Part shown: in pieces, positions 1 to 64,000 of the stretch
How positions within the stretch are numbered: the first letter of the stretch is position 1
How the letters are laid out: the number at the start of each line of letters is the position of its first letter
Source: an uncultured Magnetococcales bacterium
GTDB taxonomy: Bacteria > Pseudomonadota > Magnetococcia > Magnetococcales > CAYFNE01
Direction: 5' to 3'
Length of the DNA: 64,000 nucleotides
Assembly: GCA_964344355.1 (NCBI GenBank)
Contig: CAYFNE010000020.1
Coordinates: 120-64,119 of the forward strand
The notes under the pieces: generated by a model
What the model saw: the letters and a program-made list of their open reading frames with translations, nothing else
Databases searched by the model: none
Told to the model about the DNA's origin: nothing
Translations under genes and position numbers: made by a program

Positions 1-1
1 T

Positions 2-373
2 ATACTTAAACATTATGGTGAGTGCGATCTGGTCAGCAATGGTGAGGAAGCCGTGGACCTGTTTTCGGGGCAGCTTCAGGAGGAGGAGCCCTACGATCTG
101 GTGTTCCTCGATATCATGATGCCGGGCATGGATGGCCTGACGGCCCTGAAATACATGCGTGAAGAGGAAGAGGAAGCGGGCGTGCCGGGCGCGACCGAAG
201 CGGTGATCGTCATGGTGACGGCCCTCAATTCACCGCAACAGGTGATCTACGCCTATTTTACCGGCCGCTGTACCGACTACATGCACAAACCCATCACCTG
301 CCAGCGGGTCATCGACCTCCTGCACAAGTATGACCTGATCCCGGAAGAGATGCCGCAAAGACTGTCGGCCTGA
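2..373 (+). CDS. CheY-like single-domain response-regulator receiver, 5' end cut by window edge
   Basis: Frame is open from nt 2. 'DLVFLDIMMPGMDGL' acceptor-Asp segment and 'YMHKP' conserved-Lys segment of REC domains. Track ORF 53..373 is the in-frame tail. Confidence 0.85.
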   Translation: MLKHYGECDLVSNGEEAVDLFSGQLQEEEPYDLVFLDIMMPGMDGLTALKYMREEEEEAGVPGATEAVIVMVTALNSPQQVIYAYFTGRCTDYMHKPITCQRVIDLLHKYDLIPEEMPQRLSA

Positions 374-690
374 AAAGGGGCCGGTTCCGGCCGTCGAACC
401 CGGCCGGACTCCCCTGAAAAAGGCCCCCCGGGCGACCACGAAATGGCGCGGCCGACCATGATCCCATACCGATTCAAACCGTTGCGCCGACGCTTCCGGA
501 AAGATATTCAGTCATACCTTGACACGCACCCGCCAATCCTCGACCTTGTTTCCACGTCCGTGCGCGAAACGGGACCATCCATGGCCATGGGCACACCATT
601 TCAATAACTTGAACCTGGCAGGACGGTTTTCCCCCGTTTTCAATTCACTGGACATGCCACCACTTCCGCCTTGACCGGGAAATAGAGACG

Positions 691-1692
691 ATGACTTCAG
701 ATTCGAGCCTGGCCGCCTCGGCCGGGATGGAACTCAACCAGGATATCAGCGGCCTGAACACCGAGCTCGCCCAGGTCCGAAATCTCGTCCAGGATGCCAT
801 CGTCAAACTGACCGACAGCTTCAACGGCCTGCGCGACCAGACCGACTCGCAACAGAAGATCCTCCAGGGCCTCACCGAATCCATGGAAAACGAGATGGAT
901 GCCGGCATGGATGAACGGGGCCAGGAATCGACCATCAACATCCGTCAGTTCGTCGCCGAGACGGATAAGATCATGAACCACTTCCTGGAATATCTGCTCG
1001 AAGTCAGCAAGCAGAACATGAACATCGTCCACCGCGTCGAAAATCTTTCCGAACAGATGGATGAGATCACCTCGCTGCTGGAAGAGGTCAAGGACATCTC
1101 CGATCAGACCAACATTCTGGCCCTGAACGCCGGCATCGTCGCCGCCCAGGCGGGAGATGCCGGCAAAAAATTTGCCGTCGTCGCCACCGAAGTGCGCAAG
1201 CTGGCCCGCGACTCGGCCACCTTCAGCGACCGCATCGACTCGGTGGTCAACACTTCGGCGGAAACCCTGGAGGATGTGCGCATGGTCATCACCCGCATGG
1301 CCACCAAGGACATGAATTTCGCCATCCACGCCAAATCCCGCGTCAACCACATGAGCGATGAAATCCGGGAGTTGGACCGGGTGATGGGTGAAAGCCTGGT
1401 CAAGGTCTCCAAGACCTCCGATGACATCGGCGAAAAGGTCAGCGTGGCGGTGATGTCCCTGCAGTTCGAGGACATGGTGACCCAGATCACCCACAGCATG
1501 GAATCGAAAGTGTCGTTGGTCTCGGAATTTTTCCAACGCATAAGCGCCCTGCCCTTGAACGACGAGGCCGAACCCACGGAGCGGCTCCAGGCCCTGAACA
1601 ACGATGTCCTGATACTCAAGGAGCAGTATGACGCCATCAACAAACCGGTCGATCAAACCTCCCTCGATGAAGGGGATATCGAGCTGTTTTGA
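691..1692 (+). CDS. Soluble MCP-like signalling protein with a CheZ-like helix near the C-terminus
   Basis: MCP hairpin-tip signature 'SDQTNILALNAGIVAAQAGDAGKKFAVVATEVRKLA'. No hydrophobic segment. 'LQFEDMVTQ' at aa 257-265 (nt 1459-1485). C-terminal 'GDIELF'. Confidence 0.85.
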   Translation: MTSDSSLAASAGMELNQDISGLNTELAQVRNLVQDAIVKLTDSFNGLRDQTDSQQKILQGLTESMENEMDAGMDERGQESTINIRQFVAETDKIMNHFLEYLLEVSKQNMNIVHRVENLSEQMDEITSLLEEVKDISDQTNILALNAGIVAAQAGDAGKKFAVVATEVRKLARDSATFSDRIDSVVNTSAETLEDVRMVITRMATKDMNFAIHAKSRVNHMSDEIRELDRVMGESLVKVSKTSDDIGEKVSVAVMSLQFEDMVTQITHSMESKVSLVSEFFQRISALPLNDEAEPTERLQALNNDVLILKEQYDAINKPVDQTSLDEGDIELF

Positions 1693-1716
1693 GGAAAGGC
1701 ATCACCGGGGGAGGGA

Positions 1717-2586
1717 TCAGACCGGATGGCGGTAGATGGCCGGCGCCACCCGCACCAGGGGCGTGTGAAAACCGTTCAGGCTTTCCGATCGGTCGAGGAA
1801 CAGATAACCGCCGGGCATCAGATAGCGGAGAAACTTGCCGATCAGGGTCTCCTGGGTGGCCCGGTCGAAATAGACCATGACATTGCGACAAAAGATGATG
1901 TCCATCCGCTCGCGCAGGGCGAAATCGTCATCCATGAAGTTCAATCGCCGAAATCGCACCATGTCCCGCACTTCCGGAATGACCCGGATTTCCCGCCGGC
2001 CGCGGTCCTTGCTTTTCAGCAGATATTTTTTTTTCAGTTCCACCGGCATGGCACTGATTTTTTCCATCGGATAGATGGCGTGGGCAGCCCCCTCCAACAC
2101 CCGGCTGGAGATGTCGGTGGCCAATATCTGCGAGCGCAGACCGATGCCGGGAAACCGTTCCGTGAACTCCCTGAGGACGATGGCCAGGGTATAGGGCTCC
2201 TCGCCGGCGGCACAGCCGGCACTCCAGACCGACAACGGCCGGCGCACCCCGGCGCCCAGATTTTTGATCAGGTCCGGTATCGCCTCCTGGACCAGATATT
2301 CCAGTTGGGTCTGTTCGCGAAAAAATTCGCTCTTGTTGGTGGTGACGATATCGATGAAATGGATCAGTTCATCGCTCTCCGAGCGGGTGTCCATCACCTG
2401 GTCGACATAATCGCCGGCGGAGCGCAACCCCAGGCTGCGCAACCGTTTTTGGATACGGGCCGCCAACATGGGCCGTTTGGAGTCGGGCACCATGATGCCG
2501 CACTGTTCGTTGATGAAACGGCTCAACCGCCTGAAATCCCTTTCCGACAGCGTGGCTTCCCGCCCAAACCCGTCGGCGGTGCTCAT
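1717..2586 (-). CDS. cheR: Chemotaxis protein methyltransferase CheR
   Basis: 'SEFFRE', 'VWSAGCAAGEEPYTLAIVL', 'ILATDIS', 'CRNVMVYFD' SAM-methyltransferase motifs. First ATG is at 2586; the track start 2601 is GTG. Confidence 0.9.
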   Translation of the reverse strand: MSTADGFGREATLSERDFRRLSRFINEQCGIMVPDSKRPMLAARIQKRLRSLGLRSAGDYVDQVMDTRSESDELIHFIDIVTTNKSEFFREQTQLEYLVQEAIPDLIKNLGAGVRRPLSVWSAGCAAGEEPYTLAIVLREFTERFPGIGLRSQILATDISSRVLEGAAHAIYPMEKISAMPVELKKKYLLKSKDRGRREIRVIPEVRDMVRFRRLNFMDDDFALRERMDIIFCRNVMVYFDRATQETLIGKFLRYLMPGGYLFLDRSESLNGFHTPLVRVAPAIYRHPV

Positions 2587-2617
2587 TCCCGGCGGCTCCA
2601 CATGATATCGACACCCC

Positions 2618-3835
<1,218 letters not shown>

Positions 3836-3945
3836 TCAAGAAAGGGGAAAATGCCCCCTCATCGATGGTGAGCGAAACCCATCCGGGAGCAAAATCCCAC
3901 CCATTCCGACAACGGGGCACCACTGCGGACCAACGGGGAGTTGCC

Positions 3946-4836
3946 GTGAAAGAGATCAGTGACGAACAACTGCTTGCCGAACTGAAACGCCGGTTCAATC
4001 AAACCAAGGAGGCCCTGCACGACATCCGGGCCATCACCAAAAAACTGGAAGAGATGAACCGGAGACTGCAAGCCTCCGAACAGGTGAAAAGTACCTTTGT
4101 CTCCCTGGTGAAAAATGAGATCAACAATCCCCTGGGCGCCATCCTGGGATTGTCCGAACAGCTCAACAAGGGCTATGTCGATGCCGAGTCGGTGCCTTCG
4201 GTGGCGGCGATGATCCACAAAGAGGCCTTCGGTCTCGACTTTCAACTGCGCAATATTTTCGCCGCCGGTGAAATCGAGGCCGGGGACACGGAACTGGAAG
4301 TATCGTTGGTGGACATCCCCAGCATCATCAGCAGCACCGTCGACACCTTCAAACATCTCATCGACGCCAAAAAACTCAAGGTCACCACGCCCGACGGCGA
4401 AAAAATTCTTTTCAAGACCGACGCCGCCAAGCTGACATTGATCATCACCAACCTGATTGACAACGCCATCGAATTCAACCGGGAAGGCGGTGGCATCACC
4501 ATCGAGGCCAGCGTTGCGGATGAAATACTGACCGTCGCCATCGCCGATACCGGCATCGGCGTCGATCTCACCCGCACCGGCCGCCTGTTCGACGCCTTCC
4601 ACCAGATGGATCACGGCCTGAGAAAATCCTACAAGGGCCACGGCCTGGGACTCTCCATCATCAAGGCCCTGCTCGACATCCTGGAAGGTGAAATCAAAAT
4701 TTCCGGCGCCGACCAGGGCGGCACCGTCTTCACCATCACCATCCCCGAATCCGCCGCCACCACCGGTTCGGACTCCTTCGCCGTTGAAGGCAATGAGTTC
4801 TTCTTCGATGACGACGATCAGGAAGAGGCTTTCTGA
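3946..4836 (+). CDS. Soluble histidine kinase (coiled coil + HisKA + HATPase_c)
   Basis: No H-box His is evident in the HisKA-like block 'FVSLVKNEINNPLGAILGLSEQL' (Asn where His is expected). N/G boxes 'NLIDNAIEFN', 'DTGIGV', 'GHGLGLSI'. GTG at 3946 follows GGGGAG (3935-3940). The ATG at 3865 is an alternative start. Confidence 0.8.
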   Translation: MKEISDEQLLAELKRRFNQTKEALHDIRAITKKLEEMNRRLQASEQVKSTFVSLVKNEINNPLGAILGLSEQLNKGYVDAESVPSVAAMIHKEAFGLDFQLRNIFAAGEIEAGDTELEVSLVDIPSIISSTVDTFKHLIDAKKLKVTTPDGEKILFKTDAAKLTLIITNLIDNAIEFNREGGGITIEASVADEILTVAIADTGIGVDLTRTGRLFDAFHQMDHGLRKSYKGHGLGLSIIKALLDILEGEIKISGADQGGTVFTITIPESAATTGSDSFAVEGNEFFFDDDDQEEAF

Positions 4837-4838
4837 AC

Positions 4839-5312
4839 ATGAATGACCAGGCCAAAGGTGACGACACCTTCCTGTTGCCGGGCGCCCTCTTCGCCAAAGA
4901 CGGACACTACACCATCACCACCGTTCTCGGTTCCTGCATCGCCGTCTGCCTGTGGGACTCGAACAAAAAAAAGGGCGGCATGAACCACTACAAGCTGCCC
5001 CTTTGGAACGGCGAAGGGTTGCCATCGCCCAAATATGGCAACATCGCCATTGAAAAACTCCTGGAAAACATGCTGGACATGGAATGCAAGCAAGCCAACC
5101 TCCAGGCCAAGGTGTTCGGTGGCGGCGCGGTGATCAAAAATACCCGCGGCACCTTCAACGTCGGTGAACGCAATATCGAAGTGGCGCACGATTTCCTGGA
5201 AAAATATCGCATCCCCATCACCGCCATTCACGTCGGCGGTGATTTCAGCCGCAAGGTGATTTTTGACACCTATACCGGCAAAGTGTTGATGAAAAAGGCC
5301 AGATCGGGATAA
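4839..5312 (+). CDS. cheD: Chemoreceptor glutamine deamidase CheD
   Basis: 'TVLGSCIAVCLWD', 'GGMNHYKLP', 'KVFGGG', 'NVGERNI' CheD signatures. ATG lies 2 nt after the upstream stop. Confidence 0.9.
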   Translation: MNDQAKGDDTFLLPGALFAKDGHYTITTVLGSCIAVCLWDSNKKKGGMNHYKLPLWNGEGLPSPKYGNIAIEKLLENMLDMECKQANLQAKVFGGGAVIKNTRGTFNVGERNIEVAHDFLEKYRIPITAIHVGGDFSRKVIFDTYTGKVLMKKARSG

Positions 5313-5363
5313 ACTCCCTCAACCGCACTCTCCATGTACTCCGCACGACACGGGCGCTGAAGA

Positions 5364-7079
5364 ATGGACAAAAAAAAGAGATCATCAACCGCAAAACTCC
5401 TCTCCCTGCTGAACAAACAGATCGAACAACTGGAAGAGACGCCGCTCTGGTGCAAAACCGGCTTTCTCAACGTCGGCGGCCACATGGGCGACCTCTCTTC
5501 GGGGTTCGCCTCCGGCGCCGGTCGGGCGGTCTCCATCCAGGAACGCATCACCACCAGCGGCGCCCTCGGCCTGACGCCGCTGCTCCAGGACCTGCGCAAG
5601 ATCAACCGCGAGATGACCACCCTGTTCCGGGTGGTGGAAAATGTGCTCACCAACAAGAGCAACGTCACCGGATACATGGACTCGGTGACCGATTGGGCGC
5701 TGCTGGTGGAGCAGGACGCCTTTCTGCCCTCCCTGGTCAATCAGGTGAAAAACACCGATACCGACACCCTGGAGTTGCAGACCCATGGCGCCATGATCGA
5801 CAGCCTGATGCGGCAGATCCGGCTGTTGATCCAGGAGATCATCTCCGCCAGTCAGGAGTCCTCCATCCGCATCAACAACCTCTCACGACGCATCACCGCT
5901 GACCTGGAAACCTGCCGCCATGGCCGGCTGGCCCTCAAGGAAAATGTCAACGCCACCCTGCGCAACATGACCAAATCGGTCAAGCGGATCGAAAAATCGT
6001 GCAAAGAGATGGAAGCCAACGTCGAACCGGTGAACGCGGTGTTGTTCGAAATGGTCGGCGCCATGCAGTATGACGACATCACCAGCCAACGTACCGAACA
6101 CGTCATCGAAATCCTGCGGCAGACGGCGGAAAAAATCGCCGACGGGGAAAATCCGGAAAAATCCCGCCGTTGGGCCGCCGTCGCCATGCGCATCACCATC
6201 GATCAGATGAAGGAGATCGACAACGATCTCTCCAAGGCGGTCAAAGGGTTGCGGGAAAATCTCAACAGCGTCACCAAACATTCCGAATCCCAGCGGAAAA
6301 ACATCACCAAGACCCGCCGTGCCGGCATGTCCTTCCGCAAGGACAGCGCCGACATCGCCTATCATCTTTCCACCCTGCTGCGGCTGCCGATCTTCGAAGA
6401 TGGTCTTTCCAGCGAGGTGTTGCGCTCCCTCTCCCAGGCCGAAAACGCCGTGTTCCAGAGCAAACGCGCCCTGGAAATGCTGGGCATGACCGCCGACCGG
6501 CTGGAAAAATTGACCGGCAACCTGGATGCCCGCGGCAATGAACGGGCCAAACTGCTCAACGAGCGCATCCACGAGTTGGCCAAACGCATCCACAAAGAGA
6601 GCAAGACCCAGAACCGGGAAGCCGATCAGGCGGCCGACCACCTGCAAAAAATCAATGAGGAACATGCGGAAAAGGTCACCCCGCGCCTGATGCAGACCAA
6701 CAGCCTGCTGCGGCGCTTCCCGCTGGCGACCGGGCGCATGGATACCGGCAACAACACCGTCCTGGAATTGATGAACGAAAGCCTGCGTGAAGTCCAGGCC
6801 ACCTCCATCCAGATCGTCCTGCTCATCACCGAACTCACCTTCCATAAACGGGTCCACGAGGTTTTCAAACCGGCCACCGAGGCCCTGCAGCAGATCATCC
6901 ATGAAATCGCCGGCGATCTGGGAAAAGAGCTGGAAGGGGATCTGGGCGCCCTGCTGGAAGAGTTCGCCGATCTCAACAACCTCTACACCATGGACAGCGA
7001 ACGGCGGGTCCAGGACGCGGCCCTGGGCATCGACAGCGGCGACGGGGAAGAGGAGGACGACGGCATCGAGTTGTTCTGA
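5364..7079 (+). CDS. 571-aa coiled-coil protein with a CheZ-like D-x3-Q helix and acidic IELF tail (function unknown)
   Basis: 'MQYDDITSQRTEHVIEIL' (aa 234-251, nt 6063-6116) parallels E. coli CheZ '[19 protein letters not shown]'. C-terminal 'EEEDDGIELF'. Heptad-rich, no TM segment. Confidence 0.6.
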   Translation: MDKKKRSSTAKLLSLLNKQIEQLEETPLWCKTGFLNVGGHMGDLSSGFASGAGRAVSIQERITTSGALGLTPLLQDLRKINREMTTLFRVVENVLTNKSNVTGYMDSVTDWALLVEQDAFLPSLVNQVKNTDTDTLELQTHGAMIDSLMRQIRLLIQEIISASQESSIRINNLSRRITADLETCRHGRLALKENVNATLRNMTKSVKRIEKSCKEMEANVEPVNAVLFEMVGAMQYDDITSQRTEHVIEILRQTAEKIADGENPEKSRRWAAVAMRITIDQMKEIDNDLSKAVKGLRENLNSVTKHSESQRKNITKTRRAGMSFRKDSADIAYHLSTLLRLPIFEDGLSSEVLRSLSQAENAVFQSKRALEMLGMTADRLEKLTGNLDARGNERAKLLNERIHELAKRIHKESKTQNREADQAADHLQKINEEHAEKVTPRLMQTNSLLRRFPLATGRMDTGNNTVLELMNESLREVQATSIQIVLLITELTFHKRVHEVFKPATEALQQIIHEIAGDLGKELEGDLGALLEEFADLNNLYTMDSERRVQDAALGIDSGDGEEEDDGIELF

Positions 7080-7146
7080 CCGTTGCCAACCCGGTCGGGC
7101 CGTCCCCATCCGGGTTCGGACAACCGGGTGTCCGGATGGAACCCGG

Positions 7147-7977
7147 CTATTCTTTCGATGGATCGCCCGGTTGGGGATTTACCGGATCGGCGGCGGTCCC
7201 CGACTCCCCGGACCGTTCACCGGCCTTCAGTTGATGGAGTTGCCGGTATTTGCCCATCGACCAAAACCCGAAACCGATGATGGCGAGGATGGCGATGATG
7301 CCGAGGATGGCCATGATGGGATTGGCCGCCATGGTGATCACCGATGCCCCCCGGGAGAACACGACGGCCACGGCGATCAAACCGAACAGCAGCGACACCA
7401 GACCCTGCAACAAAAAGCGCGCCCCCAGGGTTCGTTTGACCCGTCTGCTGGCCGCTTCGCTCCGGGGCAGGATCACCTCCCCGTCCGGATTCATGCCGCC
7501 GATCCAGTCACAACGGGCGGTGAGGTGCTCGATACAGGCCCGGGCATCCTCCGGACTGAGTAAAATCCGGATGTCCCCGGCCCAACTGCGCTCGATGGTC
7601 AGTGGAACGCTTGCCGAACGCCGGCCATCATCCTGCATCTCCACCCGGGTTCCGGCGTGGACCAGATGGATCTTTTCCAGCGGCACCTTTTTCCGGTAGA
7701 TGTTTTTGAACACCACGTGGCTGTCGGTGCATTCGATCCACCACCAGGGGAGGCGCACCAATCGAAACAGCACCACCACCAGGGCGAACGCGAACAGATG
7801 CTCCATCCAGCGCAGCGTTTCCGCATCGCGCTCCGGAAAAAGCGCCCCCTCGAACAGCAACATCCCGATCAGGAACCAAAATCCGTAAAACAGGGGTAAC
7901 AGGAGAGCGAACATCAACAGATCGCCGGCCTTTTGCGAGCCGGAAACCTGGAAGGAAAGTGTCGTTCGATCGGTCAT
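7147..7977 (-). CDS. Four-TM membrane protein with a soluble central insert, unknown function
   Basis: Two hydrophobic pairs (LLMFALLLPLFYGFWFLIGMLLF / LFAFALVVVLF and LLFGLIAVAVVF / IMAILGIIAILAIIGFGFW). Starts 49 nt downstream of the cheA stop on the same strand. Confidence 0.6.
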   Translation of the reverse strand: MTDRTTLSFQVSGSQKAGDLLMFALLLPLFYGFWFLIGMLLFEGALFPERDAETLRWMEHLFAFALVVVLFRLVRLPWWWIECTDSHVVFKNIYRKKVPLEKIHLVHAGTRVEMQDDGRRSASVPLTIERSWAGDIRILLSPEDARACIEHLTARCDWIGGMNPDGEVILPRSEAASRRVKRTLGARFLLQGLVSLLFGLIAVAVVFSRGASVITMAANPIMAILGIIAILAIIGFGFWSMGKYRQLHQLKAGERSGESGTAADPVNPQPGDPSKE

Positions 7978-8025
7978 AACCTCGATCCCTGAGGATATCT
8001 GCCGTAGCCCCCCTTGAAAACCGGG

Positions 8026-10131
8026 TCAGGCGGCGTTTTCGGTTTCGTCGGTGGTGAACTGGACCATTTTACCCAGGTCCAGGATCAGGGCCACGGAACC
8101 GTTGCCGAGAATGGTGGCCCCGGAAAATTCCTCCGAATGGGCGAAATGCTTGCCAAGATTTTTGATCACCGTCTGATGTTGACCGATCACCGAATCGACG
8201 ACGAATCCGACCCGTTTGTCGTTCACCTCGGAGATGACCACCTGTTCGATTTCCGGTTTGTCGGCATGCAGGTCGAAACGATCGCGGATGCGGATATAGG
8301 GGACGATTTCGTTGCGGACGTTGATGATGTGGCGGCCTTTGGCATTTTCAACATCCTCCGGCGACAACTCCACACACTCTTCGACCGCCACCAGCGGCAG
8401 GATGAAATATTCATTGGCGACCCGCACCAGGAGTCCCTCGATGATGGCCAGGGTCAACGGCAGTTTGAGGGTGATGATGGTGCCACGCCCCAGTTGGCTC
8501 TGCACGTCGATGGTGCCACGCAGCGCATCGATGGCCTTGCGTACCACATCCATGCCGACGCCACGGCCGGAAACATTGGTGATTTTGGCGGCGGTGGAAA
8601 ATCCGGCCCCGAAAATCAACTGGTAGGCCTCATGATCCGACAGGACCGTATCCGGCGAAACGGTTCCCTTTTCGATGGCCTTGGTCCGTAATTTATCCGC
8701 ATCCAGGCCTTTGCCGTCGTCCTCCACCCGGATCAGCACGTTGGCCCCGGAGTGGATGGCCGAGAGCAAAATTTTGCCCTCTTCCGGTTTGCCGTTGGCC
8801 TTGCGCTCTTCGGGCAACTCGACACCATGGTCGATGCTGTTGCGGATGATGTGGACCAGGGGATCGTTCAACTGGTCGATGACCGTCTTGTCCAGCTCGG
8901 TTTCGGCGCCGGCGGTGACCAATTCGATCTTTTTGCCGAGTTCCGTCGACAGGTCGCGCACCAACCGCTTGAACTTGTTGAACGTGGCGCCGATGGCGAG
9001 CATGCGGATGCTCATGGTGTTATCCCGCAGTTCGCCGGTGAGACGATCCACCTCTTCGGAAATCAACTGCAGATCGTGGTCACTCAGGGAGGTGGCGGTC
9101 TGCGAGAGTCGCGCCTGTACGGTGACCAGTTCGCCGACCAGGTTGACCAGGGTGTCCAGGCGATCGGAGGGCACGCGGACGCTGGTGGTGGGACGGGCGG
9201 TCTCCTTCTGTTTTTCCTTTTTGTTGCGGGCCAGCTCCTGCTCCGCCAGGGCCGCCTTGACCGATGCCTGGGAAGCGGCGCCCGAGGCCACCAGCCGTTC
9301 ACCCAGGGGTTGCAACACCCGGGTCAGCTGTTCCGATTTCACATCCCCCCGCTCCACCAGGATTTCACCGAGTTTTTTCTCGGTATCCCCGGCCACCATC
9401 TCCTGTTCCTGATCCAGACGGCGGATGTTGAGATCGCAGGCGTCCTCGACGAAGATGAATACGTCACGGATGGTATTTTCATCCTCGGAGGTGGTCAGGA
9501 AGACCTCCCAGTGGGCGTAACATTTTTCCGGATCCAACTCCGCCGGTTCCGGCAGATCGTCGGTGAAGGCCACCACCCGGAACTCGCCCATGTCCCGCAG
9601 TTCACCAAGCAGCAACAGCGGATTGGCGCCCATCTCGAAAATGTCGGCGGCGAGCTTGAAACGGACCCGATAGTTGTGTTGATCGTCCCCTTGTTCCTCC
9701 GCCGGGGCGGCTTCGGCGCTGGCGGCGGCCGGCGCCTCCCCTCCCCCCTCCCCGGGGATGAGAGCCTTCAAGCCGGCGGTGATGGTTTTGGCCTTTTCGG
9801 GATCGGCCGGCGCCCCGCCGGTGGCGGCGTCCAGCATGGAGCGGATCTGATCCCGGGCGGCCAGGGTCAGATCGATCAGTTCCTTGGTGACCGGTATGGT
9901 GTTGTTGCGGGCCAGATCGAACACCGTTTCCACATCGTGGGTGAATGCGGCCACGTCGTCAAAACCGAACATGGCCCCGGACCCTTTGATCGTGTGCATG
10001 GCCCGGAACACACGCCCGACCAGGTCGGCATCATCCGGAGACTCCTCCAGCTCCAACAACAAGTCCTCCAACTCCGACAGGAGTTCGTAGGCCTCTTCGG
10101 TGAATACGCTGGTATCGATCTCCATACTCAT
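8026..10131 (-). CDS. cheA: Chemotaxis histidine kinase CheA
   Basis: Hpt 'RAMHTIKGSGAMFGF', HATPase 'DDGKGLD' and 'GRGVGMDVV', C-terminal CheW-like domain. Confidence 0.95.
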   Translation of the reverse strand: MSMEIDTSVFTEEAYELLSELEDLLLELEESPDDADLVGRVFRAMHTIKGSGAMFGFDDVAAFTHDVETVFDLARNNTIPVTKELIDLTLAARDQIRSMLDAATGGAPADPEKAKTITAGLKALIPGEGGGEAPAAASAEAAPAEEQGDDQHNYRVRFKLAADIFEMGANPLLLLGELRDMGEFRVVAFTDDLPEPAELDPEKCYAHWEVFLTTSEDENTIRDVFIFVEDACDLNIRRLDQEQEMVAGDTEKKLGEILVERGDVKSEQLTRVLQPLGERLVASGAASQASVKAALAEQELARNKKEKQKETARPTTSVRVPSDRLDTLVNLVGELVTVQARLSQTATSLSDHDLQLISEEVDRLTGELRDNTMSIRMLAIGATFNKFKRLVRDLSTELGKKIELVTAGAETELDKTVIDQLNDPLVHIIRNSIDHGVELPEERKANGKPEEGKILLSAIHSGANVLIRVEDDGKGLDADKLRTKAIEKGTVSPDTVLSDHEAYQLIFGAGFSTAAKITNVSGRGVGMDVVRKAIDALRGTIDVQSQLGRGTIITLKLPLTLAIIEGLLVRVANEYFILPLVAVEECVELSPEDVENAKGRHIINVRNEIVPYIRIRDRFDLHADKPEIEQVVISEVNDKRVGFVVDSVIGQHQTVIKNLGKHFAHSEEFSGATILGNGSVALILDLGKMVQFTTDETENAA

Positions 10132-10150
10132 GGCATTTTCCCCCGTGGAT

Positions 10151-10516
10151 TCAACCCAATACTTTCTTGATCACACCCAGGAGCTGGGGTGGCTTGAATG
10201 GTTTGACGATCCAACCGGTGGCGCCCGCCGATTTGCCTTCCGCCTTGCGGGAGGCCTGGGATTCGGTGGTCAGCATGATCAAGGGGGTAAATTTGTATTG
10301 CGGCATTCCCCGCAAATTTTTGATCAGGGTGATGCCGTCCATGACCGGCATGTTCAAGTCGATGATCAACATGTCGACCGGTGTTTTCGCCAATTTGTCC
10401 AGGGCATCCTGGCCATGTTCGGCCTCCACCACCTGATAACCGGCGCCTTTCAGCGTCATTCCGACCATTTGCCGCATGCTGGAAGAATCATCGACGGTCA
10501 TGATTTTTTTGGCCAT
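10151..10516 (-). CDS. cheY: Chemotaxis response regulator CheY
   Basis: 'KIMTVDDSSSMRQMV', 'IIDLNMPVMDG', 'GWIVKPF'. ATG at 10516 preceded by GGGAGG. The upstream 108 aa of the track ORF have no motif. Confidence 0.9.
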   Translation of the reverse strand: MAKKIMTVDDSSSMRQMVGMTLKGAGYQVVEAEHGQDALDKLAKTPVDMLIIDLNMPVMDGITLIKNLRGMPQYKFTPLIMLTTESQASRKAEGKSAGATGWIVKPFKPPQLLGVIKKVLG

Positions 10517-10929
10517 CTGTATAACTGCCTCCCTTCCTGGAAATTCATTGTCGTCTTTGGCGCCGTACAACGAGGACCCGCTGGCGCGGAAAACATCTGT
10601 GACGGAAAACGGAACCCGCCGTTCAACCGTCATTTTCTCCGCCCCCCCGATATCGCGGATACCCATCCGCATAAAGAGGGGGCCACCCTGGCCGTTCGCC
10701 CTTCGGGGATCCCCCGTCACGAACCGGACCGGTCGGCGTGGACGCCGCCGGCCCCGATCGTTGGGTGCTGAAAACGGCACCGGAGTCACGGTGAAACCGG
10801 CTTCAACGATTGGTAAAGCCGGCCTCAATATTGCCGACAATCACCCATCAAACCGCCAATAATAACCAAAACACCCGGAATGATCAACATGAAAAGCCCG
10901 GCGTTCCCTGTATCATAATACACCACCCA

Positions 10930-11865
10930 TCAACTTTTCACACTCTTTTCAATCAGATCCAAAACCACCGAAACAATATTGTCTGGTTTGAATTTGGAGA
11001 TGAAATCGTCCGCGCCCACCCGTTTGGCCCGATCCAGATTGGATTTATTGCTCAAGGAACTGTGTACGACCAGGTGGATATCGGCCAGTTGTGGATTGGC
11101 CTTCACCTTGCGAGTAAAGGTGAACCCGTCCATACCCGGCATCTCCAGATCGGTGAGAATCAGGGTGAAGTGGCTTTTCCCGCCCCCTTTAGCAACGGAA
11201 TCCTCCAATGTTTTCAATGCTTTTCTCGCATCATTAAAAACGGCGTGACGGATCCCCAGTTGATCGAGGGTTTTTTCGATCAACCGACAGGCGGCCATTG
11301 AATCATCCACGGCCAGCACGTGGTGTTCCCTCATGGTCAAACCGGAGCGGCGTTGCAGGAGATTATCCGAAACGGAAAAATCGACGCCGATGATCTCCAC
11401 CAATATTTTTTCCACATCCAGGATTTGAATCGCCTTGCCCCGGTGATAGGTGAAGGCGGTCAAACAGCTGTTTTGGTAGAGGGGATTTTCGGGACGGATG
11501 ATCTCCTCCCAGTTTTTGGTGATCAACACATCGGGCTGCGACACCAAAAATCCCTGGGTGGTACCGCTGTATTCGCAGACCAGAACATAACTGATTTCCT
11601 CGCCGAGGGCCACCGGTTGCAACCCCAGATATTGCGCCAGGTCGATCAGGGTGATGGCGTGCCCGCGGAAAGCGATCTCCCCCTTGATGGTCGGGTGGGA
11701 GTGCGGTATCCGGGTAATGTGCTCGGGTGTTTCCAGGATTTCGATGATTTTGAATACGTTGAGCCCGTAGGTCTGCCCGTCCGTCAGGTGGAAGGTCAGC
11801 ATCTCCATCTCATTGCTCATGGCGAGATTGGTTCGCTGTTCCACCTCATTGAGTAGCTCGTCCAT
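10930..11865 (-). CDS. cheV: CheV (CheW-like domain + receiver)
   Basis: N-terminal CheW fold 'MLTFHLTDGQTYGLNVFKIIEILE'. C-terminal REC 'VLAVDDSMAACR', 'ILTDLEMPGMDGF'. ATG at 11865; GTG at 11874 is an alternative. Confidence 0.9.
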   Translation of the reverse strand: MDELLNEVEQRTNLAMSNEMEMLTFHLTDGQTYGLNVFKIIEILETPEHITRIPHSHPTIKGEIAFRGHAITLIDLAQYLGLQPVALGEEISYVLVCEYSGTTQGFLVSQPDVLITKNWEEIIRPENPLYQNSCLTAFTYHRGKAIQILDVEKILVEIIGVDFSVSDNLLQRRSGLTMREHHVLAVDDSMAACRLIEKTLDQLGIRHAVFNDARKALKTLEDSVAKGGGKSHFTLILTDLEMPGMDGFTFTRKVKANPQLADIHLVVHSSLSNKSNLDRAKRVGADDFISKFKPDNIVSVVLDLIEKSVKS

Positions 11866-11923
11866 ACCTCTCACCCCTGAAAAAGAGCATCGTTTACCGA
11901 GCCGAACGGATCATCCCACCGGT

Positions 11924-14017
11924 TTAAAACGATTCGAAATCATCGTCACCGCCACCCATGTCCAGGTCGACCCCACCCGAGGCGGGAGCGGACTTTTGTG
12001 GTTGTGGCAACCGCTTGGCGGGCGCGGTCGCCGGACGGGGCGCCGGTCCCGCCTGTTGCGCAGCGGGCCGCCGCACCGCCGGACGGGCCGCCGGCGCCGA
12101 CGTGCGCCGCTGGGGCTGGCCGCCGCCCTCGATCTTGAAAAAGGCCACCGCCCGGGACATCCGCGCCGATTGGCTGGCCAACTCCTCGGCGGTCGCCGAC
12201 ATCTCCTCGGAAGAGGAGGCGTTTTCCTGGATCACCTTGTCCAACTGTTGGATGGCCTGGTTGACCTGTTCCGAGCCGGTCTGCTGTTCCAGGGAGGCGG
12301 TGGAAATTTCCTGGACCAGTTGCGCGGTTTTTTGAATGTCCGGCACCAGTTTGTTCAACAGTTCGCCGGCCTCTTCCGCCACCTTGACGCTGGAACCGGA
12401 CAGACCGGTGATTTCACCGGCGGCGGTCTGACTGCGTTCGGCCAGTTTGCGCACCTCGGCCGCCACCACGGCGAAACCCTTGCCGTGTTCCCCGGCCCGG
12501 GCCGCCTCGATGGCGGCGTTCAGGGCCAAGAGGTTGGTCTGGCGGGCGATCTCCTCGACGATGGAAATTTTACTGGCGATCTCGCCCATGGCCGATACCG
12601 CCTGGGCCACCGATTCACCGCTTCGCTGGGCATCGGCCGCCGCCTTGCGGGCCATCTGTTCGGTAACCCGGGCATTTTCGGTGTTTTGCTGAATGTTGGC
12701 GGTCATCTGCTCCATGGCCGAGGAGGTCTCCTCCACCGAGGCCGCCTGTTCGGTGGCCCCTTCCGAAACCCGATGGGAGCCGCTGTTGACGGTATCACTG
12801 CCGGCCACCACATCGGCCGCCACCACGGTCAGGGTACTGATGGTCTGGCTGAGATTTTCCACCATCATCTTCATGGCGCCGAAGATACCGGTGGCCGTGC
12901 AACCGGTATCGAAAGAGACGGTCAGGTCGCCGGTGGCCACCTTATCGGCGATGGCCTTGACCTCATGGGGTTCACAGCCGAGTTGATTGAGGATCTCCCG
13001 AGCGATGAAAAACCCCAGGGCCAATGCCACGAGGACCAGGAGCAGGGTGACGATCAGGTAGATCCAGAAGGCCTGATCCGCCGCCGCCTTGAACTGGGCC
13101 GCCTGTTTGAGCAGATCGTCGGACAGACGGTCGTCCACGGCCTTCAACAGGTTGATCTTGCTGGTAATGGAACTGAACCAGTGGTTGGGATCCTCTTCGA
13201 GCTTACCGGCGCCGACACCACCCTTGAAGCCCACCTCACGCATCCGCTGCACCTCCGCCACCACCGGCGCCGACATTTTGTCCTGGAAAAAACGGATCTG
13301 TTCGGCCGGGGCCAACGCCTTGAACACCCTGAAATAGGTATCCTGCTCGGTGACCAGGGTGCCGAACTTGCGGAACGTGCCCGGCCCGAAATTTTTCCGG
13401 GCGAAGGTGTTGGTCATCACCGCCCGCTCGATGCCGGCGCGCTCCTTGCCCAGGAGAAAGTTGGAGTAGGCGGCGGTCAGGGCCGCCATGTCGACATTGG
13501 CCGACAGGGCGGTCAGACTGCCGGTGGTATCGAGAAAGGAGGCGTTCATCTTGGTGTAATAACCGATGGCCTCCTTGGTGACGATGTTGAGACCGTCCAC
13601 CTTGCGGCGGACGTTATCCCGCCGGTCCAACCGTTGCAGGCCGTCGCGCAACAGGGAGCCGACCTTGGAACCGTAGGCGGAAACGTCGAAGGTTTTCAGA
13701 TAATCGTGCAGTTTATTGGCCCGATCATCGGTCAAGCCGCGCTGTTTGGGCAGTTCGGAGCGAAATTTTTTCCCCTTGCTGCCCAGGTAGCCGGCGGTCA
13801 TGCCGCGCTCTTTCTGGGTTTCATGAACCAGGGCGCTGATGCGCACCGCCAGACCGGCCAATTGCGTCATATCGTCCATTTTGTCGGCCACGACCTGTTT
13901 GTCGGTGGCCATCTGGAAACCATAAATGACGAAACCCACCAAAGGTGGGAGCAGCATGATGAGCAGCCGGGTGCGCAGCCGCAGATGACTTAGAAAGCCC
14001 ATGAAAGTATTCCCCAT
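11924..14017 (-). CDS. Methyl-accepting chemotaxis protein with periplasmic NIT (nitrate/nitrite-sensing) domain
   Basis: '[24 protein letters not shown]' NIT signature, two TM segments, HAMP, MCP tip '[41 protein letters not shown]', C-terminal 'DFESF'. Start is ambiguous (14056, 14017 or 14002). Confidence 0.9.
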
Positions 14018-14152
14018 CGGTTGATTTTCTGGAACGGACCCATCCCTGGGGGCCAAGCGGGATCATCGTCCCATCCCGCCCCCGCCAACGGGAGCGGGAC
14101 GAAAATACGGCCCCTGCGTCCGCAACGATGATCACCCCCCCGGGACGATTGG

Positions 14153-14674
14153 TCAAGCGGCGGCGGCGCTTTCAGCGGCGGCCGTTTCCGAACCACCCTT
14201 CATGACGTTCAACTCTTCGCTGGAAAACACCTTGTTGCTGTCGAGGATGATGATGAACTGTTCATCATGTTTGCCCATGCCGCGGATGAAATCGGTGCGC
14301 AGTTTGGTACCGATGCGGGGCGGCGGTTCGATCTGATCCCCGTCCAGGGTCATCACCTCCTTGACCGAATCGGCCATGGCGCCGAGGACGGTGGTACCGT
14401 CATCGGTGGCCACTTCGACGATGATGATGCAGGTGTTGACGGTTTTTTCGCTCTTCTCCATGCCGAACTTCAAGCGCATGTCCACCACCGGCACCACATG
14501 CCCGCGCAGGTTGATCACCCCGCACATGAATTCCGGCGTGCGTGGCACCCGGGTCATTTCGGTATATTCCAGGACCTCGCGAACCTGGGAAATATCCACG
14601 GCAAAAATTTCATCGGCCAGGGTAAAGGTCAAAAATTGTGTTGCGTCTGACGTGCTCATGGCTTCATACCCCAT
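14153..14674 (-). CDS. cheW: Chemotaxis coupling protein CheW
   Basis: 'QFLTFTLADEIFAVDISQVREVLE', 'INLRGHVVPVVDMR'. Confidence 0.9.
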   Translation of the reverse strand: MGYEAMSTSDATQFLTFTLADEIFAVDISQVREVLEYTEMTRVPRTPEFMCGVINLRGHVVPVVDMRLKFGMEKSEKTVNTCIIIVEVATDDGTTVLGAMADSVKEVMTLDGDQIEPPPRIGTKLRTDFIRGMGKHDEQFIIILDSNKVFSSEELNVMKGGSETAAAESAAAA

Positions 14675-14749
14675 TCAAGTGGGTGGTACGGGTGACGTTT
14701 ATCGAACGACCGGGCGGCCGGTCAGAGAGCGGCCACCCGGTTCAGTTTA

Positions 14750-17707
14750 TCAAAATTTTTCGAAAGCGTCATCGGAAACACCACCACCGTCATTCATATC
14801 CAAAAGGACGCCGTTGCCACCGCCTCCGGAAGCGGCGACCGGAGCGGCCCGTTTCGGGGCCGGGGCGTTGCTGCGCACGGCGACGGCCTTCGAGGTGCTG
14901 CCAGCCGCCTGCCGGCGCGCCGGCGCCCGGGAAGCGGGGGCGCCACCGCCACTCTGGCCGACCCTGAAGAAACCGATGGCCTCGGCGAGCATGTCCGCCT
15001 GTGAAGAAAGTTCCTCGGCGGTGGCCGCCATCTCCTCGGAGGCGCCGGCATTTTGTTGGATCACCTGATCCAGTTGCTGGATGGCCTTGTTGATTTGATC
15101 GGCGCCGCTGTTCTGTTCGCGGCTGGAGGCGGCGATCTCCTGCACCAGTTCGGCGGTTTTCTGGATATCCGGCACCAATTTGGCCAGCATGCCGCCGGCC
15201 TGTTCGGCGACGCTGACGCTGGAGGCCGACAGACCGCCGATCTCGCCGGCGGCGGTCTGGCTCCGCTCCGCCAGCTTGCGCACCTCGGCGGCCACCACGG
15301 CGAACCCCTTGCCGTGTTCCCCGGCCCGGGCCGCCTCGATGGCGGCGTTGAGGGCCAGCAGGTTGGTCTGCCGGGCGATCTCCTCGATGATGGAAATTTT
15401 TTCGGCGATCTCCTTCATGGCCGTCACCGCCTGATTGACCGCCTTGCCGCTCTCGGCGGCATCCGTGGCCGCCTTTTGCGAAATCTGTTCGGTGGTCTGG
15501 GCGTTGTCGGTGTTTTGTTGAATGTTGGAGGCCATCTCCTCCATGGCCGACGAGGTCTCCTCGATGGAAGCGGCCTGCTCGGTGGAACCCTGGGAGAGAC
15601 CCTGGGAAGCGGAGGAAAGTTCATTGCTGCCGGCAGCCACGTTGTCGGAGGCGGTCCGCACCTCGCCGACCACCCCGGACAGCCGGCTGACCATATTGCG
15701 CATGGCGGTGGCCAACTGGCCCAGTTCATCCTTCTGATTCACGTCAATATTGGCGGTAAGATCGCCTTCGGAAACCAGCCTGGCAAAATTGACCCCCTTG
15801 ACCAGCGGCGAGGTGATGGCGCCGGCGATGAACAGGGCGATCAACACGACAATAACGGCGATACCCACGGCCCAGGCGAAGATGGTCATGATCAGGGCTT
15901 GGATGGGCTCCTCCACCTCGGCCAGATCGATTTCGGCGATGATCGCCCAGTTGGCGCCGTCGATTCCCACCGGCGCGAAAGCGGAAAGCACCGAATTGCC
16001 ATTATAGTCCATGATCACCTTGGCGCCGGACTTGCCGGCGAGCGCCTCGCGGGCCGCCTCGGTATCGACGCCATTGGCGGCGACGGTGCCGGCGAAGGAG
16101 GCCTTCACCGAACGGCCGCTTTGATCCAGAAAGGAATCCGAACGCATCCGTTTGTCGTCACCGACCAGATAGGTTTCACCGGTATCGCCCATGCCCTCCC
16201 GCTGTTGCATGATGCCGTTGATGGCCTCCAGCGGCAGTTGCAGGGCCACGACCAACTCCACCTCGCCCTCATGCACCACCGGTTGGGCGACGAAGGCCGC
16301 CGGAGCGCCGTTGCTGGGGGCATAGGGGGCGAAATCGGCCATGCCGAACCGTTTATCCCGGATCACCCGCCGGGTCAATTCACCCAGGTTGGAATCGGCA
16401 TATTTACCGTTGACCATGTTGGTCATATAGTCCGCCTCCCGGGTGGCGGTGTAAAAGACGAACCCGTCGGGATTCATCAGGAACACATCATAATAACCAT
16501 ACATTTCCTGATATTTTTTGAAATATTCCCCGCCCTTGTCATCCACCGGGCTGAAGGCCTCGGCGACATCGATCTCGGATAGGATCGCCCAGCGCACGCC
16601 GAGGAAATCCACCGGCGCATAGGCCGAAAGGACCGGGTTGCCGTTGTAATCCTGAATCACATCGGCGCCGCTTTTCCCTTCCAGGGCCAGACGGACCGCC
16701 TCGGTATCGGCCTTGCCTTTTCCCGGATTGGCGAAACTGGCGGCGACGGTGTGATGTTTCGGATCCAGGAAGGAATCGGAACGCATCAGTTTGTCCGGTC
16801 CCACCAGATAGGATTCACCACTTTTCCCCATGCCGGTGCGCTCTTTCATGATGGCATTGATGCGATCCATGGGCATCTGGAAGATCAACATGCCGTGTTG
16901 CTCGCCATCATAATCGAAAATCGGCGCGGCGATGAAACTGGCCGGGGCGCCGGCGCTGGGGGCATAGGGCGCAACATCGGTGAAGCCCACATACCCTTTG
17001 CGAAAATTTTGTTTGACGCTGCGAAAGACCTTGGCCAGATCGGTATCGCGCCAGCGACCGCTGCTCAGATCGGTACCGTAATCGGCCTCTTTGAAGACCG
17101 AATAGACCACCTTGCCCTCATGGTTGATCAGGAAGATGTCATAATAACCACGGGACTCCAACAACCCCCGCAGCCAGGGATGGAACTGGGCGTGGGCCTC
17201 GTTGTAGAGGTTCTCCCCCTTGGCCACGTCCAGCCTGTGTTTCTGCCCGGCCGGATTGGGATTGTCATGGATGTACATTTTTTGCAGCTTGGCGGTCACA
17301 TTGCTGCCCTGTTGATTCCAACCGGCCTCGAACGCCTCCAACCCGTCGATCATCATGTGGTTTTCGGCCAGCAGTTGCACATCCTCCTTGATGGAATCGA
17401 GGTATCCACCGATCTGGGTCCGTTTGATGCTGCTGATGGCCGTCAACTTGCGAAACGCCTCCTGACGCAGGGTGTTGACGGTTTCCACCAGGACCCCCAT
17501 ATCCCCTTGGCGCTCCTCGAAATATTTTTGGATCTGAACCTTTTTGATCTCACGAACCGATCTGAGCTGGTTGAAAGCTTGTCCCAGCAACGCCTCTCCG
17601 GAGTTCTGACTGGCTACCCAACCGACGATGGCCAGCGGGATCAAACCCACCAATAAAAACAGACCGATCAACTTCGGTCGCATGCGAATGTCAGCCAACT
17701 TGATCAT
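14750..17707 (-). CDS. Methyl-accepting chemotaxis protein with an internally duplicated dCache-like periplasmic module
   Basis: Two ~200-aa copies ('[16 protein letters not shown]...[17 protein letters not shown]' and '[16 protein letters not shown]...[17 protein letters not shown]'), HAMP, MCP tip identical to the NIT-MCP, C-terminal 'AFEKF'. RBS GAGGAGAG. Confidence 0.9.
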
Positions 17708-18231
17708 CTCATTCTCTCCTCAACGGTTCTCATCATCATCGTCACAAAGTTGGACAGGTCCCCATTTTCTGTGTACTTCAAATGGGATGCCCCCTTCTGG
17801 ACACCAGGATGGCCAAAAAAATTTACAACAAAAAAACACCCTCTGGAGTCGCAAAATTTCAGTCAGCAGATGCCCTCCGAACCAAAAACAACACTCATCC
17901 ACATGGCGTATCGATGACATCCTTTCGTTTTGATGATCGATAAAAAGCACCAAGCGGTTGCCGCCCGTTGGCCATGCGGGCCGCCCCCCCATTGCCAGAG
18001 CCCTGGTAATCAACGAATTTTACAAGATGGATTCAGAACCCGAACCAACGATGCCCCATCCGAAAGGACGGTATCGAATCGAGGTTCACCGATCCGGACC
18101 GGTCGGTCCGATGGCGGTGAACCCGTTTTGGAAATATGGAAATCAACACTGGTTCCCCCTGTCTCATGAGGGGCCCTGTCATCATCCGCGGCGGATGATT
18201 CCATCCCTGGTTTCAAGGCCCACTATTTACA

Positions 18232-18275
18232 ACACACAAAGACCCCACCACTTACACACAAAGACCCCACCACTT
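18232..18275. repeat. Perfect 22-bp tandem duplication (ACACACAAAGACCCCACCACTT x2)
   Basis: Read directly: 18232-18253 equals 18254-18275. Lies in the 833-nt gap between the receiver gene stop and the MCP operon start. Confidence 0.95.
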
Positions 18276-18540
18276 TTTCATTTTGTAAACAAAAACTCAC
18301 AACCTGAAATCCCCAGATGATGGAATCTCCCAACATGACCGAAAACCGCTATTTTACAATAGAGATTTACACTTCAGGTCATGAAAAGTATGTATGCTCA
18401 TTCTACTGCCCGTCAATTTTTTTTCACCAATAAATTTTTAAATGGCCGAAAAAAAAACGATTAAAAAAAATTTCACCCAATAAACAGACAGTTGTGCAAA
18501 CGACCGCCGGTTCGGGACCGAACGGGCGCCGATGGGAAAA

Positions 18541-18948
18541 TCAGGGCAGGAGATGATGTGATTTCAGTTTCGCCAGCAGTTCCCCCTCCTCCACCGGCTT
18601 GGTGATATAACCATTGCATTTGCCCTCGACGAAGGCCTCCCGAAACTGTTTCGGGTCCTCCACCGAGGTTTGCATGATGATGACGGCATAATTTTTATTG
18701 TCCAGGGTGATGCCGTAAACGGCCTTTTCCAGCCGGCGGATCCGTTTGAGCGCCTCCTGGCCGTCCATGTGCGGCATTTGAATGTCCATCAACACCAGAT
18801 CATACGGTTTCCCGGCGTCGAGCGCCGTCTTGAACCGTTCCACCGCCTCCCGACCATCCTCGGCCAGGGTGCATTCCCCATGGGGCTCCAGCATCACCTC
18901 CAACAAATCGCGATAGCCGGCATCATCATCCACGATCAATATTTTCAT
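18541..18948 (-). CDS. Single-domain response-regulator receiver
   Basis: 'KILIVDDDAGYRD', 'LVLMDIQMPHMDG', 'GYITKP'. ATG at 18948 is 6 nt after GGAG; 18951 (ATG) and 18960 (TTG) are alternatives. Overlaps the upstream gene end. Confidence 0.85.
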   Translation of the reverse strand: MKILIVDDDAGYRDLLEVMLEPHGECTLAEDGREAVERFKTALDAGKPYDLVLMDIQMPHMDGQEALKRIRRLEKAVYGITLDNKNYAVIIMQTSVEDPKQFREAFVEGKCNGYITKPVEEGELLAKLKSHHLLP

Positions 18949-20062
18949 CATCGACTCCAATCAACGACACCGTCACCGTGGTCCCTTCCGCCTCCGAGGT
19001 GTGCATGCGAATTTCCCCGCCCTGGGTTTCGACCATCAGTTTGGCCGAGTAGGTGCCCAAGCCGGTGCCCGATCTTTTCGAAGAGACATATTTTTCAAAA
19101 AAATGGTCCCGAACCGACGCCGGTACCGCTCCCGGATTGTGAATTTCAATAACCGCACGCTGCTGCCGCCGCCACAGGGAAATGGTGACCAATCCCCCTG
19201 CCGTGGCCGCCTCCAGGGCGTTGACGATCAGGTTGGACAATAAATTGTAACAGAGACTTTCCTCACCCCGCACCCCGAAACGGTCCCGTTCCGTCAACGG
19301 CCGGCCGGCGAAGCGAATTTCCGTGTGTAAATTTTTGCGGACGATGATTTTGTCGTTGGCGTGAACGATGAAGTCGAGGATGACCAACAGATCCACCGGA
19401 GCGGCGGTGACCTGATAGGTCCCCCGTTCCATTTTGATCAGGTCCAGTGATTTATTGACCGTATCCCGGAGACGGGTGGCGAACAGATGGATATGTCTCA
19501 AAAATTTATTGACCTGCCGCTCGGTCAATTTTTTATTGGACAGCAATAGCTCCGAAAAGCCGATCAGGCCGTTGATCGGCGATTTCAGGTCATGGCGGGT
19601 GATGACATCCAGGTCCTCCTGGGATCGTTCGCGCTTTTTTTGCACCGCCAGTTGCCGGGCCAACTCCAGATAGGCCATGCGCAGGGAGAGATGGGTATGC
19701 ACCCGCGCCCGGACCACGGCGGTCTGGAACGGTTTGTTGATATAATCGACGGCGCCGAGCTCCAGGCCACGAACTTCATCCTCGGCCTCGCCGCGGGCGG
19801 TCAAAAAGATGATCGGGATATCCCGGGTTTTTTCATCGGCCTTCAAACGCCGGCAAACCTCGAAACCATCCATGCCGGGCATCATCACATCGAGCAATAT
19901 CAAATCCGGCGCGGCATCCGACCGCACCATCTCCAGGGCCTGCTCGCCGATGGTGGCGTGAACCGTTTCATAGCTGGAGAGGATTCCCCGCAAGACCTCG
20001 ATGCTGTTGGTCTGGTCATCGACAATGAGAATTTTTTTGCCGTCCGTCTTTTGAACCATCAT
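18926..20062 (-). CDS. Receiver-histidine kinase fusion (REC + HisKA-like + HATPase_c)
   Basis: 'KILIVDDQTNSIE', 'LILLDVMMPGMDGF', H-box 'ITRHDLKSPINGLIGFSELL', 'GTGLGTYSAKLMVETQGG'. Confidence 0.85.
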   Translation of the reverse strand: MMVQKTDGKKILIVDDQTNSIEVLRGILSSYETVHATIGEQALEMVRSDAAPDLILLDVMMPGMDGFEVCRRLKADEKTRDIPIIFLTARGEAEDEVRGLELGAVDYINKPFQTAVVRARVHTHLSLRMAYLELARQLAVQKKRERSQEDLDVITRHDLKSPINGLIGFSELLLSNKKLTERQVNKFLRHIHLFATRLRDTVNKSLDLIKMERGTYQVTAAPVDLLVILDFIVHANDKIIVRKNLHTEIRFAGRPLTERDRFGVRGEESLCYNLLSNLIVNALEAATAGGLVTISLWRRQQRAVIEIHNPGAVPASVRDHFFEKYVSSKRSGTGLGTYSAKLMVETQGGEIRMHTSEAEGTTVTVSLIGVDDENIDRG

Positions 20063-20101
20063 TCATGCACCGCAACCCGGCCCCCTGGGGAAAGGAATGT
20101 A

Positions 20102-20506
20102 TCAAGAGGGTTCGATCAAATCAAATTCCACCAGTTTGTCGATGATGGTCCGGGGCAGGACCGGTTTGCTGATATAATCATCACATCCCCCCTCGGCATA
20201 GGCGCGGACCATGCTGTCGGGCGAATCCACCGCCGTGATCATGAAAATGATCGATGCCTCCCCGACTGGAACCCCATTTTCCCGTTCGATGCGCCGCATC
20301 GCTTCGAGCACCTCATGACCATTCATCACCGGCATCATGATATCCAGCATCACCAGATCGAACGGATTGTCCTCCAACAACGATGCCTCGAACAGTTCGA
20401 CCGCCCCCTGGCCGGTACTGGCCATGCTCAGGTCGCCATACGGTTGCAGGATGGAACCGAGCAGTTTGCGGTTTTCGGCCATGTCATCGATGATCAAAAT
20501 ATTCAT
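20102..20506 (-). CDS. Single-domain response-regulator receiver
   Basis: 'MNILIIDDMAENR', 'LVMLDIMMPVMNG', 'DYISKP'. RBS GGGGAGGGAG. ATG overlaps the upstream stop. Confidence 0.9.
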   Translation of the reverse strand: MNILIIDDMAENRKLLGSILQPYGDLSMASTGQGAVELFEASLLEDNPFDLVMLDIMMPVMNGHEVLEAMRRIERENGVPVGEASIIFMITAVDSPDSMVRAYAEGGCDDYISKPVLPRTIIDKLVEFDLIEPS

Positions 20507-23500
20507 GCGCTCCCTCCCCGTTGCAACAGGGCCCGTTCGACCCGTTGCAGCTCGTCCTTGAATGAATCGAACAGTTTATGCGACTCCGGCCAATCCGTCA
20601 CCTGAACGGCCCCTTTCAAACGGAGAACGATCACCTTCAACCGATTGGCCCCGAGACCGGCAGCGGTATCCTTGAACCAGGCCACCTCCCGTTCGGCCCG
20701 CTGCACCCTTTTGGCCGTCAACGACTCTTCGAGCCATCGCCGATGCAGGCCCGCCTCTTCCAGAAACCGCCGCCGCATCTCCTGGAAACGGGCCGGATCA
20801 TCGACCGGTTTCAGGACCGGTTTTTGACCGCCTTTTTTGGCGATCCTCCTGCCGGTCCCGCGTTTATTGGCATAAGGGAGCAGCGCCTCCAGCAGGGTGT
20901 CGATCTGATAGGGTTTGCGGATGAAACCATCCATCCCCCACTCCAGGCAACGATTTTTCTCCTCGGGCGACACATGGGCGGTGACGGCGATGATCGGAAT
21001 GGTGACATGGGCCGCCTTGACCCCTTGCCCCCGGCGAATGCGCCGGGTGGTCTCATAGCCATCCATTCCCGGCATCTGCAGGTCCATCAGCAGCAGGTCG
21101 AACGACTCCCGGTCCAACAGATCCAGGGCCATCCGACCGTTATCCGCCACCCGGACCCGATGGCCGGCGCCCACCAGAATGTCGGTCGCCAACCGTTGAT
21201 TGTTGACCACATCCTCGACCAGAAGAATGTTCAGGGACCGCATCCGCACACGGGGCTTCCCCGCCGCCACGGTGTCCTTCAATACCCTTCCCAGCCGTTT
21301 GCCAAGGCTTTTCAGTAAAATGAAGGTCTTGACCGGTTTACGCAGATATGAAACCCCCGTCACCCCTCCGGCGCCGAACAGGCTCTCCACCCCCATCTGG
21401 GTCGGCAACAGGACGATGATCCTGTCCGCGACCCGTTCCAACCATTGCCGGGTATCCTCCCCGAGCCCACCGGTGAACAGGCCGTGGTCCAAAATCAGCA
21501 CATCCTCGACATCATCCGCTTCGAGACCGGTGGCGAGCCGCGCCAACAATGCCGGCAGGTCGCCCACCTCGGTCAGCGAAGCGCCGAAGCGGGTCAACGT
21601 TTCACGGAGGACCAGGCGACCGGTCGCCTGGGAGTCGGCCAGCAGGATGCGCGCCCCCTGCAACAAATCGGCGGGAATCCCCCCCCGCCTCGACTCTTTT
21701 TTGCGTTCCCCGACCGTATCCAGCCGATGGGCGGTGCCGAACCGGGCCAACAGATGGAAGGTGCTGCCGCGGCCGACCACACTCTCCACCCAGATGTCGC
21801 CGCCCATCAGTTCCGCCATGTGTTTACTGATCGTCAACCCCAGGCCGGAACCGCCGAACTCGCGGGTGGTGGAGGCATCGGCCTGGGTGAACCGGTCAAA
21901 GATGAGCCGAATCTTCTCCTCGGCAATGCCGATGCCGGTGTCGATGATGGAAAAATGGAGTTCGACGAACGAACCGTCGACCCGATACCGTTCCACCCGC
22001 ACCAGCACATGCCCCTCTTCGGTAAATTTGATGGCATTGCTGACCAGGTTGGTCAAGACCTGATTGAGCCGGATGGGATCGCCCATCAGGGTTTCGTTCA
22101 CATCGAAACCGATTTGACAGTAGAGTTCCAACCCCTTGTGGTGCGCCTGCGCCGCCAGGGCCTCGACCACGTTTTCGATCTGACCCCGGCAATCAAAGGG
22201 GATCGACTCCAGGCGGAACCGGCCCGACTCGATCTTCGACAGATCAAGGATATCATTGATCAACATCAACAAAACCTGCGACGACCGCCGGGCGATCTCC
22301 AAATGTTCCCGCTGTTCCTCCGTCAACTCGGAGTTCAACACCAGGTCGGTCATGCCCATGATGGCATTCATCGGCGTGCGGATTTCGTGGCTCATGTTGG
22401 CCAGAAAATCGCTCTTGGCCTGGTTGGCCGACTCCGCCACCTCCAGGGTTTCGCTGAGGGTGCGCAACAGTTGTTTGCGCTCGGTGATATCCTGCAAAAA
22501 GGCGGTATAGTGGGGTTTTCCGTCCCTGGACATGGCCATCAACCCCACCGACAGGTCCACCTGGCGGCCATCGGCGTGGTTGCCGCTGACCTCCACCCGG
22601 CGCTGGACCACCGGCAGGTCGCCGGTGGCGGCGAAATGGCGGGCATGCCGGGCCAACGCCGCCCGATGCGCCGGGCGGTACTGATCGGGAACGATCAACT
22701 CGGCGACATCGCGACCGATCACATCCGCCCGCCGGTGACCGAACAACACCTCCGCCGCCGGATTGAATTCGGTGGTCCGCCCCTCCTGGTCGGCGCTGAT
22801 GATGGCATCCAGGGCGTTTTCGAGAATGGAACTGACATGCGCCTCCCGGTTTCTGAGCTGAAAAAAGGCCTCACTCAACTTGTCTTCCGCCTCGGCGCGA
22901 TGAAAAATCAGGGCCAGGGTGTCGGCGTAGGTGGCTAAAAAATCCTGCTCCTTCTCCAACTGTCGATGCCCGTCCGGCAGATAGAGGAGAATCACCCCCA
23001 ACAACCGATCATCCAGTAAAATCGGCACCACATAGTGACCATGGGGTTCCATGCCCTCATAGGTGATCTGATGCCGGTCATCAATACCGGAAGCGAAGAT
23101 GATTTGCCGTTTTTCCGCGGACATCCCACAGAGACAGCGCCCTTTGGGGATGCGGGTGCAGGTGTTCCGGGACCGTTTATCGAACCCCACCTCCTCGAAC
23201 AGCAGCAGATCGCCGCTCTTTTCATCGACCATAAAAATGGCCCCTTTTTTCAATATGGAGAGCCAGGGGATGGAAAAGAGCAGCCACAGGGCATTTTTCA
23301 TCTGCTCCTTCAAGGACATGGACAAAAGGGAGGTATGGAGCAGGGTGCTGATGGCCTGTTGATAGCGCAACAGGGCGCGGGTCTCCTCCGCCGATTGCAC
23401 CAGGTCGGCGGTACGGGCCTCGACCAACCGTTCCAGATCCTCCCGTTGCCGTTTGATGGTCAGGTGGGTCTCCACCCGCGCCTGGACCACCGGTTTGCTG

Positions 23501-23865
23501 AACGGTTTGGCGATAAAATCGACGGCGCCCCGGGAAAACCCCTTGGCCTCGACCTGGCGATCGTTTTTACCGGTGATGAAAATGACCGGAATGGGGAGGG
23601 TCTCCCCATCGGCCTTCAATCGCCGGCACACCTCATAGCCATCCATCCCCGGCATGAGGATATCGAGCAAAATCAAGTCCGGATGCCGGGAAACGGCCGC
23701 ATCCAGGGCCGTCTTCCCGTCGTTGGCCAGCAGATATTCATACGGATCCCCGAGGATCTCCACCAGAAATTCGGCGATGAGGGGATCATCATCGACAATC
23801 AGCAGCAGCGGTCTGTTTTCATCCATCATACCACCGTCACCCCCCGCTGATCGATCCCCGTGCAT
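20503..23865 (-). CDS. Hybrid sensor kinase (REC-GAF-PAS-HisKA-HATPase-pseudoREC-REC-Hpt-like)
   Basis: 'LLLIVDDDPLIAE', 'LLDILMPGMDG', PAS 'ILENALDAIISADQEG', H-box 'FLANMSHEIRTPMNAIMG', 'GGSGLGLTISK', second REC 'ILLVEDVVNNQ...LMDLQMPGMDG'. Start is ambiguous (TTG 23874, ATG 23865, ATG 23829). Confidence 0.9.
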   Translation of the reverse strand: MHGDRSAGGDGGMMDENRPLLLIVDDDPLIAEFLVEILGDPYEYLLANDGKTALDAAVSRHPDLILLDILMPGMDGYEVCRRLKADGETLPIPVIFITGKNDRQVEAKGFSRGAVDFIAKPFSKPVVQARVETHLTIKRQREDLERLVEARTADLVQSAEETRALLRYQQAISTLLHTSLLSMSLKEQMKNALWLLFSIPWLSILKKGAIFMVDEKSGDLLLFEEVGFDKRSRNTCTRIPKGRCLCGMSAEKRQIIFASGIDDRHQITYEGMEPHGHYVVPILLDDRLLGVILLYLPDGHRQLEKEQDFLATYADTLALIFHRAEAEDKLSEAFFQLRNREAHVSSILENALDAIISADQEGRTTEFNPAAEVLFGHRRADVIGRDVAELIVPDQYRPAHRAALARHARHFAATGDLPVVQRRVEVSGNHADGRQVDLSVGLMAMSRDGKPHYTAFLQDITERKQLLRTLSETLEVAESANQAKSDFLANMSHEIRTPMNAIMGMTDLVLNSELTEEQREHLEIARRSSQVLLMLINDILDLSKIESGRFRLESIPFDCRGQIENVVEALAAQAHHKGLELYCQIGFDVNETLMGDPIRLNQVLTNLVSNAIKFTEEGHVLVRVERYRVDGSFVELHFSIIDTGIGIAEEKIRLIFDRFTQADASTTREFGGSGLGLTISKHMAELMGGDIWVESVVGRGSTFHLLARFGTAHRLDTVGERKKESRRGGIPADLLQGARILLADSQATGRLVLRETLTRFGASLTEVGDLPALLARLATGLEADDVEDVLILDHGLFTGGLGEDTRQWLERVADRIIVLLPTQMGVESLFGAGGVTGVSYLRKPVKTFILLKSLGKRLGRVLKDTVAAGKPRVRMRSLNILLVEDVVNNQRLATDILVGAGHRVRVADNGRMALDLLDRESFDLLLMDLQMPGMDGYETTRRIRRGQGVKAAHVTIPIIAVTAHVSPEEKNRCLEWGMDGFIRKPYQIDTLLEALLPYANKRGTGRRIAKKGGQKPVLKPVDDPARFQEMRRRFLEEAGLHRRWLEESLTAKRVQRAEREVAWFKDTAAGLGANRLKVIVLRLKGAVQVTDWPESHKLFDSFKDELQRVERALLQRGGSA

Positions 23866-23870
23866 CCGGA

Positions 23871-25958
23871 TCAACCGTTGCGTTCATCTCCCGGAGCCAG
23901 ATGGAACACCCCCTGGCTCTTCCACGCTTCGAATACCCGCGTCACCGATTGGCTCTCGACCCGATTCCACCCCTGGCGCGACACCCAGCCCTCGATTTCC
24001 CGGACCAACATGCCACGCACGGTAACGGGAACGACCTCCAACATGGCACGGGCATCATCGGACCAGGGCAGGGATTCCTTCACCCGGGCGGAGCCCTTTT
24101 TGAAAGTCTCCAGCACCCCCTGGAAAAAGGGGGCGTCGATCCGCGCCAACCCCTGGCGCCGGGCGATGCTTTCCACCGCCCGCCGGCTCATTTGCCGGGA
24201 CATGCCGGCCGGTATGTTTTCCAACAACCGCTGCGCGTCCGCATCCCAGGGCATGGCGTCCGATACTGCCATCTCTTCCGCCGGTCGGGAGGGTGGTGGA
24301 CCACCCGGATGGCCGTCCCCCCGGGCCATTTTCGCCGCCATGTGCCGGCGCGCCCGGTCGATGCCGGCCTCGGCCACCGCCAGGGTGATCCGTTCCGCGC
24401 CCTCCTCACGGGCATGGGCGAGGATGCTTTTGCGCGTCGCATCGCGCATGAACCCCTCCGGCACCCGCTGCAAACGGGCCTCCGCCTCCGGGGACCAGAC
24501 CGGTTCCGGCGCCTCCTCCCGGTTCAAAAAGGGCGTGACATGGGCCGGCGTCACCACCTCGGACTTTTCCCGACGGGCCGATTTTTCGGACCGCCGACGG
24601 ACGTTGGCGCGCAGCGATTCATCGCTCAGGGCGGCCACCATCTCCTCGGCATCCCGGCTCCAGGTGGGGGCGGATTCCTCGGCCCGGCGCACCACCGCCT
24701 CCATGGTCTTGTGGGCATGGTTCGGCATCAGGGCGGCGGTGGCCTCCTCGACGATGCGTTCGGTGATCACCGTGTGGCCCCGATCCTGGGCATAGCGCAA
24801 AATGGCCATGCGCGCCATCTTGCGGGCGAACACCGGCACCCGCTCCATGCGCGCCTCCGCCTCCCGGCTCCAGGTGGTGGTGAACCCCGCCACCCGGTCC
24901 ACCTCCGGCGTATGTTCCCGGCACGAAATCAACAGATCACAGGGGGCCGCGCGCAACAGATTTTCCGTCACCCAGCCGATATCGAGACCGTCATCGGCAT
25001 GAATGCCGGTTTTTCCCAGGGTCACCAGAGAGGGTTTGCGTTCCTCCAGGAAACGGGCGATGGAGACGGTCGGTTTACCGGCCAACAACACGCACTCCAC
25101 CGTCATCCCCCGTTCCCGGGCGATGCTCTCCCCCACGTCCAGATGGGCCTGATAAATTTTCGCCAACCCCGAATCGATGATCTCCTCATGCAGTTTTTCC
25201 TGCTCTTCGAACTTGAACACCTCGGCCCCCTCCTCGGAGAGCACCCGGGTGATGTTGTTGAAGACCACATAATGATAATAGGGATCGAAGGCGGCCACCA
25301 GGATTACCGGCCGTTGCCAACGCCGGCCCAGCTCCAAGGCCGTGAGCAGCCCCCCGTAGGACCGTTCCGAACCGTCCAGGGTGGCGACGATGGATCCGTC
25401 GGCCGCTTCACCCGCGTCCGGTTTCACCACCAGGGTGTCGATGGTGGTACGCCGCACCACCCGTTCACAGACCCCCCCGATGGATTCCCCGGGCACCGCC
25501 CCCACGCCCCGGGCGCCCAGGATCAACAAATCATGATCGCCACGCCGCACGGCATCGGCCAGAACCCGATAGTTCTTGCCCTCCAGGGAGAGCCGGTCAT
25601 AAGGAATACCGGCGGCATCGGCCGCCTTCTGTCCCACGTCCAGATAGGATTCACTGATCAGGTTCAACCCCTTGGTAATCAGGGTGTCATGGGTTTCCCG
25701 CTGTTCTTCCAGGATTTTTTCCTGGCGGTACTGTTCCGGCAAGCCGCCTTCCATCTGCCGGAACCGATCATCGTGCAGCCGGGCGGCAAAGGCATGGATA
25801 CCGGTGATCCGCGCCCCGGCGGTCAACGCCGCCAACGCCAAACCCCGGTTCAATCCCTGGTTGGCCGGCTCCGAAGAGTCCAGGGCCACCAACAACCGCG
25901 AATAGAGGGGGTGGGTTTCCGGGAGTGATGAAGCCGCATTGTCCGGTTCGCGCATCAT
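23871..25958 (-). CDS. Tandem universal-stress (Usp) domains followed by five PCP_red-like repeats
   Basis: Usp signatures 'LILGARGVGAVPGESIGGVCERVV' and 'VTLGKTGIHADDGLDIGWVTENLL'. Five ~45-aa repeats start 'W[SD]xxAExxLxxVP' at about aa 362, 432, 487, 570 and 631. Confidence 0.8.
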   Translation of the reverse strand: MMREPDNAASSLPETHPLYSRLLVALDSSEPANQGLNRGLALAALTAGARITGIHAFAARLHDDRFRQMEGGLPEQYRQEKILEEQRETHDTLITKGLNLISESYLDVGQKAADAAGIPYDRLSLEGKNYRVLADAVRRGDHDLLILGARGVGAVPGESIGGVCERVVRRTTIDTLVVKPDAGEAADGSIVATLDGSERSYGGLLTALELGRRWQRPVILVAAFDPYYHYVVFNNITRVLSEEGAEVFKFEEQEKLHEEIIDSGLAKIYQAHLDVGESIARERGMTVECVLLAGKPTVSIARFLEERKPSLVTLGKTGIHADDGLDIGWVTENLLRAAPCDLLISCREHTPEVDRVAGFTTTWSREAEARMERVPVFARKMARMAILRYAQDRGHTVITERIVEEATAALMPNHAHKTMEAVVRRAEESAPTWSRDAEEMVAALSDESLRANVRRRSEKSARREKSEVVTPAHVTPFLNREEAPEPVWSPEAEARLQRVPEGFMRDATRKSILAHAREEGAERITLAVAEAGIDRARRHMAAKMARGDGHPGGPPPSRPAEEMAVSDAMPWDADAQRLLENIPAGMSRQMSRRAVESIARRQGLARIDAPFFQGVLETFKKGSARVKESLPWSDDARAMLEVVPVTVRGMLVREIEGWVSRQGWNRVESQSVTRVFEAWKSQGVFHLAPGDERNG

Positions 25959-26182
25959 GATTCGACCCCTTCCGCCCGTCTGCCGCCGTAACGCCCGCGC
26001 AGGGCGCCGATGGCGAAAAACAGGACGCCGGTCAGAAAAATGGTCACATGCACCCGGCTCACCGGCATGCTGCCCCGCCAGAACAGCATCAGGTCCAACG
26101 TCCCGAGAAACATCAGGATAACGCCGAACACCTTGAAAATGACCCCCTTGCGCGAGGGTTCAGGGTTTTCTTCCTCCGACAC
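25955..26182 (-). CDS. Small two-TM membrane protein
   Basis: Hydrophobic 'VIFKVFGVILMFLGTLDLMLF' and 'VHVTIFLTGVLFFAIGAL'. Stop overlaps the Usp start (ATGA) and the start overlaps the radical-SAM gene end, suggesting translational coupling. Confidence 0.55.
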   Translation of the reverse strand: MSEEENPEPSRKGVIFKVFGVILMFLGTLDLMLFWRGSMPVSRVHVTIFLTGVLFFAIGALRGRYGGRRAEGVES

Positions 26183-27404
26183 GGCTACGCATCTCCATCA
26201 TCAATTCCGGGGTTATGGCGGCCAACCCCTTTTGCCGGGCATACCGCTCCACACCACTTTTTACCATACTTCGCAGGAAAAAGGGCACCTGTTGCAATCG
26301 CTCCCGGGCCTCGGGGCTCCATTCGGCGACGACCGGCGGCGATGGCGCCGGGGATGTTTCCGGTTTTTTTCCCGGATCGTACTCACACCAGGGGTCGGCC
26401 CCCATCAGGTCGCCGGTGGCCGACAAGGCCCGGGCGCGGCAACCGCCACAGACGGCATGGTGCTCACAATCGGCACAGGCGCCGTGATAAACGGGTGCGC
26501 GAAGCGAACTCAGGGTATCATCGCGATTCCAGATCTCCGCCAGCGGCCGTTCCAGGAGATTGCCCAGGGAGCCGGGCATATAGGGGCAGGGGGTCACGTC
26601 CCCTTCGGGGGTGATGCGAAAATAACCGGTGCCGGCGATGCAACCGCTGGTGGCGCCGCGCATCAATTCGGAATCGGGATCGGCATCGGCCACCAGGCGC
26701 AAAAAATGGGGCGCACAGCGGGCCCGCACCATGGTGCGCCCCTTGTAGGTCTCCTCGGCGCGCACCAGGTATTGCAACATCTCCTCATATTGCCGGGGGG
26801 TGATGTCGCTCATCCTCTGACCACGGCCGGTGCAAACCAGGAAAAACACATTGGCCGCCCGCGCCCCGCGGTCGGCGGCCAGTTCGATCAACCGCGGTAT
26901 TTCCTCATAATTGCCCCGGGTAACGGTGAACTGCATCTGGAATTCCATCCCCTGACGCCGCATTTCATCCACCGCCGCCAAGGTCCGCTCCCAGGCCCCG
27001 GGCAGACCGCGAAACCGATCATGGGTTTGCGGATCGATGGAATCGAGACTGACCCCGACTCCCTGGAAACCACTGGTTTTCAAACGGGGAATCAGTTCGG
27101 CGTTCAACAGGGTGCCATTGCTGCCCAGCACCACCATCAAACCCCGTTGTTCGGCGGCGGCGGCGACCTGCCAGATATCCTCGCGCAACAACGGTTCCCC
27201 GCCGGTGAGGATCAACATCGCCCCCGGACAGAAGTCTCCCAGTTGCGCCACCACCGCCAGGGCTTGCGCCGTGGAGAGATCTCCCCGACCGCCATCCAGT
27301 TGATCGGCATCGAGATAACAGTGGGGACAGCGCAGATTGCAGCGGCGGGTGAGGTTCCAGGAGATCAAAAAGGGTGGCGCCACCGGGATATCGGCTTGAG
27401 TCAT
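26160..27404 (-). CDS. Radical SAM/SPASM enzyme (AhbD/NirJ-like) with a C-terminal PCP_red-like domain
   Basis: 'NLTRRCNLRCPHCY' CX3CX2C motif. SPASM 'CIAGTGYFRITPEGDVTPCPY...CADCEHHAVCGGCRARA'. Tail 'WSPEARERLQQVPFFLRSMVKSGVERYARQKGL'. Confidence 0.85.
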   Translation of the reverse strand: MTQADIPVAPPFLISWNLTRRCNLRCPHCYLDADQLDGGRGDLSTAQALAVVAQLGDFCPGAMLILTGGEPLLREDIWQVAAAAEQRGLMVVLGSNGTLLNAELIPRLKTSGFQGVGVSLDSIDPQTHDRFRGLPGAWERTLAAVDEMRRQGMEFQMQFTVTRGNYEEIPRLIELAADRGARAANVFFLVCTGRGQRMSDITPRQYEEMLQYLVRAEETYKGRTMVRARCAPHFLRLVADADPDSELMRGATSGCIAGTGYFRITPEGDVTPCPYMPGSLGNLLERPLAEIWNRDDTLSSLRAPVYHGACADCEHHAVCGGCRARALSATGDLMGADPWCEYDPGKKPETSPAPSPPVVAEWSPEARERLQQVPFFLRSMVKSGVERYARQKGLAAITPELMMEMRSRVGGRKP

Positions 27405-27456
27405 GAGCGTCCTGACGGGATGGGCGGAAAAACCCGGGAAACCGGGGTGTTCGATT

Positions 27457-28908
27457 TCAACCCGAACGGCGGTCCCCGGACGAATGGAACACCGACGAGC
27501 GACCGAAAGGATACGCCGACCGGTTCATCAAGGTTGCCATTTTTTTCGCGGTTTCGCCACCGCGGGCGATACAGGCGCGCACCGAGACGCCATCCAGATA
27601 GTTGCCGGTCAAAAAAACCCCGGGCAACAGTTTCATCTGTTCGGCCACCCCTTCGACGAACAGACGGTGACCGATGGGATACTGGGGCAGGGCCCGATCA
27701 TGACGCACCACCCGCGCCATGCGCGGTTCGCCCTTCAATCCGGTCAAGCGCCCCAGGTCGGTCAGGGAGCGGTCGATCAACGCCTCATCGGCCTCGTCGA
27801 CCCTATCCGGCTGACGGGCGCCACCGAGATAGTTCATGAACAGCGCCTCGCCCTCCGGGGCACGGCCGGCGAACAGGGTCGAGGGCCACAGGGAACCGAG
27901 CAGGTCGAAACCGGGCTCCCGTTTGGGAACCAGGCAGCCGATGCCATCGAGATCATGGGTTATTTGCCGGCGTTCGAAGCCGAGATGGGTGATGGCCATC
28001 GGTGAATATTGCACACCGGCCAACAACAGGCCGAGATTGGGCGACAGTTCCTCCAACAATCGCGCCGCCTCCCAGGCCGGGGTGGCCACCAACACCGCGT
28101 CGGCCTCATACCGTTCCAGGCCATCCCCGGGTCCCCGGGCGGTCACCCGCCACCGGGTTCCCTGACGTTCCAACCCCTCTACGGTACGCCCGGGCCGGAA
28201 TCCCTCCCCCAGATGACCGGCGATGGCATCGGGCAGGGCGGCCATACCCTGACGGAAGGAAAAGACCCGCGCCCCGCAGGAGGCGGTGCGGATGCCGCGA
28301 ATTTTTCGGAGGAAGGCCCCTTTCAGGATACTGCCGTATTCCTCTTCCAGGGCGGCGAACTGGGTGAAGGTACTGCGCAGGCAGGCGCGTTCGCCATCCC
28401 CGGCCAGGGTGCCGGAGACATAGGGTTCGATGGCGCGCTCATAGATTTCCCGCCCGAACCGGCGGCTGATGAACTGGGCGACGGTCTCCTGCCCCTCCGC
28501 CACCGGTCCGCGGGGGATGAACGGTTCCAGCAACAAGCGCATCTTGCCCTTGAGGCTGACCAATGGCGTGCCGATGAACCCCCCGGCATGGAGTGGCACC
28601 GGCGTCGGTCGGCCATCACGCACCAGGTAGCGCCGTTTGGCCACCTCCTGACGAAAGACCATTTCCCGGTCCAGGCCGAGATTGCGGCAGAAAAAATCGA
28701 CTTCGGGCAGAAAATTGAAGATGCAGGTGGCGGCCCACTCCAACAGATAGCCGTCCACCCACTGGCTGTGGATCAGGCCGCCGGGCCGGTCGTTGCGCTC
28801 CAGGACCCGGACCCGTATGCCGAGGCGTTGCAGTTCGAAGGCTGCGGCCAGGCCGGAGATGCCGCCGCCGATGACGACGGCGCTTCGACCGGGCCGCAGG
28901 GTGATCAC
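27457..28908 (-). CDS. hemY: FAD-dependent protoporphyrinogen/coproporphyrinogen oxidase (HemY/CgoX family)
   Basis: 'AVVIGGGISGLAAAFELQRLG...LERNDRPGGLI' dinucleotide fold and family-typical length. GTG at 28908 sits 1 nt after the upstream stop. The ATG at 28962 would overlap the upstream gene by 53 nt. Confidence 0.8.
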   Translation of the reverse strand: MITLRPGRSAVVIGGGISGLAAAFELQRLGIRVRVLERNDRPGGLIHSQWVDGYLLEWAATCIFNFLPEVDFFCRNLGLDREMVFRQEVAKRRYLVRDGRPTPVPLHAGGFIGTPLVSLKGKMRLLLEPFIPRGPVAEGQETVAQFISRRFGREIYERAIEPYVSGTLAGDGERACLRSTFTQFAALEEEYGSILKGAFLRKIRGIRTASCGARVFSFRQGMAALPDAIAGHLGEGFRPGRTVEGLERQGTRWRVTARGPGDGLERYEADAVLVATPAWEAARLLEELSPNLGLLLAGVQYSPMAITHLGFERRQITHDLDGIGCLVPKREPGFDLLGSLWPSTLFAGRAPEGEALFMNYLGGARQPDRVDEADEALIDRSLTDLGRLTGLKGEPRMARVVRHDRALPQYPIGHRLFVEGVAEQMKLLPGVFLTGNYLDGVSVRACIARGGETAKKMATLMNRSAYPFGRSSVFHSSGDRRSG

Positions 28909-28909
28909 G

Positions 28910-30469
28910 TCACGCCTGCTGTTGCCGTTTGGCGGCAGCGCTGCGCACCCACCAGAACTCACCGGCGAACAGGAGCAGGGCGATCAAGATGCCGATCATC
29001 AACGGTTTGTTGCTGGGCGGCGGTTCGAGCAACAACCAGTACCAGGTGGTCATGGTGTGTTTGGAGCCGCTCTCGCTGTTGCTGCCGTCCCAGGCGGCAA
29101 AGGCGATGGGGATGAAACGGCCCTCTTCGAACTGAAGATCGTTTTCAGCATCTCCGGTCTTCAAGGAACGACGCATCACCACTTTCCAGACGCCATCGGC
29201 ATAGCCGCCCTTGACCGTCAAACCACCGCTGGCGGCATCCCGGGGTTCGATGGCGCCGAATCCCTTGGCATTCATCAGCACGGCGCTCTCGGTGCCATCT
29301 TTGGCGCCGCTTTTCCACTGCCAGATGTTGACCGGATGGGAGGTGTCGCCCATGCCGAAATAGGGCTTTTTCATCCCCTTGGGAATGACCACCGGCAGTT
29401 GCACGGCGACGGCGTCCTCATACAGTTCCTCGTCGGCGATGCTGGCGGCGGTCTCGTCTCCGGGGATGCTCCGGGTGCGGTCATCCCACTCCAGTTGAAT
29501 GGCGATCTCCTTGTCGTTATAGAGCGCCCGGGCGGAAATGGTGTCGTTGGAAGGGGTGAAAAACCGTTCCTTGCCGATGATCTGCGGGATCAAATAGAAG
29601 GTGGAAGGGGCGGCACCGTTCCAGGCGGCGTCATCCGGACCCTCCGGCAGGGCGCCTTCGACGCGCGTGGCCTTGATGACGGTGTTTTCCGCCTTGACCT
29701 TTTTACTGTTGGCGGCCAGGGAGACGACATAGTTGGCGACGTGCCAACGCTCCTCGACGGAGAGCTTTTTCTTGCTCACCGGATCGGCGAAGGAGGGCAT
29801 CTGCGTACCGGGGATGCCGACGGAGATGCGGGCGTAAATGTCCTTGGCGCTGTTGCTGCCGCGAAACGTCCAGGGCTTGGTCAGGTTGCGCGGCCAGGTG
29901 CGCTCTTCGAGGTCCCCCTTGAGCTTTTTGATGGCGACACCATTACCGGCCTTGCCGTGACACTCGGCGCAACGGTCGATGAACAACTCCTTGCCCTTGG
30001 CGAGACTTTCGGGGGAGGACGGCACCGGGGTACCGAAATCGACCTGGGTTTCGGCCTTTTCCTCGATTTCCGTGAACACCTTGATCTGCGCCACCAGGTC
30101 CCATATCTCCTGTTCCTTGAGGATATCGGCCCAGCCCGGCATGGCGGTCCCCGGCATGCCGTCGCGGATCATCCGGAAAATGTCCTCATCGTTGGGAATG
30201 AAATCCTCGAAACCGGTGGTCTTGATCTTGTACACGCCGCTGGTGAAATCCCGGGGCGGCGGGTTCATGAACGCCTGTCCCGGCCCGTCGCCGGCGCCCT
30301 CGGCGCCATGGCACCAGACACACCGTTTATTGTAAATCTCCAGCCCCTTGGCGGCATCGCCGCTCTTGGCCGCGGCCGGAGTGGCGAGGACGGTGAAAAA
30401 CATCACGGCCAGTACCCGTCCCAGGGTCGAAGCCGATAGAAATCGTTTGTTCATAGCGCTCATTTCCAT
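28910..30469 (-). CDS. Dihaem c-type cytochrome fused to an EB_dh/DOMON-like haem-binding domain, C-terminal TM anchor
   Basis: 'CVWCHG' and 'CAECHG'. C-terminal half matches the ethylbenzene-dehydrogenase gamma-like pattern ('ALYNDKEIAIQLEWDD', 'PVNIWQWKS', 'DGVWKVVMRRSL', 'FAAWDGSNSESGSKH'). Terminal TM 'LMIGILIALLLFAGEFWWV'. Start is 30469, 30463 or 30454. Confidence 0.8.
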   Translation of the reverse strand: MEMSAMNKRFLSASTLGRVLAVMFFTVLATPAAAKSGDAAKGLEIYNKRCVWCHGAEGAGDGPGQAFMNPPPRDFTSGVYKIKTTGFEDFIPNDEDIFRMIRDGMPGTAMPGWADILKEQEIWDLVAQIKVFTEIEEKAETQVDFGTPVPSSPESLAKGKELFIDRCAECHGKAGNGVAIKKLKGDLEERTWPRNLTKPWTFRGSNSAKDIYARISVGIPGTQMPSFADPVSKKKLSVEERWHVANYVVSLAANSKKVKAENTVIKATRVEGALPEGPDDAAWNGAAPSTFYLIPQIIGKERFFTPSNDTISARALYNDKEIAIQLEWDDRTRSIPGDETAASIADEELYEDAVAVQLPVVIPKGMKKPYFGMGDTSHPVNIWQWKSGAKDGTESAVLMNAKGFGAIEPRDAASGGLTVKGGYADGVWKVVMRRSLKTGDAENDLQFEEGRFIPIAFAAWDGSNSESGSKHTMTTWYWLLLEPPPSNKPLMIGILIALLLFAGEFWWVRSAAAKRQQQA

Positions 30470-30470
30470 C

Positions 30471-31238
30471 TTATTCGTGCCCCCAGGACCGCGGACGGTG
30501 GCCGGTGTAATCATAAAGGAAGAGAATCACCTTCCAGATCTCATCCTCGGTCAGAAAATCCTGCCAGATGGGCATGGAGGAGATCCACGGCGCCGCCTCC
30601 TCGGGCAGGCCCGGACCACCGGTGGCGATACGCCAGAACAGGAATCCCTCCTGCAACTGGGCGATGGTGCCGACATCCTGGAAGTTCAGGGGCACCGGAT
30701 TGAGACCGGGGGCGTAGGGTCCTTTGCCATCCAGTTTGTCGCCATGGCAATATTGGCAGTTTTGGATATAAACCGCGCCGCCCTCTTTGACCAACTCCTT
30801 GAACTTGGCCGGATCCTCTTTTTCGAACTTGCGGTAGGGATTTTCCAGCTTGCTCAGGTTGTACCGTTTGCCAAAGGCCTTGATCGAAGCCGGCGGGGCC
30901 GGGTGGATGCTGCGCAGTTCCAACGGCGCTTCATATTTGGGCTGCATCTTGACGAAACCGTAATAGCCGGCCGCCAACGGCACGACCAGGAACACGATGT
31001 TGCGCAACCATTTTTTCTTCGGGTCCTCCACCAGGGCGACGATCGGCCCGACCAGCTCCCGGGTACGCTCCTCGGAGAAGGTGAAGACGCAGAAGACGCC
31101 GGCGATGGAAAAAAACATGTACATGGTCAACAGACTGGCCGGGATCAACTGCCCCAACCAGACATCGAAGACCAGGATGAACCCGTAATAGATGGCCAGT
31201 ATCGTCAGGGCCGCTTGCAGAAGTCTTGGAATTTTCAT
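30471..31238 (-). CDS. Membrane-anchored (3 TM) monohaem cytochrome c
   Basis: Three N-terminal hydrophobic helices, then 'CQYCHG' and distal 'SSMPIW' Met-ligand region. Confidence 0.8.
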   Translation of the reverse strand: MKIPRLLQAALTILAIYYGFILVFDVWLGQLIPASLLTMYMFFSIAGVFCVFTFSEERTRELVGPIVALVEDPKKKWLRNIVFLVVPLAAGYYGFVKMQPKYEAPLELRSIHPAPPASIKAFGKRYNLSKLENPYRKFEKEDPAKFKELVKEGGAVYIQNCQYCHGDKLDGKGPYAPGLNPVPLNFQDVGTIAQLQEGFLFWRIATGGPGLPEEAAPWISSMPIWQDFLTEDEIWKVILFLYDYTGHRPRSWGHE

Positions 31239-31258
31239 CGTTCTCGCCTCAGCGCCCC

Positions 31259-32089
31259 CTATTTCGAACCCGCCAGATAGTCCACGAGCATTTCAAGCTC
31301 CTTGGCATACAGTTGTTCTCCGAGCCCCTCCGGCATCATGCCGGCATCGAACCCTTCCGCCACATCGGCGTTGGGGTCGAGCAGGGCCCGGCGCAGATAG
31401 TCCTTGTCCTTGGCGGCGCCGATTTTGGTCAAATCGGGACCCAACTCTCCCACCTCGTCGCCGATCTTGTGACAGGCGCCGCAGGTATTGGCGGCGATGA
31501 TCTCCTCGACCGTCGCATAGAGGGCCCGGGCGCCGCCGCCGTCACCGCTGTCTTCCTCCTCGGCCGCCGCCGCGGCGTCACCGGCATCGGAGGGGATCTC
31601 AACGGTGTTTTCCAGACCATTGGAGTCCAGCATGTAGGCGATCACCGCCTTGATCTCGACATTGGACAGGCTGATGCCGCCACCGGAAACATCGGGCATC
31701 GGACTTTCGGTGTCGTTGGAACCGGCCTTGCCGAATCCCGCCACCACATAGGCGGAGGGTTGCACCAGGGACTCTTCCAGATAGGCCGCCGGTTCCTTGT
31801 TTTCACCGCTGTAGCGGGAATCGGCGAACCGTTTGGGCACGTTTTCCCCCAACTTGTCGAGCATCGGCGCCCGGCCCAGGGAGTTGTGACAGAGGGTGCA
31901 GGTCCCCTTGCCGTTGACGATGCGCTCACCCAGGGCGATGAACTGGTCCATGTCCATGGCGCTCAGGTCGATCTTTTCCGGCTTGGGCGGCGCCGCCGGG
32001 GTGATCTGGGGAATGCCGAAGGAGGAATAACCGGCAAAGGCGAAGATGACCAGCAGGCTGAATACCGCGACTTTCAAAAAATTCTTCAT
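31259..32089 (-). CDS. Periplasmic dihaem cytochrome c
   Basis: Signal peptide 'MKNFLKVAVFSLLVIFAFAG', 'CTLCHN' and 'CGACHK'. RBS GGGGAG. Confidence 0.85.
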   Translation of the reverse strand: MKNFLKVAVFSLLVIFAFAGYSSFGIPQITPAAPPKPEKIDLSAMDMDQFIALGERIVNGKGTCTLCHNSLGRAPMLDKLGENVPKRFADSRYSGENKEPAAYLEESLVQPSAYVVAGFGKAGSNDTESPMPDVSGGGISLSNVEIKAVIAYMLDSNGLENTVEIPSDAGDAAAAAEEEDSGDGGGARALYATVEEIIAANTCGACHKIGDEVGELGPDLTKIGAAKDKDYLRRALLDPNADVAEGFDAGMMPEGLGEQLYAKELEMLVDYLAGSK

Positions 32090-32099
32090 GATCGCTCCC

Positions 32100-33962
32100 C
32101 TACTCCTTCCAATAACCGGACGGCGCGGTCTTCTTGCCGCTGACCGTGCTCAGCCAGAAGACGAAGATGACCATGGCCATGAAGATGATGGTTCCGGCCG
32201 AAACGACGTTGGCGGCATAACCCAGGGTCGGCGTGAAGGCGTCGGGTGAGTTGTCACGCATGATGTCGACCACGTGCCAGTGCTGACGGATACCGGAGCG
32301 GATGTAACCCATGAGTCCCATCAACCAGGTGAAGGAGACCGCCAGCAGGAACAGGGCATACTGGGATTGGGTCGGCATCCGTCCCCAACGCAACGGGGCC
32401 ACCTCCTTGGCGCCCTTGTACATCAACGAGTCCAACACGCCACTGGCGATGATGATCACCAACGTCGTCAGCACCTGGGGAATGGAGGCCGCCACCTTGT
32501 AGACGGTGTTGGTGAAATAGCCGTAGAAAACACCGAGAATGAGGATGTTGATGATACCGGTGGTGAACAGGGCCACCTGGGCGGCGTTGCCGGCCTTGAC
32601 CCAGGGCACCACCGGTACCTTGTTGGCCCGCCGATAGTAGAGAAAACTCAGGGCGGTGAAGAGAATCATGATGTTCACGGCGGTGTTCTTGGCCGGCATG
32701 ATGCCCAACGGTCCCAGATATTTGTGATAGGGTCCGCCCAGGGCCTGAAGCTCCTGGTTGGTCAACACCAGGGTGTGCGGGGTGAACCAGACCAGGAAGG
32801 CGCCGACGATGACGAAGGCCAACCATTTGATGCGCCCGGTGTAACGGTGCGCCCCCTCGCTGCGGCCCATGCCGCACCAGAGGTAATAGTTGGCCGACAG
32901 GAACAGGGTGCCGATCAACACCGCCTGGATGATGAACAACCAGGCGAAGACGCCACCCATGAGGGTGATACCCATCTGTTGGCTGTAGGCATAGATTTCG
33001 GCGGTCAGATAATATCCGGCGAAGGGCAGCGGCAGCAGGGCGGAGATGGCGACGAAATTGGCGTTGTAACCCATCCAGTCATAATGGGCCCGATCCTCGG
33101 CCTTGGTGGCGCTGAGAAACTTGAAGGCGGCATAGGCGCCGACCACCGAACCACCGTAGGCGACGTTGGCCACCACGCGGTGCAGGTTGATCGGGTTCCA
33201 GAGGAAGTTGTGCATGGCGGCCCAGGTGTCGCCGGAGAAGGTGCCGGCGGCATCGACGCCGGCCGGGCTCATCATGAAGGTGAGCCAGGCGTTGGCCAGC
33301 AACATCAACACGGTGCCGACGGCGTTCAACATCAGGCCCAGGGTCAGATGCACCCATTTCCGGAAACCACCCTGGAGCCAGTGCCAACCGTAATAATAGA
33401 TGTACAGACAGGCGCTCTCCGCGAAGAACAGGAGCGCATAGTAGAACATCGACTCCTTGAATATGGTGGAGAGATAGAAGAACAGGTCGGGATAGAAGAC
33501 GATGAGGCCGAACGCCAGCAGACCGCCGAGGATGGCCGTCAGGGAGTAGGCGGTGATGCTGACCTTGATGAACTCATAGGCCATGTTGTCATAACGCCGA
33601 TCCCGGGTGCGCATGCCGATGGCTTCGATGATGAACACGAAGATCGGCACCGCCAGGACGAAGGCGGCGAACCAGAGATGCAGTTGCGCCACCAGCCAGA
33701 CGAAGACCCGGCTGTTGATGCCGGCGATCTGCGGATAGTCCTTTTCGGTCAGCTCGGGGGCCGGCCCGTACAGCGGTTTTTCGGCCTCGGCGGCCCCATC
33801 CCCGGCGGCGGACTCAGGGGCGGCCTCTTCGGCCCAGGCGGTGGAGAATCCCAGATGCTCCGAGGAGAACTCCGCCAGGGGAGCCCCCCACTGCAACAGC
33901 ATCACTGTCAGGAGGGTGATGGTGAAAAACCATCCCGGTTTCAGAAAAAAGCGCGGCCTCAT
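32100..33962 (-). CDS. CydA-like integral membrane subunit (cytochrome bd superfamily), no CydB partner
   Basis: 'VFVWLVAQLHLWFAAFVLAVPIFVFIIEAIG' parallels E. coli CydA '[28 protein letters not shown]' (His19). 'NPINLHRVVANVAYGG' parallels 'NPVAQVKFVHTVASGY' (His186). 'IRQHW' parallels 'GRQPW'. Extra N-terminal TM segment and Ala/Glu-rich linker. Confidence 0.8.
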   Translation of the reverse strand: MRPRFFLKPGWFFTITLLTVMLLQWGAPLAEFSSEHLGFSTAWAEEAAPESAAGDGAAEAEKPLYGPAPELTEKDYPQIAGINSRVFVWLVAQLHLWFAAFVLAVPIFVFIIEAIGMRTRDRRYDNMAYEFIKVSITAYSLTAILGGLLAFGLIVFYPDLFFYLSTIFKESMFYYALLFFAESACLYIYYYGWHWLQGGFRKWVHLTLGLMLNAVGTVLMLLANAWLTFMMSPAGVDAAGTFSGDTWAAMHNFLWNPINLHRVVANVAYGGSVVGAYAAFKFLSATKAEDRAHYDWMGYNANFVAISALLPLPFAGYYLTAEIYAYSQQMGITLMGGVFAWLFIIQAVLIGTLFLSANYYLWCGMGRSEGAHRYTGRIKWLAFVIVGAFLVWFTPHTLVLTNQELQALGGPYHKYLGPLGIMPAKNTAVNIMILFTALSFLYYRRANKVPVVPWVKAGNAAQVALFTTGIINILILGVFYGYFTNTVYKVAASIPQVLTTLVIIIASGVLDSLMYKGAKEVAPLRWGRMPTQSQYALFLLAVSFTWLMGLMGYIRSGIRQHWHVVDIMRDNSPDAFTPTLGYAANVVSAGTIIFMAMVIFVFWLSTVSGKKTAPSGYWKE

Positions 33963-33995
33963 GTTCGCTCCTGTGGCAACGGATGGTTCCGTGGA

Positions 33996-34130
33996 TTATT
34001 GGTGAAAAAACAGTGAGAGACCCTGGAGATTCATCATGATGAAATCCAGAAGGAAAAAAATGCCTGCGCAAACCACGAAGGCGGCGCCGAACGCCATGAG
34101 CGCATTTTCCTGCAATTGCTTGAGGTTCAC
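33996..34130 (-). CDS. Mini-ORF, 44 aa, one TM (not in ORF track)
   Basis: GTG at 34130 is 5 nt after GGGAGG. 'VNLKQLQENALMAFGAAFVVCAGIFFLLDFIMMNLQGLSLFFHQ'. Ends 34 nt before the CydA-like start. Confidence 0.45.
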   Translation of the reverse strand: MNLKQLQENALMAFGAAFVVCAGIFFLLDFIMMNLQGLSLFFHQ

Positions 34131-34141
34131 ATCGGCCTCCC

Positions 34142-34246
34142 TTACAAAAACCAGATGAAGAAAATGATGATGGCCACCAGGACCGTGGTAAACAGCGCGG
34201 GCCCGGCCCAGGTGGGAAGTTCTTTCGGAGTTCCCGCTTCACTCAT
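34142..34246 (-). CDS. Mini-ORF, 34 aa, one TM (not in ORF track)
   Basis: ATG at 34246. 'MSEAGTPKELPTWAGPALFTTVLVAIIIFFIWFL'. Its stop lies 11 nt upstream of the next mini-ORF start codon (34130) and directly abuts that ORF's GGGAGG RBS. Confidence 0.5.
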   Translation of the reverse strand: MSEAGTPKELPTWAGPALFTTVLVAIIIFFIWFL

Positions 34247-34346
34247 GATATCACCTGCCGTGTCGTCCGAATGGAGTGATGGAAAAACGGCGCACCCCGG
34301 GGCACGAACCGTCAACCGCTACAAAAATGTTCAAGAAGCACTCAAT

Positions 34347-34457
34347 CTATAAAACAAAAAAATAGAGAATGGCGACGATCACCAGTACGTTGGTGGCCAT
34401 GCCGGCAAAGATGACGATATCGGATATTTTGGCTTTCGAAAAAAAACTTTTTGCCAC
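34347..34457 (-). CDS. Mini-ORF, 36 aa, one TM (not in ORF track)
   Basis: GTG at 34457 follows GGAGGGGAG. 'VAKSFFSKAKISDIVIFAGMATNVLVIVAILYFFVL'. Confidence 0.45.
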   Translation of the reverse strand: MAKSFFSKAKISDIVIFAGMATNVLVIVAILYFFVL

Positions 34458-34533
34458 GCTCCCCTCCATCGGCGACTAAACGGGCCGGGGCTCCGAACGG
34501 ATACCCCGGCCCGATCGACCGGGCAATCTGGCG

Positions 34534-34908
34534 CTATTGTTTGCCCTTGCAATTACAGAGTTGGCGCAAGTAGGCGACCATCGCCTCGACTTCATCCTTG
34601 GCCAGGGTTTTCGACCAGGGGGGCATGACCGGGGATTTGCTCAGGGCCGGACCGCCGGACAGGATGACGTTGCGGAGGTCTTCATCGGAGAGCTTGTTCA
34701 TATCCGCGGCCTTGGTAAAGTTTCGTGGCGTGACCGGCATGCTCTTGGTGACGTTGGGGCCATCGCCCTTACCGGTGATGCCGTGGCACTGGGCACAGTA
34801 AAAATCGTAGACCTCCTTGCCATCCGCCGCCCGGGCATCGAGGCCCGTCAACACGCCGGAAGCGAGAAACAGTGCCCCGACCACCATGGATCCTTTTATT
34901 TTCAACAT
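34534..34908 (-). CDS. Periplasmic monohaem class I cytochrome c
   Basis: Signal peptide, 'CAQCHG', distal 'SPVMPPW'. Confidence 0.9.
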   Translation of the reverse strand: MLKIKGSMVVGALFLASGVLTGLDARAADGKEVYDFYCAQCHGITGKGDGPNVTKSMPVTPRNFTKAADMNKLSDEDLRNVILSGGPALSKSPVMPPWSKTLAKDEVEAMVAYLRQLCNCKGKQ

Positions 34909-34927
34909 GGTCTGACTCTCTCTCCAA

Positions 34928-35587
34928 TTATTTGAAATGGGCGACGTGACCGGCCACTTTTTTCATGTCCTTGTCTCTGATCAACCCCGTGAAGTTGGGC
35001 ATCATTTTCACCGGTTTGAACACCTTGGGCTGGCTCAGATAGGCGTAGATCCAATCCGGGTTGAGCCGTTTGCTGGCACCGACCAGGGACGGGGCGCTGA
35101 GACCGCCGACGATTTTCTTTTTGCGGTTGGGATAGAGATGACAACCGCTGCAGGGCATCTTTTTGGTGAAAATCCGCTTGCCCTTAATGTTCTTCTTGGC
35201 CTTGACGACACCGGCCTTGACCTTGCCGGATTTCAGGCCCATCAGATAACCGGTCACCGCCTTGGCGTCACCGGCGCCCAACTTGGGATGATCCCCGGCA
35301 TTTTTCTCGGTCAGCGAATTATACTTCAAGGGCCGGATCGGCTCCGGGTTGACCAGCCAGGTGGCCAGCCATTTTTCCTGGAACTTGTCGCCGGCGTACC
35401 AGAGTTCCGGACCCTTCTGGGCCAGTTTGTCGGCGATGGTTTTTTCCCGGGCCGGCCCTTGGGTGTAGTGACAGGCGTCACACTTGTTGTCCTTGAACAC
35501 CTGTTCCCCCGATGCATCCGCCCGACCGGGAAGCGCCGCCAGGATCAGAAACGCCAATCCCAGGGTCAGCGTGACCGTTTGTCTCAT
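34928..35587 (-). CDS. Periplasmic dihaem cytochrome c (first gene of the minus-strand train)
   Basis: Signal peptide 'MRQTVTLTLGLAFLILAALPGRADA', 'CDACHY' and 'CSGCHL'. RBS AAGGAGAGG. Confidence 0.85.
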   Translation of the reverse strand: MRQTVTLTLGLAFLILAALPGRADASGEQVFKDNKCDACHYTQGPAREKTIADKLAQKGPELWYAGDKFQEKWLATWLVNPEPIRPLKYNSLTEKNAGDHPKLGAGDAKAVTGYLMGLKSGKVKAGVVKAKKNIKGKRIFTKKMPCSGCHLYPNRKKKIVGGLSAPSLVGASKRLNPDWIYAYLSQPKVFKPVKMMPNFTGLIRDKDMKKVAGHVAHFK

Positions 35588-35808
35588 TTTTTCCTCTCCT
35601 TCAGTTAAGCCGGTTATGAGATGACACTAATGCGTAAATGCGGCCATGGCGCCGTTTCGCACCCGGGCCGGACGGGATGGATGGATACCAACCGCCGATA
35701 AGGATCGATCATGATGGGTCAGTCACCTCCCCCATTCCTGCAAACCAGGAAATGCTAACACGGACCTGACCCGAAACCAAGAGATTACCAACGCTGGGAT
35801 CGTATTGG

Positions 35809-35879
35809 TTGATATTTGACAAACCATTGAAACCAATACACTTTCATATTCCCGAAAGAGCGTTTTTGATATTTCGCAA
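35809..35879. promoter_or_regulatory. Two half-matching FNR/CRP-like sites sharing TTGATATTT
   Basis: TTGATATTTGACAA (35809-35822) and TTGATATTTCGCAA (35866-35879). The left half fits TTGAT-N4-ATCAA; the right half is degenerate. Confidence 0.3.
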
Positions 35880-35953
35880 ATTATTCTCCCCGCTCGAGCC
35901 GGTATTTTTTTACCGATGTACGCCACTGATGGCAAATGATAGAAGAAGATCAA

Positions 35954-35967
35954 TTGACCTATATCAA
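35954..35967. promoter_or_regulatory. FNR/CRP-family palindrome TTGACCTATATCAA
   Basis: Near-perfect match to TTGAT-N4-ATCAA, in the divergent gap between the cytochrome train and the nosZ-like train. Confidence 0.55.
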
Positions 35968-36194
35968 TTAACTTCAATTGCCGGCCAGCTCGTTTATAAA
36001 TGGCCGTCTCCCCGGCCGGCCAAACCGGGGGCCGGAAACGAGGATCGAAAATCATCCCCATGGCCGCCCCTCCCAACCGGTCGCAACCGCCGCCGCCACT
36101 CCGGAACACCGCGGTACGATCCGACCGCATCCCTTGCGGGATCGGAGCTCCGCCCCCTATACTTGACCCGGATCAATAACCGGCCAACGGTTAA

Positions 36195-36208
36195 TTGACC
36201 TAGGTCAA
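36195..36208. promoter_or_regulatory. FNR/CRP-family perfect palindrome TTGACCTAGGTCAA
   Basis: Perfect dyad TTGAC-N4-GTCAA. A TATTGC hexamer at 36231-36236 would place the box centre near -41.5 for plus-strand transcription. Confidence 0.55.
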
Positions 36209-36452
36209 TCGAGAGACGCTTTTTTTGGAATATTGCTTGAAACTCCTCTACAGCATGGGCAAGAATCACTGCGCTCGACGTGCGGTGACGGATCAGGGAC
36301 GTAATCCGATCACCGTCGATAATGGTACTCATGCGAGCGTTCATTAACTCAATTTATTCACCGAAAACGGGTCAACTTCCAATTCACTGTAAATCACGTC
36401 CAACAATGCACATTAAAGTCCAACGTGGTCTTTGAAAGGTGTGGGGGTAAAT

Positions 36453-38225
36453 ATGGGAAACAAAAGGTTGAAAAGAATGGCGGGCGCCGTGATTCCGGGG
36501 ATGATTCTCTCCCTGATGGCTTTCGCCCCAACGAAGGCGGAGGCCGTCACGGCCTCGAACGTGGCGCCCTGGCAACACGGCACCGAGGTGCCGGCGGGTA
36601 GCCCGACCAAGGATCCGATGCTCCTCTACGGGGCGGGCGGTCTCGACGGCAAGGTTTCGGTGATCGGTCTGCCGAGCATGCGCACCTTCCGTCACATCGA
36701 TGTCGGCGTGGATCTGCACGAACCGGTGTTCAGCGGCACCAACCAGGGCAACAAGAACGGCACCCCGGACGGTAAATATCTGTACGTCAACGACAAGGGC
36801 GCCAACACCGTCGGCGTCATCAATCTGCAGACCGGCTTCCTGGAGCGGCTGATCGCCCTGCCCTTCCCCTTCGGCGTGCATCACATCTCCCTGGACGACA
36901 CCGGTAAAATTCTCTACGCCACCGGTGAGTTGACCGGCAAGATGGCCAAGATCGACATCGCCTCCGGCAAGACCCAGGTGATCGACTGGGGTCCGGCCCC
37001 CAGCGCCCCGGACTATCTGGACGTGGACAAAAAAGGCCGTTATGTCTTCTCCGGCAACTACTACCACTCCACCGTCGGTGTGTTCTCGACCAATCCTTTC
37101 AAGTACATCAAGGAGATCCCGGTCGGCAAGAACCCCCACGGCACCGATGTCATCCCGGAAAGCACCATGGTGATCGTCAGCGACAAGCTGTCCGCCACCA
37201 TGACCGTGATCGATGTGGAAAAGCTGGCGGTCAAGAAGGTTCTGCCCACCTGCGCCGGTCCGCTGCACTCGGTGATGGACGTTTACGACAAGGATGGCGG
37301 CACCTATGAGCCCGGCAAGGACAGCCCCGAGGGACTGACCTCCAAATATGCCTATGAGAGCTGCTTCGTCTCCGACAGTAACGTCAAGATCGATCTGAAA
37401 AAACTGGAAGTGGTCGACGAAATCCCGACCCACTACCGTACCGGTCACATCGCCATCAGCGCCGACAACAAGTATGTCATCGCCCTGAACAAGTTTTCCA
37501 CCGGTCTGTTCAGCCCCACCGGCGTCGTCTTCCCGGTCAACTTCGAGTTGTGGGACGCCCGCGAGGACAGCCCGACCTACGGCAAGACCCTGCGCATCAC
37601 CCCGGTGGACGGCGAGCCGCACAACGCCAAATCCATCCATGCCTATCAGATCAAACGGTGGAACACCGGACAGGCTGAAAAGGGCGGGCTGATCAAAGGC
37701 AACACCCGTCTCATTCATCCGGCCCACCGCGCCAAGGCCAAGGTCTCCTTCCTGCCCAAATCCAAGGAGCGCCCCGGCGTGCGCATGGTTGACGGCGTGA
37801 AAGAGGTTCACTTCAAGGCCTTCAGCTACGGCTACATCCCCCGTCAGGTGCGCGTCAACAAGGGTGACAAGGTTCGCATGTTCGTCACCAACATCGACCG
37901 CGCGTCGGGTATCACCAAAAACCCCGACGTCACCATGGGCCTGACCGTCTACGGTCCCTATGGTCTGCGCACCAACCTCAGCGCCCCGCGTGGCGTGACC
38001 GCGGTTACCGAGTTCGAAGCTGATATCGCTGGCGAATATGCCATCTACTGTCAGCATTTCTGCGGTCCGCTGCATCTGGAGATGCGCGGAACGTTCTTCG
38101 TCGATGATCCCGACAAGGATGATTCCAACCTGGCCGTCGGTGACTATGACAAGGCCCAGAAACTGCCCGGCCTGGTCGAACACGAAGACGAGCTGGAAAT
38201 CGCCCCCCGGGCTCAGGAACTCTGA
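36453..38225 (+). CDS. nosZ: Divergent nitrous-oxide-reductase-like multicopper protein (Sec signal, propeller + CuA cupredoxin)
   Basis: Blocks 'DGKYLYVNDKGANTVGVINL', 'GKNPHGTDV', 'GPLHSVMD', 'YRTGHIAIS', 'GEPHNA' and the CuA motif 'YCQHFCGPLHLEM'. ATG at 36453 preferred over the track TTG at 36432. Confidence 0.8.
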   Translation: MGNKRLKRMAGAVIPGMILSLMAFAPTKAEAVTASNVAPWQHGTEVPAGSPTKDPMLLYGAGGLDGKVSVIGLPSMRTFRHIDVGVDLHEPVFSGTNQGNKNGTPDGKYLYVNDKGANTVGVINLQTGFLERLIALPFPFGVHHISLDDTGKILYATGELTGKMAKIDIASGKTQVIDWGPAPSAPDYLDVDKKGRYVFSGNYYHSTVGVFSTNPFKYIKEIPVGKNPHGTDVIPESTMVIVSDKLSATMTVIDVEKLAVKKVLPTCAGPLHSVMDVYDKDGGTYEPGKDSPEGLTSKYAYESCFVSDSNVKIDLKKLEVVDEIPTHYRTGHIAISADNKYVIALNKFSTGLFSPTGVVFPVNFELWDAREDSPTYGKTLRITPVDGEPHNAKSIHAYQIKRWNTGQAEKGGLIKGNTRLIHPAHRAKAKVSFLPKSKERPGVRMVDGVKEVHFKAFSYGYIPRQVRVNKGDKVRMFVTNIDRASGITKNPDVTMGLTVYGPYGLRTNLSAPRGVTAVTEFEADIAGEYAIYCQHFCGPLHLEMRGTFFVDDPDKDDSNLAVGDYDKAQKLPGLVEHEDELEIAPRAQEL

Positions 38226-38252
38226 TACCGCCCGGACGGGTAACGGCAACAC

Positions 38253-38277
38253 ATCCCCCCTGCATTTCAGGGGGGAT
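38253..38277 (+). other. Stem-loop after the nosZ-like stop (10-bp stem, no U-tract)
   Basis: ATCCCCCCTG-CATTT-CAGGGGGGAT read directly. Possible mRNA-stabilising or attenuating element rather than a full terminator. Confidence 0.4.
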
Positions 38278-38397
38278 CGTATCCGGATCGATGCATGACC
38301 CCGTTTCCCCGCCCTCCCCGCGATGGCGGGGAAACGGCCCGGAACCATAAATTTTATCGATTGGAACAGACGACCCGTGATCGACAAAGCGTTATGG

Positions 38398-38880
38398 ATG
38401 GCGACCCGCCTGGCAACCCTGGTTTTTTCGACCATGATCCTGCTGGGTGGTTGTGGGGAGGGTCCACAGGAGAGCCATAAACCGTTGCCGACGGAAAAAC
38501 CGGAAGCGGTGGTCAGTAAATTTTACGAATATATTTCGGAGGCGGGTATTCGCGGCGGCACCATCCCCATCAAGGAAGCCTACAAGATGGTCAGCCCGGC
38601 GACACGGATGAGCCAGCAACGGTTCGTCGGCATCGTCAAAAAATATCCACCCGGTTTCAAGGCCGAAATCGTCGACAGCCGAATCAAGGAAAAGGAGCGT
38701 CAGGCGGTGGTCACCATCGAATACCGGATGGCCTCCATGTTCGGCAAAGGTTACAAGGTCAGCACCAGACTGCCATTGGTGGTGGATGAGGAAAAAGGGG
38801 TTTGGCTGATCGATTTCACCGGTGAATCAGACGATCAGGATGCGGCGGCCATGAAAAAAAATACGGCGAAGGTGAAATAG
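38398..38880 (+). CDS. Small lipoprotein, unknown function
   Basis: Lipobox 'MILLGGC' after 'MATRLATLVFST'. Soluble alpha+beta-looking domain. ATG at 38398 is in frame within track ORF 38323..38880. Confidence 0.65.
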   Translation: MATRLATLVFSTMILLGGCGEGPQESHKPLPTEKPEAVVSKFYEYISEAGIRGGTIPIKEAYKMVSPATRMSQQRFVGIVKKYPPGFKAEIVDSRIKEKERQAVVTIEYRMASMFGKGYKVSTRLPLVVDEEKGVWLIDFTGESDDQDAAAMKKNTAKVK

Positions 38881-39516
38881 ATGGCCATGGGACTCATCGA
38901 CTGGCTGGAGCAGCGCACCGGCCTGGTGACCTGGCGGAAAAACAAGGGTGACCAGGCCATCCCGGCCCACATGGGTTTTTTGCGTTGTTTCGGTGGCATC
39001 TCCCTGCTGTTCATCATCCTGCAGGTGATTTCCGGCACCTTCATGCTCTTCCATTATCAGCCGCAGCCGCAGGAGGCGCTGAGGAGCATCGAACAGATGA
39101 GCAACGAAGTACCTTTCGGGGCGCTGTTCCGCAACCTGCACCGTTGGGGGGCGACGCTGTTGATGGCGACCATCTTTTCACACATGGTCAGCGTCGGTTT
39201 TCAAAAGGCCTATCGCAACCCGCGTGAATTGAACTGGGTTTCCGGGGTCCTGCAGCTCATCGTCGTTTTTCTGCTGTTGGCCACCGGTCTGTTGTTGCCG
39301 TGGGATTGGCGTTCCTACTGGTCGTTCGCCCTGTGGGTGGACTATCTGGAGACCTGGCCGTTGATCGGTGGTTGGCTGAAAGAGGCCCTGTTGGACAATT
39401 TCACCATCAACCGGGGATTCGTGATCCACATCCTGGTCCTTCCCCTGGTGTTGTTGATCCTGCTCCGGTTCCACTTTGGCATGGTGCGGCGTCACGGCAT
39501 CGCCGAGCCGCTGTAG
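38881..39516 (+). CDS. Cytochrome b6-like dihaem membrane subunit (cytochrome b N-terminal domain)
   Basis: 'LHRWGATLLMATIFSH' (H-x13-H) and 'IHILVLPLVLLILLRFH' (H-x14-H), plus 'LLPWDWRSYW'. Confidence 0.85.
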   Translation: MAMGLIDWLEQRTGLVTWRKNKGDQAIPAHMGFLRCFGGISLLFIILQVISGTFMLFHYQPQPQEALRSIEQMSNEVPFGALFRNLHRWGATLLMATIFSHMVSVGFQKAYRNPRELNWVSGVLQLIVVFLLLATGLLLPWDWRSYWSFALWVDYLETWPLIGGWLKEALLDNFTINRGFVIHILVLPLVLLILLRFHFGMVRRHGIAEPL

Positions 39517-39529
39517 GAGTCGGATCGAT

Positions 39530-40216
39530 ATGGACAGTGACAAAACGTCGCCGGATATGAAGATCGATCCCAAATACGCCGAGCCGTATCCCCAGGCGTT
39601 CTACCGGTTCTGGCCGCGGCACGTGATCATGGTGGTGATCATCGCCGGCGCCTTCATGGGATTGTTGTTTTGGTTGGCCAACCAGTATCCATTGCCGACC
39701 GATCAAAACATGCCGCCGATGCCCGATGAAGGGGCCTATATCCCGGCGCCGGAATGGTATCTGTTCATGCTGTTCCAGCCATTCTGGTATCTGACCGGCG
39801 ACAACGCCTGGTTGCGGCCGCTGGGCACCTTCTGGCTGCCGCTGTTGATCCTGATCGGACTGGTGGCGCTGCCGTTCGTTTTCGGCAGGAAGCGCGCCGC
39901 CGGCGGTCGGATGAAATTGTTGAAACGGTTGGGCATCGGCCTGATCGGCCTGGTGGTCTGGACCGCCGGCATGGCGGCGGTCGGCGGCAGTGGTTATCCG
40001 GCCAAGACCAACGGCTGCATCTCCTGCCACAACCCGATGATGGGGGTCCGGCAGGCGCTGCCGCCGAGCGACATGGGCAAGTTTTACCGGGAAAAGCGGC
40101 AACAGCAGATCGAGGTCGGCCGCTACCGGATTGGCAACACCATGGGAATGGGCGACTCCTACAAGGATGCCAACTGGCAACTGCGGCATTTTTACGAGCC
40201 GACGATGACATGGTAG
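39530..40216 (+). CDS. Subunit-IV-like membrane protein (cytochrome b C-terminal domain) fused to a C-terminal haem c motif
   Basis: 'IPAPEWYLFMLFQPFWYL' PEWY-type segment, three TM segments, 'CISCHN'. ATG at 39530 after GGAG. Confidence 0.75.
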   Translation: MDSDKTSPDMKIDPKYAEPYPQAFYRFWPRHVIMVVIIAGAFMGLLFWLANQYPLPTDQNMPPMPDEGAYIPAPEWYLFMLFQPFWYLTGDNAWLRPLGTFWLPLLILIGLVALPFVFGRKRAAGGRMKLLKRLGIGLIGLVVWTAGMAAVGGSGYPAKTNGCISCHNPMMGVRQALPPSDMGKFYREKRQQQIEVGRYRIGNTMGMGDSYKDANWQLRHFYEPTMTW

Positions 40217-41472
40217 TTCCAAGGAGTGGCGGGACATTCGGCGCTGGAAGCCGGCGGTCCGGGTACGGGCCGATGATGGTCCTGGCGCTATTGGCGGTCG
40301 TGGTGGTCACCCGGGTGACCCCGGTAGAGGCCACGGCGGCGAAAAAGGGGGATTCGATCATCACCGAATATCGGTTGCCCGAGGCGGTCAGTGCCCCATC
40401 GGGCATTGTGGTCGACGTCCCGGGACGGGTCTGGTTCACGGAAAAGATCGGAAAAAGTTTGACTATGTTCGATCCGGAGGGAAAACAATTCGAGGTTCAC
40501 ACCCTCCCCGATACCTGGAAAGGGATCGGGCCGTTGCGCATCGCCCTGGCCCCGGACGGTTCCATCTGGTTCACGGTCCGTCGTTGGGCCGACACCGAAA
40601 CGCCGACCAACCTGTTGGGCCGGTACACGCCGGCCAGCAACCGGTTTGACCGTTTCGACCTGCCCGATGGCATGGTGCCGGAAGATCTGGTGGTGGCTGA
40701 TGATGGCAGCGTCTGGTTTCTGGATCCGGACAGCAACCGGTTGCACCGGTTCCAACCGGAGACGGCGGCCTTGGAGAGTCATGCCATTCCCACCGCCAAC
40801 GGCTATCCGCGGCGCCTGGTACTGGATGGCCAGGGGGCGCTCTGGTTCGCCCAGTCCAATATCAACGGCATCGCCCATTTCGATCCGGTCGGCAAACGGT
40901 TTCAGGAGTACCGGATCCCGACCCCCTTCGCCAATCCGGGGGCGGTGGCGGTCGATGGCGCCGACAATGTCTGGTTCGTGGAGATGACCGCCAACCGTAT
41001 CGGGGTGTTCTACCCGTCGATGCAACGGTTCGACGAGGCCATGGTACCGACGGCGCGCGGTCTGCCCAACGCCATCGCCGCCGACGCCGGCGGCAACATC
41101 TGGTTTCTGGAGTACCGCGGCAACAAGGTGGGACTGTTCCTGCCCAAGGCCGCCGCTTTCCACGAGTTCACCATTCCCACCTATGACAGTCAACCGGGTG
41201 AGATGGCCCTGGATCGTTCGCGCAACCGGCTGTGGTTTTCCCAGGCCAGCACCGAATCGAAAAAGCTGGGACTGCTCGACATCGAGCGGGCGCTGGCGGC
41301 CAGCGCGCATCCACAACCGGAGCTTGACAAGAGCGCCGGAGGGATCGCCCAACGGGCCGCCGACGGCAAACGGTCGCGGGATATGGTCCGCATCCTGATC
41401 ACCATCATGATGGTCATCGTCTTCGTCGCCGGTTATCTCTACTACCGGCGTTTCAACAAGGTGTCACCGTGA
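40210..41472 (+). CDS. Seven-blade Vgb/COG4257-like beta-propeller protein with N-terminal signal and C-terminal TM anchor
   Basis: Repeated 'G..WFTE/WFLE/WFVE' blades (PGRVWFTE, DGSIWFT, DGSVWFLD, GALWFAQ, DNVWFVE, GNIWFLE, NRLWFSQ). Tail 'MVRILITIMMVIVFVAGYLYY'. ATG at 40210 overlaps the upstream stop. The earlier part of track ORF 39754.. overlaps the previous gene. Confidence 0.75.
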   Translation: MVVPRSGGTFGAGSRRSGYGPMMVLALLAVVVVTRVTPVEATAAKKGDSIITEYRLPEAVSAPSGIVVDVPGRVWFTEKIGKSLTMFDPEGKQFEVHTLPDTWKGIGPLRIALAPDGSIWFTVRRWADTETPTNLLGRYTPASNRFDRFDLPDGMVPEDLVVADDGSVWFLDPDSNRLHRFQPETAALESHAIPTANGYPRRLVLDGQGALWFAQSNINGIAHFDPVGKRFQEYRIPTPFANPGAVAVDGADNVWFVEMTANRIGVFYPSMQRFDEAMVPTARGLPNAIAADAGGNIWFLEYRGNKVGLFLPKAAAFHEFTIPTYDSQPGEMALDRSRNRLWFSQASTESKKLGLLDIERALAASAHPQPELDKSAGGIAQRAADGKRSRDMVRILITIMMVIVFVAGYLYYRRFNKVSP

Positions 41473-42473
41473 GGGCGGCGGTCCCCTTCCGGGCCTTGAT
41501 TGCCGCCTCGCTGTTGGCCGGGGCGTTGATGAGCACCGCGGTGGTCCATGCGGCCGCCATCGTTTCCCATCCGCTGCCAACCGCCGTGGCCATGGCGTCG
41601 CAGATCGCCATCGACAAGGCCGGGGATGTTTGGTTCATCGAAGGCAACGCCAATCAGATCGGCCGGTTCCGGTTGGCCGATGGCACGTTCCGTGAGTTCA
41701 AGATTCCGACCCTGGGCAGTCAACCGGCGGACATCACCATCGATGGGACGGGGCACATCTGGTTCACCGAGTCGGACGCCAACCAGTTGGGTCGTTTCGA
41801 CCCGGCCACGGAGGCCTTCACCGAATATGACATCCCCACCATCGACAGCATGCCGACCCGGTTGGTCGCCGCTGGTGGCGCGGTCTGGTTCACCGAATTC
41901 TATGGTAACCGGATCGGTCGTCTGGATACGGCCAGCGGCGCCATCCGCGAATATCCACTGCCGACCGCCGACGCCCAGCCCACCGGCATCACCGTCGATG
42001 ATGCGGGCATCGTCTGGTTCCTGGAAACGCGCGGCAACAAGCTGGGACGCCTGGATCCCGCCGATGGCGGCATCGTCGAGTTCGAGTTGCCCACCCCTTT
42101 TTCGGTGCCGCGCGATTTGATCGCCGCCGGTACCGGCAAGCTTTGGTTCGGGGCGCGCAGCCGGCAACAACTGCTCTCCTTCGACCCGGCCACCAGGCGA
42201 TTCGATACCTTCCCCATTCCCGGCGGCGGCGCCATCGAGGGGTTGGCGGTCAATGATGAGGGGCAGATTCTTTTTTCACTGGGACGCTCTGGCAAACTGG
42301 GACTGTTCGATCCGGTCGGCCAGGCGTTTGCGGCGTTCGACGCCTTGTCCGGGGACAGCCGTCCTTTCGGGATCGATCTCGATCCCCGCGGGAACATCTG
42401 GTTCTCCGACATCGCCAAGAACGCCTTGGTGCGTGTTGATGGTAAAACGGTTTCTCAACTATTAATCCGATAA
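41469..42473 (+). CDS. Second seven-blade Vgb/COG4257-like beta-propeller protein (periplasmic)
   Basis: Signal 'LIAASLLAGALMSTAVVHA'. Blades GDVWFIE, GHIWFTE, GAVWFTE, GIVWFLE, GKLWFG, GQILFS, GNIWFSD. GTGA start/stop overlap. Confidence 0.8.
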   Translation: MRAAVPFRALIAASLLAGALMSTAVVHAAAIVSHPLPTAVAMASQIAIDKAGDVWFIEGNANQIGRFRLADGTFREFKIPTLGSQPADITIDGTGHIWFTESDANQLGRFDPATEAFTEYDIPTIDSMPTRLVAAGGAVWFTEFYGNRIGRLDTASGAIREYPLPTADAQPTGITVDDAGIVWFLETRGNKLGRLDPADGGIVEFELPTPFSVPRDLIAAGTGKLWFGARSRQQLLSFDPATRRFDTFPIPGGGAIEGLAVNDEGQILFSLGRSGKLGLFDPVGQAFAAFDALSGDSRPFGIDLDPRGNIWFSDIAKNALVRVDGKTVSQLLIR

Positions 42474-42508
42474 ATTCTTGCAGCTTTCTTTTGCACGGGG
42501 GCGATACG

Positions 42509-43456
42509 ATGAAACAAAGCAAAAAAATGTTGGTACTTGGAGCCATGAGTCTCGCGGTCTCTTTCACCCTGGCCGGCAGCGCCGAGGCTGCGGACAAGCG
42601 TTGTGTGCTCATGGACAACACCCGGGTCGAGTGCCCGGTCCGGAGCGATGCCGAGTTGGCCAAGGCGGCGGCCGCCTATGAAGCCGAGGCTGATGCCATG
42701 GCCAATGGCCAGTCGGGAAGCACCTACGGCATCGCGCCTTTCGACTACCTGACCGGTGTCGGCAAGCGGGCGAAGGTCGCCGATGGCTACAAGACCGCCA
42801 GCGGTTATGGCCATGATACCGGCAAGGTGGGCACCGAACTGTGGGATCGCGTGAAAAAGCCGGGCTCCGGCGAGACGGTCTACAACCAGTGGACCAACAA
42901 CTGGTCGCCGACCTTCAAGGACACCCTGGTTCCGGGTGCCGATCCCAACGAAGGCAAACAGTGGTACTATGTCTACTGCATCGGCTGCCACGGTTGGCTG
43001 CTCAATGGTGACGGACCCAACGCCGCCGAGTTGGATCCCAAACCGCGCGTCCTGACCGATGGTTCCTACATGAACAAAAAGTCCAACCTGCAACTGTTCC
43101 AGGTCATCAAGGGTGGTGGTGAAGCGGTCAGCCTCTCCCCGGTCATGCCCTCCTGGGGCAACTATCTGCAGGATCAGGACATCTGGAACATCGTCGCCTG
43201 GCTCCGCGCCATGGCCGATGTCAAACCGCCCACATCCGTCGAAGAGTACCTGAGCCCGAAATCCTCCTTCAAGCCGATCGCCGGTGACATCACGCCGCTG
43301 ACCGCCGCCAAGAACGATGATTTCCAAGAGGCCCAGGAGATGATGGAAGCCGGTGTCGCCGGCCGTGGCGGAGCCATCAAGGGCGCCGGTTATGTGGAAG
43401 GCGGCATGCGCAAGCCCCCGACCCACGTCAAATCCAAGGTCAAACAGGGATACTGA
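42509..43456 (+). CDS. Periplasmic monohaem cytochrome c with an N-terminal domain of unknown function
   Basis: Signal 'MKQSKKMLVLGAMSLAVSFTLAGSAEA', 'YCIGCHG', distal 'SPVMPSWG'. Confidence 0.85.
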   Translation: MKQSKKMLVLGAMSLAVSFTLAGSAEAADKRCVLMDNTRVECPVRSDAELAKAAAAYEAEADAMANGQSGSTYGIAPFDYLTGVGKRAKVADGYKTASGYGHDTGKVGTELWDRVKKPGSGETVYNQWTNNWSPTFKDTLVPGADPNEGKQWYYVYCIGCHGWLLNGDGPNAAELDPKPRVLTDGSYMNKKSNLQLFQVIKGGGEAVSLSPVMPSWGNYLQDQDIWNIVAWLRAMADVKPPTSVEEYLSPKSSFKPIAGDITPLTAAKNDDFQEAQEMMEAGVAGRGGAIKGAGYVEGGMRKPPTHVKSKVKQGY

Positions 43457-43466
43457 GTTCCAGGCC

Positions 43467-44765
43467 TTGTTGAAACACCGTTTTCAGCCGTCATCGGGCA
43501 CCCCCTCCCCCGGGAAGGGGTGCCCTTTTTTCATTTTTTTTCTGCTATTACCCCTATTTTCCGGATTGATCCAGGGCTGTTCGGATGAGACCGGCAACGA
43601 CCGCCTGGCCGGTAATGAACCGGGATTGAATCTCAACGATCCCAACCAACGGCCAGATTGGATGGCGGCGCCGGTGGAAGAACCGGCCGATCCCGCCCGG
43701 GCCATGCCCGCTGCCGACGAAGAGCGCCAACTGTTGATCGGCGTCATCGGTCCGGAGAGCGGTGCCGAGGCCCATTTCGGTCTGCAAACCCTGGACGGGG
43801 TGCAGCGGGCGGCGAAACGGTTCAACGCCGCCGGCGGCATCGGCGGCAAACCGATCGAAATCATCCACGCGGACAATCAGGATGATTTGACCGCCACCGA
43901 AACCATCATCAACGATTTTATTCAAAAACGGGTGGTGGCCATCATCGCCGCCCCGACCGGCTGGTCGACCTTCGGTCCCACGCGGCTGGCCAACCGCTCC
44001 CACACCCTGTTCATGGCCGTCGGTTCCCGGCGGCGCATCGCCCACAGCGGTGATTATGTTTTCCATCTCGCCCTGCCGGTGGAAGCGGCGACCGGGCAGG
44101 TCATCGCCCGGGCCGCCAGCGGGTTGACCGATCGCCATTTCGCCCTGGTCAGCTCGTCGGTGCATGTCCACTCCCTGAAAACCGCTTCAGCCTTCAAACA
44201 GGCCATCGGCAAACAGGAGGGCCGGGTGGTCCTGGAGGCCGATCTGTATGACAGCTATTCGGGTACGATCAACATCGACACCGTGATCCAGGCGTTGCGC
44301 GGCAGCGCCACCCCCTTCGAAGCGGTGGTATTCACCGGTGGCGCCGAAGAGGGAGCGCTGCTGGCCAAGGCCATGCGTGGGGCCGGACTCCGACAACCGT
44401 TGATCGGCGGTGAAGACCTGTTTTCGGAAACCTTTCTGAAAACCGGCGCCGAGGCGGTGACCGGTACCCTGCTCTATGGTTCCTTCGACCCGAAACAGCC
44501 CTACGCGACCGGTGACGGCGACACGCCGACCAACCGGTTTTCGGCCCTGGCCCACGATGCTTTTTCAATAATCGCCACCGCCATCGGAACTTCCGGCAAC
44601 ACGAAACCCTCAAAGGTGCGCGAAACGCTCCTGGCCACCACCGGTTTTTCCGGAGTTACCGGAAAAACCCGCTTCACCGAGGCGGGCGAACCGATCAAAC
44701 GACCGTTTCTGTACCGTGTCGAACGCAACGCCGATGGCCTCGTCTTCACCCGTTTAATGGACTAA
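43467..44765 (+). CDS. Periplasmic solute-binding protein (LivK/Peripla_BP_6-like), probable lipoprotein
   Basis: 'LLIGVIGPESGAEAHFGLQTLDGVQRAAKRFNAAGGIGGKPIEIIHADNQDD'. Lipobox-like 'FSGLIQGC'. No ATG or GTG precedes the hydrophobic segment, so a TTG at 43467/43470 is proposed. The first ATG (43662) would remove the signal peptide. Confidence 0.6.
   Translation: MLKHRFQPSSGTPSPGKGCPFFIFFLLLPLFSGLIQGCSDETGNDRLAGNEPGLNLNDPNQRPDWMAAPVEEPADPARAMPAADEERQLLIGVIGPESGAEAHFGLQTLDGVQRAAKRFNAAGGIGGKPIEIIHADNQDDLTATETIINDFIQKRVVAIIAAPTGWSTFGPTRLANRSHTLFMAVGSRRRIAHSGDYVFHLALPVEAATGQVIARAASGLTDRHFALVSSSVHVHSLKTASAFKQAIGKQEGRVVLEADLYDSYSGTINIDTVIQALRGSATPFEAVVFTGGAEEGALLAKAMRGAGLRQPLIGGEDLFSETFLKTGAEAVTGTLLYGSFDPKQPYATGDGDTPTNRFSALAHDAFSIIATAIGTSGNTKPSKVRETLLATTGFSGVTGKTRFTEAGEPIKRPFLYRVERNADGLVFTRLMD
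43496..43531 (+). terminator. Rho-independent-terminator-like hairpin
   Basis: GGGCACCCC-(12 nt)-GGGGTGCCC followed by TTTTTT, 40 nt after the cytochrome c stop. It overlaps the putative signal-peptide codons of the next gene. Confidence 0.5.
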
Positions 44766-44977
44766 ACGTATCGACCGTCTGAAAGCCGGACCGGTTGGTG
44801 AAAAAGCCGCTACACGCCCAAAATGAATGACTACGCCGCTTTTTTTCCGTTGACCACCCGGTCCCGATCGGGCCAAAACAACCCCCGAAATCGGCCGACC
44901 CATGAATACGGCAACGACCTGCCGATGATGACGACGATCGACGCCCCACCCGTAACAGCCTGCAAGGAGTTGAAAGA

Positions 44978-46075
44978 ATGATGAAACTTGAAAAATATCA
45001 TTGGCGCCATTTTTTCGGTGGCGTCGCCTTCGTGCTGCTCGTCCTGCAACTGCTGACCGGGGTGTTCCTGACACTGTTTTATCAACCGCACCTGAAAGAG
45101 GCCTACGACAGCGTCCGCTGGCTGTACAACGAATTTCCCACCGGCGCCTACATCCGCGACGGCCACCGCTGGATCGCCATGTTCCTGATGATCACCGTGA
45201 TCATCCACTCCATCCGCAGCCTCTACCGCAAGGATTTCCACAATCCCGACGGCAAGGTCCTCTGGGTGACCGGCGCCCTGCTGCTGTTGCCGTTGCTGGC
45301 CTTCCTGGCCACCGGTTTCATCCTGCCCTGGGAGTGGCGGGCCTACTGGTACATGGAAATGATCCCCAACATGTTCCAACACATCCCCCTGGCCGGCCCC
45401 ACCATCAAACAGTTCCTGCTCGACGCCTTCACCATGAACCGGGCCTTCGTCGCCCATGTGGTGATCCTGCCGTTCCTCACCTTCATTCTGGTGGATTATC
45501 ACATTCTCACCAAAACCCGGAAAAAAAAGCGCGGCCTGCTCGGCTATCTCATGCGTCACAGCCTGTTGGCCCTGCCGTTTTTCATCGCCATCGGCTACCT
45601 GGTGGCCACCATTCCCACCCCCACCCAGGACCCGGAGATCATTCCCATGCCCCTGGAAGGGACCGACATTCCCACCGTCGACTGGTTCCTGCTGGTCTTC
45701 TGGATCCCGTTGCTGCACTTCAAGGCCAACATCGCCCCGATCTTCGGCCTCTATCTTCCCATCGCCGTTTTTGTCATACTGGCCCTGTTGCCGTTTTATC
45801 TGAAGGCCAAAAAGCGGGAACCGGGCGAGGAGCGGAAGTTCGGCAAGACCATCGTCGCCTCCGGCACCATCCTCACCGTCGCGGCGCTGTTCGGGCTGAT
45901 GTTCATGGGCACGCGTGTTTCGCCGACCCTGGGCTGCAACTCCTGTCACAACACCATGCTCGGCATGCGCATGGGAGTGCCGCCGGACGCCTTCAAGGAC
46001 CATAAAATCGTGCCACTGCTTGAAGATGAAGAGTGGATGACCCTACACTGGTTCTACCCGCAACGGATGTGGTGA
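44978..46075 (+). CDS. Fused cytochrome b6-like + subunit-IV-like + haem c protein (paralogue of 38881..40216)
   Basis: 'GHRWIAMFLMITVIIH' (H-x13-H), 'AHVVILPFLTFILVDYH' (H-x14-H), 'ILPWEWRAYW', 'IPTVDWFLLVFW', 'CNSCHN'. RBS AAGGAG. Confidence 0.85.
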   Translation: MMKLEKYHWRHFFGGVAFVLLVLQLLTGVFLTLFYQPHLKEAYDSVRWLYNEFPTGAYIRDGHRWIAMFLMITVIIHSIRSLYRKDFHNPDGKVLWVTGALLLLPLLAFLATGFILPWEWRAYWYMEMIPNMFQHIPLAGPTIKQFLLDAFTMNRAFVAHVVILPFLTFILVDYHILTKTRKKKRGLLGYLMRHSLLALPFFIAIGYLVATIPTPTQDPEIIPMPLEGTDIPTVDWFLLVFWIPLLHFKANIAPIFGLYLPIAVFVILALLPFYLKAKKREPGEERKFGKTIVASGTILTVAALFGLMFMGTRVSPTLGCNSCHNTMLGMRMGVPPDAFKDHKIVPLLEDEEWMTLHWFYPQRMW

Positions 46076-46078
46076 TTC

Positions 46079-46106
46079 GGAGGACGGAGGACAGAGGACG
46101 GAGAAC
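46079..46106. repeat. Four tandem purine-rich heptamers (GGAGGAC GGAGGAC AGAGGAC GGAGAAC)
   Basis: Read directly. Begins 3 nt after the stop codon of the fused cytochrome b gene. Confidence 0.9.
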
Positions 46107-46327
46107 AAAAACCAGAACTCTGGCTTGGCAAGTAAGGTAGGCAGGATACGGGTGGGTCCGCCTTTTCACCTGTTTGATGATATTTTCGGCTGGCCGTGTT
46201 GTTCCAGGTCCGTTGGTGAAAACAACGACCTGCTACCTGGTTCGGGGTTTTTCCCCTTTTGCCACCGATGAGAAAGTGGTCATGGTTAATGTGCTGACTT
46301 AGAAAACGGAAGACAGAATTCGGACTG

Positions 46328-46852
46328 ATGAAAAAAATCGGGTTGATCATGATGGGGCTGCTGTTGGCCGCGGTATTGGGACTCGGTGGTCTCTTGTTGG
46401 TGCCCAACTCCATCGGCGAGGAGGTGTTGCGCAATGCCAAGGCGCGGGGTTATCTGCCCTATGATCCGGATGAAGCGGTGGCCATGGCCTATGAGCGGTG
46501 CGGGGGGTGTCATGAGGATGAAAAAATTCTCAAATATTGCGCCCGCTGCGGTCCACCCTTTATCGTTGTCGCCAATTTCATGCAAAAATATATCGACGTC
46601 GCCAACAGTCAGGGGGCGTCGATCCCGCCCTTCACCCAAGCGGAGTTGATCGCCATCATCCAGGTTTGGAACGGGCTGGTCGGCAACTGGGAGAAGGATT
46701 GGCGGCGGGAAGACCTGAAACATCTGCTGCGCGGCAATCAAGTCATGATCGACCTGCTGGAGACGCCGGTGGAACAACGGCCCATCGAGTCGGCCTTGAA
46801 GGACAGAAGCGCCCCCGGTTCCTACAAGGAAGTGGATCAATCGGGTGGCTGA
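46328..46852 (+). CDS. Membrane-anchored small protein with a single CXXCH motif
   Basis: N-terminal TM 'IGLIMMGLLLAAVLGLGGLLLV'. 'CGGCHEDEKILKYCARCG'. Confidence 0.6.
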   Translation: MKKIGLIMMGLLLAAVLGLGGLLLVPNSIGEEVLRNAKARGYLPYDPDEAVAMAYERCGGCHEDEKILKYCARCGPPFIVVANFMQKYIDVANSQGASIPPFTQAELIAIIQVWNGLVGNWEKDWRREDLKHLLRGNQVMIDLLETPVEQRPIESALKDRSAPGSYKEVDQSGG

Positions 46853-46874
46853 ACGGGGATCGGGGAGCGTTTAG

Positions 46875-47825
46875 ATGATCGAAGTGGAAAAGCTGACCAA
46901 GATGTTCGGTCCGCACAAGGCGGTGGAAGAGGTGACCTTCAGCGCCGGAAAAGGGGAAATTTTGGGATTTCTCGGCCCCAACGGCGCCGGAAAGACCACC
47001 ACCATGCGGATTCTCACCTGTTTTTTCCCGCCCAGCGGCGGCAAGGCCATGGTCGCCGGCCATGACTGTTTCGAAGAGTCCCTGGAGGTGCGCAAACGGA
47101 TCGGCTATCTGCCGGAGAGCGTGCCGCTCTACCGGGAGATGACGGTTCAGGCCTATCTCTCCTTCGTGGCCGGGGCCAAGGGGATGCTGGCCAGGGATGT
47201 CAAACAGGGGGTAACCCGGGTCATGGGGGATTGCGGCCTGGAACACGTGGCCAAACGCCCCATCGGCAATCTTTCCAAAGGCTATCGCCAGCGGGTGGGA
47301 CTGGCACAGGCCCTGGTCAACGACCCGGAGGTGCTGATCCTCGATGAACCGACCGTCGGCCTGGATCCCCGGCAAATCCGCGAGATCCGCAAACTGATCA
47401 AGGATCTGGCCGGACGGCGCACGGTGATCCTCAGCACCCACATCCTGCCCGAAGTGAGCATGGTCTGCAGCCGCATCGTCATCATCAACAATGGCCGGGT
47501 GGTGGCGGTGGACACACCGGAAAACCTCACCGCCCACCTGCGCGCCTCCACCCGCATGTTGTTGCGGGTCGGTATCGGCGATCCGGAAACGGTGGTCAAG
47601 GCGTTGCGGGCGGTGTCCGGGGTCCGCGAGGTCACCCACAATCCGGAAGCGACCCTGGACGGCGTACACGGTTATACGGTGGAACTCGACGAGGGGGCCG
47701 ACGCCCGGCGCACCCTGCCACCGGTGGTCATCCAAAACAGCTGGGATCTGATCGAAATGCGCGCCCTGGAAATGAGCCTGGAGGAAATTTTCATCAAACT
47801 GGTGACGCGGGAGGACGGGGTATGA
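46875..47825 (+). CDS. ABC transporter ATP-binding protein (ABC-2 type)
   Basis: Walker A 'GPNGAGKTT', signature 'LSKGYRQRV', Walker B 'VLILDEPTVGLD'. RBS GGGGAG. Confidence 0.9.
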   Translation: MIEVEKLTKMFGPHKAVEEVTFSAGKGEILGFLGPNGAGKTTTMRILTCFFPPSGGKAMVAGHDCFEESLEVRKRIGYLPESVPLYREMTVQAYLSFVAGAKGMLARDVKQGVTRVMGDCGLEHVAKRPIGNLSKGYRQRVGLAQALVNDPEVLILDEPTVGLDPRQIREIRKLIKDLAGRRTVILSTHILPEVSMVCSRIVIINNGRVVAVDTPENLTAHLRASTRMLLRVGIGDPETVVKALRAVSGVREVTHNPEATLDGVHGYTVELDEGADARRTLPPVVIQNSWDLIEMRALEMSLEEIFIKLVTREDGV

Positions 47826-48607
47826 ACCTGCGCAACGTCGGTTTGATCGTCCGCAAGGAGTTGCACGCCTATTTCAACTCCTTCATCGCCTATGCGGTGA
47901 TCGCCATGTTCCTGGTGATCACCGGCTATTTTTTCTACAACCTGCTCTCCAGCTTTTCGGTGATCAGTTTTCAGGCGCAAGCCAACCCGATGCTGGCCAA
48001 ACAGTATAACCTGCTCAACATCAATGAAACGGTGGTGCGGCCGTTGTTCGGCAACATCAGCATGATCATGCTGTTGATGACGCCATTGTTGACCATGCGC
48101 CTGATCGCCGAAGAGCGCAAATCCGGCACCATGGAGCTGTTGTTAACCTTTCCCCTGCGCGACGTGGAGGTGGTGATCGGCAAGTTTCTCGCCTGTTTCA
48201 CCGTGTTCGCCACCATGATCACCGCCACCGCCAGCTTTCCGATCCTGCTGATCGTGCTGGGGGAACCGGAGGTGATGCCGATCCTCACCGGCTACCTGGG
48301 ACTGTTGCTGCTGGGCGGGGCCTTCATCTCCCTGGGCATCTTCACCTCCTCCCTGACCGAAAACCAGATCATCGCCGCGTCGGTCTCCTTCGCCATCCTG
48401 TTCATCTTCTGGCTGATGAGCTACTCCACGGTGTTCCTCTCCGCCGACCTCGGCCGCATCATCAGCTACATCGCCATCACCGAACATCTGGAAAGTCTGG
48501 CCAAGGGCGTGTTGGATACCGCCGATTTGATCTACTATTTCAACTTTATCGTTCTGTTCCTGTTTCTCACGCTGAGAAGCCTGGAATCCAAAAGGTGGCG
48601 GGGATGA
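47822..48607 (+). CDS. ABC-2 family permease
   Basis: Six hydrophobic segments. ATGA overlap with the ATPase gene. Gene order ATPase-permease-GldG-like. Confidence 0.8.
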   Translation: MNLRNVGLIVRKELHAYFNSFIAYAVIAMFLVITGYFFYNLLSSFSVISFQAQANPMLAKQYNLLNINETVVRPLFGNISMIMLLMTPLLTMRLIAEERKSGTMELLLTFPLRDVEVVIGKFLACFTVFATMITATASFPILLIVLGEPEVMPILTGYLGLLLLGGAFISLGIFTSSLTENQIIAASVSFAILFIFWLMSYSTVFLSADLGRIISYIAITEHLESLAKGVLDTADLIYYFNFIVLFLFLTLRSLESKRWRG

Positions 48608-50217
48608 AAAATTTTGGCACTTCCCTTCTGATCGGCATCGCCGCGCTGGTCTGCATCGCCGCCGGCGGCATCATTCAATCGATCACCGGCGAGTTGGGCA
48701 ACCTGCCCCTGTCGCTGATCTGGATCGGCATCCTCGGGCTGCTGCTGCTGTTCTACGTCAACTTCGGCCGCATCCGCGAGCTGCTGGCCACCCGTTCCAC
48801 CCGCTATGGCGCCAACATGATCGTGATGATCACCATTTTCGTGGTCATCCTCGGCATGATCAGCACCATGTCGGTCAAATACAAGATACGCGCCGATCTC
48901 ACCGCCAACCAGCGGTACTCGCTGTCCAAACAGACGGTCAAACTGTTGCGCTCCCTGGACCGGGAGGTGGAGGCCATCGCCTTCTACCGCACCGATGAGC
49001 GCACCCGTCAGGCGATGGTGGACCTGCTGGGCGAGTACGCCTATCACTCGCCGCATTTCAAGTTCTGGTTCGTCGATCCCGACAAACGGCCGGCCGAGGC
49101 GGCCAAGTATGGCGTCACCTCCTACCGGACCACCCTGTTGCGCAGCAAGGGCAAACAGGAGGTGGTCTCCTTCGAAAGCGAATCCAAGGTCACCAACGCC
49201 CTGATGAAGGTGCTGCGCGACAAGGTGAAAACGGTCTATCTCACCCGGGGCCACGGTGAAAACAGCATCGGTGACCAGGCGGAGTACGGGTACGCCCTGG
49301 CGAAAAAGTTCATGGAACAGGAGAGCTACCGGGTCAAGGAGTTGTTGCTGGTGGGTGAAAAAACCATCCCCGAGGATGCCTCGGTGGTGGTGGTCAGCGG
49401 TCCGCGCAAGGATTTGCAACCGGAAGAGTTGGAAAAACTGGACCTGTTCCTCAAGGATGGCGGCAGCGTCCTGTTCATGCTCGATCCCGCCCCCCTCCCC
49501 CACACCCTGGATTATCTGGAACGGCTCGATTTCAAGGTCGGCAACGATATCGTCGTCGACAAGTTGATCCGCATCATGGGCACCAACTATCTGACGCCGG
49601 TAGTGATGGATTACAACAAGGAACACCCCCTGACCCGGGACATGGAGAACATCTACACCTTTTTCCCCATCGCCCGATCGGTGGAGATCGACGACGATCC
49701 CGGCAAGGGCCGTTACACCCTGGCGCGCAGCAGCTCCAGCAGTTGGGCGCGCAGCAAGGGTCAGCTCAAGGATGACAACGTTCAGTTCGACCCCGAGCTG
49801 GATCGGCGCGGTCCGGTGGGCATCATCTCGGTGGCCGCGGTCAAGGTGGCTGAATCCGGTGACGGCAAAAAGGCCGAACCCACCGCCGATGGTGGCGACG
49901 CAGCGGCGAAAAAGGGCGAAAAAAGCGGTGATGAAATCAACCGTTGGGGGAAGATCATCGTCACCGGTGATTCCAACTTCGCCAGCAACACCCACATCAA
50001 ACTGGCCGGCAATCGCGATCTGTTCCTCAATACCATCAACTGGCTGGCGGCCGAGGCGGCGCTCATTTCGGTGCGGGGCAAACAACCGGGCCTGAGCCCG
50101 TTGACCCTCACCTCCTCGGAAGGACGCCTGGTCTTTTGGGTATCGGTGATCATCATGCCGTCGCTGTTCCTGGTCATCGGCGCCGGCGTCCTGCTCAGGC
50201 GTAAGAACGAAGCATGA
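48604..50217 (+). CDS. GldG-like ABC-transporter auxiliary protein (N- and C-terminal TM, large periplasmic domain)
   Basis: N-terminal and C-terminal TM helices flank a ~450-aa soluble region, the typical GldG architecture. ATGA overlap at 48604. Confidence 0.65.
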   Translation: MKNFGTSLLIGIAALVCIAAGGIIQSITGELGNLPLSLIWIGILGLLLLFYVNFGRIRELLATRSTRYGANMIVMITIFVVILGMISTMSVKYKIRADLTANQRYSLSKQTVKLLRSLDREVEAIAFYRTDERTRQAMVDLLGEYAYHSPHFKFWFVDPDKRPAEAAKYGVTSYRTTLLRSKGKQEVVSFESESKVTNALMKVLRDKVKTVYLTRGHGENSIGDQAEYGYALAKKFMEQESYRVKELLLVGEKTIPEDASVVVVSGPRKDLQPEELEKLDLFLKDGGSVLFMLDPAPLPHTLDYLERLDFKVGNDIVVDKLIRIMGTNYLTPVVMDYNKEHPLTRDMENIYTFFPIARSVEIDDDPGKGRYTLARSSSSSWARSKGQLKDDNVQFDPELDRRGPVGIISVAAVKVAESGDGKKAEPTADGGDAAAKKGEKSGDEINRWGKIIVTGDSNFASNTHIKLAGNRDLFLNTINWLAAEAALISVRGKQPGLSPLTLTSSEGRLVFWVSVIIMPSLFLVIGAGVLLRRKNEA

Positions 50218-51161
50218 ACTTTACCCGCAAAACCCTGTTCTGGGTCATCACCCTGGTCTTTCTCGCCGGCACCTTCCACCTGATGGACCGCAAGGTGGAA
50301 GAGACCAAAAAGATCGAGGAGGTCAAACAACGGCTGTTCCCCTTCGAGCCGGAGCGGATCGACAGCTTTGAAATCAGCAGCCGGGGCCGTCTGCGCGCCC
50401 GGGTGGTGCGTGACGACGCCGGCTGGCAACTGGACAAACCGTTGACCGCCAAGGGCGACAAGGAGGCCATCGACAAATTTTTGGTCAATGTCCTCAAGGC
50501 CAAACGGGACGCGGTGCTGTTTGAAACGCCGGAGCCGGACAAACTGAAAGAGTTGGGGTTGGACGATCCCGAACTGGAGATGCATTTTACCGTTCAGGGA
50601 CGGACCACCACCATCCAGTTCGGCGACAAAGGACCGACCAACAATGTCGCCTATGCCCGTTTCAAGGGCGAAACCCGGGTGTTGCGCATCCATTCGGATG
50701 TCAAACAGGAGGCGGACAGGAGCGTTTATCAACTTCGGGACAAGACGGTTCTGGACTTCGAACCATTGGAAACGGTGCGCATGGAGCTGATCCGCCAGGA
50801 TAAAAAACCGGTGGTGGTGCGCCATGACCGCGGCATGTGGGACATGATCGAACCGGTGGTGGCCCGGGCCAACATGGCCAATGTCCTGGAGACCATGTAT
50901 ACGATCAAAAATGGTGAAATCAAGGCTTTCATCCATGAAAACCCGGAGGACCCGGCCCTTTACGGCCTGGATGAGCCCAAAATCATCGTCGCCCTGCTGC
51001 ACAAGGAAGCCAAGAAGCCGCAACGGTTGTTGATCGGCAAAAAAGACCGGTCGCGCCGGGGTTATTTCGCCAAACGCGAAGGAGAAGCACCGGTATTTTT
51101 ACTGGAGGAGCCGCTGGTACACAACCTGATGGCCGACGACGGCAAATGGCGGGAGGGATGA
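50214..51161 (+). CDS. DUF4340-like periplasmic protein with N-terminal anchor
   Basis: N-terminal TM 'LFWVITLVFLAGTF'. Positioned after a GldG-like gene, as DUF4340 proteins usually are. ATGA overlap. Confidence 0.55.
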   Translation: MNFTRKTLFWVITLVFLAGTFHLMDRKVEETKKIEEVKQRLFPFEPERIDSFEISSRGRLRARVVRDDAGWQLDKPLTAKGDKEAIDKFLVNVLKAKRDAVLFETPEPDKLKELGLDDPELEMHFTVQGRTTTIQFGDKGPTNNVAYARFKGETRVLRIHSDVKQEADRSVYQLRDKTVLDFEPLETVRMELIRQDKKPVVVRHDRGMWDMIEPVVARANMANVLETMYTIKNGEIKAFIHENPEDPALYGLDEPKIIVALLHKEAKKPQRLLIGKKDRSRRGYFAKREGEAPVFLLEEPLVHNLMADDGKWREG

Positions 51162-51164
51162 TCG

Positions 51165-51950
51165 ATGCATGAAGAGAAAAAAGGTTTTTTCACCCCCTGG
51201 CGGAACGTCGTCCTCGGTTTGCTGGCGGTGGCCGTCATCGGTGGTCTGGTCGCCTGGGTCGGAAAAGGGCTGGTGAGCCCGCCCACCGGGCCGAAATTTC
51301 CGCTGGAACTGTCGGATGTCATCCTGCCATCGCCAAAAATCATCAAACCGTTCCAATTGGTCGATCAGGATCGGAACCCTTTCGGCCTGGAACAACTCAA
51401 AGGGAACTGGACCTTCCTGTTTTTCGGCTATACCCACTGTCCGGATGTTTGCCCCCTGGCCCTGGGCATGTTGGCGGAACTGTTCGAACGGTTGAAAACG
51501 AGCGCCCCGGACGCCCTGGAACGGACCAGGGTGGCGTTCATCTCCGTGGATCCCAAACGGGACACCACGGAACGGTTGAAACAGTATGTGCTCTATTTCA
51601 ACCCGGCCTTCAAAGGGGTGACCGGCACTGAAAAGGCCATCAAGGCCTTTTCCCGGCAACTGGGGGCGCTCTATTTCATGCCCGGGGATTTCAAGGGTGC
51701 CGATGGCAAACCGGTGAAGAGCGGCCTGGTCGACCCCAACGCCAAGACGCCGGAAGAGGATGAGGGGTATCAGGTCAGTCACACCAGCGCCTTTTTCCTG
51801 GTGGACCCCCTGGGACGGTTGGTGGCGATCTTCCCGGAATACAACAACACCGACATCATTCAGGAAGAATATGTCCGCATTCGCAAGTTCGTCAAAATTC
51901 GCAACATCTATGGAGACGCCGAGCGGGCCGAAACGGGTGAACAGGGTTGA
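51165..51950 (+). CDS. SCO1/SenC copper chaperone
   Basis: 'FFGYTHCPDVCP' CX3C motif and downstream 'VSHTSAFFLVDP' His. N-terminal anchor. Confidence 0.9.
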   Translation: MHEEKKGFFTPWRNVVLGLLAVAVIGGLVAWVGKGLVSPPTGPKFPLELSDVILPSPKIIKPFQLVDQDRNPFGLEQLKGNWTFLFFGYTHCPDVCPLALGMLAELFERLKTSAPDALERTRVAFISVDPKRDTTERLKQYVLYFNPAFKGVTGTEKAIKAFSRQLGALYFMPGDFKGADGKPVKSGLVDPNAKTPEEDEGYQVSHTSAFFLVDPLGRLVAIFPEYNNTDIIQEEYVRIRKFVKIRNIYGDAERAETGEQG

Positions 51951-51956
51951 CAAAAC

Positions 51957-52715
51957 ATGTTGAAACGGCTGATTCCCCTACTGTTGCCGCTGCTCCTGTG
52001 GAGCGGTTGGGCCGGCGCCGATGATCTGGTCATCGGTCGCATGCGCGTGGCGGTATGGCCCGAATATGACGATCCCGGCGCCCTGGTCACCTACGATGGC
52101 CGGTTCGCCGACCCGACCGCTTTCCCCACCAAGACCCATTTTTATCTGCCAAAAAATGTCGTGGTCAGCGATGCCTGCAGCCTGTCGCCGGATGGGCAAC
52201 ATTTTTGCCAGATATTCAAGATTGAAGAGGGGGACGAGACGTGGAATGAAATCGAACTGTGGCTGCCGTTCCCCAATTTTTATCTCAGCTTTCATCTACC
52301 GCAACTGGACCTGAGTTCGGACCGGCGTCGATTGGACTATCGGTTCCTGTCCAACCACACCATTCAAATCCTCGAACTGGATATTCAACAACCGTTGCGC
52401 TCCAGCGATTTTCGCATCACCCCCACCGGTGGGAAGTCGAGTGTGCAGAAGGATTTCAACCATTTCGCCTATCGTCTGGAAAACATTGAAGCGGATGATG
52501 AGCAAGTGTTCGAAATCACCTATGTGAAAGCCGACCATAAACCCTCGGTGGACATCAAATATTCATCGATGTCCGGCCCCAAGGTTTGGGGCTCCCCGTA
52601 TGAAACCCAGAAAAAGGTCGGTGTTTTCATCTATCTCCTGGTCGGCTCCGGTGTGGTGGTCCTGCTGGGCATCCTCTGGTATCTGTTGCGAAAAAAACGG
52701 CCGGCGCCGTCATGA
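51957..52715 (+). CDS. Secreted protein with C-terminal TM anchor, unknown function
   Basis: Signal 'LIPLLLPLLLWSGWAGA'. C-terminal 'VFIYLLVGSGVVVLLGILWYLL'. Confidence 0.6.
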   Translation: MLKRLIPLLLPLLLWSGWAGADDLVIGRMRVAVWPEYDDPGALVTYDGRFADPTAFPTKTHFYLPKNVVVSDACSLSPDGQHFCQIFKIEEGDETWNEIELWLPFPNFYLSFHLPQLDLSSDRRRLDYRFLSNHTIQILELDIQQPLRSSDFRITPTGGKSSVQKDFNHFAYRLENIEADDEQVFEITYVKADHKPSVDIKYSSMSGPKVWGSPYETQKKVGVFIYLLVGSGVVVLLGILWYLLRKKRPAPS

Positions 52716-53134
52716 CCATTTTCAGACAGTTGTTGCTGCCGTTGCTGTTTTTGGCCGTGCTGTCGCCGACCGCCGCCCGGGCGTTGACCGTCGGCGAGGT
52801 GGCCCGTGATCTGGCCTGCCCCTGTGAATGTCCCCTGATCCTGGAAGATTGCAACATGAGTTGCGGCCTGGACTGGAAAAATCAGGTGGGGGAGATGATT
52901 CGCCAGGGCAAGAGCAAACAGGAGATCATGGATTATTTTTATGAAAAACATGGCGAGGCGGCGCACCTGACCACCCTGCAGCGCATCGAGGGAAAAATTT
53001 TTCAGTACACCCGCGGATTTGGCGATCGGGAGTGGTTGTTGCTCTGGAGCGGTCTCGGCCTGTGGGTGTTGATCCTGTTCCTGGGCATTTTCGTCGGTGT
53101 CCGAAAATTCCTCTCCCGAACCAAAACCCCTTAG
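52712..53134 (+). CDS. CcmH/NrfF-like protein with atypical CPCEC motif
   Basis: Signal peptide, 'LACPCECPLILEDC' where CcmH has LRCxxC, 'KSKQEIMDYFYEKHGE' CcmH-like helix, C-terminal TM. Confidence 0.6.
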   Translation: MTIFRQLLLPLLFLAVLSPTAARALTVGEVARDLACPCECPLILEDCNMSCGLDWKNQVGEMIRQGKSKQEIMDYFYEKHGEAAHLTTLQRIEGKIFQYTRGFGDREWLLLWSGLGLWVLILFLGIFVGVRKFLSRTKTP

Positions 53135-53138
53135 ATCG

Positions 53139-53978
53139 GTGCGTACCCTGTTGCTCACCCTGGCGGTTTTCCTGGCGCTCGCCCTCACCGCCGCCAGCAT
53201 CGGTTTTCTGGTATTGATCGATCCGGGTCCGCAAGGACGTCTCGCCTATCTGGAACGTTCAGCACGCCTGTTGTTGCACCGGCACGGATTGGTGAGCGAT
53301 TTGAGCCAGGCGGAGATCGAAGCGGTTTACCGATCGACCTGCACGCGCAAATGCCATGGCCGGGATGTGATTGAAAAAACCCCGCGCACGGCCATGGAGT
53401 GGGAGATGATCGTGCAGCGGATGAAACAGGCCGTTCGCGCCGGGGTGCGCGCCGACATCACCGAACCGGAGGCGCGGACGGTGGTCACCCATCTGCAGCG
53501 AAACTTTTTGAGCAACGTGCCGACGGTGATGCCGCCAAAGATCATGGCCTTTATGAAAAAACATCTGTGGCGTATCGATTTCGGCGAGCGGGACATCTAT
53601 CTGGATGTCATCTACATGCCGCTCCGGCAACGGTATCTGGCCCCTTATATCGCCCGGACCCAATCGCCGTTGACCGGCGCCGATACCCAGTTCGTTCTCT
53701 ATATCAACACCCACCAGGGGGTTTTGCCCGGCTGGGACCTGACCCACCTGGCCACCCTGGATGATGGCCGGGGCGCCCCTTTGAACTCGCACCGGTGGCA
53801 GGTGCTCTATGAAGACAATGACAAACACCACCGTCAGGGCATTCTCAGTTTCCCGCCCCTGCGCGGCCAGGGTGAAAAACCACGAACCCTGGAGATGACC
53901 CTGAAACTGCCCAACATGCGCAAACGGGTGTTTCAATGGTTTTTGCCGATTCCGGAACTGGAGGAAAACGTCGAATGA
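53139..53978 (+). CDS. Signal-anchored protein with CX3CH motif, unknown function
   Basis: GTG at 53139 is 4 nt after the upstream stop and gives 'VRTLLLTLAVFLALALTAASIGFLVLI'. 'STCTRKCHGRDVIEKTPRTAMEWEMIVQRM' (nt 53340-53357 for C..CH). Confidence 0.55.
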   Translation: MRTLLLTLAVFLALALTAASIGFLVLIDPGPQGRLAYLERSARLLLHRHGLVSDLSQAEIEAVYRSTCTRKCHGRDVIEKTPRTAMEWEMIVQRMKQAVRAGVRADITEPEARTVVTHLQRNFLSNVPTVMPPKIMAFMKKHLWRIDFGERDIYLDVIYMPLRQRYLAPYIARTQSPLTGADTQFVLYINTHQGVLPGWDLTHLATLDDGRGAPLNSHRWQVLYEDNDKHHRQGILSFPPLRGQGEKPRTLEMTLKLPNMRKRVFQWFLPIPELEENVE

Positions 53979-54493
53979 ACCGTGCCGCGAGATCACGACC
54001 CGGATTTTCCCGGCCCCTGCTGGGCCTGCTGGCGGTCTGCGCCCTGCTTTTGTCCGGCTGTGAGGAGGAGTCGCCGCCGACCAGCAAGAGCCCGGCGCCC
54101 GATTTCACCCTCGACCTGTTCACCGGTGGACAGTTCAAGATGGCCGAGCACAAGGGCCAACCGGTGGTGATCAATTTTTTCGCCTCCTGGTGTGTGCCCT
54201 GTGGCGAAGAGGCGCCGGTTTTTGAGACCGGTTATCATGAATATCGGCAAAAGGGGGTGCGCTTCGTCGGCGTCGCCAGCCAGGATACCGAGAGCAAGGC
54301 CAAGGGGTTCGTCAAAAAACATGGACTCACCTTTCCCACCGGTCTCGACCACACGGGAAAAATTCGCGAAGCCTATGGGGTGTTCGGCATGCCCACCACC
54401 TTTTTCGTCGATCGCAACGGCATCATCAACGAACTCCACGTCGGCGGCGTCACCAAGGATTTGATGAAATATGAACTGGACAAAATTCTTTAA
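53975..54493 (+). CDS. TlpA/ResA-like periplasmic thioredoxin lipoprotein
   Basis: Lipobox 'LLLSGC'. 'FFASWCVPCGEE'. ATGA overlap. Confidence 0.85.
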   Translation: MNRAARSRPGFSRPLLGLLAVCALLLSGCEEESPPTSKSPAPDFTLDLFTGGQFKMAEHKGQPVVINFFASWCVPCGEEAPVFETGYHEYRQKGVRFVGVASQDTESKAKGFVKKHGLTFPTGLDHTGKIREAYGVFGMPTTFFVDRNGIINELHVGGVTKDLMKYELDKIL

Positions 54494-54986
54494 CCCCCGT
54501 CTGGCCTTCCTGCTGGCGCTGCTCCTGCCGCTGTCCGGCTGTCTGGATGGCAAACCATTGGAGCCATTGCGCACCGGTGACCCGGCGCCGCCCTTCTCCC
54601 TGACCCTGACCAACGGCAAGACGGTCCGCACCCTGGCGGACTATCGCGGCAAGGGACTGGTGGTCACCTTCATGTCCTCCTGGTGCCCCTGCTCCAACGA
54701 CTCGCTGCCGATGTTCGCCGCCCAACACGCCCGCCACAAAGAACATATCGAATTTTTGATGGTCGGCATCCAGGAGGCGGAGAGCAAATTCAACCAATTC
54801 GTCAAAAACAAAAAAATCCCCTACGCCACCGCCTACGACACCGCCGGCATGGCCCGTGAATATGGGGTCAACGCCCCGCCGACCACGGTGTTCATCGATG
54901 CGGACGGCATGGTAAAACGGTTTTTCTACGGCAACATCAAGGATCACCAGGCCGATTTCCCACGCTGGGTCGAGGAGGTGCTGTAA
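54471..54986 (+). CDS. TlpA-like thioredoxin-fold lipoprotein with CPC in place of CXXC
   Basis: Lipobox 'LPLSGC'. 'FMSSWCPCSND' (nt 54684-54692). Confidence 0.75.
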   Translation: MNWTKFFNPRLAFLLALLLPLSGCLDGKPLEPLRTGDPAPPFSLTLTNGKTVRTLADYRGKGLVVTFMSSWCPCSNDSLPMFAAQHARHKEHIEFLMVGIQEAESKFNQFVKNKKIPYATAYDTAGMAREYGVNAPPTTVFIDADGMVKRFFYGNIKDHQADFPRWVEEVL

Positions 54987-55687
54987 TGGGTTTTCCGGAA
55001 GCGGTCTGGGGGGGATTTTCCTCTTTTTACTCCATCTGGCAGGTTTGTATTCTACAAATCAGCCCTTTTTTCCTCGTCTATCTGACCGGTCTGTTCCTCG
55101 CCGCCCGCAGTGTCGGCCTCGATCCCGGCGTCGGCCGCTGGGTACTGGTGCCCGGCGCGGCCTATACGGTGGGATTTTCCATCCTTTTCGCCATTAAATC
55201 CTCCACCGGTTTTTACATCGGTCGCTATTTGAACTATCACATCGAGGCGTTGAGTGCCGGTGCCGGTTTCATCTTTCTCCTGTTGGCCGTGCATCTGTTG
55301 TTGAGCGGCCGTCCGGCCTGGATGGCGCGGTTAAACACCCTGCCGTTGGCGGCGGTATACGGTCTGTTGATCGGCCTCACCTTCGCCCTCATCTACTCCC
55401 CCTGCATCACCCCGACCCTCTCCACCATTCTCGGCATGTCGGTGCGTCCGGAGTTGGCATCCAAAGGCAGTGTGTTGGCCTTGGCCTATGGTCTGGGCAT
55501 GAGTTTGGCCTTCCTCCTCGCCGGCGCCATTTTAATCACGGTTTTGAACCGTTGGCCGGCGGTGCGAAACCGGCAACGGTGGATACTGGATGGTTGTGGC
55601 GTGGTGATGTTGATCCTGGCCGGCATGAACATCAGCGGTGTGATGGTCTACTACAAGGCCTTTTTCCTCGGTCTGCTGGTACAATGA
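54986..55687 (+). CDS. ccdA: CcdA/DsbD-family thiol-disulfide transporter
   Basis: Six TM segments with membrane-embedded Cys residues in 'IWQVCILQISPFF' and 'LIYSPCITPTL'. Confidence 0.8.
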   Translation: MGFPEAVWGGFSSFYSIWQVCILQISPFFLVYLTGLFLAARSVGLDPGVGRWVLVPGAAYTVGFSILFAIKSSTGFYIGRYLNYHIEALSAGAGFIFLLLAVHLLLSGRPAWMARLNTLPLAAVYGLLIGLTFALIYSPCITPTLSTILGMSVRPELASKGSVLALAYGLGMSLAFLLAGAILITVLNRWPAVRNRQRWILDGCGVVMLILAGMNISGVMVYYKAFFLGLLVQ

Positions 55688-55935
55688 ACCGCGGACCGGT
55701 CAGACTGCCGCCGGGGTTGAAAAAACAGATATTCGGCACGGTACTGCTGGCCATCGGTCTGTTCAACATCACCCTGGACAACGCCCTGGGCCGGAATCCG
55801 GACCTGTTTCATTCGTTGCTGGTGGTGGTCGGGCTGCCGTTGTTCATTTTCGGTGGTTGGCAAAAAAAACAGTCCGGGAGAGAAACGCCCCCGGAAACCA
55901 ACGGCCTCCGCCCGCCACCCCCGGAAACAGGATGA
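55684..55935 (+). CDS. Small two-TM membrane protein
   Basis: ATGA overlap with the ccdA stop. 'IFGTVLLAIGLFNITL' and 'LLVVVGLPLFIFGGW'. Confidence 0.5.
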   Translation: MNRGPVRLPPGLKKQIFGTVLLAIGLFNITLDNALGRNPDLFHSLLVVVGLPLFIFGGWQKKQSGRETPPETNGLRPPPPETG

Positions 55936-55968
55936 AGGAACGGACGCCGCTGGTGGCTTTTCGCCGCT

Positions 55969-56487
55969 TTAGCGGGGAAATTGTGGCATGATGCCGGTGC
56001 GCATCGCCTCGACATCGCGCACGCCGCGATTGCCGACCTGACGATACCAGAGGGAATCCTTCATCTGCGCCGCCGCCTCCGGCCAATCCCGCCGCTCGAC
56101 GGCGGCGATCATGTTCTTGAACTTCGACAGACCGGCCTTGCCAAGGTTGAACACCATATCGATCAAAACGATCTGCCGGGTTTGATCGAGTTCATCGAAA
56201 TTGTTGATGATCGACCGGGCCCCGGCCTCGGCCACCTCGATCTCCTCGTCGAGCAGGGTATCGATCTGGGCATCGGTCAATTCAATCTTTCCGGCCACCA
56301 GGGCGTCATAATCGATGCCCATGGATTCAATCTTTTCCCGGGCGCCGCTCTTTTCCAGATTATAACCGACACCGACGGTCCAGATGCCCCGGGAGTCCTT
56401 GTAGGCCTGTTTCCGACGCCCTTCGTTAAAAGATATATAATCTCGCAGCAACTTCTGAAAATTTTCAGTCGACAATTTTTCAGGCAT
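55969..56487 (-). CDS. GH24 (T4-type) lysozyme
   Basis: 'EGRRKQAYKDSRGIWTVGVGYN' aligns with T4 lysozyme '[21 protein letters not shown]' (Glu-Asp-Thr triad). ATG at 56487 after AAAGGA. Confidence 0.85.
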   Translation of the reverse strand: MPEKLSTENFQKLLRDYISFNEGRRKQAYKDSRGIWTVGVGYNLEKSGAREKIESMGIDYDALVAGKIELTDAQIDTLLDEEIEVAEAGARSIINNFDELDQTRQIVLIDMVFNLGKAGLSKFKNMIAAVERRDWPEAAAQMKDSLWYRQVGNRGVRDVEAMRTGIMPQFPR

Positions 56488-56978
56488 GACCCCATATCCT
56501 TTCTTCTTTTGATTTGATTGAATTTTTCCCAAGGACGTCACAAGGTCAGCCGGCACATTCTCGATTGCTCACCCGGTGATTCGCCCGCAGTAGACGCTTT
56601 TTAAACACTTTTTATTGTCAATACTCTGGCACATTAATCTTATTGTTGTCAAGCGGCAACCATACCCCGCAACGATTCCATATCCCCGTCCGAGCACGTT
56701 TTTTGATGATATATCGAGAGCTATCGATCATTTCCCGCCTCAACTTCGGCCAGCCAACCACACCGGCCCATGGCAAGGCCCTGCCGGCCACCCGTTGCAT
56801 TTGCCAGAGGTCTTAACCGTTGCAATGGAAAGATGTCCCAATGGATGGAAGGCACTCTGGAAGCTGAAAAAATTGTTTTTACTTTCATTAATTTGGGTCC
56901 AGGGGTTGGCCCCCTGGCGGGTGTGGGCGGCGCCCACGGTTTTGACTTTGATTCTGACTTTGCGCGTTTTTCACAATA

Positions 56979-57008
56979 GCGCCTTTTGCGCTTCTCAGCA
57001 AAAGGCGC
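56979..57008. other. Perfect 11-bp stem hairpin
   Basis: GCGCCTTTTGC-(8 nt)-GCAAAAGGCGC read directly. Confidence 0.6.
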
Positions 57009-57055
57009 GCAAACGCGAATCAGACAGTCACCGGCGCTTTTACCGGCGAGCCTCG

Positions 57056-57094
57056 GAATGCCATGTTGCGCGGTTTTTTCGCAACATGGCATTC
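57056..57094. other. Perfect 15-bp stem hairpin downstream of the formate dehydrogenase gene
   Basis: GAATGCCATGTTGCG-(9 nt)-CGCAACATGGCATTC read directly. No flanking U-tract on either strand. Confidence 0.6.
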
Positions 57095-57160
57095 GCTTTG
57101 CCCGTCGTCGGAACAGGTCGCTGACATCAGGCCATTGTTAAATTGATACGGTATTACCGT

Positions 57161-59887
57161 TCAGGCCTTTTTCAGCCGAACCGGCGTCACCTTGTATTCC
57201 GGGCAGGCGGTATATTCATCGGCGGCCTCCCCGACCAACAGATTGGTACGGGTTTCCGGAAAATGGAACGCCATGAACAGCAGGCCGGGATTGGTCAGAT
57301 CGCTGACCTCGGCCGGCACCGATACGCTGCCCTGGCGGGAGGTGAGCGTCTCCCGGTCACCGCTACGAATGGCCAATGCCGCCGCATCGGCCGGATGGAT
57401 GCGCACCCGCTCCTCCCCGGCGCCGTCCAGTTGGATGATGGGCGTGCGGCGGGTCATGGTGCCGACGTTGTAGTGGAACAGGATGCGACCGGTGGTGAGC
57501 ATGAACGGATAGTCGGCATCCCGGGCCGGCATCACTCCCCGCCACGGGGTCGGCGTCAACCGGGCGCGGCCGCGTAAAAACTTTCCATCACGGTGGACGA
57601 TATCGGTGCCCGGATGGTCCGGATGCGGACAGGGCCATTGCAGAAAGCCCAAGGTTTCCAACCGTTGATAATCGACACCACCCCAGTTGGGCGTGAGGGT
57701 GGCGATTTCACTCATGATTTTTGCCGGATCGGCCGGCGTGCCGGGGCCGGCGTCGAAACCGAGGTCGACACCCATGGCCCGGGCCAGGCGGTTGCCGATA
57801 TCCCCATCGGTCAAGGCCGCCGCCGGCGGCTCCAGTGCCGGCCGCAGCCGTTGAATGCGCCGGTCGCTGTTGACGAAGGTCCCCGATTTTTCCAAAAAGG
57901 AGGCGGCCGGCAACACCACATCGGCCAAACGGGCCGATTCTGTCATAAACAGTTCCTGGACCACCAAAAAATCCAACCCCTTCAGGGCCGCGACCACACC
58001 ACCGCTGTCGGGATCGGACTGGGCCGGATCCTGGGCGACCAGATAAAGACCCTTGAGCCGGTCGGCGCGGGCGGCGGTCAACATTTCCGGCATTTTCAAA
58101 CCGACCGCCGCCGGTGGTTCCTCCCCCCAAACCCGCCGATGGCGTTGGCGGATCGATTCATCGGTCACCGGTTGATAATCACTGAACACATTGGGCAGGG
58201 CGCCCATGTCACAGGCGCCCTGGACATTGTTTTGACCACGGATGGGACTGGCCCCGGTCCCCTCCCGGCCCAGGTTGCCGGTCATGACGGCCAGATTGAT
58301 CAAACCGAAGGCGGCCACCGTGCCCTGGCAGGCTTCGGTAATGCCCAACCCCCAGAGGATCTGCGCCCGCGCCCCGGCGGCGTACAGGCGGACCGCCCGG
58401 CGGATCTCCCCGGCCGGCACCCCGGAAATATCGGCGGCCCAATCGACCGTAGAGCCCCGCAACGATGTTTTCAGCGTTTCGAACCCCTCGGCATGATCCC
58501 GAATGAACGCCGCATCCTGGAGCCCTTCTTCGATCAACAGGGATTGCATGGCGTTGATGACGGCGACATTGCTGCCGGGTCGCAACGGCAAGTGGATGTC
58601 GGCCAGGCGGGCCAGTTCGGTGTTGCGCGGATCGATGACGATGAGCCGGCAACCGTTGCCGACCGCCCGTTTGATGCGCGCCCCCAGGACCGGATGCGCC
58701 TCGGTGGGGTTGGCGCCCACCACCATCAGCACATCCGACCGGTCGATGTCTTCGAAACTGTTGGTGCCGGCGCCGGTGCCCAGGGCCGCGCCCAGGGCGA
58801 AGGCCGATGGGGAGTGGCAAACCCGGGCGCAGTTGTCGATGTTGTTGCTGCGGAACACCACCCGCGCCAGCTTTTGCAGCAAAAAATTTTCCTCATTGGT
58901 GCAGCGGGCCGAACTCACCACCCCCAGGGCGGCGCCACCATGACGATCGCGAATCTCCCCGAACCGCCGGGCGATCAGCGTGATGGCCTCCTCCCAGCCG
59001 CTTTCCCGGAAACGGCCATCCACCCCCCGGATCAACGGCGCCCGCAACCGGTCCGGGGCGTTGATGAAATGAAAACCGAACCGGCCCTTGACGCAGGCGT
59101 GGCCACGGTTGGCCGACCCGGTCGGGTCCGGTTCCATGCGGACGATACGGTCGTCTTTCACGCCGACCCGCAGTTTGCAACCGACGGCACAATATCCGCA
59201 GACGGTTTCGACGCTGCGGTCGACGGCGCCGGCATGGCCATCCCGCAACGCCCCGGTGGGACATTCGAAAACACATTGACCACAGGCAACGCAACCGGCC
59301 GCCGCCAGGGAGCCGTCGATGCCGGCGGTCAACCGTTGCCGCCCACCGCGTCCGGTGAAGCCCAGCACGTTCTGCCCCTGCAGGTCCCGGCAGGCGCGCA
59401 CGCAAAGGCCGCATTGAATGCACAGGTCGGTACGGAGGTGAATGAACGGATGACGATCATCGACCGGCAGCGGCGGGAGCGGTAGTGACGTTGTCGACGG
59501 CGAAAATCCCATCCCTTCCGCCACCCGTTGCAATCGGCAATCATCCTCGGCCACGCACCCCCGGCAGTTCAGGGGATGGGTACGCAGGATCATGGCCATG
59601 TTGGCGCGGCGGATGCGCCGCAACCGGTCCGAATCGGTGACATAGACCGCCCCCTCCCGAACCGGCGCCGCACAGGCGGGCACCAGAGCGGCGTCCCCCT
59701 CCTCGACCAGACAGATACGGCAGCCGGCACCGGGTTGCAACCGTTCGGAATGGCACAGGGTCGGCAGGTCCCGGCCCAAACCATGCAGCGCCATCAAGAC
59801 GGTAGCGGTGGCGGCCACGGTCACCCGTTCACCATCGATGGTGGCGGTGACGCTCCCTGTTTGATCATTGCCCACGGATTTCATCAT
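57161..59887 (-). CDS. Formate dehydrogenase alpha subunit, NuoG-fused type, Cys (not Sec) at the active site
   Basis: N-terminal 2Fe-2S 'CHSERLQPGAGCRICLV', 'HPLNCRGCVAEDDC', two 4Fe-4S 'CIQCGLCVRAC' and 'CVACGQCVFECP', Mo-bisPGD 'CGYCAVGCKL', active-site 'ARVCHSPS'. Confidence 0.9.
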   Translation of the reverse strand: MMKSVGNDQTGSVTATIDGERVTVAATATVLMALHGLGRDLPTLCHSERLQPGAGCRICLVEEGDAALVPACAAPVREGAVYVTDSDRLRRIRRANMAMILRTHPLNCRGCVAEDDCRLQRVAEGMGFSPSTTSLPLPPLPVDDRHPFIHLRTDLCIQCGLCVRACRDLQGQNVLGFTGRGGRQRLTAGIDGSLAAAGCVACGQCVFECPTGALRDGHAGAVDRSVETVCGYCAVGCKLRVGVKDDRIVRMEPDPTGSANRGHACVKGRFGFHFINAPDRLRAPLIRGVDGRFRESGWEEAITLIARRFGEIRDRHGGAALGVVSSARCTNEENFLLQKLARVVFRSNNIDNCARVCHSPSAFALGAALGTGAGTNSFEDIDRSDVLMVVGANPTEAHPVLGARIKRAVGNGCRLIVIDPRNTELARLADIHLPLRPGSNVAVINAMQSLLIEEGLQDAAFIRDHAEGFETLKTSLRGSTVDWAADISGVPAGEIRRAVRLYAAGARAQILWGLGITEACQGTVAAFGLINLAVMTGNLGREGTGASPIRGQNNVQGACDMGALPNVFSDYQPVTDESIRQRHRRVWGEEPPAAVGLKMPEMLTAARADRLKGLYLVAQDPAQSDPDSGGVVAALKGLDFLVVQELFMTESARLADVVLPAASFLEKSGTFVNSDRRIQRLRPALEPPAAALTDGDIGNRLARAMGVDLGFDAGPGTPADPAKIMSEIATLTPNWGGVDYQRLETLGFLQWPCPHPDHPGTDIVHRDGKFLRGRARLTPTPWRGVMPARDADYPFMLTTGRILFHYNVGTMTRRTPIIQLDGAGEERVRIHPADAAALAIRSGDRETLTSRQGSVSVPAEVSDLTNPGLLFMAFHFPETRTNLLVGEAADEYTACPEYKVTPVRLKKA

Positions 59888-60424
59888 GGAACCAGTTTAA
59901 TCGACCGAACCGGTCCGGTCATGGATCGATCTTCCCGGAGGACGTTTCGTTTTTTTTCTTTTCGCCGATATGTTTGGCGACAATGATGGAAAGATTGGCC
60001 GTGAACCGGTCGGGTGGATACGGTCGGTAGCGACACGAACTCGATATCTCGATGTACGAATGGTTTTTCAGTCAACGGCGATCACATTCCACTCAACCGT
60101 GTCAAACCGTGGTTTCCATGGATGATATGAATGACCCGAAAGATCCGAACCGGCTTTCCGGAGAGGGTGTGATTCCAGGACAAAATACCGCCAGGTAACC
60201 GCCGAACACTTCAGGATCGCCCCCCCTGTGTAACGATCGATAAAGGATGCATAAAGAGCGGTGGGGCGTTTGTGGAGAGGAGAGCAATACTCGGTCATTG
60301 CAGGGCGAGCGGCAGAGCAATGACAGGAAAAGGTATCAATCACCCCCTCCGGGCTGGATATTTTTTTCATCCAGCCCGGGAGGAGAAAGGGGGAAACCGA
60401 TCGGCGGACAACGACCGGTAGGGT

Positions 60425-60784
60425 TCAATCTTCCTGTTCGATCAGCAGATCGTCGCGTTTTTTGCCTTTTTTCCTTTCATAGTCCAGGACCCACTGTGGG
60501 GCACGGCCTTTTCCGGACCAGGTTTTGTCGGGATCTTCGGGGTTGCGATATTTCGGCGGCAGCTTTATGCCTTTGTCAGCCCTGGGTTTTCTGCCGCTGC
60601 CCTCTACCACATCGGCAACGCTGCTATACCCGGCTTCCTTGGCCAAAGCATTCATTTTTTTGAGAATATCACTCTTTTTTACCCGTTGTATTTTGGAAAT
60701 TTGCTTCTCGACGTCACCCTTGAGAGCGACCAGCTCTTCCAATGAGAGCTCATTAAGATCGATGGTATTTTTTTTCGTAGTCAT
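60425..60784 (-). CDS. H-NS-like nucleoid-associated protein
   Basis: N-terminal coiled coil 'LSLEELVALKGDVEKQISKIQ'. C-terminal 'YRNPEDPDKTWSGKGRAPQW' H-NS DNA-binding motif. AT-rich flanks. ATG at 60784. Confidence 0.85.
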   Translation of the reverse strand: MTTKKNTIDLNELSLEELVALKGDVEKQISKIQRVKKSDILKKMNALAKEAGYSSVADVVEGSGRKPRADKGIKLPPKYRNPEDPDKTWSGKGRAPQWVLDYERKKGKKRDDLLIEQED

Positions 60785-61498
60785 TTTTCCCGCGTTTCCT
60801 CTTGAGTTATTTGATAATGAAAGAGACACAACACTATCTACTAGCAATTTTCCCCTCTGTCAATAAACAAAGCCGTTCAAAAAACGTTTTTTTATGATTT
60901 TTCCCAGTGGCATAGTGCAAACTCGTCCTGGTTGGTAAAAAATTCACCGAGGTGAACAGATGGTGCCGTACTCGACAATCAACATGATTGCCGGTCATTC
61001 ATGGCCAAAATAGACCGGAAATGAGGTAAACTATTTTTTACCATTTCCACAACCGGACCCGCCCGGAAACCGACAATTCATGCCGCCATGAATGATATTT
61101 CGCCACACATCGTCAAGCCGGACAACGATTACGATACCGGCCATATACCGAAGCGGGCACATCGGCCAAGTAACGAATGGCATCACCGGTAACAAGGCCC
61201 GACAAAACCACGATCATTCCCCGAATCGGGAGGCAATGGATTACGATAAAACCGTCAAGGGACGACGATATTCATGGCAGTTGCCGGCTGTGTGGCGAAT
61301 GGGTAACGGGGGGTATGGGGTTTCCCCATGAAAAGACCGTTGGGCGGATGCCGGGCGGTCGACGATGACAGGCGGTGCATGGATGGGTAGCCGCTGAAAG
61401 GCGGCGCTTTTCAAGAGACCGATGCAAAAAAAGGTCCCTTGGTGACCATTCGGCGGCAGAGCCGGAAACGGCAATCATCCGCCGAAGGTCCTGAATGG

Positions 61499-62518
61499 TC
61501 AGAGCAGGTTTTCAAAATAGGGAATGGTTTTTTTCAGTCCGTTCTCCAGATCGGTTTCCGGCTGCCAACCCAGTGTTTTTTGGGCCAGGGTGATATCGGG
61601 CTGACGTTGTTTGGGGTCGTCCATCGGCAGCGGTTGGTGAACCAATGGGGAGCGGGAACCGGTCAGCTCGATCACCTTTTCCGCCAATTCACGGATGGTG
61701 AACTCATCGGGATTGCCGATGTTGATCGGCCCGGTAAAACCATCCGGGGTGTTCATGATGCGGATGATGGCCTCGATCAGATCATCGACATAACAGAAGG
61801 AGCGGGTCTGGCGGCCGTCGCCGAACAGGGTGATCGGTTCGTTGCGCAACGCCTGGAGAATAAAATTGGAGACCACCCGGCCATCGTTTGGGTGCATGCG
61901 GGGCCCATAGGTATTGAATATCCGCGCCACCTTGATCAGCAGATGGTGTTGACGGCCATAATCGAAAAACAGGGTTTCGGCGCACCGTTTGCCTTCATCA
62001 TAGCAGGCCCGGGGACCGATGGGATTGACATGTCCCCAATATGCCTCACGCTGGGGATGCTCCCTGGGATCACCATAAACCTCACTGGTGGAGGCCTGGA
62101 AAATTTTCGCCCGAACCCGCTTGGCCAACCCCAACATGTTGATGGCGCCGTGGACGCTGGTTTTGGTGGTCTGAACCGGGTTCCACTGATAGTGGATGGG
62201 AGAGGCGGGACAGGCCAGATTGTAGATTTCATCCACTTCCACATAGAGTGGAAAGGTCACATCGTGGCGCAACAACTCAAAACGGTGATAATCCATGAGA
62301 TGCCGCACATTATCCTTGGTGCCGGTAAAATAATTATCCAGGCAGATGATGTCATGGCCCTCTTTCAGAAGACGTTCACAGAGATGAGAACCGAGAAATC
62401 CGGCGCCCCCGGTCACCAAAATACGTTTGCATGGCAGGTCGCGCATGGAAATTCGGTCCTCGGTTTCAGGTTCAGGGTCCACCCGTTTCATGGAATTCCG
62501 ACAAATCGGGCCACTCAT
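61499..62518 (-). CDS. UDP-glucuronate decarboxylase (UDP-xylose synthase, SDR family)
   Basis: '[19 protein letters not shown]', 'ICLDNYFTG', 'STSEVYGDP', '[11 protein letters not shown]', '[10 protein letters not shown]'. Start is ambiguous (62518, 62491 or 62446). Confidence 0.85.
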
Positions 62519-62767
62519 TCAGAATAGCAACAGTTCCCCCAGCCCGCCAGAACCTTGCGCTGCCGCCACCCGTTGCCGATAGCGGATCGATGAAACGAAT
62601 CCCGCCGCCAGATCATCATCGGAACGTTTGAGAATCGCTCCCCGGATTGATCCAATCCATTGAATGGAATAACGTGTATAATTTCTTTTTTTTCAGCATA
62701 TGCGGAATTCCATATCGATCCCCCTTCTCCGGCCGAGGCATCGAACATCCGCGGAAAGAAGGAAACC

Positions 62768-64000
62768 ATGGAAAAATATTTCGGTTTTTCAAAATACGGC
62801 ACCGATTTGCGAACCGAATCGATGGCCGGCGTCACCACCTTTTTGGCCACCATGTATATCGTCGTCGTCAATCCGGCCATCATCAGCCAGGCCGGACCGC
62901 CCTTCGACGGGGTGTTGACGGCCACGGTGCTGGTGAGCGCCATCAGCAGCATCGCCATGGGGGTGTTCGCCAACAATCCCATCGTTGTCGCCCCGGGCAT
63001 GGGTCTGAACGCCTTTTTCACCTTTTCGGTGGTTATCGGCATGAACATTCCCTGGCCCACCGCCCTGGGGGCGGTGTTCTGGTCGGGGGTGGTGTTCATC
63101 CTGCTGTCGGTCTTCAACCTGCGCGCCCAGATATTGAAGGCCATTCCCCGGCAATTGCGCTATGCCATCGCCGCCGGCATCGGCCTGTTCATCACCCTGA
63201 TCGGCTTGAGCAACGCCGGTTTCGTGGTCGCCAACAAGGCCACCATCATCGGCCGTGGCGCCCTGGACCCGGCCACACTGACCTTTTTGGCCGGTTTTTT
63301 CCTCACCGCCGCCCTGGTGGTGCGCCGGTTCAAGGGGGCCCTGATCACCGGCATCGTCTTCACCACCCTGGCCGCCATCCCCCTGGGCCGCTGGTGGGGC
63401 GGCGAAACGATGGTGCATTGGAACGGTCTGCAGGCGGCGCCCAACTTTGAACTGCTGGGGCGGCTGGATTTGACCGGTTCCCTGCACTTGGCCATCTGGC
63501 CGGTGATTTTCGGATTTTTGTTCACCGACATGTTCGACAGCCTCTCCACCTTCGTCGGCGTTGCCGAGGCCGGAAACATCAAGGATACGAATGGCAATCC
63601 ACGCAACATTCGCGCCTCGTTGACCATCGACGGCCTGGCCACCGCCCTGTCCGGCCTGGCCGGCACCAGCCCCGGCACCAGTTACATCGAATCCGCCGCC
63701 GGCATCGAGGAAGGGGGACGCAGCGGTTTCACCGCCGTCGTCGCCGGTCTTTGTTTCCTGCCGTTGATGTTTTTTTCGCCCCTGCTCTCCATGGTGCCGA
63801 GCATCGCCACCGCCCCGGTCCTGATCATCGTCGGTGTCTTCATGATCAAACCGGTCACCACCATCCATTGGCACGATCTGGACGATGCCATTCCGGCCTT
63901 TCTGGCCATGTTTCTCACCCCGGTCACCTACTCCATCACCCAGGGAATCGTCTGGGGCTTTTTGAGTTGGACCTTTTTGAAAGTGATCGCCGGCAAATCG
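62768..64000 (+). CDS. NCS2/AzgA-family purine (adenine/guanine/hypoxanthine) permease, 3' end cut by window edge
   Basis: Absent from the ORF track because no stop codon is reached. Hand translation from ATG 62768 (RBS AAGGAA) gives 'MEKYFGFSKYGTDLRTESMAGVTTFLATMYIVVVNPAII...APGMGLNAFF...GTSPGTSYIESAAGIEEGGRSG...', uninterrupted to nt 64000. Confidence 0.85.
   Translation, partial: MEKYFGFSKYGTDLRTESMAGVTTFLATMYIVVVNPAIISQAGPPFDGVLTATVLVSAISSIAMGVFANNPIVVAPGMGLNAFFTFSVVIGMNIPWPTALGAVFWSGVVFILLSVFNLRAQILKAIPRQLRYAIAAGIGLFITLIGLSNAGFVVANKATIIGRGALDPATLTFLAGFFLTAALVVRRFKGALITGIVFTTLAAIPLGRWWGGETMVHWNGLQAAPNFELLGRLDLTGSLHLAIWPVIFGFLFTDMFDSLSTFVGVAEAGNIKDTNGNPRNIRASLTIDGLATALSGLAGTSPGTSYIESAAGIEEGGRSGFTAVVAGLCFLPLMFFSPLLSMVPSIATAPVLIIVGVFMIKPVTTIHWHDLDDAIPAFLAMFLTPVTYSITQGIVWGFLSWTFLKVIAGKS

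Follow-up and report, generated by a model that had tools for sequence, protein, structure and literature searches.

The closest described counterpart of the respiratory operon analysed here comes from Nitrospira moscoviensis (PMC6606698), whose 'bd-like_3 / alt_NxrC_2 / two cytochrome c' cluster comprises a CydA-like gene, two cytochrome c genes and an EB_dh/NxrC-like gene. The OR-N2 subfamily, defined within the cytochrome bd superfamily (Murali, Gennis & Hemp 2021), belongs to the OR-N bd-like complexes; in nitrite oxidisers, the genes for such complexes rank among the respiratory genes with the highest transcription (PMC6606698). The genes that accompany the operon resemble three other described families: the AhbD/NirJ2 radical-SAM enzymes, of which AhbD serves coproporphyrin-pathway organisms lacking the other Ahb enzymes (PMC13564367); the HemY family (PgoX/CgoX), represented by the Myxococcus xanthus PPO (2IVD) and the Bacillus subtilis enzyme (3I6D); and the C-terminal domain of the protochlorophyllide reductase (DPOR) subunit BchB/ChlB (PCP_red, PF08369), also found as the stand-alone protein Asr4154 (2L09). 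In BchB this domain caps the bound tetrapyrrole, the C-terminal helix lying over the protochlorophyllide cavity (PMC4071322).

The window, a 64,000-nucleotide stretch of DNA from an uncultured Magnetococcales bacterium, carries on its minus strand an OR-N2-type complex (28910..33962; Pfam and conserved gene order) with the same gene order as N. moscoviensis: a CydA-like gene (32100-33962), two cytochrome c genes (31259-32089 and 30471-31238) and a dihaem-c/EB_dh (NxrC-like) gene (28910-30514). This order was repeated in L021, L023, L046, L059-L062, L064, L119, L121 and L123-L131. The operon differs from the N. moscoviensis cluster in its surroundings, as it lies beside a nosZ-type (denitrification) cluster, also within the window, and not beside nitrite oxidoreductase genes. 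Downstream of these four genes and co-directional with them lie the genes for a second HemY-type oxidase (HemY2) and a radical-SAM enzyme, bearing out the earlier note, which had placed both behind a run of cytochrome genes in the same direction.

The radical-SAM gene (26160..27404, minus strand) encodes 414 amino acids, with a Radical_SAM domain at residues 17-175 (Pfam, E 1.4e-23), a SPASM domain (PF13186) at residues 255-314 (E 5.4e-11) and a C-terminal PCP_red domain at residues 362-406 (26187..26321, minus strand; PF08369, E 1.7e-16). The CX3CX2C cysteines (C22/C26/C29), the SAM-binding GGE (G68-G69-E70) and C230, C255, C273, C310, C313, C319, C322 and C340 were invariant across 28 homologues, and the SPASM domain holds the cysteines for two auxiliary [4Fe-4S] clusters, a feature shared, like the radical-SAM core, with AhbD/NirJ2. 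The tail is a difference: classical AhbD/NirJ2 homologues stop at about residue 344 of the tailed enzyme, which agrees with the view of the earlier note that such a C-terminus is unusual for this enzyme class. An AlphaFold2 (AF2) model (mean pLDDT 87) has confident helices at residues 364-409, and the tail matches BchB residues 448-521 (3AEK) and Asr4154, being the same 45-residue helical domain, here attached to a radical-SAM enzyme and present in several copies on a tandem-Usp protein. A genome-wide scan found PCP_red in these two proteins only, scoring 64 bits for the tail of the radical-SAM enzyme. The tandem-Usp protein (23871..25958, minus strand; 695 amino acids, two Pfam Usp domains) carries four PCP_red repeats, at 24741-24872, 24369-24497, 24126-24248 and 23943-24065, and in anammox bacteria the radical-SAM enzyme itself carries two to three fused repeats.

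The best NCBIfam matches of the tailed enzyme were NirJ2 (TIGR04055, 301.1 bits) and AhbD (TIGR04545, 300.5 bits), against an equivalog cut-off of 500 bits for each, leaving it about 200 bits short of AhbD. In a radical-SAM tree built from core columns only and rooted on AhbC/NirJ-like proteins, with no experimentally characterised AhbD as anchor, the tailed enzymes formed one clade (SH-aLRT 99) within the AhbD/NirJ2 radiation. They retain 53 of 68 AhbD-conserved columns, compared with 36 of 68 in AhbC/NirJ-like proteins, and show clade-specific changes such as H185 to N and P191 to C (AhbD numbering). Judged by its sequence, the tailed radical-SAM enzyme is probably a descendant of the coproheme decarboxylase AhbD. 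Both the domain assignments and the AhbD/NirJ affinity first proposed for it stand, and the enzyme falls outside the peptide maturases.

The position in the tree, together with the scores, bears on the alternative that this SPASM enzyme is a protein or peptide maturase, which would introduce a cross-link or residue change into an OR-N subunit or the small membrane protein encoded next to it, with PCP_red serving in protein docking. QhpD and anSME are SPASM enzymes that modify their client enzymes, the substrates of SPASM enzymes are often encoded by adjacent genes, and a small ORF invariably follows the radical-SAM gene. A structure search with the AF2 model recovered generic SPASM enzymes only, the nearest solved ones being the peptide maturases PqqE, SkfB and SuiB; to our knowledge there is no solved structure of AhbD or NirJ, so this search is uninformative on function. 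Against a maturase, the enzyme scores 300 bits to tetrapyrrole enzymes but 132 bits to PqqE and less to other peptide-maturase profiles, and the small ORF encodes a hydrophobic protein with two predicted transmembrane helices (2-TM), unlike a typical precursor peptide. The neighbours are also tetrapyrrole-related, namely HemY2 and PCP_red at this locus as well as, among Poribacteria, a Cld-like protein, a DUF420 protein that we take to be CtaM-like, HEAT_PBS and a HemJ-like match too weak to reach the cut-off. A maturase is accordingly improbable.

The HemY2 gene (27457..28908, minus strand) probably starts at a GTG at 28908, one base past the stop codon (TGA, 28912-28910) with which the preceding EB_dh/cytochrome c gene ends. 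Its ORF (27457-28962, minus strand) matches Amino_oxidase (Pfam, E 1.2e-48) and exceeds the cut-off of the protoporphyrinogen oxidase family TIGR00562 (254 bits; cut-off 97.85), and the product spans the FAD amine-oxidase fold over its full length and keeps the FAD-binding GGGISG (GxGxxG) motif intact, as in the HemY family. It is the weaker of two copies, matching 2IVD with 208 bits compared with 284 bits for the hemN-linked HemY1 encoded elsewhere in the genome. Ten further loci have a HemY gene next to the OR-N operon, and 10 of the 11 OR-N-linked HemYs, including that of the source locus, formed their own clade (support 92/83), separate from the hemN-linked HemYs and from a clade of HemYs from coproporphyrin-pathway contexts (96/96). 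The earlier call of a HemY/CgoX-type oxidase directly upstream of the radical-SAM gene therefore stands as to gene position and HemY family, but HemY2 falls outside the clade of coproporphyrin-context HemYs.

The separate HemY clade within the OR-N operon was seen in Pseudomonadota, and most phyla holding the tailed enzyme lack HemY2. A role for HemY2 as supplier of coproporphyrin in protoporphyrin-pathway organisms was considered and would fit Pseudomonadota, but it is opposed by the position of HemY2 in the HemY tree and is not general, because HemY2 is missing from two HemN-bearing protoporphyrin-pathway genomes of Bacteroidota/Rhodothermales (G029 and G032), which have the tailed enzyme and a single HemY; it is retained as a partial idea only.

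The source genome, which is 100% complete, encodes a hemE-hemN-hemY cluster on contig C107 and hemH on contig C33, and ChdC, HemF and HemJ were not found in it. It had been suggested that HemY2 and the radical-SAM enzyme together complete haem b synthesis by a hybrid final step that needs no O2, an essential housekeeping role with which the adjacency of the two genes and the lack of ChdC would agree. This reading fails because hemE-hemN-hemY and hemH lie elsewhere and complete the canonical pathway. It is further contradicted within the same order, in which 4 sampled genomes have the tailed enzyme and 27 listed ones lack it, and by true hybrid operons such as ahbD-hemE-hemH-hemY, which use untailed AhbD. 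A housekeeping role is thus highly improbable: the radical-SAM gene and HemY2 are extra copies in a genome that already has a complete ordinary haem pathway, and the four-gene set formed by these two with the 2-TM and Usp-PCP_red genes is not the housekeeping haem b pathway of the cell but distinct from it.

Among 33 other genomes with the tailed enzyme, ChdC-family proteins were present in 23, true HemN in 4 and AhbAB/NirDLGH-type decarboxylases in 6. The scarcity of the last group argues against a sirohaem-derived cofactor, in which a NirJ-like enzyme would make a haem d1-type product apart from the coproheme route. The NirJ profile does score 204 bits on the tailed enzyme, and the denitrification cluster in the window would suit such a product, but contig C12 of the source genome carries a nirDLGH-like cluster that includes a distinct NirJ-like radical-SAM gene, the product of which groups with the AhbC/NirJ outgroup, so that there is very little to be said for this origin of the cofactor.

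Six of the 33 genomes also hold a separate classical AhbD, which scores 430-541 bits compared with 283-335 bits for the tailed enzyme. Genomes with both types include anammox bacteria, G001, G002 and G030, and at least 11 further Nitrospirota genomes. Haem operons in these genomes carry the untailed AhbD, in one case as ahbD-hemE-hemH-hemY and in another as a cobA/hemD-hemB-ahbD cluster, and the tailed enzyme is linked instead to OR-N bd-like complexes and the Usp-PCP_red protein.

The tailed enzyme and the bd-like complex were found together across many bacterial phyla, with an OR-N-type CydA-like protein in all 33 of these genomes. Among 301 Pseudomonadota genomes, 10 had both, 1 the enzyme only, 1 the CydA-like protein only and 289 neither; among 201 Nitrospirota genomes the numbers were 61, 4, 3 and 133, respectively, and as these counts include related genomes they overstate independence. 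The genomes with one partner alone (G095, G290 and seven Nitrospirota) are mostly fragmented assemblies. The OR-N operon and the tailed enzyme shared one locus in L021, L023, L046, L059-L062, L064, L078, L123, L128 and L131, and in Nitrospira the two are far apart on the chromosome. The most conserved partner is the Usp-PCP_red protein, encoded within the retrieved flanks of approximately 32 of the 42 loci holding the tailed enzyme. The distribution of the tailed enzyme follows OR-N and not haem-pathway type, and the suggestion of the earlier note that it works specifically for the CydA-like/EB_dh complex next to it gains support from this synteny and near-perfect co-occurrence.

These patterns also weigh on the possibility that the tailed enzyme is a plain haem b synthase isoenzyme, an O2-independent coproheme decarboxylase that is expressed alongside haem-rich respiratory complexes at low oxygen, as a conditional back-up or booster, and forms, with HemY2 as CgoX, a second coproporphyrin-type route to haem b. 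Plain haem b formation would accord equally well with its high retention of AhbD-conserved residues, it branches within the AhbD/NirJ2 radiation, and one homologue bears the JGI label 'AdoMet-dependent heme synthase'. The known use of AhbD by coproporphyrin-pathway organisms offers a precedent, the operon is preceded by three FNR-type palindromes, and the sole alternative route in Nitrospira is ChdC, which depends on O2/H2O2. An isoenzyme is nevertheless unlikely, given its coexistence with a classical and equally O2-independent AhbD, the presence of that classical enzyme in the haem operons, a distribution tied to OR-N, the exclusion of HemY2 from the coproporphyrin-context clade and a score so far below the AhbD cut-off.

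The reading that we favour, with modest confidence, is that the four genes constitute an accessory module whose task is to prepare a haem-type cofactor, or to deliver it, for the CydB-less bd-like (OR-N2) complex encoded next to them, the proposed client of the module. A dedicated cofactor role is suggested because the genes are redundant with the ordinary pathway and travel with the bd-like complex. In such a module, the radical-SAM enzyme would most likely act on a propionate side chain by AhbD-type radical chemistry, its substrate being an iron porphyrin (coproheme, for example) and its product haem b or a modified haem; HemY2 would most likely oxidise the porphyrinogen precursor of that substrate where the protoporphyrin route does not yield it; and PCP_red would most likely either close over the substrate like a lid or, in common with the Usp partner, serve in hand-off or docking.

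A tentative and on balance doubtful extension is that OR-N-type complexes, including the highly expressed bd-like/NxrC-like ones of Nitrospira and of anammox bacteria, in which they are conserved, carry a modified, non-b haem that the AhbD-derived enzyme would produce from coproheme or from another iron porphyrin related to it, with PCP_red and Usp-PCP_red as a tetrapyrrole hand-off system. If true, this would constitute a new branch of haem biosynthesis. From a dedicated enzyme one would expect a special haem or else a dedicated route for inserting haem, and a near one-to-one partner across phyla provides a handle on the cofactors and function of OR-N bd-like complexes. The orphan PCP_red domain would also gain a testable role outside chlorophyll synthesis.

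A literature search combining cytochrome bd-like with radical SAM or heme, PCP_red/PF08369 and Asr4154, and Nitrospira or anammox with AhbD returned no description of the module. The word 'radical' is absent from the text of the Murali, Gennis & Hemp 2021 preprint, as are 'radical SAM', 'universal stress' and 'heme biosynthesis' from that of the N. moscoviensis paper (PMC6606698), and the supplement of an N. marina low-O2 proteome listed induced Usp proteins of 288-293 amino acids and unrelated radical-SAM proteins, providing no usable evidence for the enzyme/Usp pair. Automatic 'AdoMet-dependent heme synthase' labels on tailed enzymes may mislead reconstructions of haem pathways.

The fourth gene of the proposed module (25955..26182, minus strand), identified from its ORF, sequence and tblastn, encodes the predicted 2-TM membrane protein of 75 amino acids, which would locate the step at the membrane. 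It sits between the radical-SAM and Usp-PCP_red genes, its ends overlapping the stop of the former and the start of the latter. Matches to this protein were obtained by tblastn at the same position in L120, L122, L124 and L023, and small ORFs of 57-78 amino acids follow the radical-SAM gene in other loci.

The radical-SAM gene of the window (26160-27404, minus strand) encodes a 414-aa enzyme in which Pfam recognises a Radical_SAM domain (residues 17-175), a SPASM domain (residues 255-314) and a C-terminal PCP_red domain (residues 362-406, nt 26187-26321; E 1.7e-16), the last confirming a PCP_red-like C-terminus reported in the earlier note. Its C22-x3-C26-x2-C29 cluster motif, GGE motif and eight more cysteines are invariant in a comparison of 28 homologues. 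Directly upstream lies HemY2, a HemY-type FAD oxidase (ORF 27457-28962, minus strand; 254 bits against the TIGR00562 cut-off of 97.85), whose probable start is a GTG at 28908, one base past the stop of the preceding gene. Farther upstream on the same strand are four genes encoding a CydA-like protein, two cytochromes c and a dihaem-c/EB_dh protein, and the previously described placement of the radical-SAM gene and its adjoining HemY gene downstream of cytochrome genes is therefore borne out by ORFs, Pfam and TIGR00562. Downstream lies a 75-aa ORF with two hydrophobic segments, encoding a predicted 2-TM protein (25955-26182, minus strand), whose ends overlap the stop of the radical-SAM gene and, on the other side, the start of Usp-PCP_red (23871-25958, minus strand), in which Pfam resolves two Usp domains in tandem and four PCP_red repeats. 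The genome, 5.6 Mb in all, encodes PCP_red in no protein other than the radical-SAM enzyme and Usp-PCP_red.

In NCBIfam, the enzyme matches NirJ2 best (301 bits) and AhbD almost equally well (300.5 bits), but either score falls far short of the 500-bit equivalog cut-off. A homologue scan of species-representative genomes yielded 80 loci. Tailed homologues, which match through residue ~410 and are 41-63% identical to the window enzyme, occur in Nitrospira and other Nitrospirales, anammox Planctomycetota, Poribacteria, Zeta- and Betaproteobacteria, Rhodothermales, Bacteroidota, Gemmatimonadota, Chloroflexota and 'Deltaproteobacteria'. Classical AhbD/NirJ2 homologues lack the tail, stop near residue 344 of the window enzyme and share 35-42% identity with it; they come from Desulfovibrio, methanogens, Bathyarchaeota and Bacillota. 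In a maximum-likelihood tree of 90 sequences, built from the radical-SAM and SPASM core only, one clade holds all 37 tailed sequences (SH-aLRT 99) and nests within the AhbD/NirJ2 radiation, the outgroup being AhbC/NirJ-like proteins. Of 68 AhbD-conserved columns, this clade keeps 53 and the AhbC/NirJ-like proteins keep 36. Profile scores, core-only tree and column retention therefore place the enzyme in an AhbD-derived subfamily; it is apparently catalytically intact. Assignment to the peptide-modifying SPASM maturases, which the earlier note named as one of two possible refutations of its reading, was rejected, as the enzyme does not cluster with them and NCBIfam peptide maturase profiles reach at most 132 bits against ~300 for AhbD/NirJ2. 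Identity with the AhbD equivalog was likewise rejected, given the shortfall from the cut-off and the separate clade. The tailed homologue P0010 carries the JGI name 'AdoMet-dependent heme synthase', which, given the paralogy, may be an over-annotation distorting haem-pathway reconstructions.

The genome that contains the window (reported 100% complete, 221 contigs) encodes hemE-hemN-hemY contiguously on contig C107 (HemN 613 bits against a cut-off of 325; HemY1 321 bits) and one ferrochelatase copy on contig C33, so that a complete protoporphyrin-dependent route exists outside the window, and the window HemY is a second paralogue. This canonical pathway speaks against the hybrid last step of haem b synthesis proposed in the earlier note, which had listed such a finding beforehand as refuting that reading. 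The haem gene inventory that it called for returned hemH, and ChdC, HemF and HemJ were not found in this genome. A nirDLGH-like cluster (C12:71709-74658; L007, L014-L017), comprising four AsnC_trans_reg2 domains followed by a NirJ/AhbC-like radical-SAM gene, forms a sirohaem-derived (haem d1-type) module of its own.

DNA fetched around OR-N operons, which encode the cytochrome bd-like complex, in Pseudomonadota revealed a HemY beside the operon in nine further loci, plus locus L023. A 28-sequence tree unites 10 of the 11 OR-N-linked HemYs in a clade of their own (UFboot 92, SH-aLRT 83), separate from the clade of HemYs in a coproporphyrin-pathway context (96/96) and from hemN-linked HemYs, and HemY2 matches the M. 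xanthus PPO less well than HemY1 (208 versus 284 bits). A dedicated HemY is absent outside Pseudomonadota and one 'Delta' lineage, which marks HemY2 as an addition to the module in particular lineages.

Across 33 genomes holding the tailed enzyme, the haem-pathway survey recovered a ChdC-family protein in 23, true HemN in 4, a single HemY in 30 and AhbAB-type decarboxylases in 6. A separate classical AhbD is also present in 6 of the 33 (430-541 bits, versus 283-335 bits for the tailed enzyme in the same search), and at least 11 more Nitrospirota genomes have both types. One Nitrospirota MAG (L148, G030:C39, 2743-7315) has an untailed ahbD-hemE-hemH-hemY operon, a clear case of classical AhbD completing a coproporphyrin pathway, while its tailed paralogue adjoins a bd-like operon. 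Hybrid pathways of this kind are already known (PMC13564367); the one imagined in the earlier note is present in this operon, but with the untailed AhbD instead of the tailed enzyme. In a Thermodesulfobacteriota genome, classical AhbD lies within a cobA/hemD-hemB-ahbD cluster. The tailed enzyme is surplus to the haem pathway of every host.

The steadiest neighbour of the tailed enzyme is Usp-PCP_red, found in the fetched flanks of ~32 of 42 tailed-enzyme loci and in none of those of classical AhbD loci. The anammox enzymes of Brocadia and Anammoxibacter (L026 9938-12028, L046 10328-12094) are 588-696 aa long with two or three PCP_red repeats fused C-terminally, and a separate Usp-PCP_red gene was not found in the Brocadia locus. 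In many lineages the fetched flanks include the CydA-like/two cytochrome c/EB_dh operon; in Poribacteria it lies 22-35 kb away. A strong CydA-like homologue (43-63% identity) is present in all 33 genomes with the tailed enzyme. Among 301 genomes of the window's phylum, 10 have both genes, 1 the enzyme only, 1 CydA-like only and 289 neither; the corresponding numbers for 201 Nitrospirota genomes are 61, 4, 3 and 133. Fisher p values (8e-17 and 1e-42, respectively) overstate the case because related genomes are not independent, and the patchy within-family distribution is more telling, the positives in the window's phylum being scattered over four families of its order and one further family. 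The tailed enzyme, together with Usp-PCP_red and the 2-TM protein, is tied to OR-N complexes by position and by presence and absence.

This client complex matches OR-N2 as described by Murali et al. (bioRxiv 10.1101/2021.01.16.426971), in whose text a word search did not find 'radical', and also the N. moscoviensis cluster 'bd-like_3 / alt_NxrC_2 / two cytochrome c', which belongs to the 40 genes with the highest transcription and is likewise conserved among anammox bacteria (PMC6606698). The literature search found no paper describing the module.

The PCP_red tail finds its matches in BchB (residues 448-521) and in Asr4154, a stand-alone domain; in an AF2 model (mean pLDDT 87), a disordered linker leads into confidently predicted helices at 364-409. 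In DPOR, the C-terminal helix of BchB lies over the protochlorophyllide cavity (PMC4071322). The substrate of the enzyme would be an iron porphyrin of the coproheme type, a propionate side chain of which would undergo AhbD-like radical chemistry; where the normal pathway yields no oxidised porphyrin precursor, HemY2 may supply it, and PCP_red may cap or hand over the tetrapyrrole. The product would serve the OR-N complex, either as haem b delivered through a dedicated channel or as a modified haem, and coexistence with classical AhbD is a mild argument that either the chemistry or the delivery is distinct.

The Poribacteria locus (L055 4354-16644) is a tetrapyrrole and oxidase-assembly setting, in which the enzyme is surrounded by a Usp-PCP_red x3 protein with a rubredoxin-like domain and two small PCP_red proteins (three more PCP_red proteins in all), a Mrp/NUBPL P-loop protein (Fe-S carrier), a weakly HemJ-like membrane protein (below the Pfam cut-off), a Cld/ChdC-like protein, a PBS-lyase-type HEAT protein (HEAT_PBS), an ABC-2 transporter and a DUF420 protein, which is presumably CtaM-like.

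By sequence, both Usp domains of the window's Usp-PCP_red protein have a G-x2-G-x9-G glycine pattern resembling the ATP-binding Usp motif, with G or W, not S/T, at its last position. HemY2 and the radical-SAM gene are 52 nt apart, and this gap contains a GC-rich hairpin followed by a T-run (27433-27458; CCCGGTTTCCCGGG TTTTT), a consensus match only, which could be a partial terminator or attenuator. Three FNR/CRP-type palindromes (TTGAY-N4-RTCAA) at 35954-36208, upstream of the cytochrome train where it and a nosZ-type train diverge, suggest low-oxygen control, and the window holds four such palindromes against 0.37 expected by chance.

Follow-up and report, generated by a model that had tools for sequence, protein, structure and literature searches.

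Within the 64-kb stretch of DNA analysed here (hereafter the window), we find what is very probably the gene cluster of a clade III, lactonase-type N2O reductase (L-NosZ), furnished with its own non-canonical modules for electron input and maturation; the host is an uncultured Magnetococcales-like (Magnetococcus-like) bacterium. A combination of ORF listing and third-position GC defines 22 co-directional genes on the plus strand (g1–g22; 36432-55935), each with a GC3 of 0.67-0.85. An earlier sequence-only reading of this DNA had counted about 23; the train itself stands, as do almost all of its domain calls when set against Pfam and motif evidence.

The genes are closely packed, with the short gaps and ATGA/GTGA overlaps that had been described: 4-nt overlaps occur at five junctions—g5/g6 (41469-41472), g11/g12 (47822-47825), g13/g14 (50214-50217), g16/g17 (52712-52715) and g21/g22 (55684-55687)—g20 and g21 overlap by 1 nt, and just three gaps exceed 90 nt (38225-38323, 44765-44978 and 46075-46328). 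Whether the train forms one transcript is, however, uncertain. An intrinsic-terminator-like hairpin (43496..43541, plus strand; a 9-bp G+C stem followed by U6-CA-U8; dG -25.5 kcal/mol, z -2.97) lies 41 nt from the stop codon of g7, overlapping the part of g8 that codes for its signal peptide. This strong terminator speaks for two or more transcription units, such that the maturation genes may be expressed apart from g1–g7.

The N2O reductase and its upstream region

The first gene, g1 (36453..38225; the ORF opens with TTG at 36432, the likely start being the ATG at 36453), had been called nosZ-like, a description now made firm by a score of 804.4 bits against the NCBIfam 'L-NosZ' model NF052460 (cut-off 700) and by matches to NosZ structures in the PDB (E ~3e-23). 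The NCBIfam models for clade II and clade I NosZ, each with a cut-off of 625, gave 178.9 and 132.5 bits respectively, and both assignments were rejected. The protein has a Sec-type signal peptide with no twin arginine, followed by a 7-bladed propeller and, at its C terminus, a CuA cupredoxin domain; it carries the motifs by which L-NosZ is recognised in the field (CX2FCX3HXEM, GXHH, PHG and GPLH). In 130-131 of 131 homologues, seven histidines (H96, H150, H151, H236, H279, H339 and that of the GEPH motif) are invariant, as are C540, C544, H548 and M551 of the CuA domain. Judged by its sequence, g1 is thus a clade III L-NosZ, with seven invariant histidines for a predicted CuZ-type centre and a predicted CuA site of the form CX3CX3HX2M.

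The ligand sets differ from those of all solved NosZ structures in two respects. Where these have His130, g1 has Glu97, and it possesses an additional histidine, His151, as though one CuZ histidine had been relocated (E97/H151); similarly, the place of the first CuA histidine (P. stutzeri H583) is taken by Met502. A paralogue from Nitrospinota (L052) has lost the ligands altogether. The clade III family was published in 2025 by He et al. in Nature 646:152. In PMC13274427, which cites He et al. 2025, acetylene-sensitive N2O reduction is attributed to the L-NosZ family.

Upstream of g1, the 865-bp divergent intergenic region that separates it from u1 contains three motif matches to FNR/Dnr/NnrR-type boxes (TTGAY-N4-RTCAA; 35954-35967, 36163-36176 and 36195-36208); the whole window has 4, where 0.37 would be expected. 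Of 58 related loci, 30 have a box of this type no more than 700 bp upstream of L-nosZ, at a density of 0.73 per kb versus a background of 0.029 per kb (25-fold), and in the closest relative nirS sits directly upstream of L-nosZ. The predicted boxes at the g1 promoter region are as expected for a gene of anaerobic N-oxide respiration.

The linked neighbourhood reaches further upstream than the extent given in the sequence-only reading. Profile matches and synteny define a minus-strand cluster, u1–u9 (23871..35587), that is linked but separable, adjoining L-nosZ in 14 of 24 loci and being also common without it (at least 585 loci). It encodes a dihaem, a monohaem and two more cytochromes c, a 620-aa membrane protein resembling cytochrome bd subunit I (32100-33962), a dihaem-c/EB_dh haem-b protein, a HemY-type protoporphyrinogen oxidase, an AhbD/NirJ2-like radical-SAM protein and a Usp/PCP_red protein.

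Predicted electron-transfer, transport and thiol genes

Moving downstream from g1, and remaining on the plus strand throughout, g2 (38323..38880) encodes a lipoprotein (lipobox LLGGC) whose family has no match in Pfam or NCBIfam and whose alignment contains no conserved Cys, His or Met; it always lies directly 5' of g3, and is conserved with g3/g4 in 22 loci. The g3 product (38881..39516) is a cytochrome b6-type dihaem protein, as had been proposed (Pfam Cytochrome_B, E 6.5e-36; best PDB matches cytochrome b6, full length, E 1e-38), with invariant H87, H101, H183 and H198 together with a haem-ci cysteine, C36. That of g4 (39530..40216) is a three-helix membrane protein, for which the earlier label 'subunit IV-haem c' is upheld by its motifs—a PEWY (Qo-site) sequence and the C164/C167/H168 of a C-terminal CXXCH haem-c domain, both kept in 22 homologues—and by 33% identity to residues 196-337 of g9, but not by any Pfam or PDB match. 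Gene g9 (44978..46075; Cytochrome_B, E 1.1e-31), correctly read as a fused cytochrome b/c, is a fused paralogue of g3 and g4 (40% and 33% identity respectively), joining cytochrome b, 'subunit IV' and CXXCH; the ci cysteine of g3 is missing from it, and VDWF stands where g4 has PEWY.

Between these lie the two Vgb_lyase-family propellers: g5 (40210..41472; PF24684, E 2.5e-45), which carries a C-terminal membrane anchor, and the secreted g6 (41469..42473; Pfam E 5.7e-58, and E 1e-70 to virginiamycin B lyase in the PDB). No Cys, His or Met is conserved in the alignment of g5, nor any His in that of g6, and with no conserved metal ligands the pair may be scaffolds. The cytochrome c call on g7 (42509..43456; 315 aa) is backed by a Pfam match; this monohaem protein has a highly conserved N-terminal domain, invariant C157, C160, H161 and M213, and a family of 362 clusters. 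The LivK-type binding lipoprotein g8 (43467..44765; Peripla_BP_6, E 8e-32) was likewise recognised; its start is uncertain, the ORF opening at 43353. It and g9 occur as a pair in Magnetococcus, as well as in several Gallionella/Alcaligenaceae loci.

The small membrane-anchored g10 (46328..46852) has no family match in Pfam or NCBIfam, and always precedes the ABC genes. Besides the CXXCH already reported it contains a second invariant pair, CXXC (C58, C61, H62, C71, C74 and M85 in 20 homologues). It is followed by an ABC ATPase (g11, 46875-47825; ABC_tran), an ABC-2 permease (g12, 47822-48607; Pfam), a GldG-like auxiliary protein (g13, 48595-50217; ABC_transp_aux) and a DUF4340 protein (g14, 50214-51161; E 3.6e-34). 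The best NCBIfam models for the ABC genes are GldA, GldF and GldG, each below its cut-off.

The remaining genes begin with the Sco copper chaperone g15 (51165..51950; SCO1/SenC PF02630, E 3.3e-36), a call that holds, with invariant C92 and C96 (CxxxC) and H206. Next to it, g16 (51957..52715) encodes a secreted beta-sandwich protein that is anchored to the membrane at its C terminus and has, in alignments, invariant C74, H82, C84, H113 and H134; no Pfam domain is found in 420 homologues, three of which are fused to a CcmH domain, and its AF2 model (pLDDT 87.7) matches generic beta-sandwich folds only, giving no functional clue. The CcmH-like g17 (52712..53134; PF03918, E 2e-8; NrfF, E 1.7e-5) has an invariant cysteine cluster, CPCEC...C..C. 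In the membrane-anchored g18 (53097..53978), the CX3CH haem motif picked out earlier proves invariant in 12 homologues; its C-terminal domain has invariant H206, H244 and H245, and there is a weak match to SorB cytochrome (E 4e-4). Both TlpA/ResA-like thioredoxin-fold lipoproteins, g19 (53936-54493) and g20 (54471-54986), match Redoxin/AhpC-TSA as anticipated (E 1e-18 to 1e-28), with conserved cysteines, g20 having CPC in place of CXXC. The 'CcdA' assignment of g21 (54986-55687) draws on two invariant membrane cysteines, C21 and C140, but its DsbD_TM match (E 8e-4) falls below the Pfam cut-off; we describe it as a CcdA/DsbD-like membrane thiol transporter. The train closes with a small two-helix membrane protein (g22, 55684-55935). 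CcmH, TlpA and CcdA are classical components of cytochrome c maturation.

Recurrence across lineages and a proposed scheme

The synteny sample consists of MAG contigs fetched with patterns from this very sequence, with 10 kb of flank on each side. In it, the accessory genes recur beside L-nosZ in Alpha-, Beta-, Gamma- and Zetaproteobacteria, Magnetococcales, Nitrospirota and Desulfobacterota, as shuffled modules: g7; lipoprotein, cytochrome b6 and haem-c protein; twin propellers; Cys-rich protein with GldAFG-like ABC transporter and DUF4340; and a fixed g16–g21 block with Sco. An unchanged gene order is seen in Magnetococcus sp. YQC-5 (L001, L073, L113), as it is in an ENA contig of 92% identity. 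Among 24 well-covered loci, g7 adjoins L-nosZ in all 24, making it the predicted universal partner of the enzyme; both propellers are present in 15, g10 in 14 and g3/g4 in 9. In many lineages, the ABC genes g11–g14 show linkage either with L-nosZ or with the g16 block. That block, g16–g21(-g22-Sco-TlpA), is fixed in 44 loci and often lies more than 10 kb from L-nosZ; among about 185,000 species genomes, g16 homologues turn up in just 42 assemblies, of which at least 25 also show L-nosZ.

NosD, NosL, NosR (FMN_bind) and Rieske proteins, noted earlier as missing from the train, find no match among the 55 predicted proteins of the window, nor does a Rieske-motif regular expression in its six frames. 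The accessory genes of g1, as classified from sequence, are not NosDFYL or NosR but a conserved modular set found across phyla, and the claim of a self-consistent, non-canonical set lacking local NosD, NosL, NosR and Rieske partners is sustained.

We infer the functions of the helper genes as follows. Rieske-less b6-type modules (g2-g3-g4, the fused g9 and perhaps also the bd-like/cytochrome c cluster next to the train) would oxidise quinol, with electrons passing via haem c in the periplasm to g7, the dedicated cytochrome c, and on to the CuA of L-NosZ which, after Sec export, would convert N2O to N2 in the periplasm. Electron input of this kind had been suggested before, but the b/c modules accompany L-nosZ in just the 9 loci given above. 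The CcdA-like g21 may move reductant across the membrane to g19 and g20, which would keep the cysteines of Sco, the CuA site and g16/g17 reduced; Sco and the Cys/His-rich g16, g17 and g18 would deliver copper. For CuZ assembly, g10, the GldAFG-like ABC transporter and DUF4340 may fill the canonical NosDFY/NosL place. The twin propellers may serve as scaffolds.

Alternatives and comparison with known systems

A rather unlikely alternative is that canonical NosDFYL from another part of the genome matures what is a genuine L-NosZ, and that NosR, NosB or bc1 feeds it; the ABC, GldG, Sco, TlpA and CcdA proteins would then serve different cytochromes or copper proteins in the periplasm that belong to this respiratory island, e.g. 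c-type cytochromes. Partner absence was read within the window; the ABC genes are GldAFG-like and not NosFY-like; the terminator parts g1–g7 from the remaining genes and the g16–g21 block is frequently distant; the classical role of CcmH, TlpA and CcdA lies in cytochrome c maturation, and the odd CX3CH motif of g18 might need a dedicated apparatus. Canonical accessory genes are, however, reported to be absent from clade III MAGs (PMC13477213), six or more classes or phyla have the modules together with L-nosZ despite rearrangement, and at least 25 of the 42 assemblies with the rare g16 show L-nosZ.

We consider it improbable that the g1 branch is a NosZ-like copper enzyme that acts on a different substrate or has a different role, its altered ligands (Glu97/His151, Met502) and different partners reflecting other chemistry: whilst the ligand differences, an entirely different accessory set, the frequent adjacency of the bd-like/haem cluster and the ligand-less Nitrospinota paralogue would all accord with this, g1 exceeds a curated equivalog cut-off, retains seven histidines and the CuA Cys/His/Met residues, belongs to a family for which N2O reduction is reported, and has FNR-type boxes upstream as well as nirS adjacent in its closest relative. 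Least credible is a chance juxtaposition of unrelated operons, to which the three intergenic gaps and strong terminator within the 22-gene train might be thought to point; it is already contradicted by synteny, since unrelated lineages have every module close to L-nosZ and three Magnetococcus-like contigs keep an identical order. A dedicated L-NosZ cluster is the reading we favour.

In canonical systems, CuZ assembly is the place of NosDFY/NosL. The sequence-only reading saw a parallel to NosFY in the ABC pair, with GldG/DUF4340 replacing NosD; the domains are as described, but the pair is nearer to GldA/GldF than to canonical NosF/NosY (PDB matches to NosF, E 1e-39, and to NosY, a marginal E 0.029), so that the parallel stays an analogy. 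A lack of canonical nos accessory genes, with cytochrome and transporter genes nearby, is described for clade III MAGs (PMC13477213, 2026) and, the family being already published, g1 is not a new kind of enzyme; its cluster illustrates well a system that is known yet barely understood.

Identity and ligands of the reductase

Gene g1, which heads the train, belongs by model match to the lactonase-type, clade III N2O reductases (L-NosZ), a family reportedly described by He et al. (Nature 2025;646:152). It scores 804.4 bits against the L-NosZ equivalog NCBIfam NF052460 (cut-off 700), with residues 54-552 spanning positions 1-480 of the 480 in the model, and falls below the cut-offs of the canonical NosZ models (625 bits), at 178.9 bits for clade II (TIGR04246) and 132.5 for clade I (TIGR04244). 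Amongst solved structures the match is to NosZ (E ~3e-23, from HMMER alignments); in Pfam it is to YNCE (E 2e-15), Lactonase (E 6e-10) and nos_propeller (E 6e-9), and database relatives go by the name 'beta-propeller fold lactonase family protein'. Detection of L-NosZ in the field, as set out in the available part of a preprint (bioRxiv 10.64898/2026.07.10.737647), combines an HMM with the motifs CX2FCX3HXEM, DXHH/GXHH, PHG and GPLH and a length of 400-900 aa; the 590-aa g1 protein carries YCQHFCGPLHLEM, GVHH, NPHG and GPLH, and EPH as well.

An alignment of 131 homologues (42-100% identity)—with g1 numbered from its TTG start at 36432 and Pseudomonas stutzeri numbering transferred through HMMER alignments—shows H96, H150, H151, H236, H279, H339 and the histidine of GEPH to be invariant, together with C540, C544, H548 and M551. 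Aligned to P. stutzeri NosZ, g1 departs from the canonical placement of the seven CuZ histidines and of the first histidine of CuA: the position of CuZ ligand His130 is taken by an invariant glutamate (Glu97); an extra histidine, His151, aligns with canonical Gly179, adjoining the equivalent of His178; and the first CuA histidine, His583, becomes Met502. Methionine is found at this last position in 124 of the 131 homologues, histidine being kept only by a distant Desulfovibrio/Sporomusa branch. His583 is a flexible CuA ligand, the 'gating' histidine, held essential in canonical NosZ. From the conservation of its ligands we predict that g1 reduces N2O to N2 with CuZ and CuA centres. Its N-terminus has no twin arginine, which points to export by the Sec route. 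N2O reduction by L-NosZ is acetylene-sensitive, according to the available part of one paper (PMC13274427, citing He et al.).

A paralogue of L-NosZ, 53% identical, was seen in a Nitrospinota MAG (JACRGN010000237; locus L052:1186-4617), where it lies in an open frame of ~1144 codons with neither the HH pair nor the EPH histidine nor the cysteines of CuA; it may be a derivative that is fused or has no catalytic activity.

The gene train and its modules

The ORF listing places 22 co-directional genes on the + strand at 36432-55935, where the sequence-only reading had counted about 23; the train itself, with its short gaps and overlaps, stands. Third-position GC is 0.67-0.85 in these ORFs, with a reversed pattern in the opposite-strand shadow ORFs, and the junctions include five 4-nt ATGA/GTGA overlaps, one 1-nt overlap and just three gaps >90 nt. 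Nearly all of the domain labels first given by eye are upheld by Pfam and NCBIfam. No match to NosD (PF05048), NosL (PF05573), NosR (FMN_bind plus Fe-S), NosX or a Rieske protein was found among the 55 scanned proteins of the 64-kb window, and the earlier statement that NosD, NosL, NosR and a Rieske protein are missing is thereby confirmed within it. This accords with clade III MAGs, which have no identifiable canonical nos accessory genes and carry cytochrome and transporter genes nearby, with only NosF/NosY-like homologues (Wang et al., ISME Commun 2026, PMC13477213); clade III enzymes evidently do without NosDFYL. Both the L-NosZ family and its missing canonical accessory genes are thus already in print (since 2025, and PMC13477213).

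Synteny was assessed by tblastn: the 22 train proteins were compared with 67 genome loci, each encoding a relative of L-NosZ. Every module of the train recurs near L-nosZ in these loci, in varying order and orientation, across Rhodospirillaceae, Hyphomicrobiales, several Gammaproteobacteria, Gallionellaceae and other Betaproteobacteria, Zetaproteobacteria, Nitrospirota and Desulfobacterota; recurrence across so many lineages argues that the train is not a chance juxtaposition, and the modules are separable units that are not always contiguous. Counts taken from the 24 loci with >=8 kb on either side of L-nosZ are lower bounds, because flanks end at 10 kb: the cytochrome c g7 accompanies L-nosZ in all 24, the propellers g5/g6 in at least 15, the CXXCH protein g10 and the bd-like protein u3 of the divergent upstream cluster in at least 14 each, the cytochrome b modules g3/g4 in at least nine, the ABC module in at least seven and g16-g18 in at least six. 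In all loci that lack g2-g6, g7 is the immediate downstream neighbour of L-nosZ. Together with the absences from the window, this synteny supports the main thrust of the original proposal, a non-canonical accessory set beside a nosZ-like gene.

The nearest named relative, a Magnetococcus sp. YQC-5 MAG at 87% identity, has the same gene order from u7 of the upstream cluster to g17 (loci L001, L073 and L113), and an ENA contig with independent gene calling (ERZ24794647, L193; L-NosZ 92% identical) has the same order from g1 to g12. Upstream of L-nosZ on the latter (L193:332-9579) lie nirS (cytochrome cd1), a NirN/NirF-like cd1-domain gene, cytochromes c and a molybdopterin oxidoreductase with 4Fe-4S, NrfD and NapC/NirT-type subunits, a denitrification context; the bd-like cluster is absent from this upstream region.

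Working through the electron-transfer genes, we see that g3 finds its best PDB matches in cytochrome b6 (E 1e-38) and that its haem-ligand residues H87, H101, H183 and H198 are invariant, as is C36, the counterpart of the haem-ci-binding cysteine of b6f. The label 'subunit IV-haem c' for g4 fared less evenly: no similarity to Pfam or PDB entries was detected, solved subunit IV included, but a Qo-site PEWY motif is conserved, a CXXCH is invariant, and the protein shares 33% identity with the C-terminal half of g9, itself a paralogue in which counterparts of g3 (40% identity) and g4 are fused. The model of g7 from AlphaFold is poor (pLDDT 57.6, the N-terminal domain <50). A regular expression for Rieske proteins (CxHxGC...CxCH) matched nothing in the window, read in all six frames, nor at any locus of the L-NosZ branch to which g1 belongs, bearing out the cytochrome b/c modules as Rieske-less; in loci of the Desulfovibrio/Sporomusa branch the same expression does pick up a Rieske gene, immediately upstream of cytochrome b, so that the Rieske-less state characterises the branch of g1 and does not stem from a failure of the search.

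Several alternative identities were weighed for the less familiar members of the train. The lipoprotein g2, at the usual position of the Rieske gene, might be thought a NosL analogue, an idea left unsupported as the protein matches no family and has no conserved Cys, His or Met. The two propellers g5 and g6 match the fold of virginiamycin B lyase (Vgb), an enzyme with a conserved catalytic His/Glu metal site; lyase activity is unlikely because no histidine of g5 or g6 is conserved among 25 homologues, and we reject their assignment as Vgb-type lyases. For g16, the structural model is a beta-sandwich with a membrane anchor (pLDDT 87.7), and its Foldseek matches are generic (ERAP1 domain I and ribophorin I, TM-scores 0.4-0.5); a relationship to PCuAC or CopC was dropped, as no copper-chaperone fold appears among those matches. 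Nor was a PCuAC homologue detected beside the Sco, TlpA and CcdA genes.

Downstream, g10 has the CXXCH by which it had been labelled, and a second CXXC, also invariant, in addition. The best NCBIfam models for g11-g13 are GldA, GldF and GldG, all below cut-off (312.9/402.6, 152.9/288.5 and 80.6/389.9 bits, respectively). The ABC ATPase matches NosF in the PDB (E 1e-39), with ABCA-type and other ATPases scoring higher; the match of the ABC-2 permease to NosY is marginal (E 0.029). The Sco protein g15 is secure (PF02630, 124.6 bits; cut-off 22.8), with an invariant CxxxC (C92, C96) and H206. The CcmH-like g17 holds an invariant CPCEC...C..C cluster, and g18 combines a CX3CH with three invariant histidines in its second domain; g19 and g20 are thioredoxin-fold lipoproteins, CPC replacing CXXC in g20. 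The name 'CcdA' for g21 is weakened by a DsbD_TM score below cut-off (19.2 bits against 27.1), with the two membrane cysteines, C21 and C140 (SPCITP), kept and invariant.

Whilst a single-sequence search for g16 returned five loci, an alignment-based profile search returned 44, in 42 assemblies. In 44 of 44, g16-g17-g18-g19-g20-g21 form a fixed block, often with g22 (a small membrane protein), Sco and another TlpA after it, and at least 25 of the 42 assemblies also show L-nosZ. None of the 420 clusters of g16 homologues has a Pfam domain; three (P0126, P0171 and P0223; 380-388 aa) are fusions with a CcmH domain, which ties g16 to g17. A distant g16-like ORF (24-26% identity) was also seen near a Rieske/cytochrome b pair in an Actinomycetes MAG (JAGXFV010000033; L072), at a locus from which L-nosZ is absent; it could be distantly related to the g16 family, in a different genetic setting.

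Regulation and neighbouring regions

Three exact TTGAY-N4-RTCAA boxes lie upstream of g1, at 35954-36208 in the 865-bp divergent intergenic region, the whole window having four against 0.37 expected. A box is found <=700 bp upstream of L-nosZ in 30 of 58 non-redundant related loci, so placed boxes being 25-fold enriched relative to the remainder of those loci. Canonical denitrification genes are under FNR/Dnr/NnrR-type control, and as sequence motifs these boxes would fit control of g1 by a regulator of that type; the window showed no gene for a Crp/Fnr-family regulator. A strong terminator-like hairpin at 43496-43541, with a 9-bp G+C stem and a U-run (dG -25.5 kcal/mol), lies 41 nt past the g7 stop codon; its U-run doubles as coding sequence for the Phe-rich signal peptide of g8. 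Its position suggests that g1-g7 are probably one unit, with transcription of g8-g22 relying on read-through or on promoters of their own. Neither the Rfam nor the tRNA scan gave a match anywhere in the window.

Divergent from g1, nine genes on the - strand (23871-35587) encode four cytochromes c, a dihaem-c/EB_dh haem-b protein, a HemY-type protoporphyrinogen oxidase, an AhbD/NirJ2-like radical-SAM protein, a Usp/PCP_red protein and a 620-aa membrane protein with a distant likeness to cytochrome bd subunit I, the last 77-89% identical across classes and with eight invariant histidines. The cluster adjoins L-nosZ in 14 of the 24 well-flanked loci, and is co-directional with it in Gallionellaceae. 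It might on this account be taken for a module specific to L-NosZ, a reading rejected since the cluster is widespread in its absence: it occurs in at least 585 loci, sometimes tandemly duplicated, most of them with no L-nosZ within 10 kb. Amongst 37 assemblies with a close orthologue of the cluster, 18 show L-nosZ or the g16 block. We treat it as a separate respiratory module that is often linked to L-nosZ.

Further upstream, 691-23874 holds a large chemotaxis and two-component cluster: CheR, CheB, CheD, CheA, three CheW-domain proteins, three MCPs, a hybrid histidine kinase and several receivers. Of the MCPs, that at 11924-14056 (- strand) has a NIT nitrate/nitrite-sensing domain and adjoins the N-oxide respiration island. 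Beyond the train, on the - strand, are a phage-lysozyme-family gene (55969-56556), an FdhA/NuoG-like molybdopterin oxidoreductase with an N-terminal 2Fe-2S/4Fe-4S region (57161-59887) and an H-NS-like ORF (60425-60847; motif TWSGKGRAPQW) in a stretch of lower GC (52% at 60-62 kb).

A candidate helper set and its counterparts

N2O reductase is, to our knowledge, the only biological sink for N2O, a major greenhouse gas, and assembly of its copper-sulfide centre used to be seen as dependent on NosDFYL. The roles we propose for the modules of the train are analogies, the data themselves speaking to identity and linkage. Quinol would be oxidised at the b6-type modules and electrons passed by way of the haem c of g4 or g9 to the cytochrome c g7, and thence to CuA and CuZ of L-NosZ, with N2O reduced to N2 at CuZ. 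The CcdA-like g21 could supply reductant to the TlpA-like g19 and g20, which would hold g16/g17, Sco and the cysteines of CuA in the reduced state; copper would then be delivered by Sco together with the Cys/His-rich proteins, and g10, the GldAFG-like transporter and the DUF4340 protein may stand, by analogy, at the place of canonical NosDFYL.

Taken jointly, these steps lead us to a tentative reading, one that we regard as possible if somewhat short of probable: that g7, g10-g14 and g16-g21 with Sco make up a complete, NosDFYL/NosR-independent assembly and feeding route for a CuZ/CuA N2O reductase in which His151 stands in for His130 and a methionine for the 'gating' CuA histidine, the bd-like/cytochrome c/haem-modification cluster being a further quinol-oxidising partner. 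If this reading is true, the CuA methionine would amount to a naturally occurring substitution at a site regarded as essential in canonical NosZ. The candidate helper genes are all present in the window as one complete and compact co-directional set, giving a defined gene list (g7; g2-g4 and g9; g5 and g6; g10-g14; g15-g22) and, in g1, two specific ligand substitutions as targets for mutagenesis and spectroscopy. Subject to the primary L-NosZ paper, the following may be new: that conservation holds module by module, that g7 is the universal partner, that g16-g21 form a fixed block, that two ligands have shifted and that FNR-type boxes are enriched.

With the clade I nosRZDFYLX systems of P. 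stutzeri and Paracoccus the enzyme shares its two domains, a 7-bladed propeller and a cupredoxin, and it aligns with theirs at five of the seven CuZ histidines and at the Cys/His/Met of CuA; unlike them, this cluster is without a Tat signal, NosR, NosX and NosDFYL. Clade II clusters comprise nosZ-nosB-nosGH/C1C2 or Rieske/cytochrome b, and nosDFYL; with those of Wolinella and Anaeromyxobacter this one shares Sec export and a dedicated membrane quinol-dehydrogenase module and small cytochrome c beside nosZ, but it has no NosB, NosD, NosL, NosGH or Rieske protein and two ligand positions are changed. The Desulfovibrio/Sporomusa branch of L-NosZ is like clade II in keeping its Rieske gene next to cytochrome b.

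A split cytochrome b6 with a haem-ci cysteine is common to this cluster, Firmicute/heliobacterial b6c (QcrABC) and cyanobacterial b6f. In Bacillus QcrC a 'subunit IV' is fused to a haem-c domain, and g4 is likewise a PEWY-bearing 'subunit IV' so fused; in contrast to b6c and b6f, the window and branch loci have no Rieske subunit, the conserved lipoprotein g2 being in its place. The gliding-motility transporter GldAFG of Flavobacterium and NosDFY share with the ABC module an ABC-2-type exporter and a large periplasmic auxiliary protein, and for the g11 ATPase NosF ranks with the best of the small bacterial PDB matches; the differences are the missing NosD beta-helix protein, an extra DUF4340 protein and the Cys-rich g10. 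The CuA-maturation routes of Bradyrhizobium (TlpA-ScoI-CoxB) and Bacillus (CcdA-ResA) have the same Sco CxxxC and histidine, thioredoxin-fold lipoproteins and CcdA-like membrane protein with two cysteines, whereas the genes here are embedded in a fixed block with g16, the CPCEC-type g17 and the CX3CH g18.

The closest likeness is to the clade III L-NosZ clusters, whose carriers, as named in the available parts of the literature, are Nitrospirota, Nitrospinota, Desulfobacterota, Pseudomonadota and Myxococcota. The L-NosZ model and motifs, the Sec-type signal peptide, the missing canonical accessory genes, the nearby cytochrome and transporter genes and an ABC pair only distantly like NosF/NosY are all held in common, with no defining difference; what this example brings is a Magnetococcales-like host and all of the modules in one 19.5-kb co-directional train.

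What the first reader, a model, noticed from the sequence alone, without database searches (positions are those of the whole stretch)
36453..38225. NosZ-like copper enzyme with substitutions in both a CuZ and a CuA ligand column
The protein has a Sec-type signal (MGNKRLKRMAGAVIPGMILSLMAFAPTKAEA, no twin-Arg), then a propeller region and a C-terminal cupredoxin. I aligned it by eye to the Pseudomonas stutzeri NosZ sequence as I remember it. The blocks match strongly: 'DGKYLYVNDKGANTVGVINL' ~ 'DGKYLFINDKANSRVARIRL', 'GKNPHGTDV' ~ 'KNPHGCN', 'GPLHSVMD' ~ 'GPLHTTFD', 'YRTGHIAIS' ~ 'YQPGHLHAS', 'GEPHNA' ~ 'AEPHDC', 'YCQHFCGPLHLEM' ~ 'YCSWFCHALHMEM'. Two ligand columns differ. The CuZ 'CHHPH' pair reads 'LHEPV', so the second His becomes Glu97 (nt 36720-36722, numbered from track start 36432). 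The CuA His of 'DVSHGF' reads 'DVTMGL', giving Met502 (nt 37935-37937). A loop of about 28 aa before the HH motif is absent, and an acidic tail of about 40 aa follows the CuA motif. I cannot place such a variant in the described clade I or II enzymes.
Basis: partly seen in the sequence, partly recalled or inferred. Interest (0 to 1): 0.85.

Follow-up and report, generated by a model that had tools for sequence, protein, structure and literature searches.

The report
Clade III nitrous-oxide reductase, Met-type CuA
The gene encodes a member of the lactonase-type (clade III) nitrous-oxide reductase family described in 2025, from a large uncharacterised sub-branch in which one histidine of the electron-entry copper site is always a methionine.

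Summary
The protein is not an orphan. It scores 804 bits against NCBIfam NF052460 "clade III lactonase-type nitrous-oxide reductase" (cut-off 700), the L-NosZ family of He et al., Nature 2025.

The Glu is a family trait. Both clade III enzymes with physiological evidence (Desulfitobacterium nosdiversum Sab5, Sporomusa acidovorans Mol) carry it. So do they carry an extra invariant His next to the His178 equivalent.

The Met is not shared with those two enzymes, which keep His and lack the tail. Met plus a 33-44 aa acidic C-terminal tail define a monophyletic sub-branch ("M-type"). It covers 152 of 181 sampled protein clusters and all 79 species-representative loci that cover the column. Hosts include Magnetococcales, Zetaproteobacteria, Gallionellaceae, Desulfobacterota, Nitrospirota and Nitrospinota. 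I found no characterised member.

The window carries the conserved M-type gene neighbourhood and FNR-type boxes upstream. Most likely this is a periplasmic N2O reductase with a modified CuA site. The family is known; the sub-branch feature is worth a biochemical test.

The parts
36453..38225 (+). L-nosZ (clade III lactonase-type N2O reductase, M-type), 590 aa plus stop. Alternative starts are TTG 36432 and ATG 36477.
36453..36545 (+). Sec-type signal peptide (31 aa, ...TKAEA), no twin-Arg motif
   Evidence: sequence
36717..36722 (+). H89-E90. These are the equivalents of P. stutzeri H129-H130 (CuZ). The second His is replaced by Glu.
36879..36884 (+). H143-H144. H143 is the H178 equivalent. 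H144 is an extra His, invariant in L-NosZ and Gly/Ser in clades I/II. It is a candidate compensating CuZ ligand (hypothesis).
37137..37139 (+). H229 (H326 equivalent, KNPHG)
37266..37268 (+). H272 (H382 equivalent, GPLH). It is followed by an M-type-specific insertion of about 18 aa.
37446..37448 (+). H332 (H433 equivalent, YRTGH)
37620..37622 (+). H390 (H494 equivalent, GEPHN)
37935..37937 (+). M495 in the CuA His583 column (DVTMGL)
38049..38084 (+). CuA loop C533-Q-H535-F-C537-G-P-L-H541-L-E-M544. The Cys, Cys, His and Met ligands are kept. H535 sits in the Trp620 column.
38106..38222 (+). Acidic C-terminal tail (residues 552-590). It is present only in M-type proteins and is predicted disordered in the monomer model.
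35954..35967 (.). FNR/CRP-type box TTGACCTATATCAA (1 mismatch) in the divergent intergenic region
36163..36176 (.). Second FNR/CRP-type box TTGACCCGGATCAA (1 mismatch), about 290 nt upstream of L-nosZ
38323..38880 (+). Conserved small protein with a probable lipoprotein signal (LLGGC) and no Pfam hit. It is found downstream of L-nosZ in 37/80 loci.
38881..40216 (+). Cytochrome b6-like gene (211 aa) plus a subunit-IV-like membrane protein with a CxxCH motif (about 228-246 aa). The pair also follows L-nosZ in the Desulfitobacterium-type locus.
40237..42473 (+). Two Vgb-lyase/NHL-like beta-propeller proteins. They are conserved in 41/80 loci.
42491..43456 (+). Mono-haem c-type cytochrome of about 320 aa. 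It is the most conserved neighbour (63/80 loci) and usually lies immediately downstream of M-type L-nosZ. It is absent from the one H-type locus examined. Proposed electron donor.
28910..35587 (-). Divergent cluster: di-haem c, mono-haem c, cytochrome bd subunit-I-like protein (620 aa), two c-type cytochromes, and a cytochrome c plus EB_dh haem-b-domain protein. It is co-conserved with M-type L-nosZ in 20-23 loci.
23871..28962 (-). Usp/PCP_red protein, radical-SAM/SPASM/PCP_red protein and an amine-oxidase-like flavoprotein. The trio is co-conserved in 27-32 loci.
46328..51161 (+). 174 aa hypothetical protein, ABC ATPase (GldA-like), ABC-2 permease (GldF-like), GldG-like auxiliary protein and DUF4340 protein. 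The module is co-conserved in 12-27 loci.
51165..55687 (+). SCO1/SenC copper chaperone, a hypothetical protein, a CcmH-like protein, a second hypothetical protein, two TlpA-like thioredoxins and a DsbD-like membrane protein. This is a candidate periplasmic copper-site maturation set.

Best explanation
The gene encodes a Sec-exported periplasmic nitrous-oxide reductase of the clade III (lactonase-type, L-NosZ) family. It sits in a sub-branch I call M-type.

Shown:
- Family membership.
- The two-domain NosZ fold.
- Six of the seven canonical CuZ histidines are kept.
- The CuA Cys-Cys-His-Met set is kept.
- His130 is replaced by Glu, and His583 by Met.
- The Met always occurs together with an acidic C-terminal tail and usually with a dedicated cytochrome c of about 320 aa.
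- FNR-type boxes lie upstream.

Inferred:
- The enzyme reduces N2O to N2 at a CuZ-type cluster. The third copper would be held by His332 plus Glu90 and/or the extra His144.
- Electrons come from quinol through the adjacent cytochrome b6-like/subunit-IV-like pair, and perhaps the bd-like/cytochrome c cluster. They pass to the 320 aa cytochrome c and then to a CuA centre whose first copper has Met495 + Met544 + two Cys, in place of His + Met + two Cys.
- The histidine flip that gates CuA in P. stutzeri cannot occur here. The tail and the cytochrome partner may take over docking or gating.
- Copper and sulfur insertion would rely on the SCO1/TlpA/CcmH-like set and the GldAFG-like ABC system, not on NosDFYL.
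For: Family and fold:
- NF052460 L-NosZ scores 804 bits against a cut-off of 700.
- The protein is 43-46% identical to the two clade III enzymes with physiological evidence. The strain table is in PMC13274427.
- The NJ tree gives clade III 100/100 and M-type 100/100 bootstrap support.
- hhalign against clade I/II gives prob 100, E 4e-62 over 447 columns.
- The AF2 model (pTM 0.76) has NosZ structures as its best PDB matches, E about 1e-34.

Ligand conservation:
- All ligand columns are strictly conserved across 77-80 species-level homologues. Met495 is present in 79/79.
- The conduit residues F621/E492/K454 named in PMC11573801 are conserved as F536, E388 and K347.

Context:
- The neighbourhood of cytochromes, the cytochrome b6 pair, SCO1 and TlpA is conserved across Magnetococcales, Gallionellales, Mariprofundaceae and Desulfobacterota.
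- TTGAT-N4-ATCAA boxes lie upstream in 27/74 loci, 17 of them perfect. Shuffles give means of 2.5 and 0.12.
- A chemoreceptor with a nitrate/nitrite-sensing (NIT) domain lies in the same window.
Against: - Both organisms listed for clade III carry the His-type enzyme.
- In P. stutzeri, H130A gives an empty CuZ site and no activity (PMC8179356).
- From my memory of Zhang et al., JACS 2021 (not held in the library): only protonatable residues at position 583 supported electron transfer. If so, Met would be predicted to fail in that scaffold.
- Position 90 is Asn in the Nitrospinota and Nitrospirota members, so it may not be a ligand at all.
- No nosD, nosL or nosR gene is in the window.
- Metal-site geometry could not be inspected, because no model coordinates were available.
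Confidence: 0.62

Rival explanations
1. M-type proteins are functional copper enzymes, but N2O is not their physiological substrate. The changed CuA ligand, the tail, the 18 aa insertion next to His272 and the dedicated cytochrome would reflect a different reaction or redox window. Examples would be another small oxidant, or a role in the low-oxygen respiratory chains of iron oxidisers, magnetotactic bacteria and nitrite oxidisers.
For: - M-type is a separate, strongly supported branch only 43-46% identical to the assayed enzymes.
- It is co-conserved with a bd-like oxidase subunit cluster and with a radical-SAM/flavoprotein trio. Neither was matched in the one His-type locus examined.
- Hosts are mostly microaerophilic lithotrophs.
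- FNR boxes fit any low-oxygen respiratory function.
Against: - Every residue that builds the N2O-reducing site in the assayed clade III enzymes, apart from the CuA His, is invariant in M-type.
- The protein passes the curated equivalog cut-off.
- No alternative substrate is suggested by any domain.
Confidence: 0.25
2. M-type proteins are catalytically dead relatives, either pseudo-enzymes or electron carriers that only keep a CuA-like site.
For: Degenerate relatives do exist. The P0135 group lost all CuZ His but kept CuA. The P0127 group lost several His. P0121 lost the CuA Cys residues.
Against: - In the window protein and in 77-80 species-level homologues, all six His, the extra His, both Cys, His541 and Met544 are invariant.
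- The degenerate groups fall below the family cut-off (283-596 bits). The window protein is above it.
Confidence: 0.05
3. The substitutions are an alignment artefact, and a His occupies both columns.
For: One profile-to-sequence alignment placed 'HE' elsewhere, in a low-accuracy segment.
Against: - Four methods agree for Glu90. Six agree for Met495 (the same four).
- No His occurs in residues 453-534 of the cupredoxin domain (sequence). His453 (...KEVHFK...) precedes the stretch and is also present in the His-type enzymes.
- The His-type relatives align residue for residue with His opposite Met495.
Confidence: 0.02

Closest known systems
Clade III lactonase-type N2O reductase (L-NosZ) of Desulfitobacterium nosdiversum Sab5 (UniProt P0DXY7) and Sporomusa acidovorans Mol (P0DXY8); He et al., Nature 2025
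   Same: - Same NCBIfam equivalog family.
- Same propeller-plus-cupredoxin architecture, Sec-type export and missing loop before the HH motif.
- Same His-Glu pair and extra His-His pair in the CuZ region.
- Same 6-7 aa insertion before the first CuA ligand.
- A cytochrome b6-like gene pair downstream, ABC transporter genes nearby and no nosDFYL/nosR (D. nosdiversum-type locus L084 only).
   Different: - Only 43-46% identity.
- CuA first ligand is Met, not His.
- His, not Tyr, in the Trp620 column.
- A 39-40 aa acidic C-terminal tail.
- An insertion of about 18 aa after His272.
- A dedicated cytochrome c of about 320 aa, plus the bd-like and radical-SAM modules in the neighbourhood.
- Proteobacterial (Magnetococcales-like) host rather than Bacillota.
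Clade I (TAT-dependent) NosZ, e.g. Pseudomonas stutzeri (PDB 3SBP) and Paracoccus denitrificans (1FWX)
   Same: - Same overall fold; these are the best Foldseek hits.
- Six of the seven CuZ His, the CuA Cys-Cys-His-Met set and the F621/E492/K454 conduit are kept.
   Different: - About 21-30% identity.
- Sec, not TAT, signal.
- His130 replaced by Glu and His583 by Met.
- Extra His144.
- Several loops missing.
- No nosRDFYL genes nearby.
- Below the TIGR04244 cut-off (132 versus 625 bits).
Clade II (Sec-dependent) NosZ (TIGR04246)
   Same: Sec export and the same two copper-site frameworks.
   Different: - 179 bits against a cut-off of 625.
- Clade II members keep His-His in the CuZ region and the CuA His.
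- No nosB/nosG/nosH-type genes were seen in the window.

Membership tests
Clade III lactonase-type N2O reductase (L-NosZ, NCBIfam NF052460) | Score at or above the curated equivalog cut-off (700 bits) over the full model | tested here: met
   804.4 bits over model positions 1-480 of 480. The M-type representative P0007 scores 825 and the D. nosdiversum cluster representative scores 914.
Clade III lactonase-type N2O reductase (L-NosZ, NCBIfam NF052460) | Phylogenetic placement inside clade III, apart from clades I and II | tested here: met
   NJ tree of 44 sequences over 488 columns. Clade III bipartition is 100/100 and the M-type sub-branch is 100/100. The method is distance-based only.
Clade III lactonase-type N2O reductase (L-NosZ, NCBIfam NF052460) | Lactonase/YncE-type seven-bladed propeller plus C-terminal cupredoxin, with Sec signal | tested here: met
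   Pfam YNCE, Lactonase, nos_propeller and Cupredoxin_1 hits. AF2 secondary structure and Foldseek matches to NosZ. Signal peptide read from the sequence.
Clade III lactonase-type N2O reductase (L-NosZ, NCBIfam NF052460) | CuZ-region residues as in the assayed members (H-E, H-H, H, H, H, H) | tested here: met
   The pattern is identical in the window protein, D. nosdiversum and S. acidovorans.
Clade III lactonase-type N2O reductase (L-NosZ, NCBIfam NF052460) | CuA ligand set as in the assayed members (His ... Cys-x3-Cys-x3-His-x2-Met) | tested here: not met
   The first His is Met495; the other four ligands are kept. I do not know whether the family's authors treat this His as defining, because the paper is not held.
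Clade III lactonase-type N2O reductase (L-NosZ, NCBIfam NF052460) | Neighbourhood without canonical nos accessory genes but with cytochrome and transporter genes (as reported in PMC13477213) | tested here: met
   No NosD, NosL or NosR domain was found in any major ORF of the window. Cytochrome b and c genes and ABC-2 transporter genes are present.
Clade III lactonase-type N2O reductase (L-NosZ, NCBIfam NF052460) | Catalyses N2O reduction to N2 | not testable with these tools
   Physiological evidence exists only for two His-type organisms.
Clade I NosZ (TIGR04244) | Curated cut-off of 625 bits; twin-arginine signal; His-His pair; CuA His | tested here: not met
   132.5 bits. No RR motif. H-E pair and Met495.
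Clade II NosZ (TIGR04246) | Curated cut-off of 625 bits; His-His pair; CuA His | tested here: not met
   178.9 bits. H-E pair and Met495.

The most novel reading that the evidence does not exclude
Most sampled clade III nosZ genes belong to a branch whose CuA centre naturally has Met in place of the gating histidine. These are the ones in Proteobacteria, Desulfobacterota, Nitrospirota and Nitrospinota. The Met has co-evolved with an acidic tail and a dedicated cytochrome c. No member has been assayed. If this has not been described, there are two possible outcomes. It may be a natural Cys2-His-Met2 CuA site with a new way of delivering electrons and protons to CuZ. Or a large share of the 'clade III nosZ' counted in metagenomes may not reduce N2O at all.
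Probability: 0.35. Interest if true: 0.65.

Novelty: new member of a known kind. Interest (0 to 1): 0.45.

Why it matters
Clade III nosZ is now counted as an N2O sink in metagenome surveys. One lake-sediment study put it at 10-40% of nosZ abundance (PMC13477213).

The functional evidence rests on two Bacillota enzymes that keep the canonical CuA histidine. The window protein represents the much larger branch that does not keep it.

Showing whether Met-type enzymes reduce N2O would either validate or correct those sink estimates. It would also give bioinorganic chemists a natural variant of the CuA site at the residue proposed to gate electron and proton transfer in P. stutzeri NosZ.

The conserved neighbourhood also offers candidates for the unknown electron-donor and copper/sulfur-maturation systems of enzymes that lack NosRDFYL.

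Tried and rejected
- He et al. 2025 (Nature 646:152) could not be read by DOI or PubMed id. The lake paper's supplement is not held. I therefore could not check whether the Met-type CuA site is already noted there.
- Literature searches found no discussion of clade III copper ligands.
- The JACS 2021 His583 mutagenesis paper is not in the library. I cite it from memory only.
- The AF2 job returned confidence and secondary structure but no coordinates. Distances from Glu90, His144 and Met495 to the metal sites could not be measured. The Foldseek TM score of about 0.5 with rmsd of about 15.7 Å probably reflects the inter-domain orientation in a monomer model.
- The hmmsearch of the M-type profile against PDB gave a different, low-confidence placement of the 'HE' pair. 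I rejected it in favour of four concordant alignments.
- The ABC transporter as NosF/NosY: its best NCBIfam matches are GldA and GldF, both below cut-off, so I did not name it NosFY.
- Misalignment and pseudo-enzyme readings were considered and rejected (see rival explanations).
- The 80 genome loci are the most similar of 144 matches, so they are biased towards M-type. The 152-to-19 ratio of M-type to His-type clusters comes from two searches seeded with one protein of each type. It is not a census.
Full report
**1. Observation**

The window has an ORF at 36432/36453..38225 on the + strand. ATG 36453 is preceded by a G-rich stretch. A public gene call of the identical protein starts at ATG 36477 (P0001, 582 aa).

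The N-terminus is a Sec-type signal without a twin arginine. All quoted motifs are present. Codon 36720-36722 is GAA (Glu90, in 'HEP'). Codon 37935-37937 is ATG (Met495, in 'DVTMGLT').

**2. Are the ligand columns correctly assigned?**

The following alignments bear on this:
- phmmer against PDB NosZ chains aligns 'epvfs...dgkylyvndk' with P. stutzeri 'hphis...dgkylfindk'. It aligns 'dvtmgl' with 'dvs[H583 variant]gf' and with 'dvthgf' of 1QNI.
- Two MAFFT alignments with clade I and II sequences give the same columns.
- hhalign of a 17-sequence M-type profile against an 11-sequence clade I/II profile gives prob 100 and E 4e-62. It pairs VDLHEPV with GDAHHPH, GVHHISL with TVHGLRV, and PDVTMGL with EDLTHGF.
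- BLASTP to the D. nosdiversum enzyme puts Met495 opposite its His.
- One hmmsearch alignment to PDB placed 'HE' elsewhere, in a low-accuracy segment. I discount it. The same alignment agrees on the Met495 column.

The resulting assignment for CuZ is: H129=H89, H130=E90, H178=H143, H326=H229, H382=H272, H433=H332, H494=H390. For CuA it is: H583=M495, C618=C533, W620=H535, C622=C537, H626=H541, M629=M544.

**3. What it is**

NCBIfam NF052460, 'clade III lactonase-type nitrous-oxide reductase' (equivalog), matches at 804 bits against a cut-off of 700. The clade I and II models reach only 132 and 179 bits against 625. Pfam sees YncE/lactonase propeller, nos_propeller and a weak cupredoxin.

An AF2 model (pLDDT 73, pTM 0.76) finds NosZ structures as its best PDB matches, at E about 1e-34.

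The family was published as L-NosZ by He et al., Nature 2025. That paper is cited in PMC13477213, PMC13122619 and PMC13502197 but is not held here.

**4. Which features are family-wide and which are not**

The organisms listed with physiological evidence for clade III are Desulfitobacterium nosdiversum Sab5 and Sporomusa acidovorans Mol (PMC13274427). Their proteins (UniProt P0DXY7 and P0DXY8) were recovered as P0270 and P0341. Both read VGVDTHEPVFSG and PHH, like the window protein. Both read HGF at the CuA column and end right after the cupredoxin domain.

So the Glu is a clade III trait. It comes with an extra His (H144) that is invariant in L-NosZ and is Gly or Ser in clades I and II. The number of candidate His ligands therefore stays at seven. 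Whether H144 actually binds copper is a hypothesis.

The Met is different. Among 181 cluster representatives:
- 152 have Met495 together with a 33-44 aa tail.
- 19 have His and no such tail. One of these, P0299, carries a fused cytochrome c domain.
- The remaining groups (P0127, P0135, P0121) have lost ligands and fall below the family cut-off.

In 80 species-representative genome loci most similar to the window protein, Met495 is present in 79/79. Position 90 is Glu in 65 and Asn in 12; the Asn forms are from Nitrospinota and Nitrospirota.

An NJ tree supports clade III (100/100) and the Met-type branch (100/100). The window protein is 43-46% identical to the assayed enzymes.

**5. Context**

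The window is collinear over 15-17 genes with two Magnetococcus MAGs, at a mean of 65% amino-acid identity.

These modules surround L-nosZ and recur around M-type genes in Gallionellales, Mariprofundaceae and Desulfobacterota:
- A divergent cluster with a cytochrome bd subunit-I-like protein, four to five c-type cytochromes and a haem-b (EB_dh) domain protein.
- A small lipoprotein, a cytochrome b6-like protein, a subunit-IV-like protein with a CxxCH motif, and two beta-propellers.
- A cytochrome c of about 320 aa. It is present in 63/80 loci and usually lies immediately downstream.
- A Usp/PCP_red, radical-SAM and flavoprotein trio.
- A GldAFG-like ABC system with a DUF4340 protein.
- SCO1/SenC, a CcmH-like protein, two TlpA-like thioredoxins and a DsbD-like protein.

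The Desulfitobacterium-type locus shares the cytochrome b6 pair but not the 320 aa cytochrome. No NosD, NosL or NosR domain occurs in the window.

Two near-consensus FNR-type boxes lie in the L-nosZ upstream region. Such boxes occur upstream of 27/74 M-type genes, 17 of them perfect. Dinucleotide shuffles give means of 2.5 and 0.12.

**6. Mechanism**

In P. stutzeri, Cu3 of CuZ is held by H130 and H433. H130A leaves the site empty and inactive. H583 flips between bound and unbound states, and this flip has been proposed to gate transfer to CuA (PMC8179356; PMC11573801).

The clade III solution at position 130 (Glu/Asn plus the extra His) evidently works, because His-type organisms respire N2O.

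For the Met-type branch I infer a CuA centre with Met495 and Met544 on the first copper and no histidine gate. I further infer that the co-evolved tail and the 320 aa cytochrome provide docking or gating.

My confidence that the protein is a clade III family member is about 0.95. My confidence that it is an active N2O reductase is about 0.6. The main rival is a different physiological substrate or role (about 0.25).

**7. Novelty**

The family is known, and the protein passes its curated model. What remains is a clear sub-branch feature, strictly conserved, for which I found no characterised member. I could not check whether the original paper notes it.

Noticed in passing
window 28910-35587 (- strand): A cluster encodes a cytochrome bd subunit-I-like protein (620 aa) with no recognisable subunit II. 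With it are four c-type cytochromes and a cytochrome c/EB_dh haem-b protein. The cluster is co-conserved with M-type L-nosZ in Magnetococcus, Gallionellales and Mariprofundaceae. It could be a quinol:cytochrome c module or a novel oxidase.
   Followed up: partly
window 23871-28962 (- strand): A trio of genes encodes a Usp protein with four PCP_red domains, a radical-SAM/SPASM/PCP_red protein and an amine-oxidase-like flavoprotein. The trio is found next to M-type L-nosZ in 27-32 of 80 loci. Its function is unknown; a maturation role is possible.
   Followed up: partly
window 35954-35967 and 36163-36176; loci L004-L070: FNR/CRP-type palindromes (TTGAT-N4-ATCAA) lie upstream of L-nosZ. They are strongly enriched across M-type loci: 27/74, against about 2.5 expected.
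   Followed up: yes
window 691-17707: A large chemotaxis gene cluster (CheR, CheB, CheD, CheA, CheW, CheY-like) includes three chemoreceptors. One of them (11924-14056, - strand) has a NIT nitrate/nitrite-sensing domain.
   Followed up: no
window 44978-46075 (+): A second cytochrome b gene is fused to a C-terminal membrane part with a CxxCH motif (365 aa). A periplasmic binding protein gene (43353-44765) precedes it. Both are collinear in the Magnetococcus MAGs.
   Followed up: partly
proteins P0121, P0127 group, P0135 group (not in the window): These are degenerate relatives of L-NosZ. P0135-type proteins lack all CuZ His but keep CuA. P0127-type proteins lack several His. P0121 (Nitrospinota, 1139 aa) lacks the CuA Cys residues and has a C-terminal extension of about 600 aa. 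All score below the family cut-off.
   Followed up: partly
protein P0299 (Chloroflexi MAG, 644 aa): This is a His-type L-NosZ with a C-terminal cytochrome c domain fused to it. It suggests that a c-type cytochrome is the direct electron donor in this family.
   Followed up: no
window 57161-59887 (- strand): A 908 aa molybdopterin oxidoreductase carries N-terminal 2Fe-2S/4Fe-4S (NuoG-like) domains. It resembles a formate dehydrogenase alpha subunit.
   Followed up: no
window 35588-36452: The 865 bp divergent intergenic region shows no coding-type codon bias. It is unusually long for this gene-dense window and contains both FNR-type boxes.
   Followed up: partly
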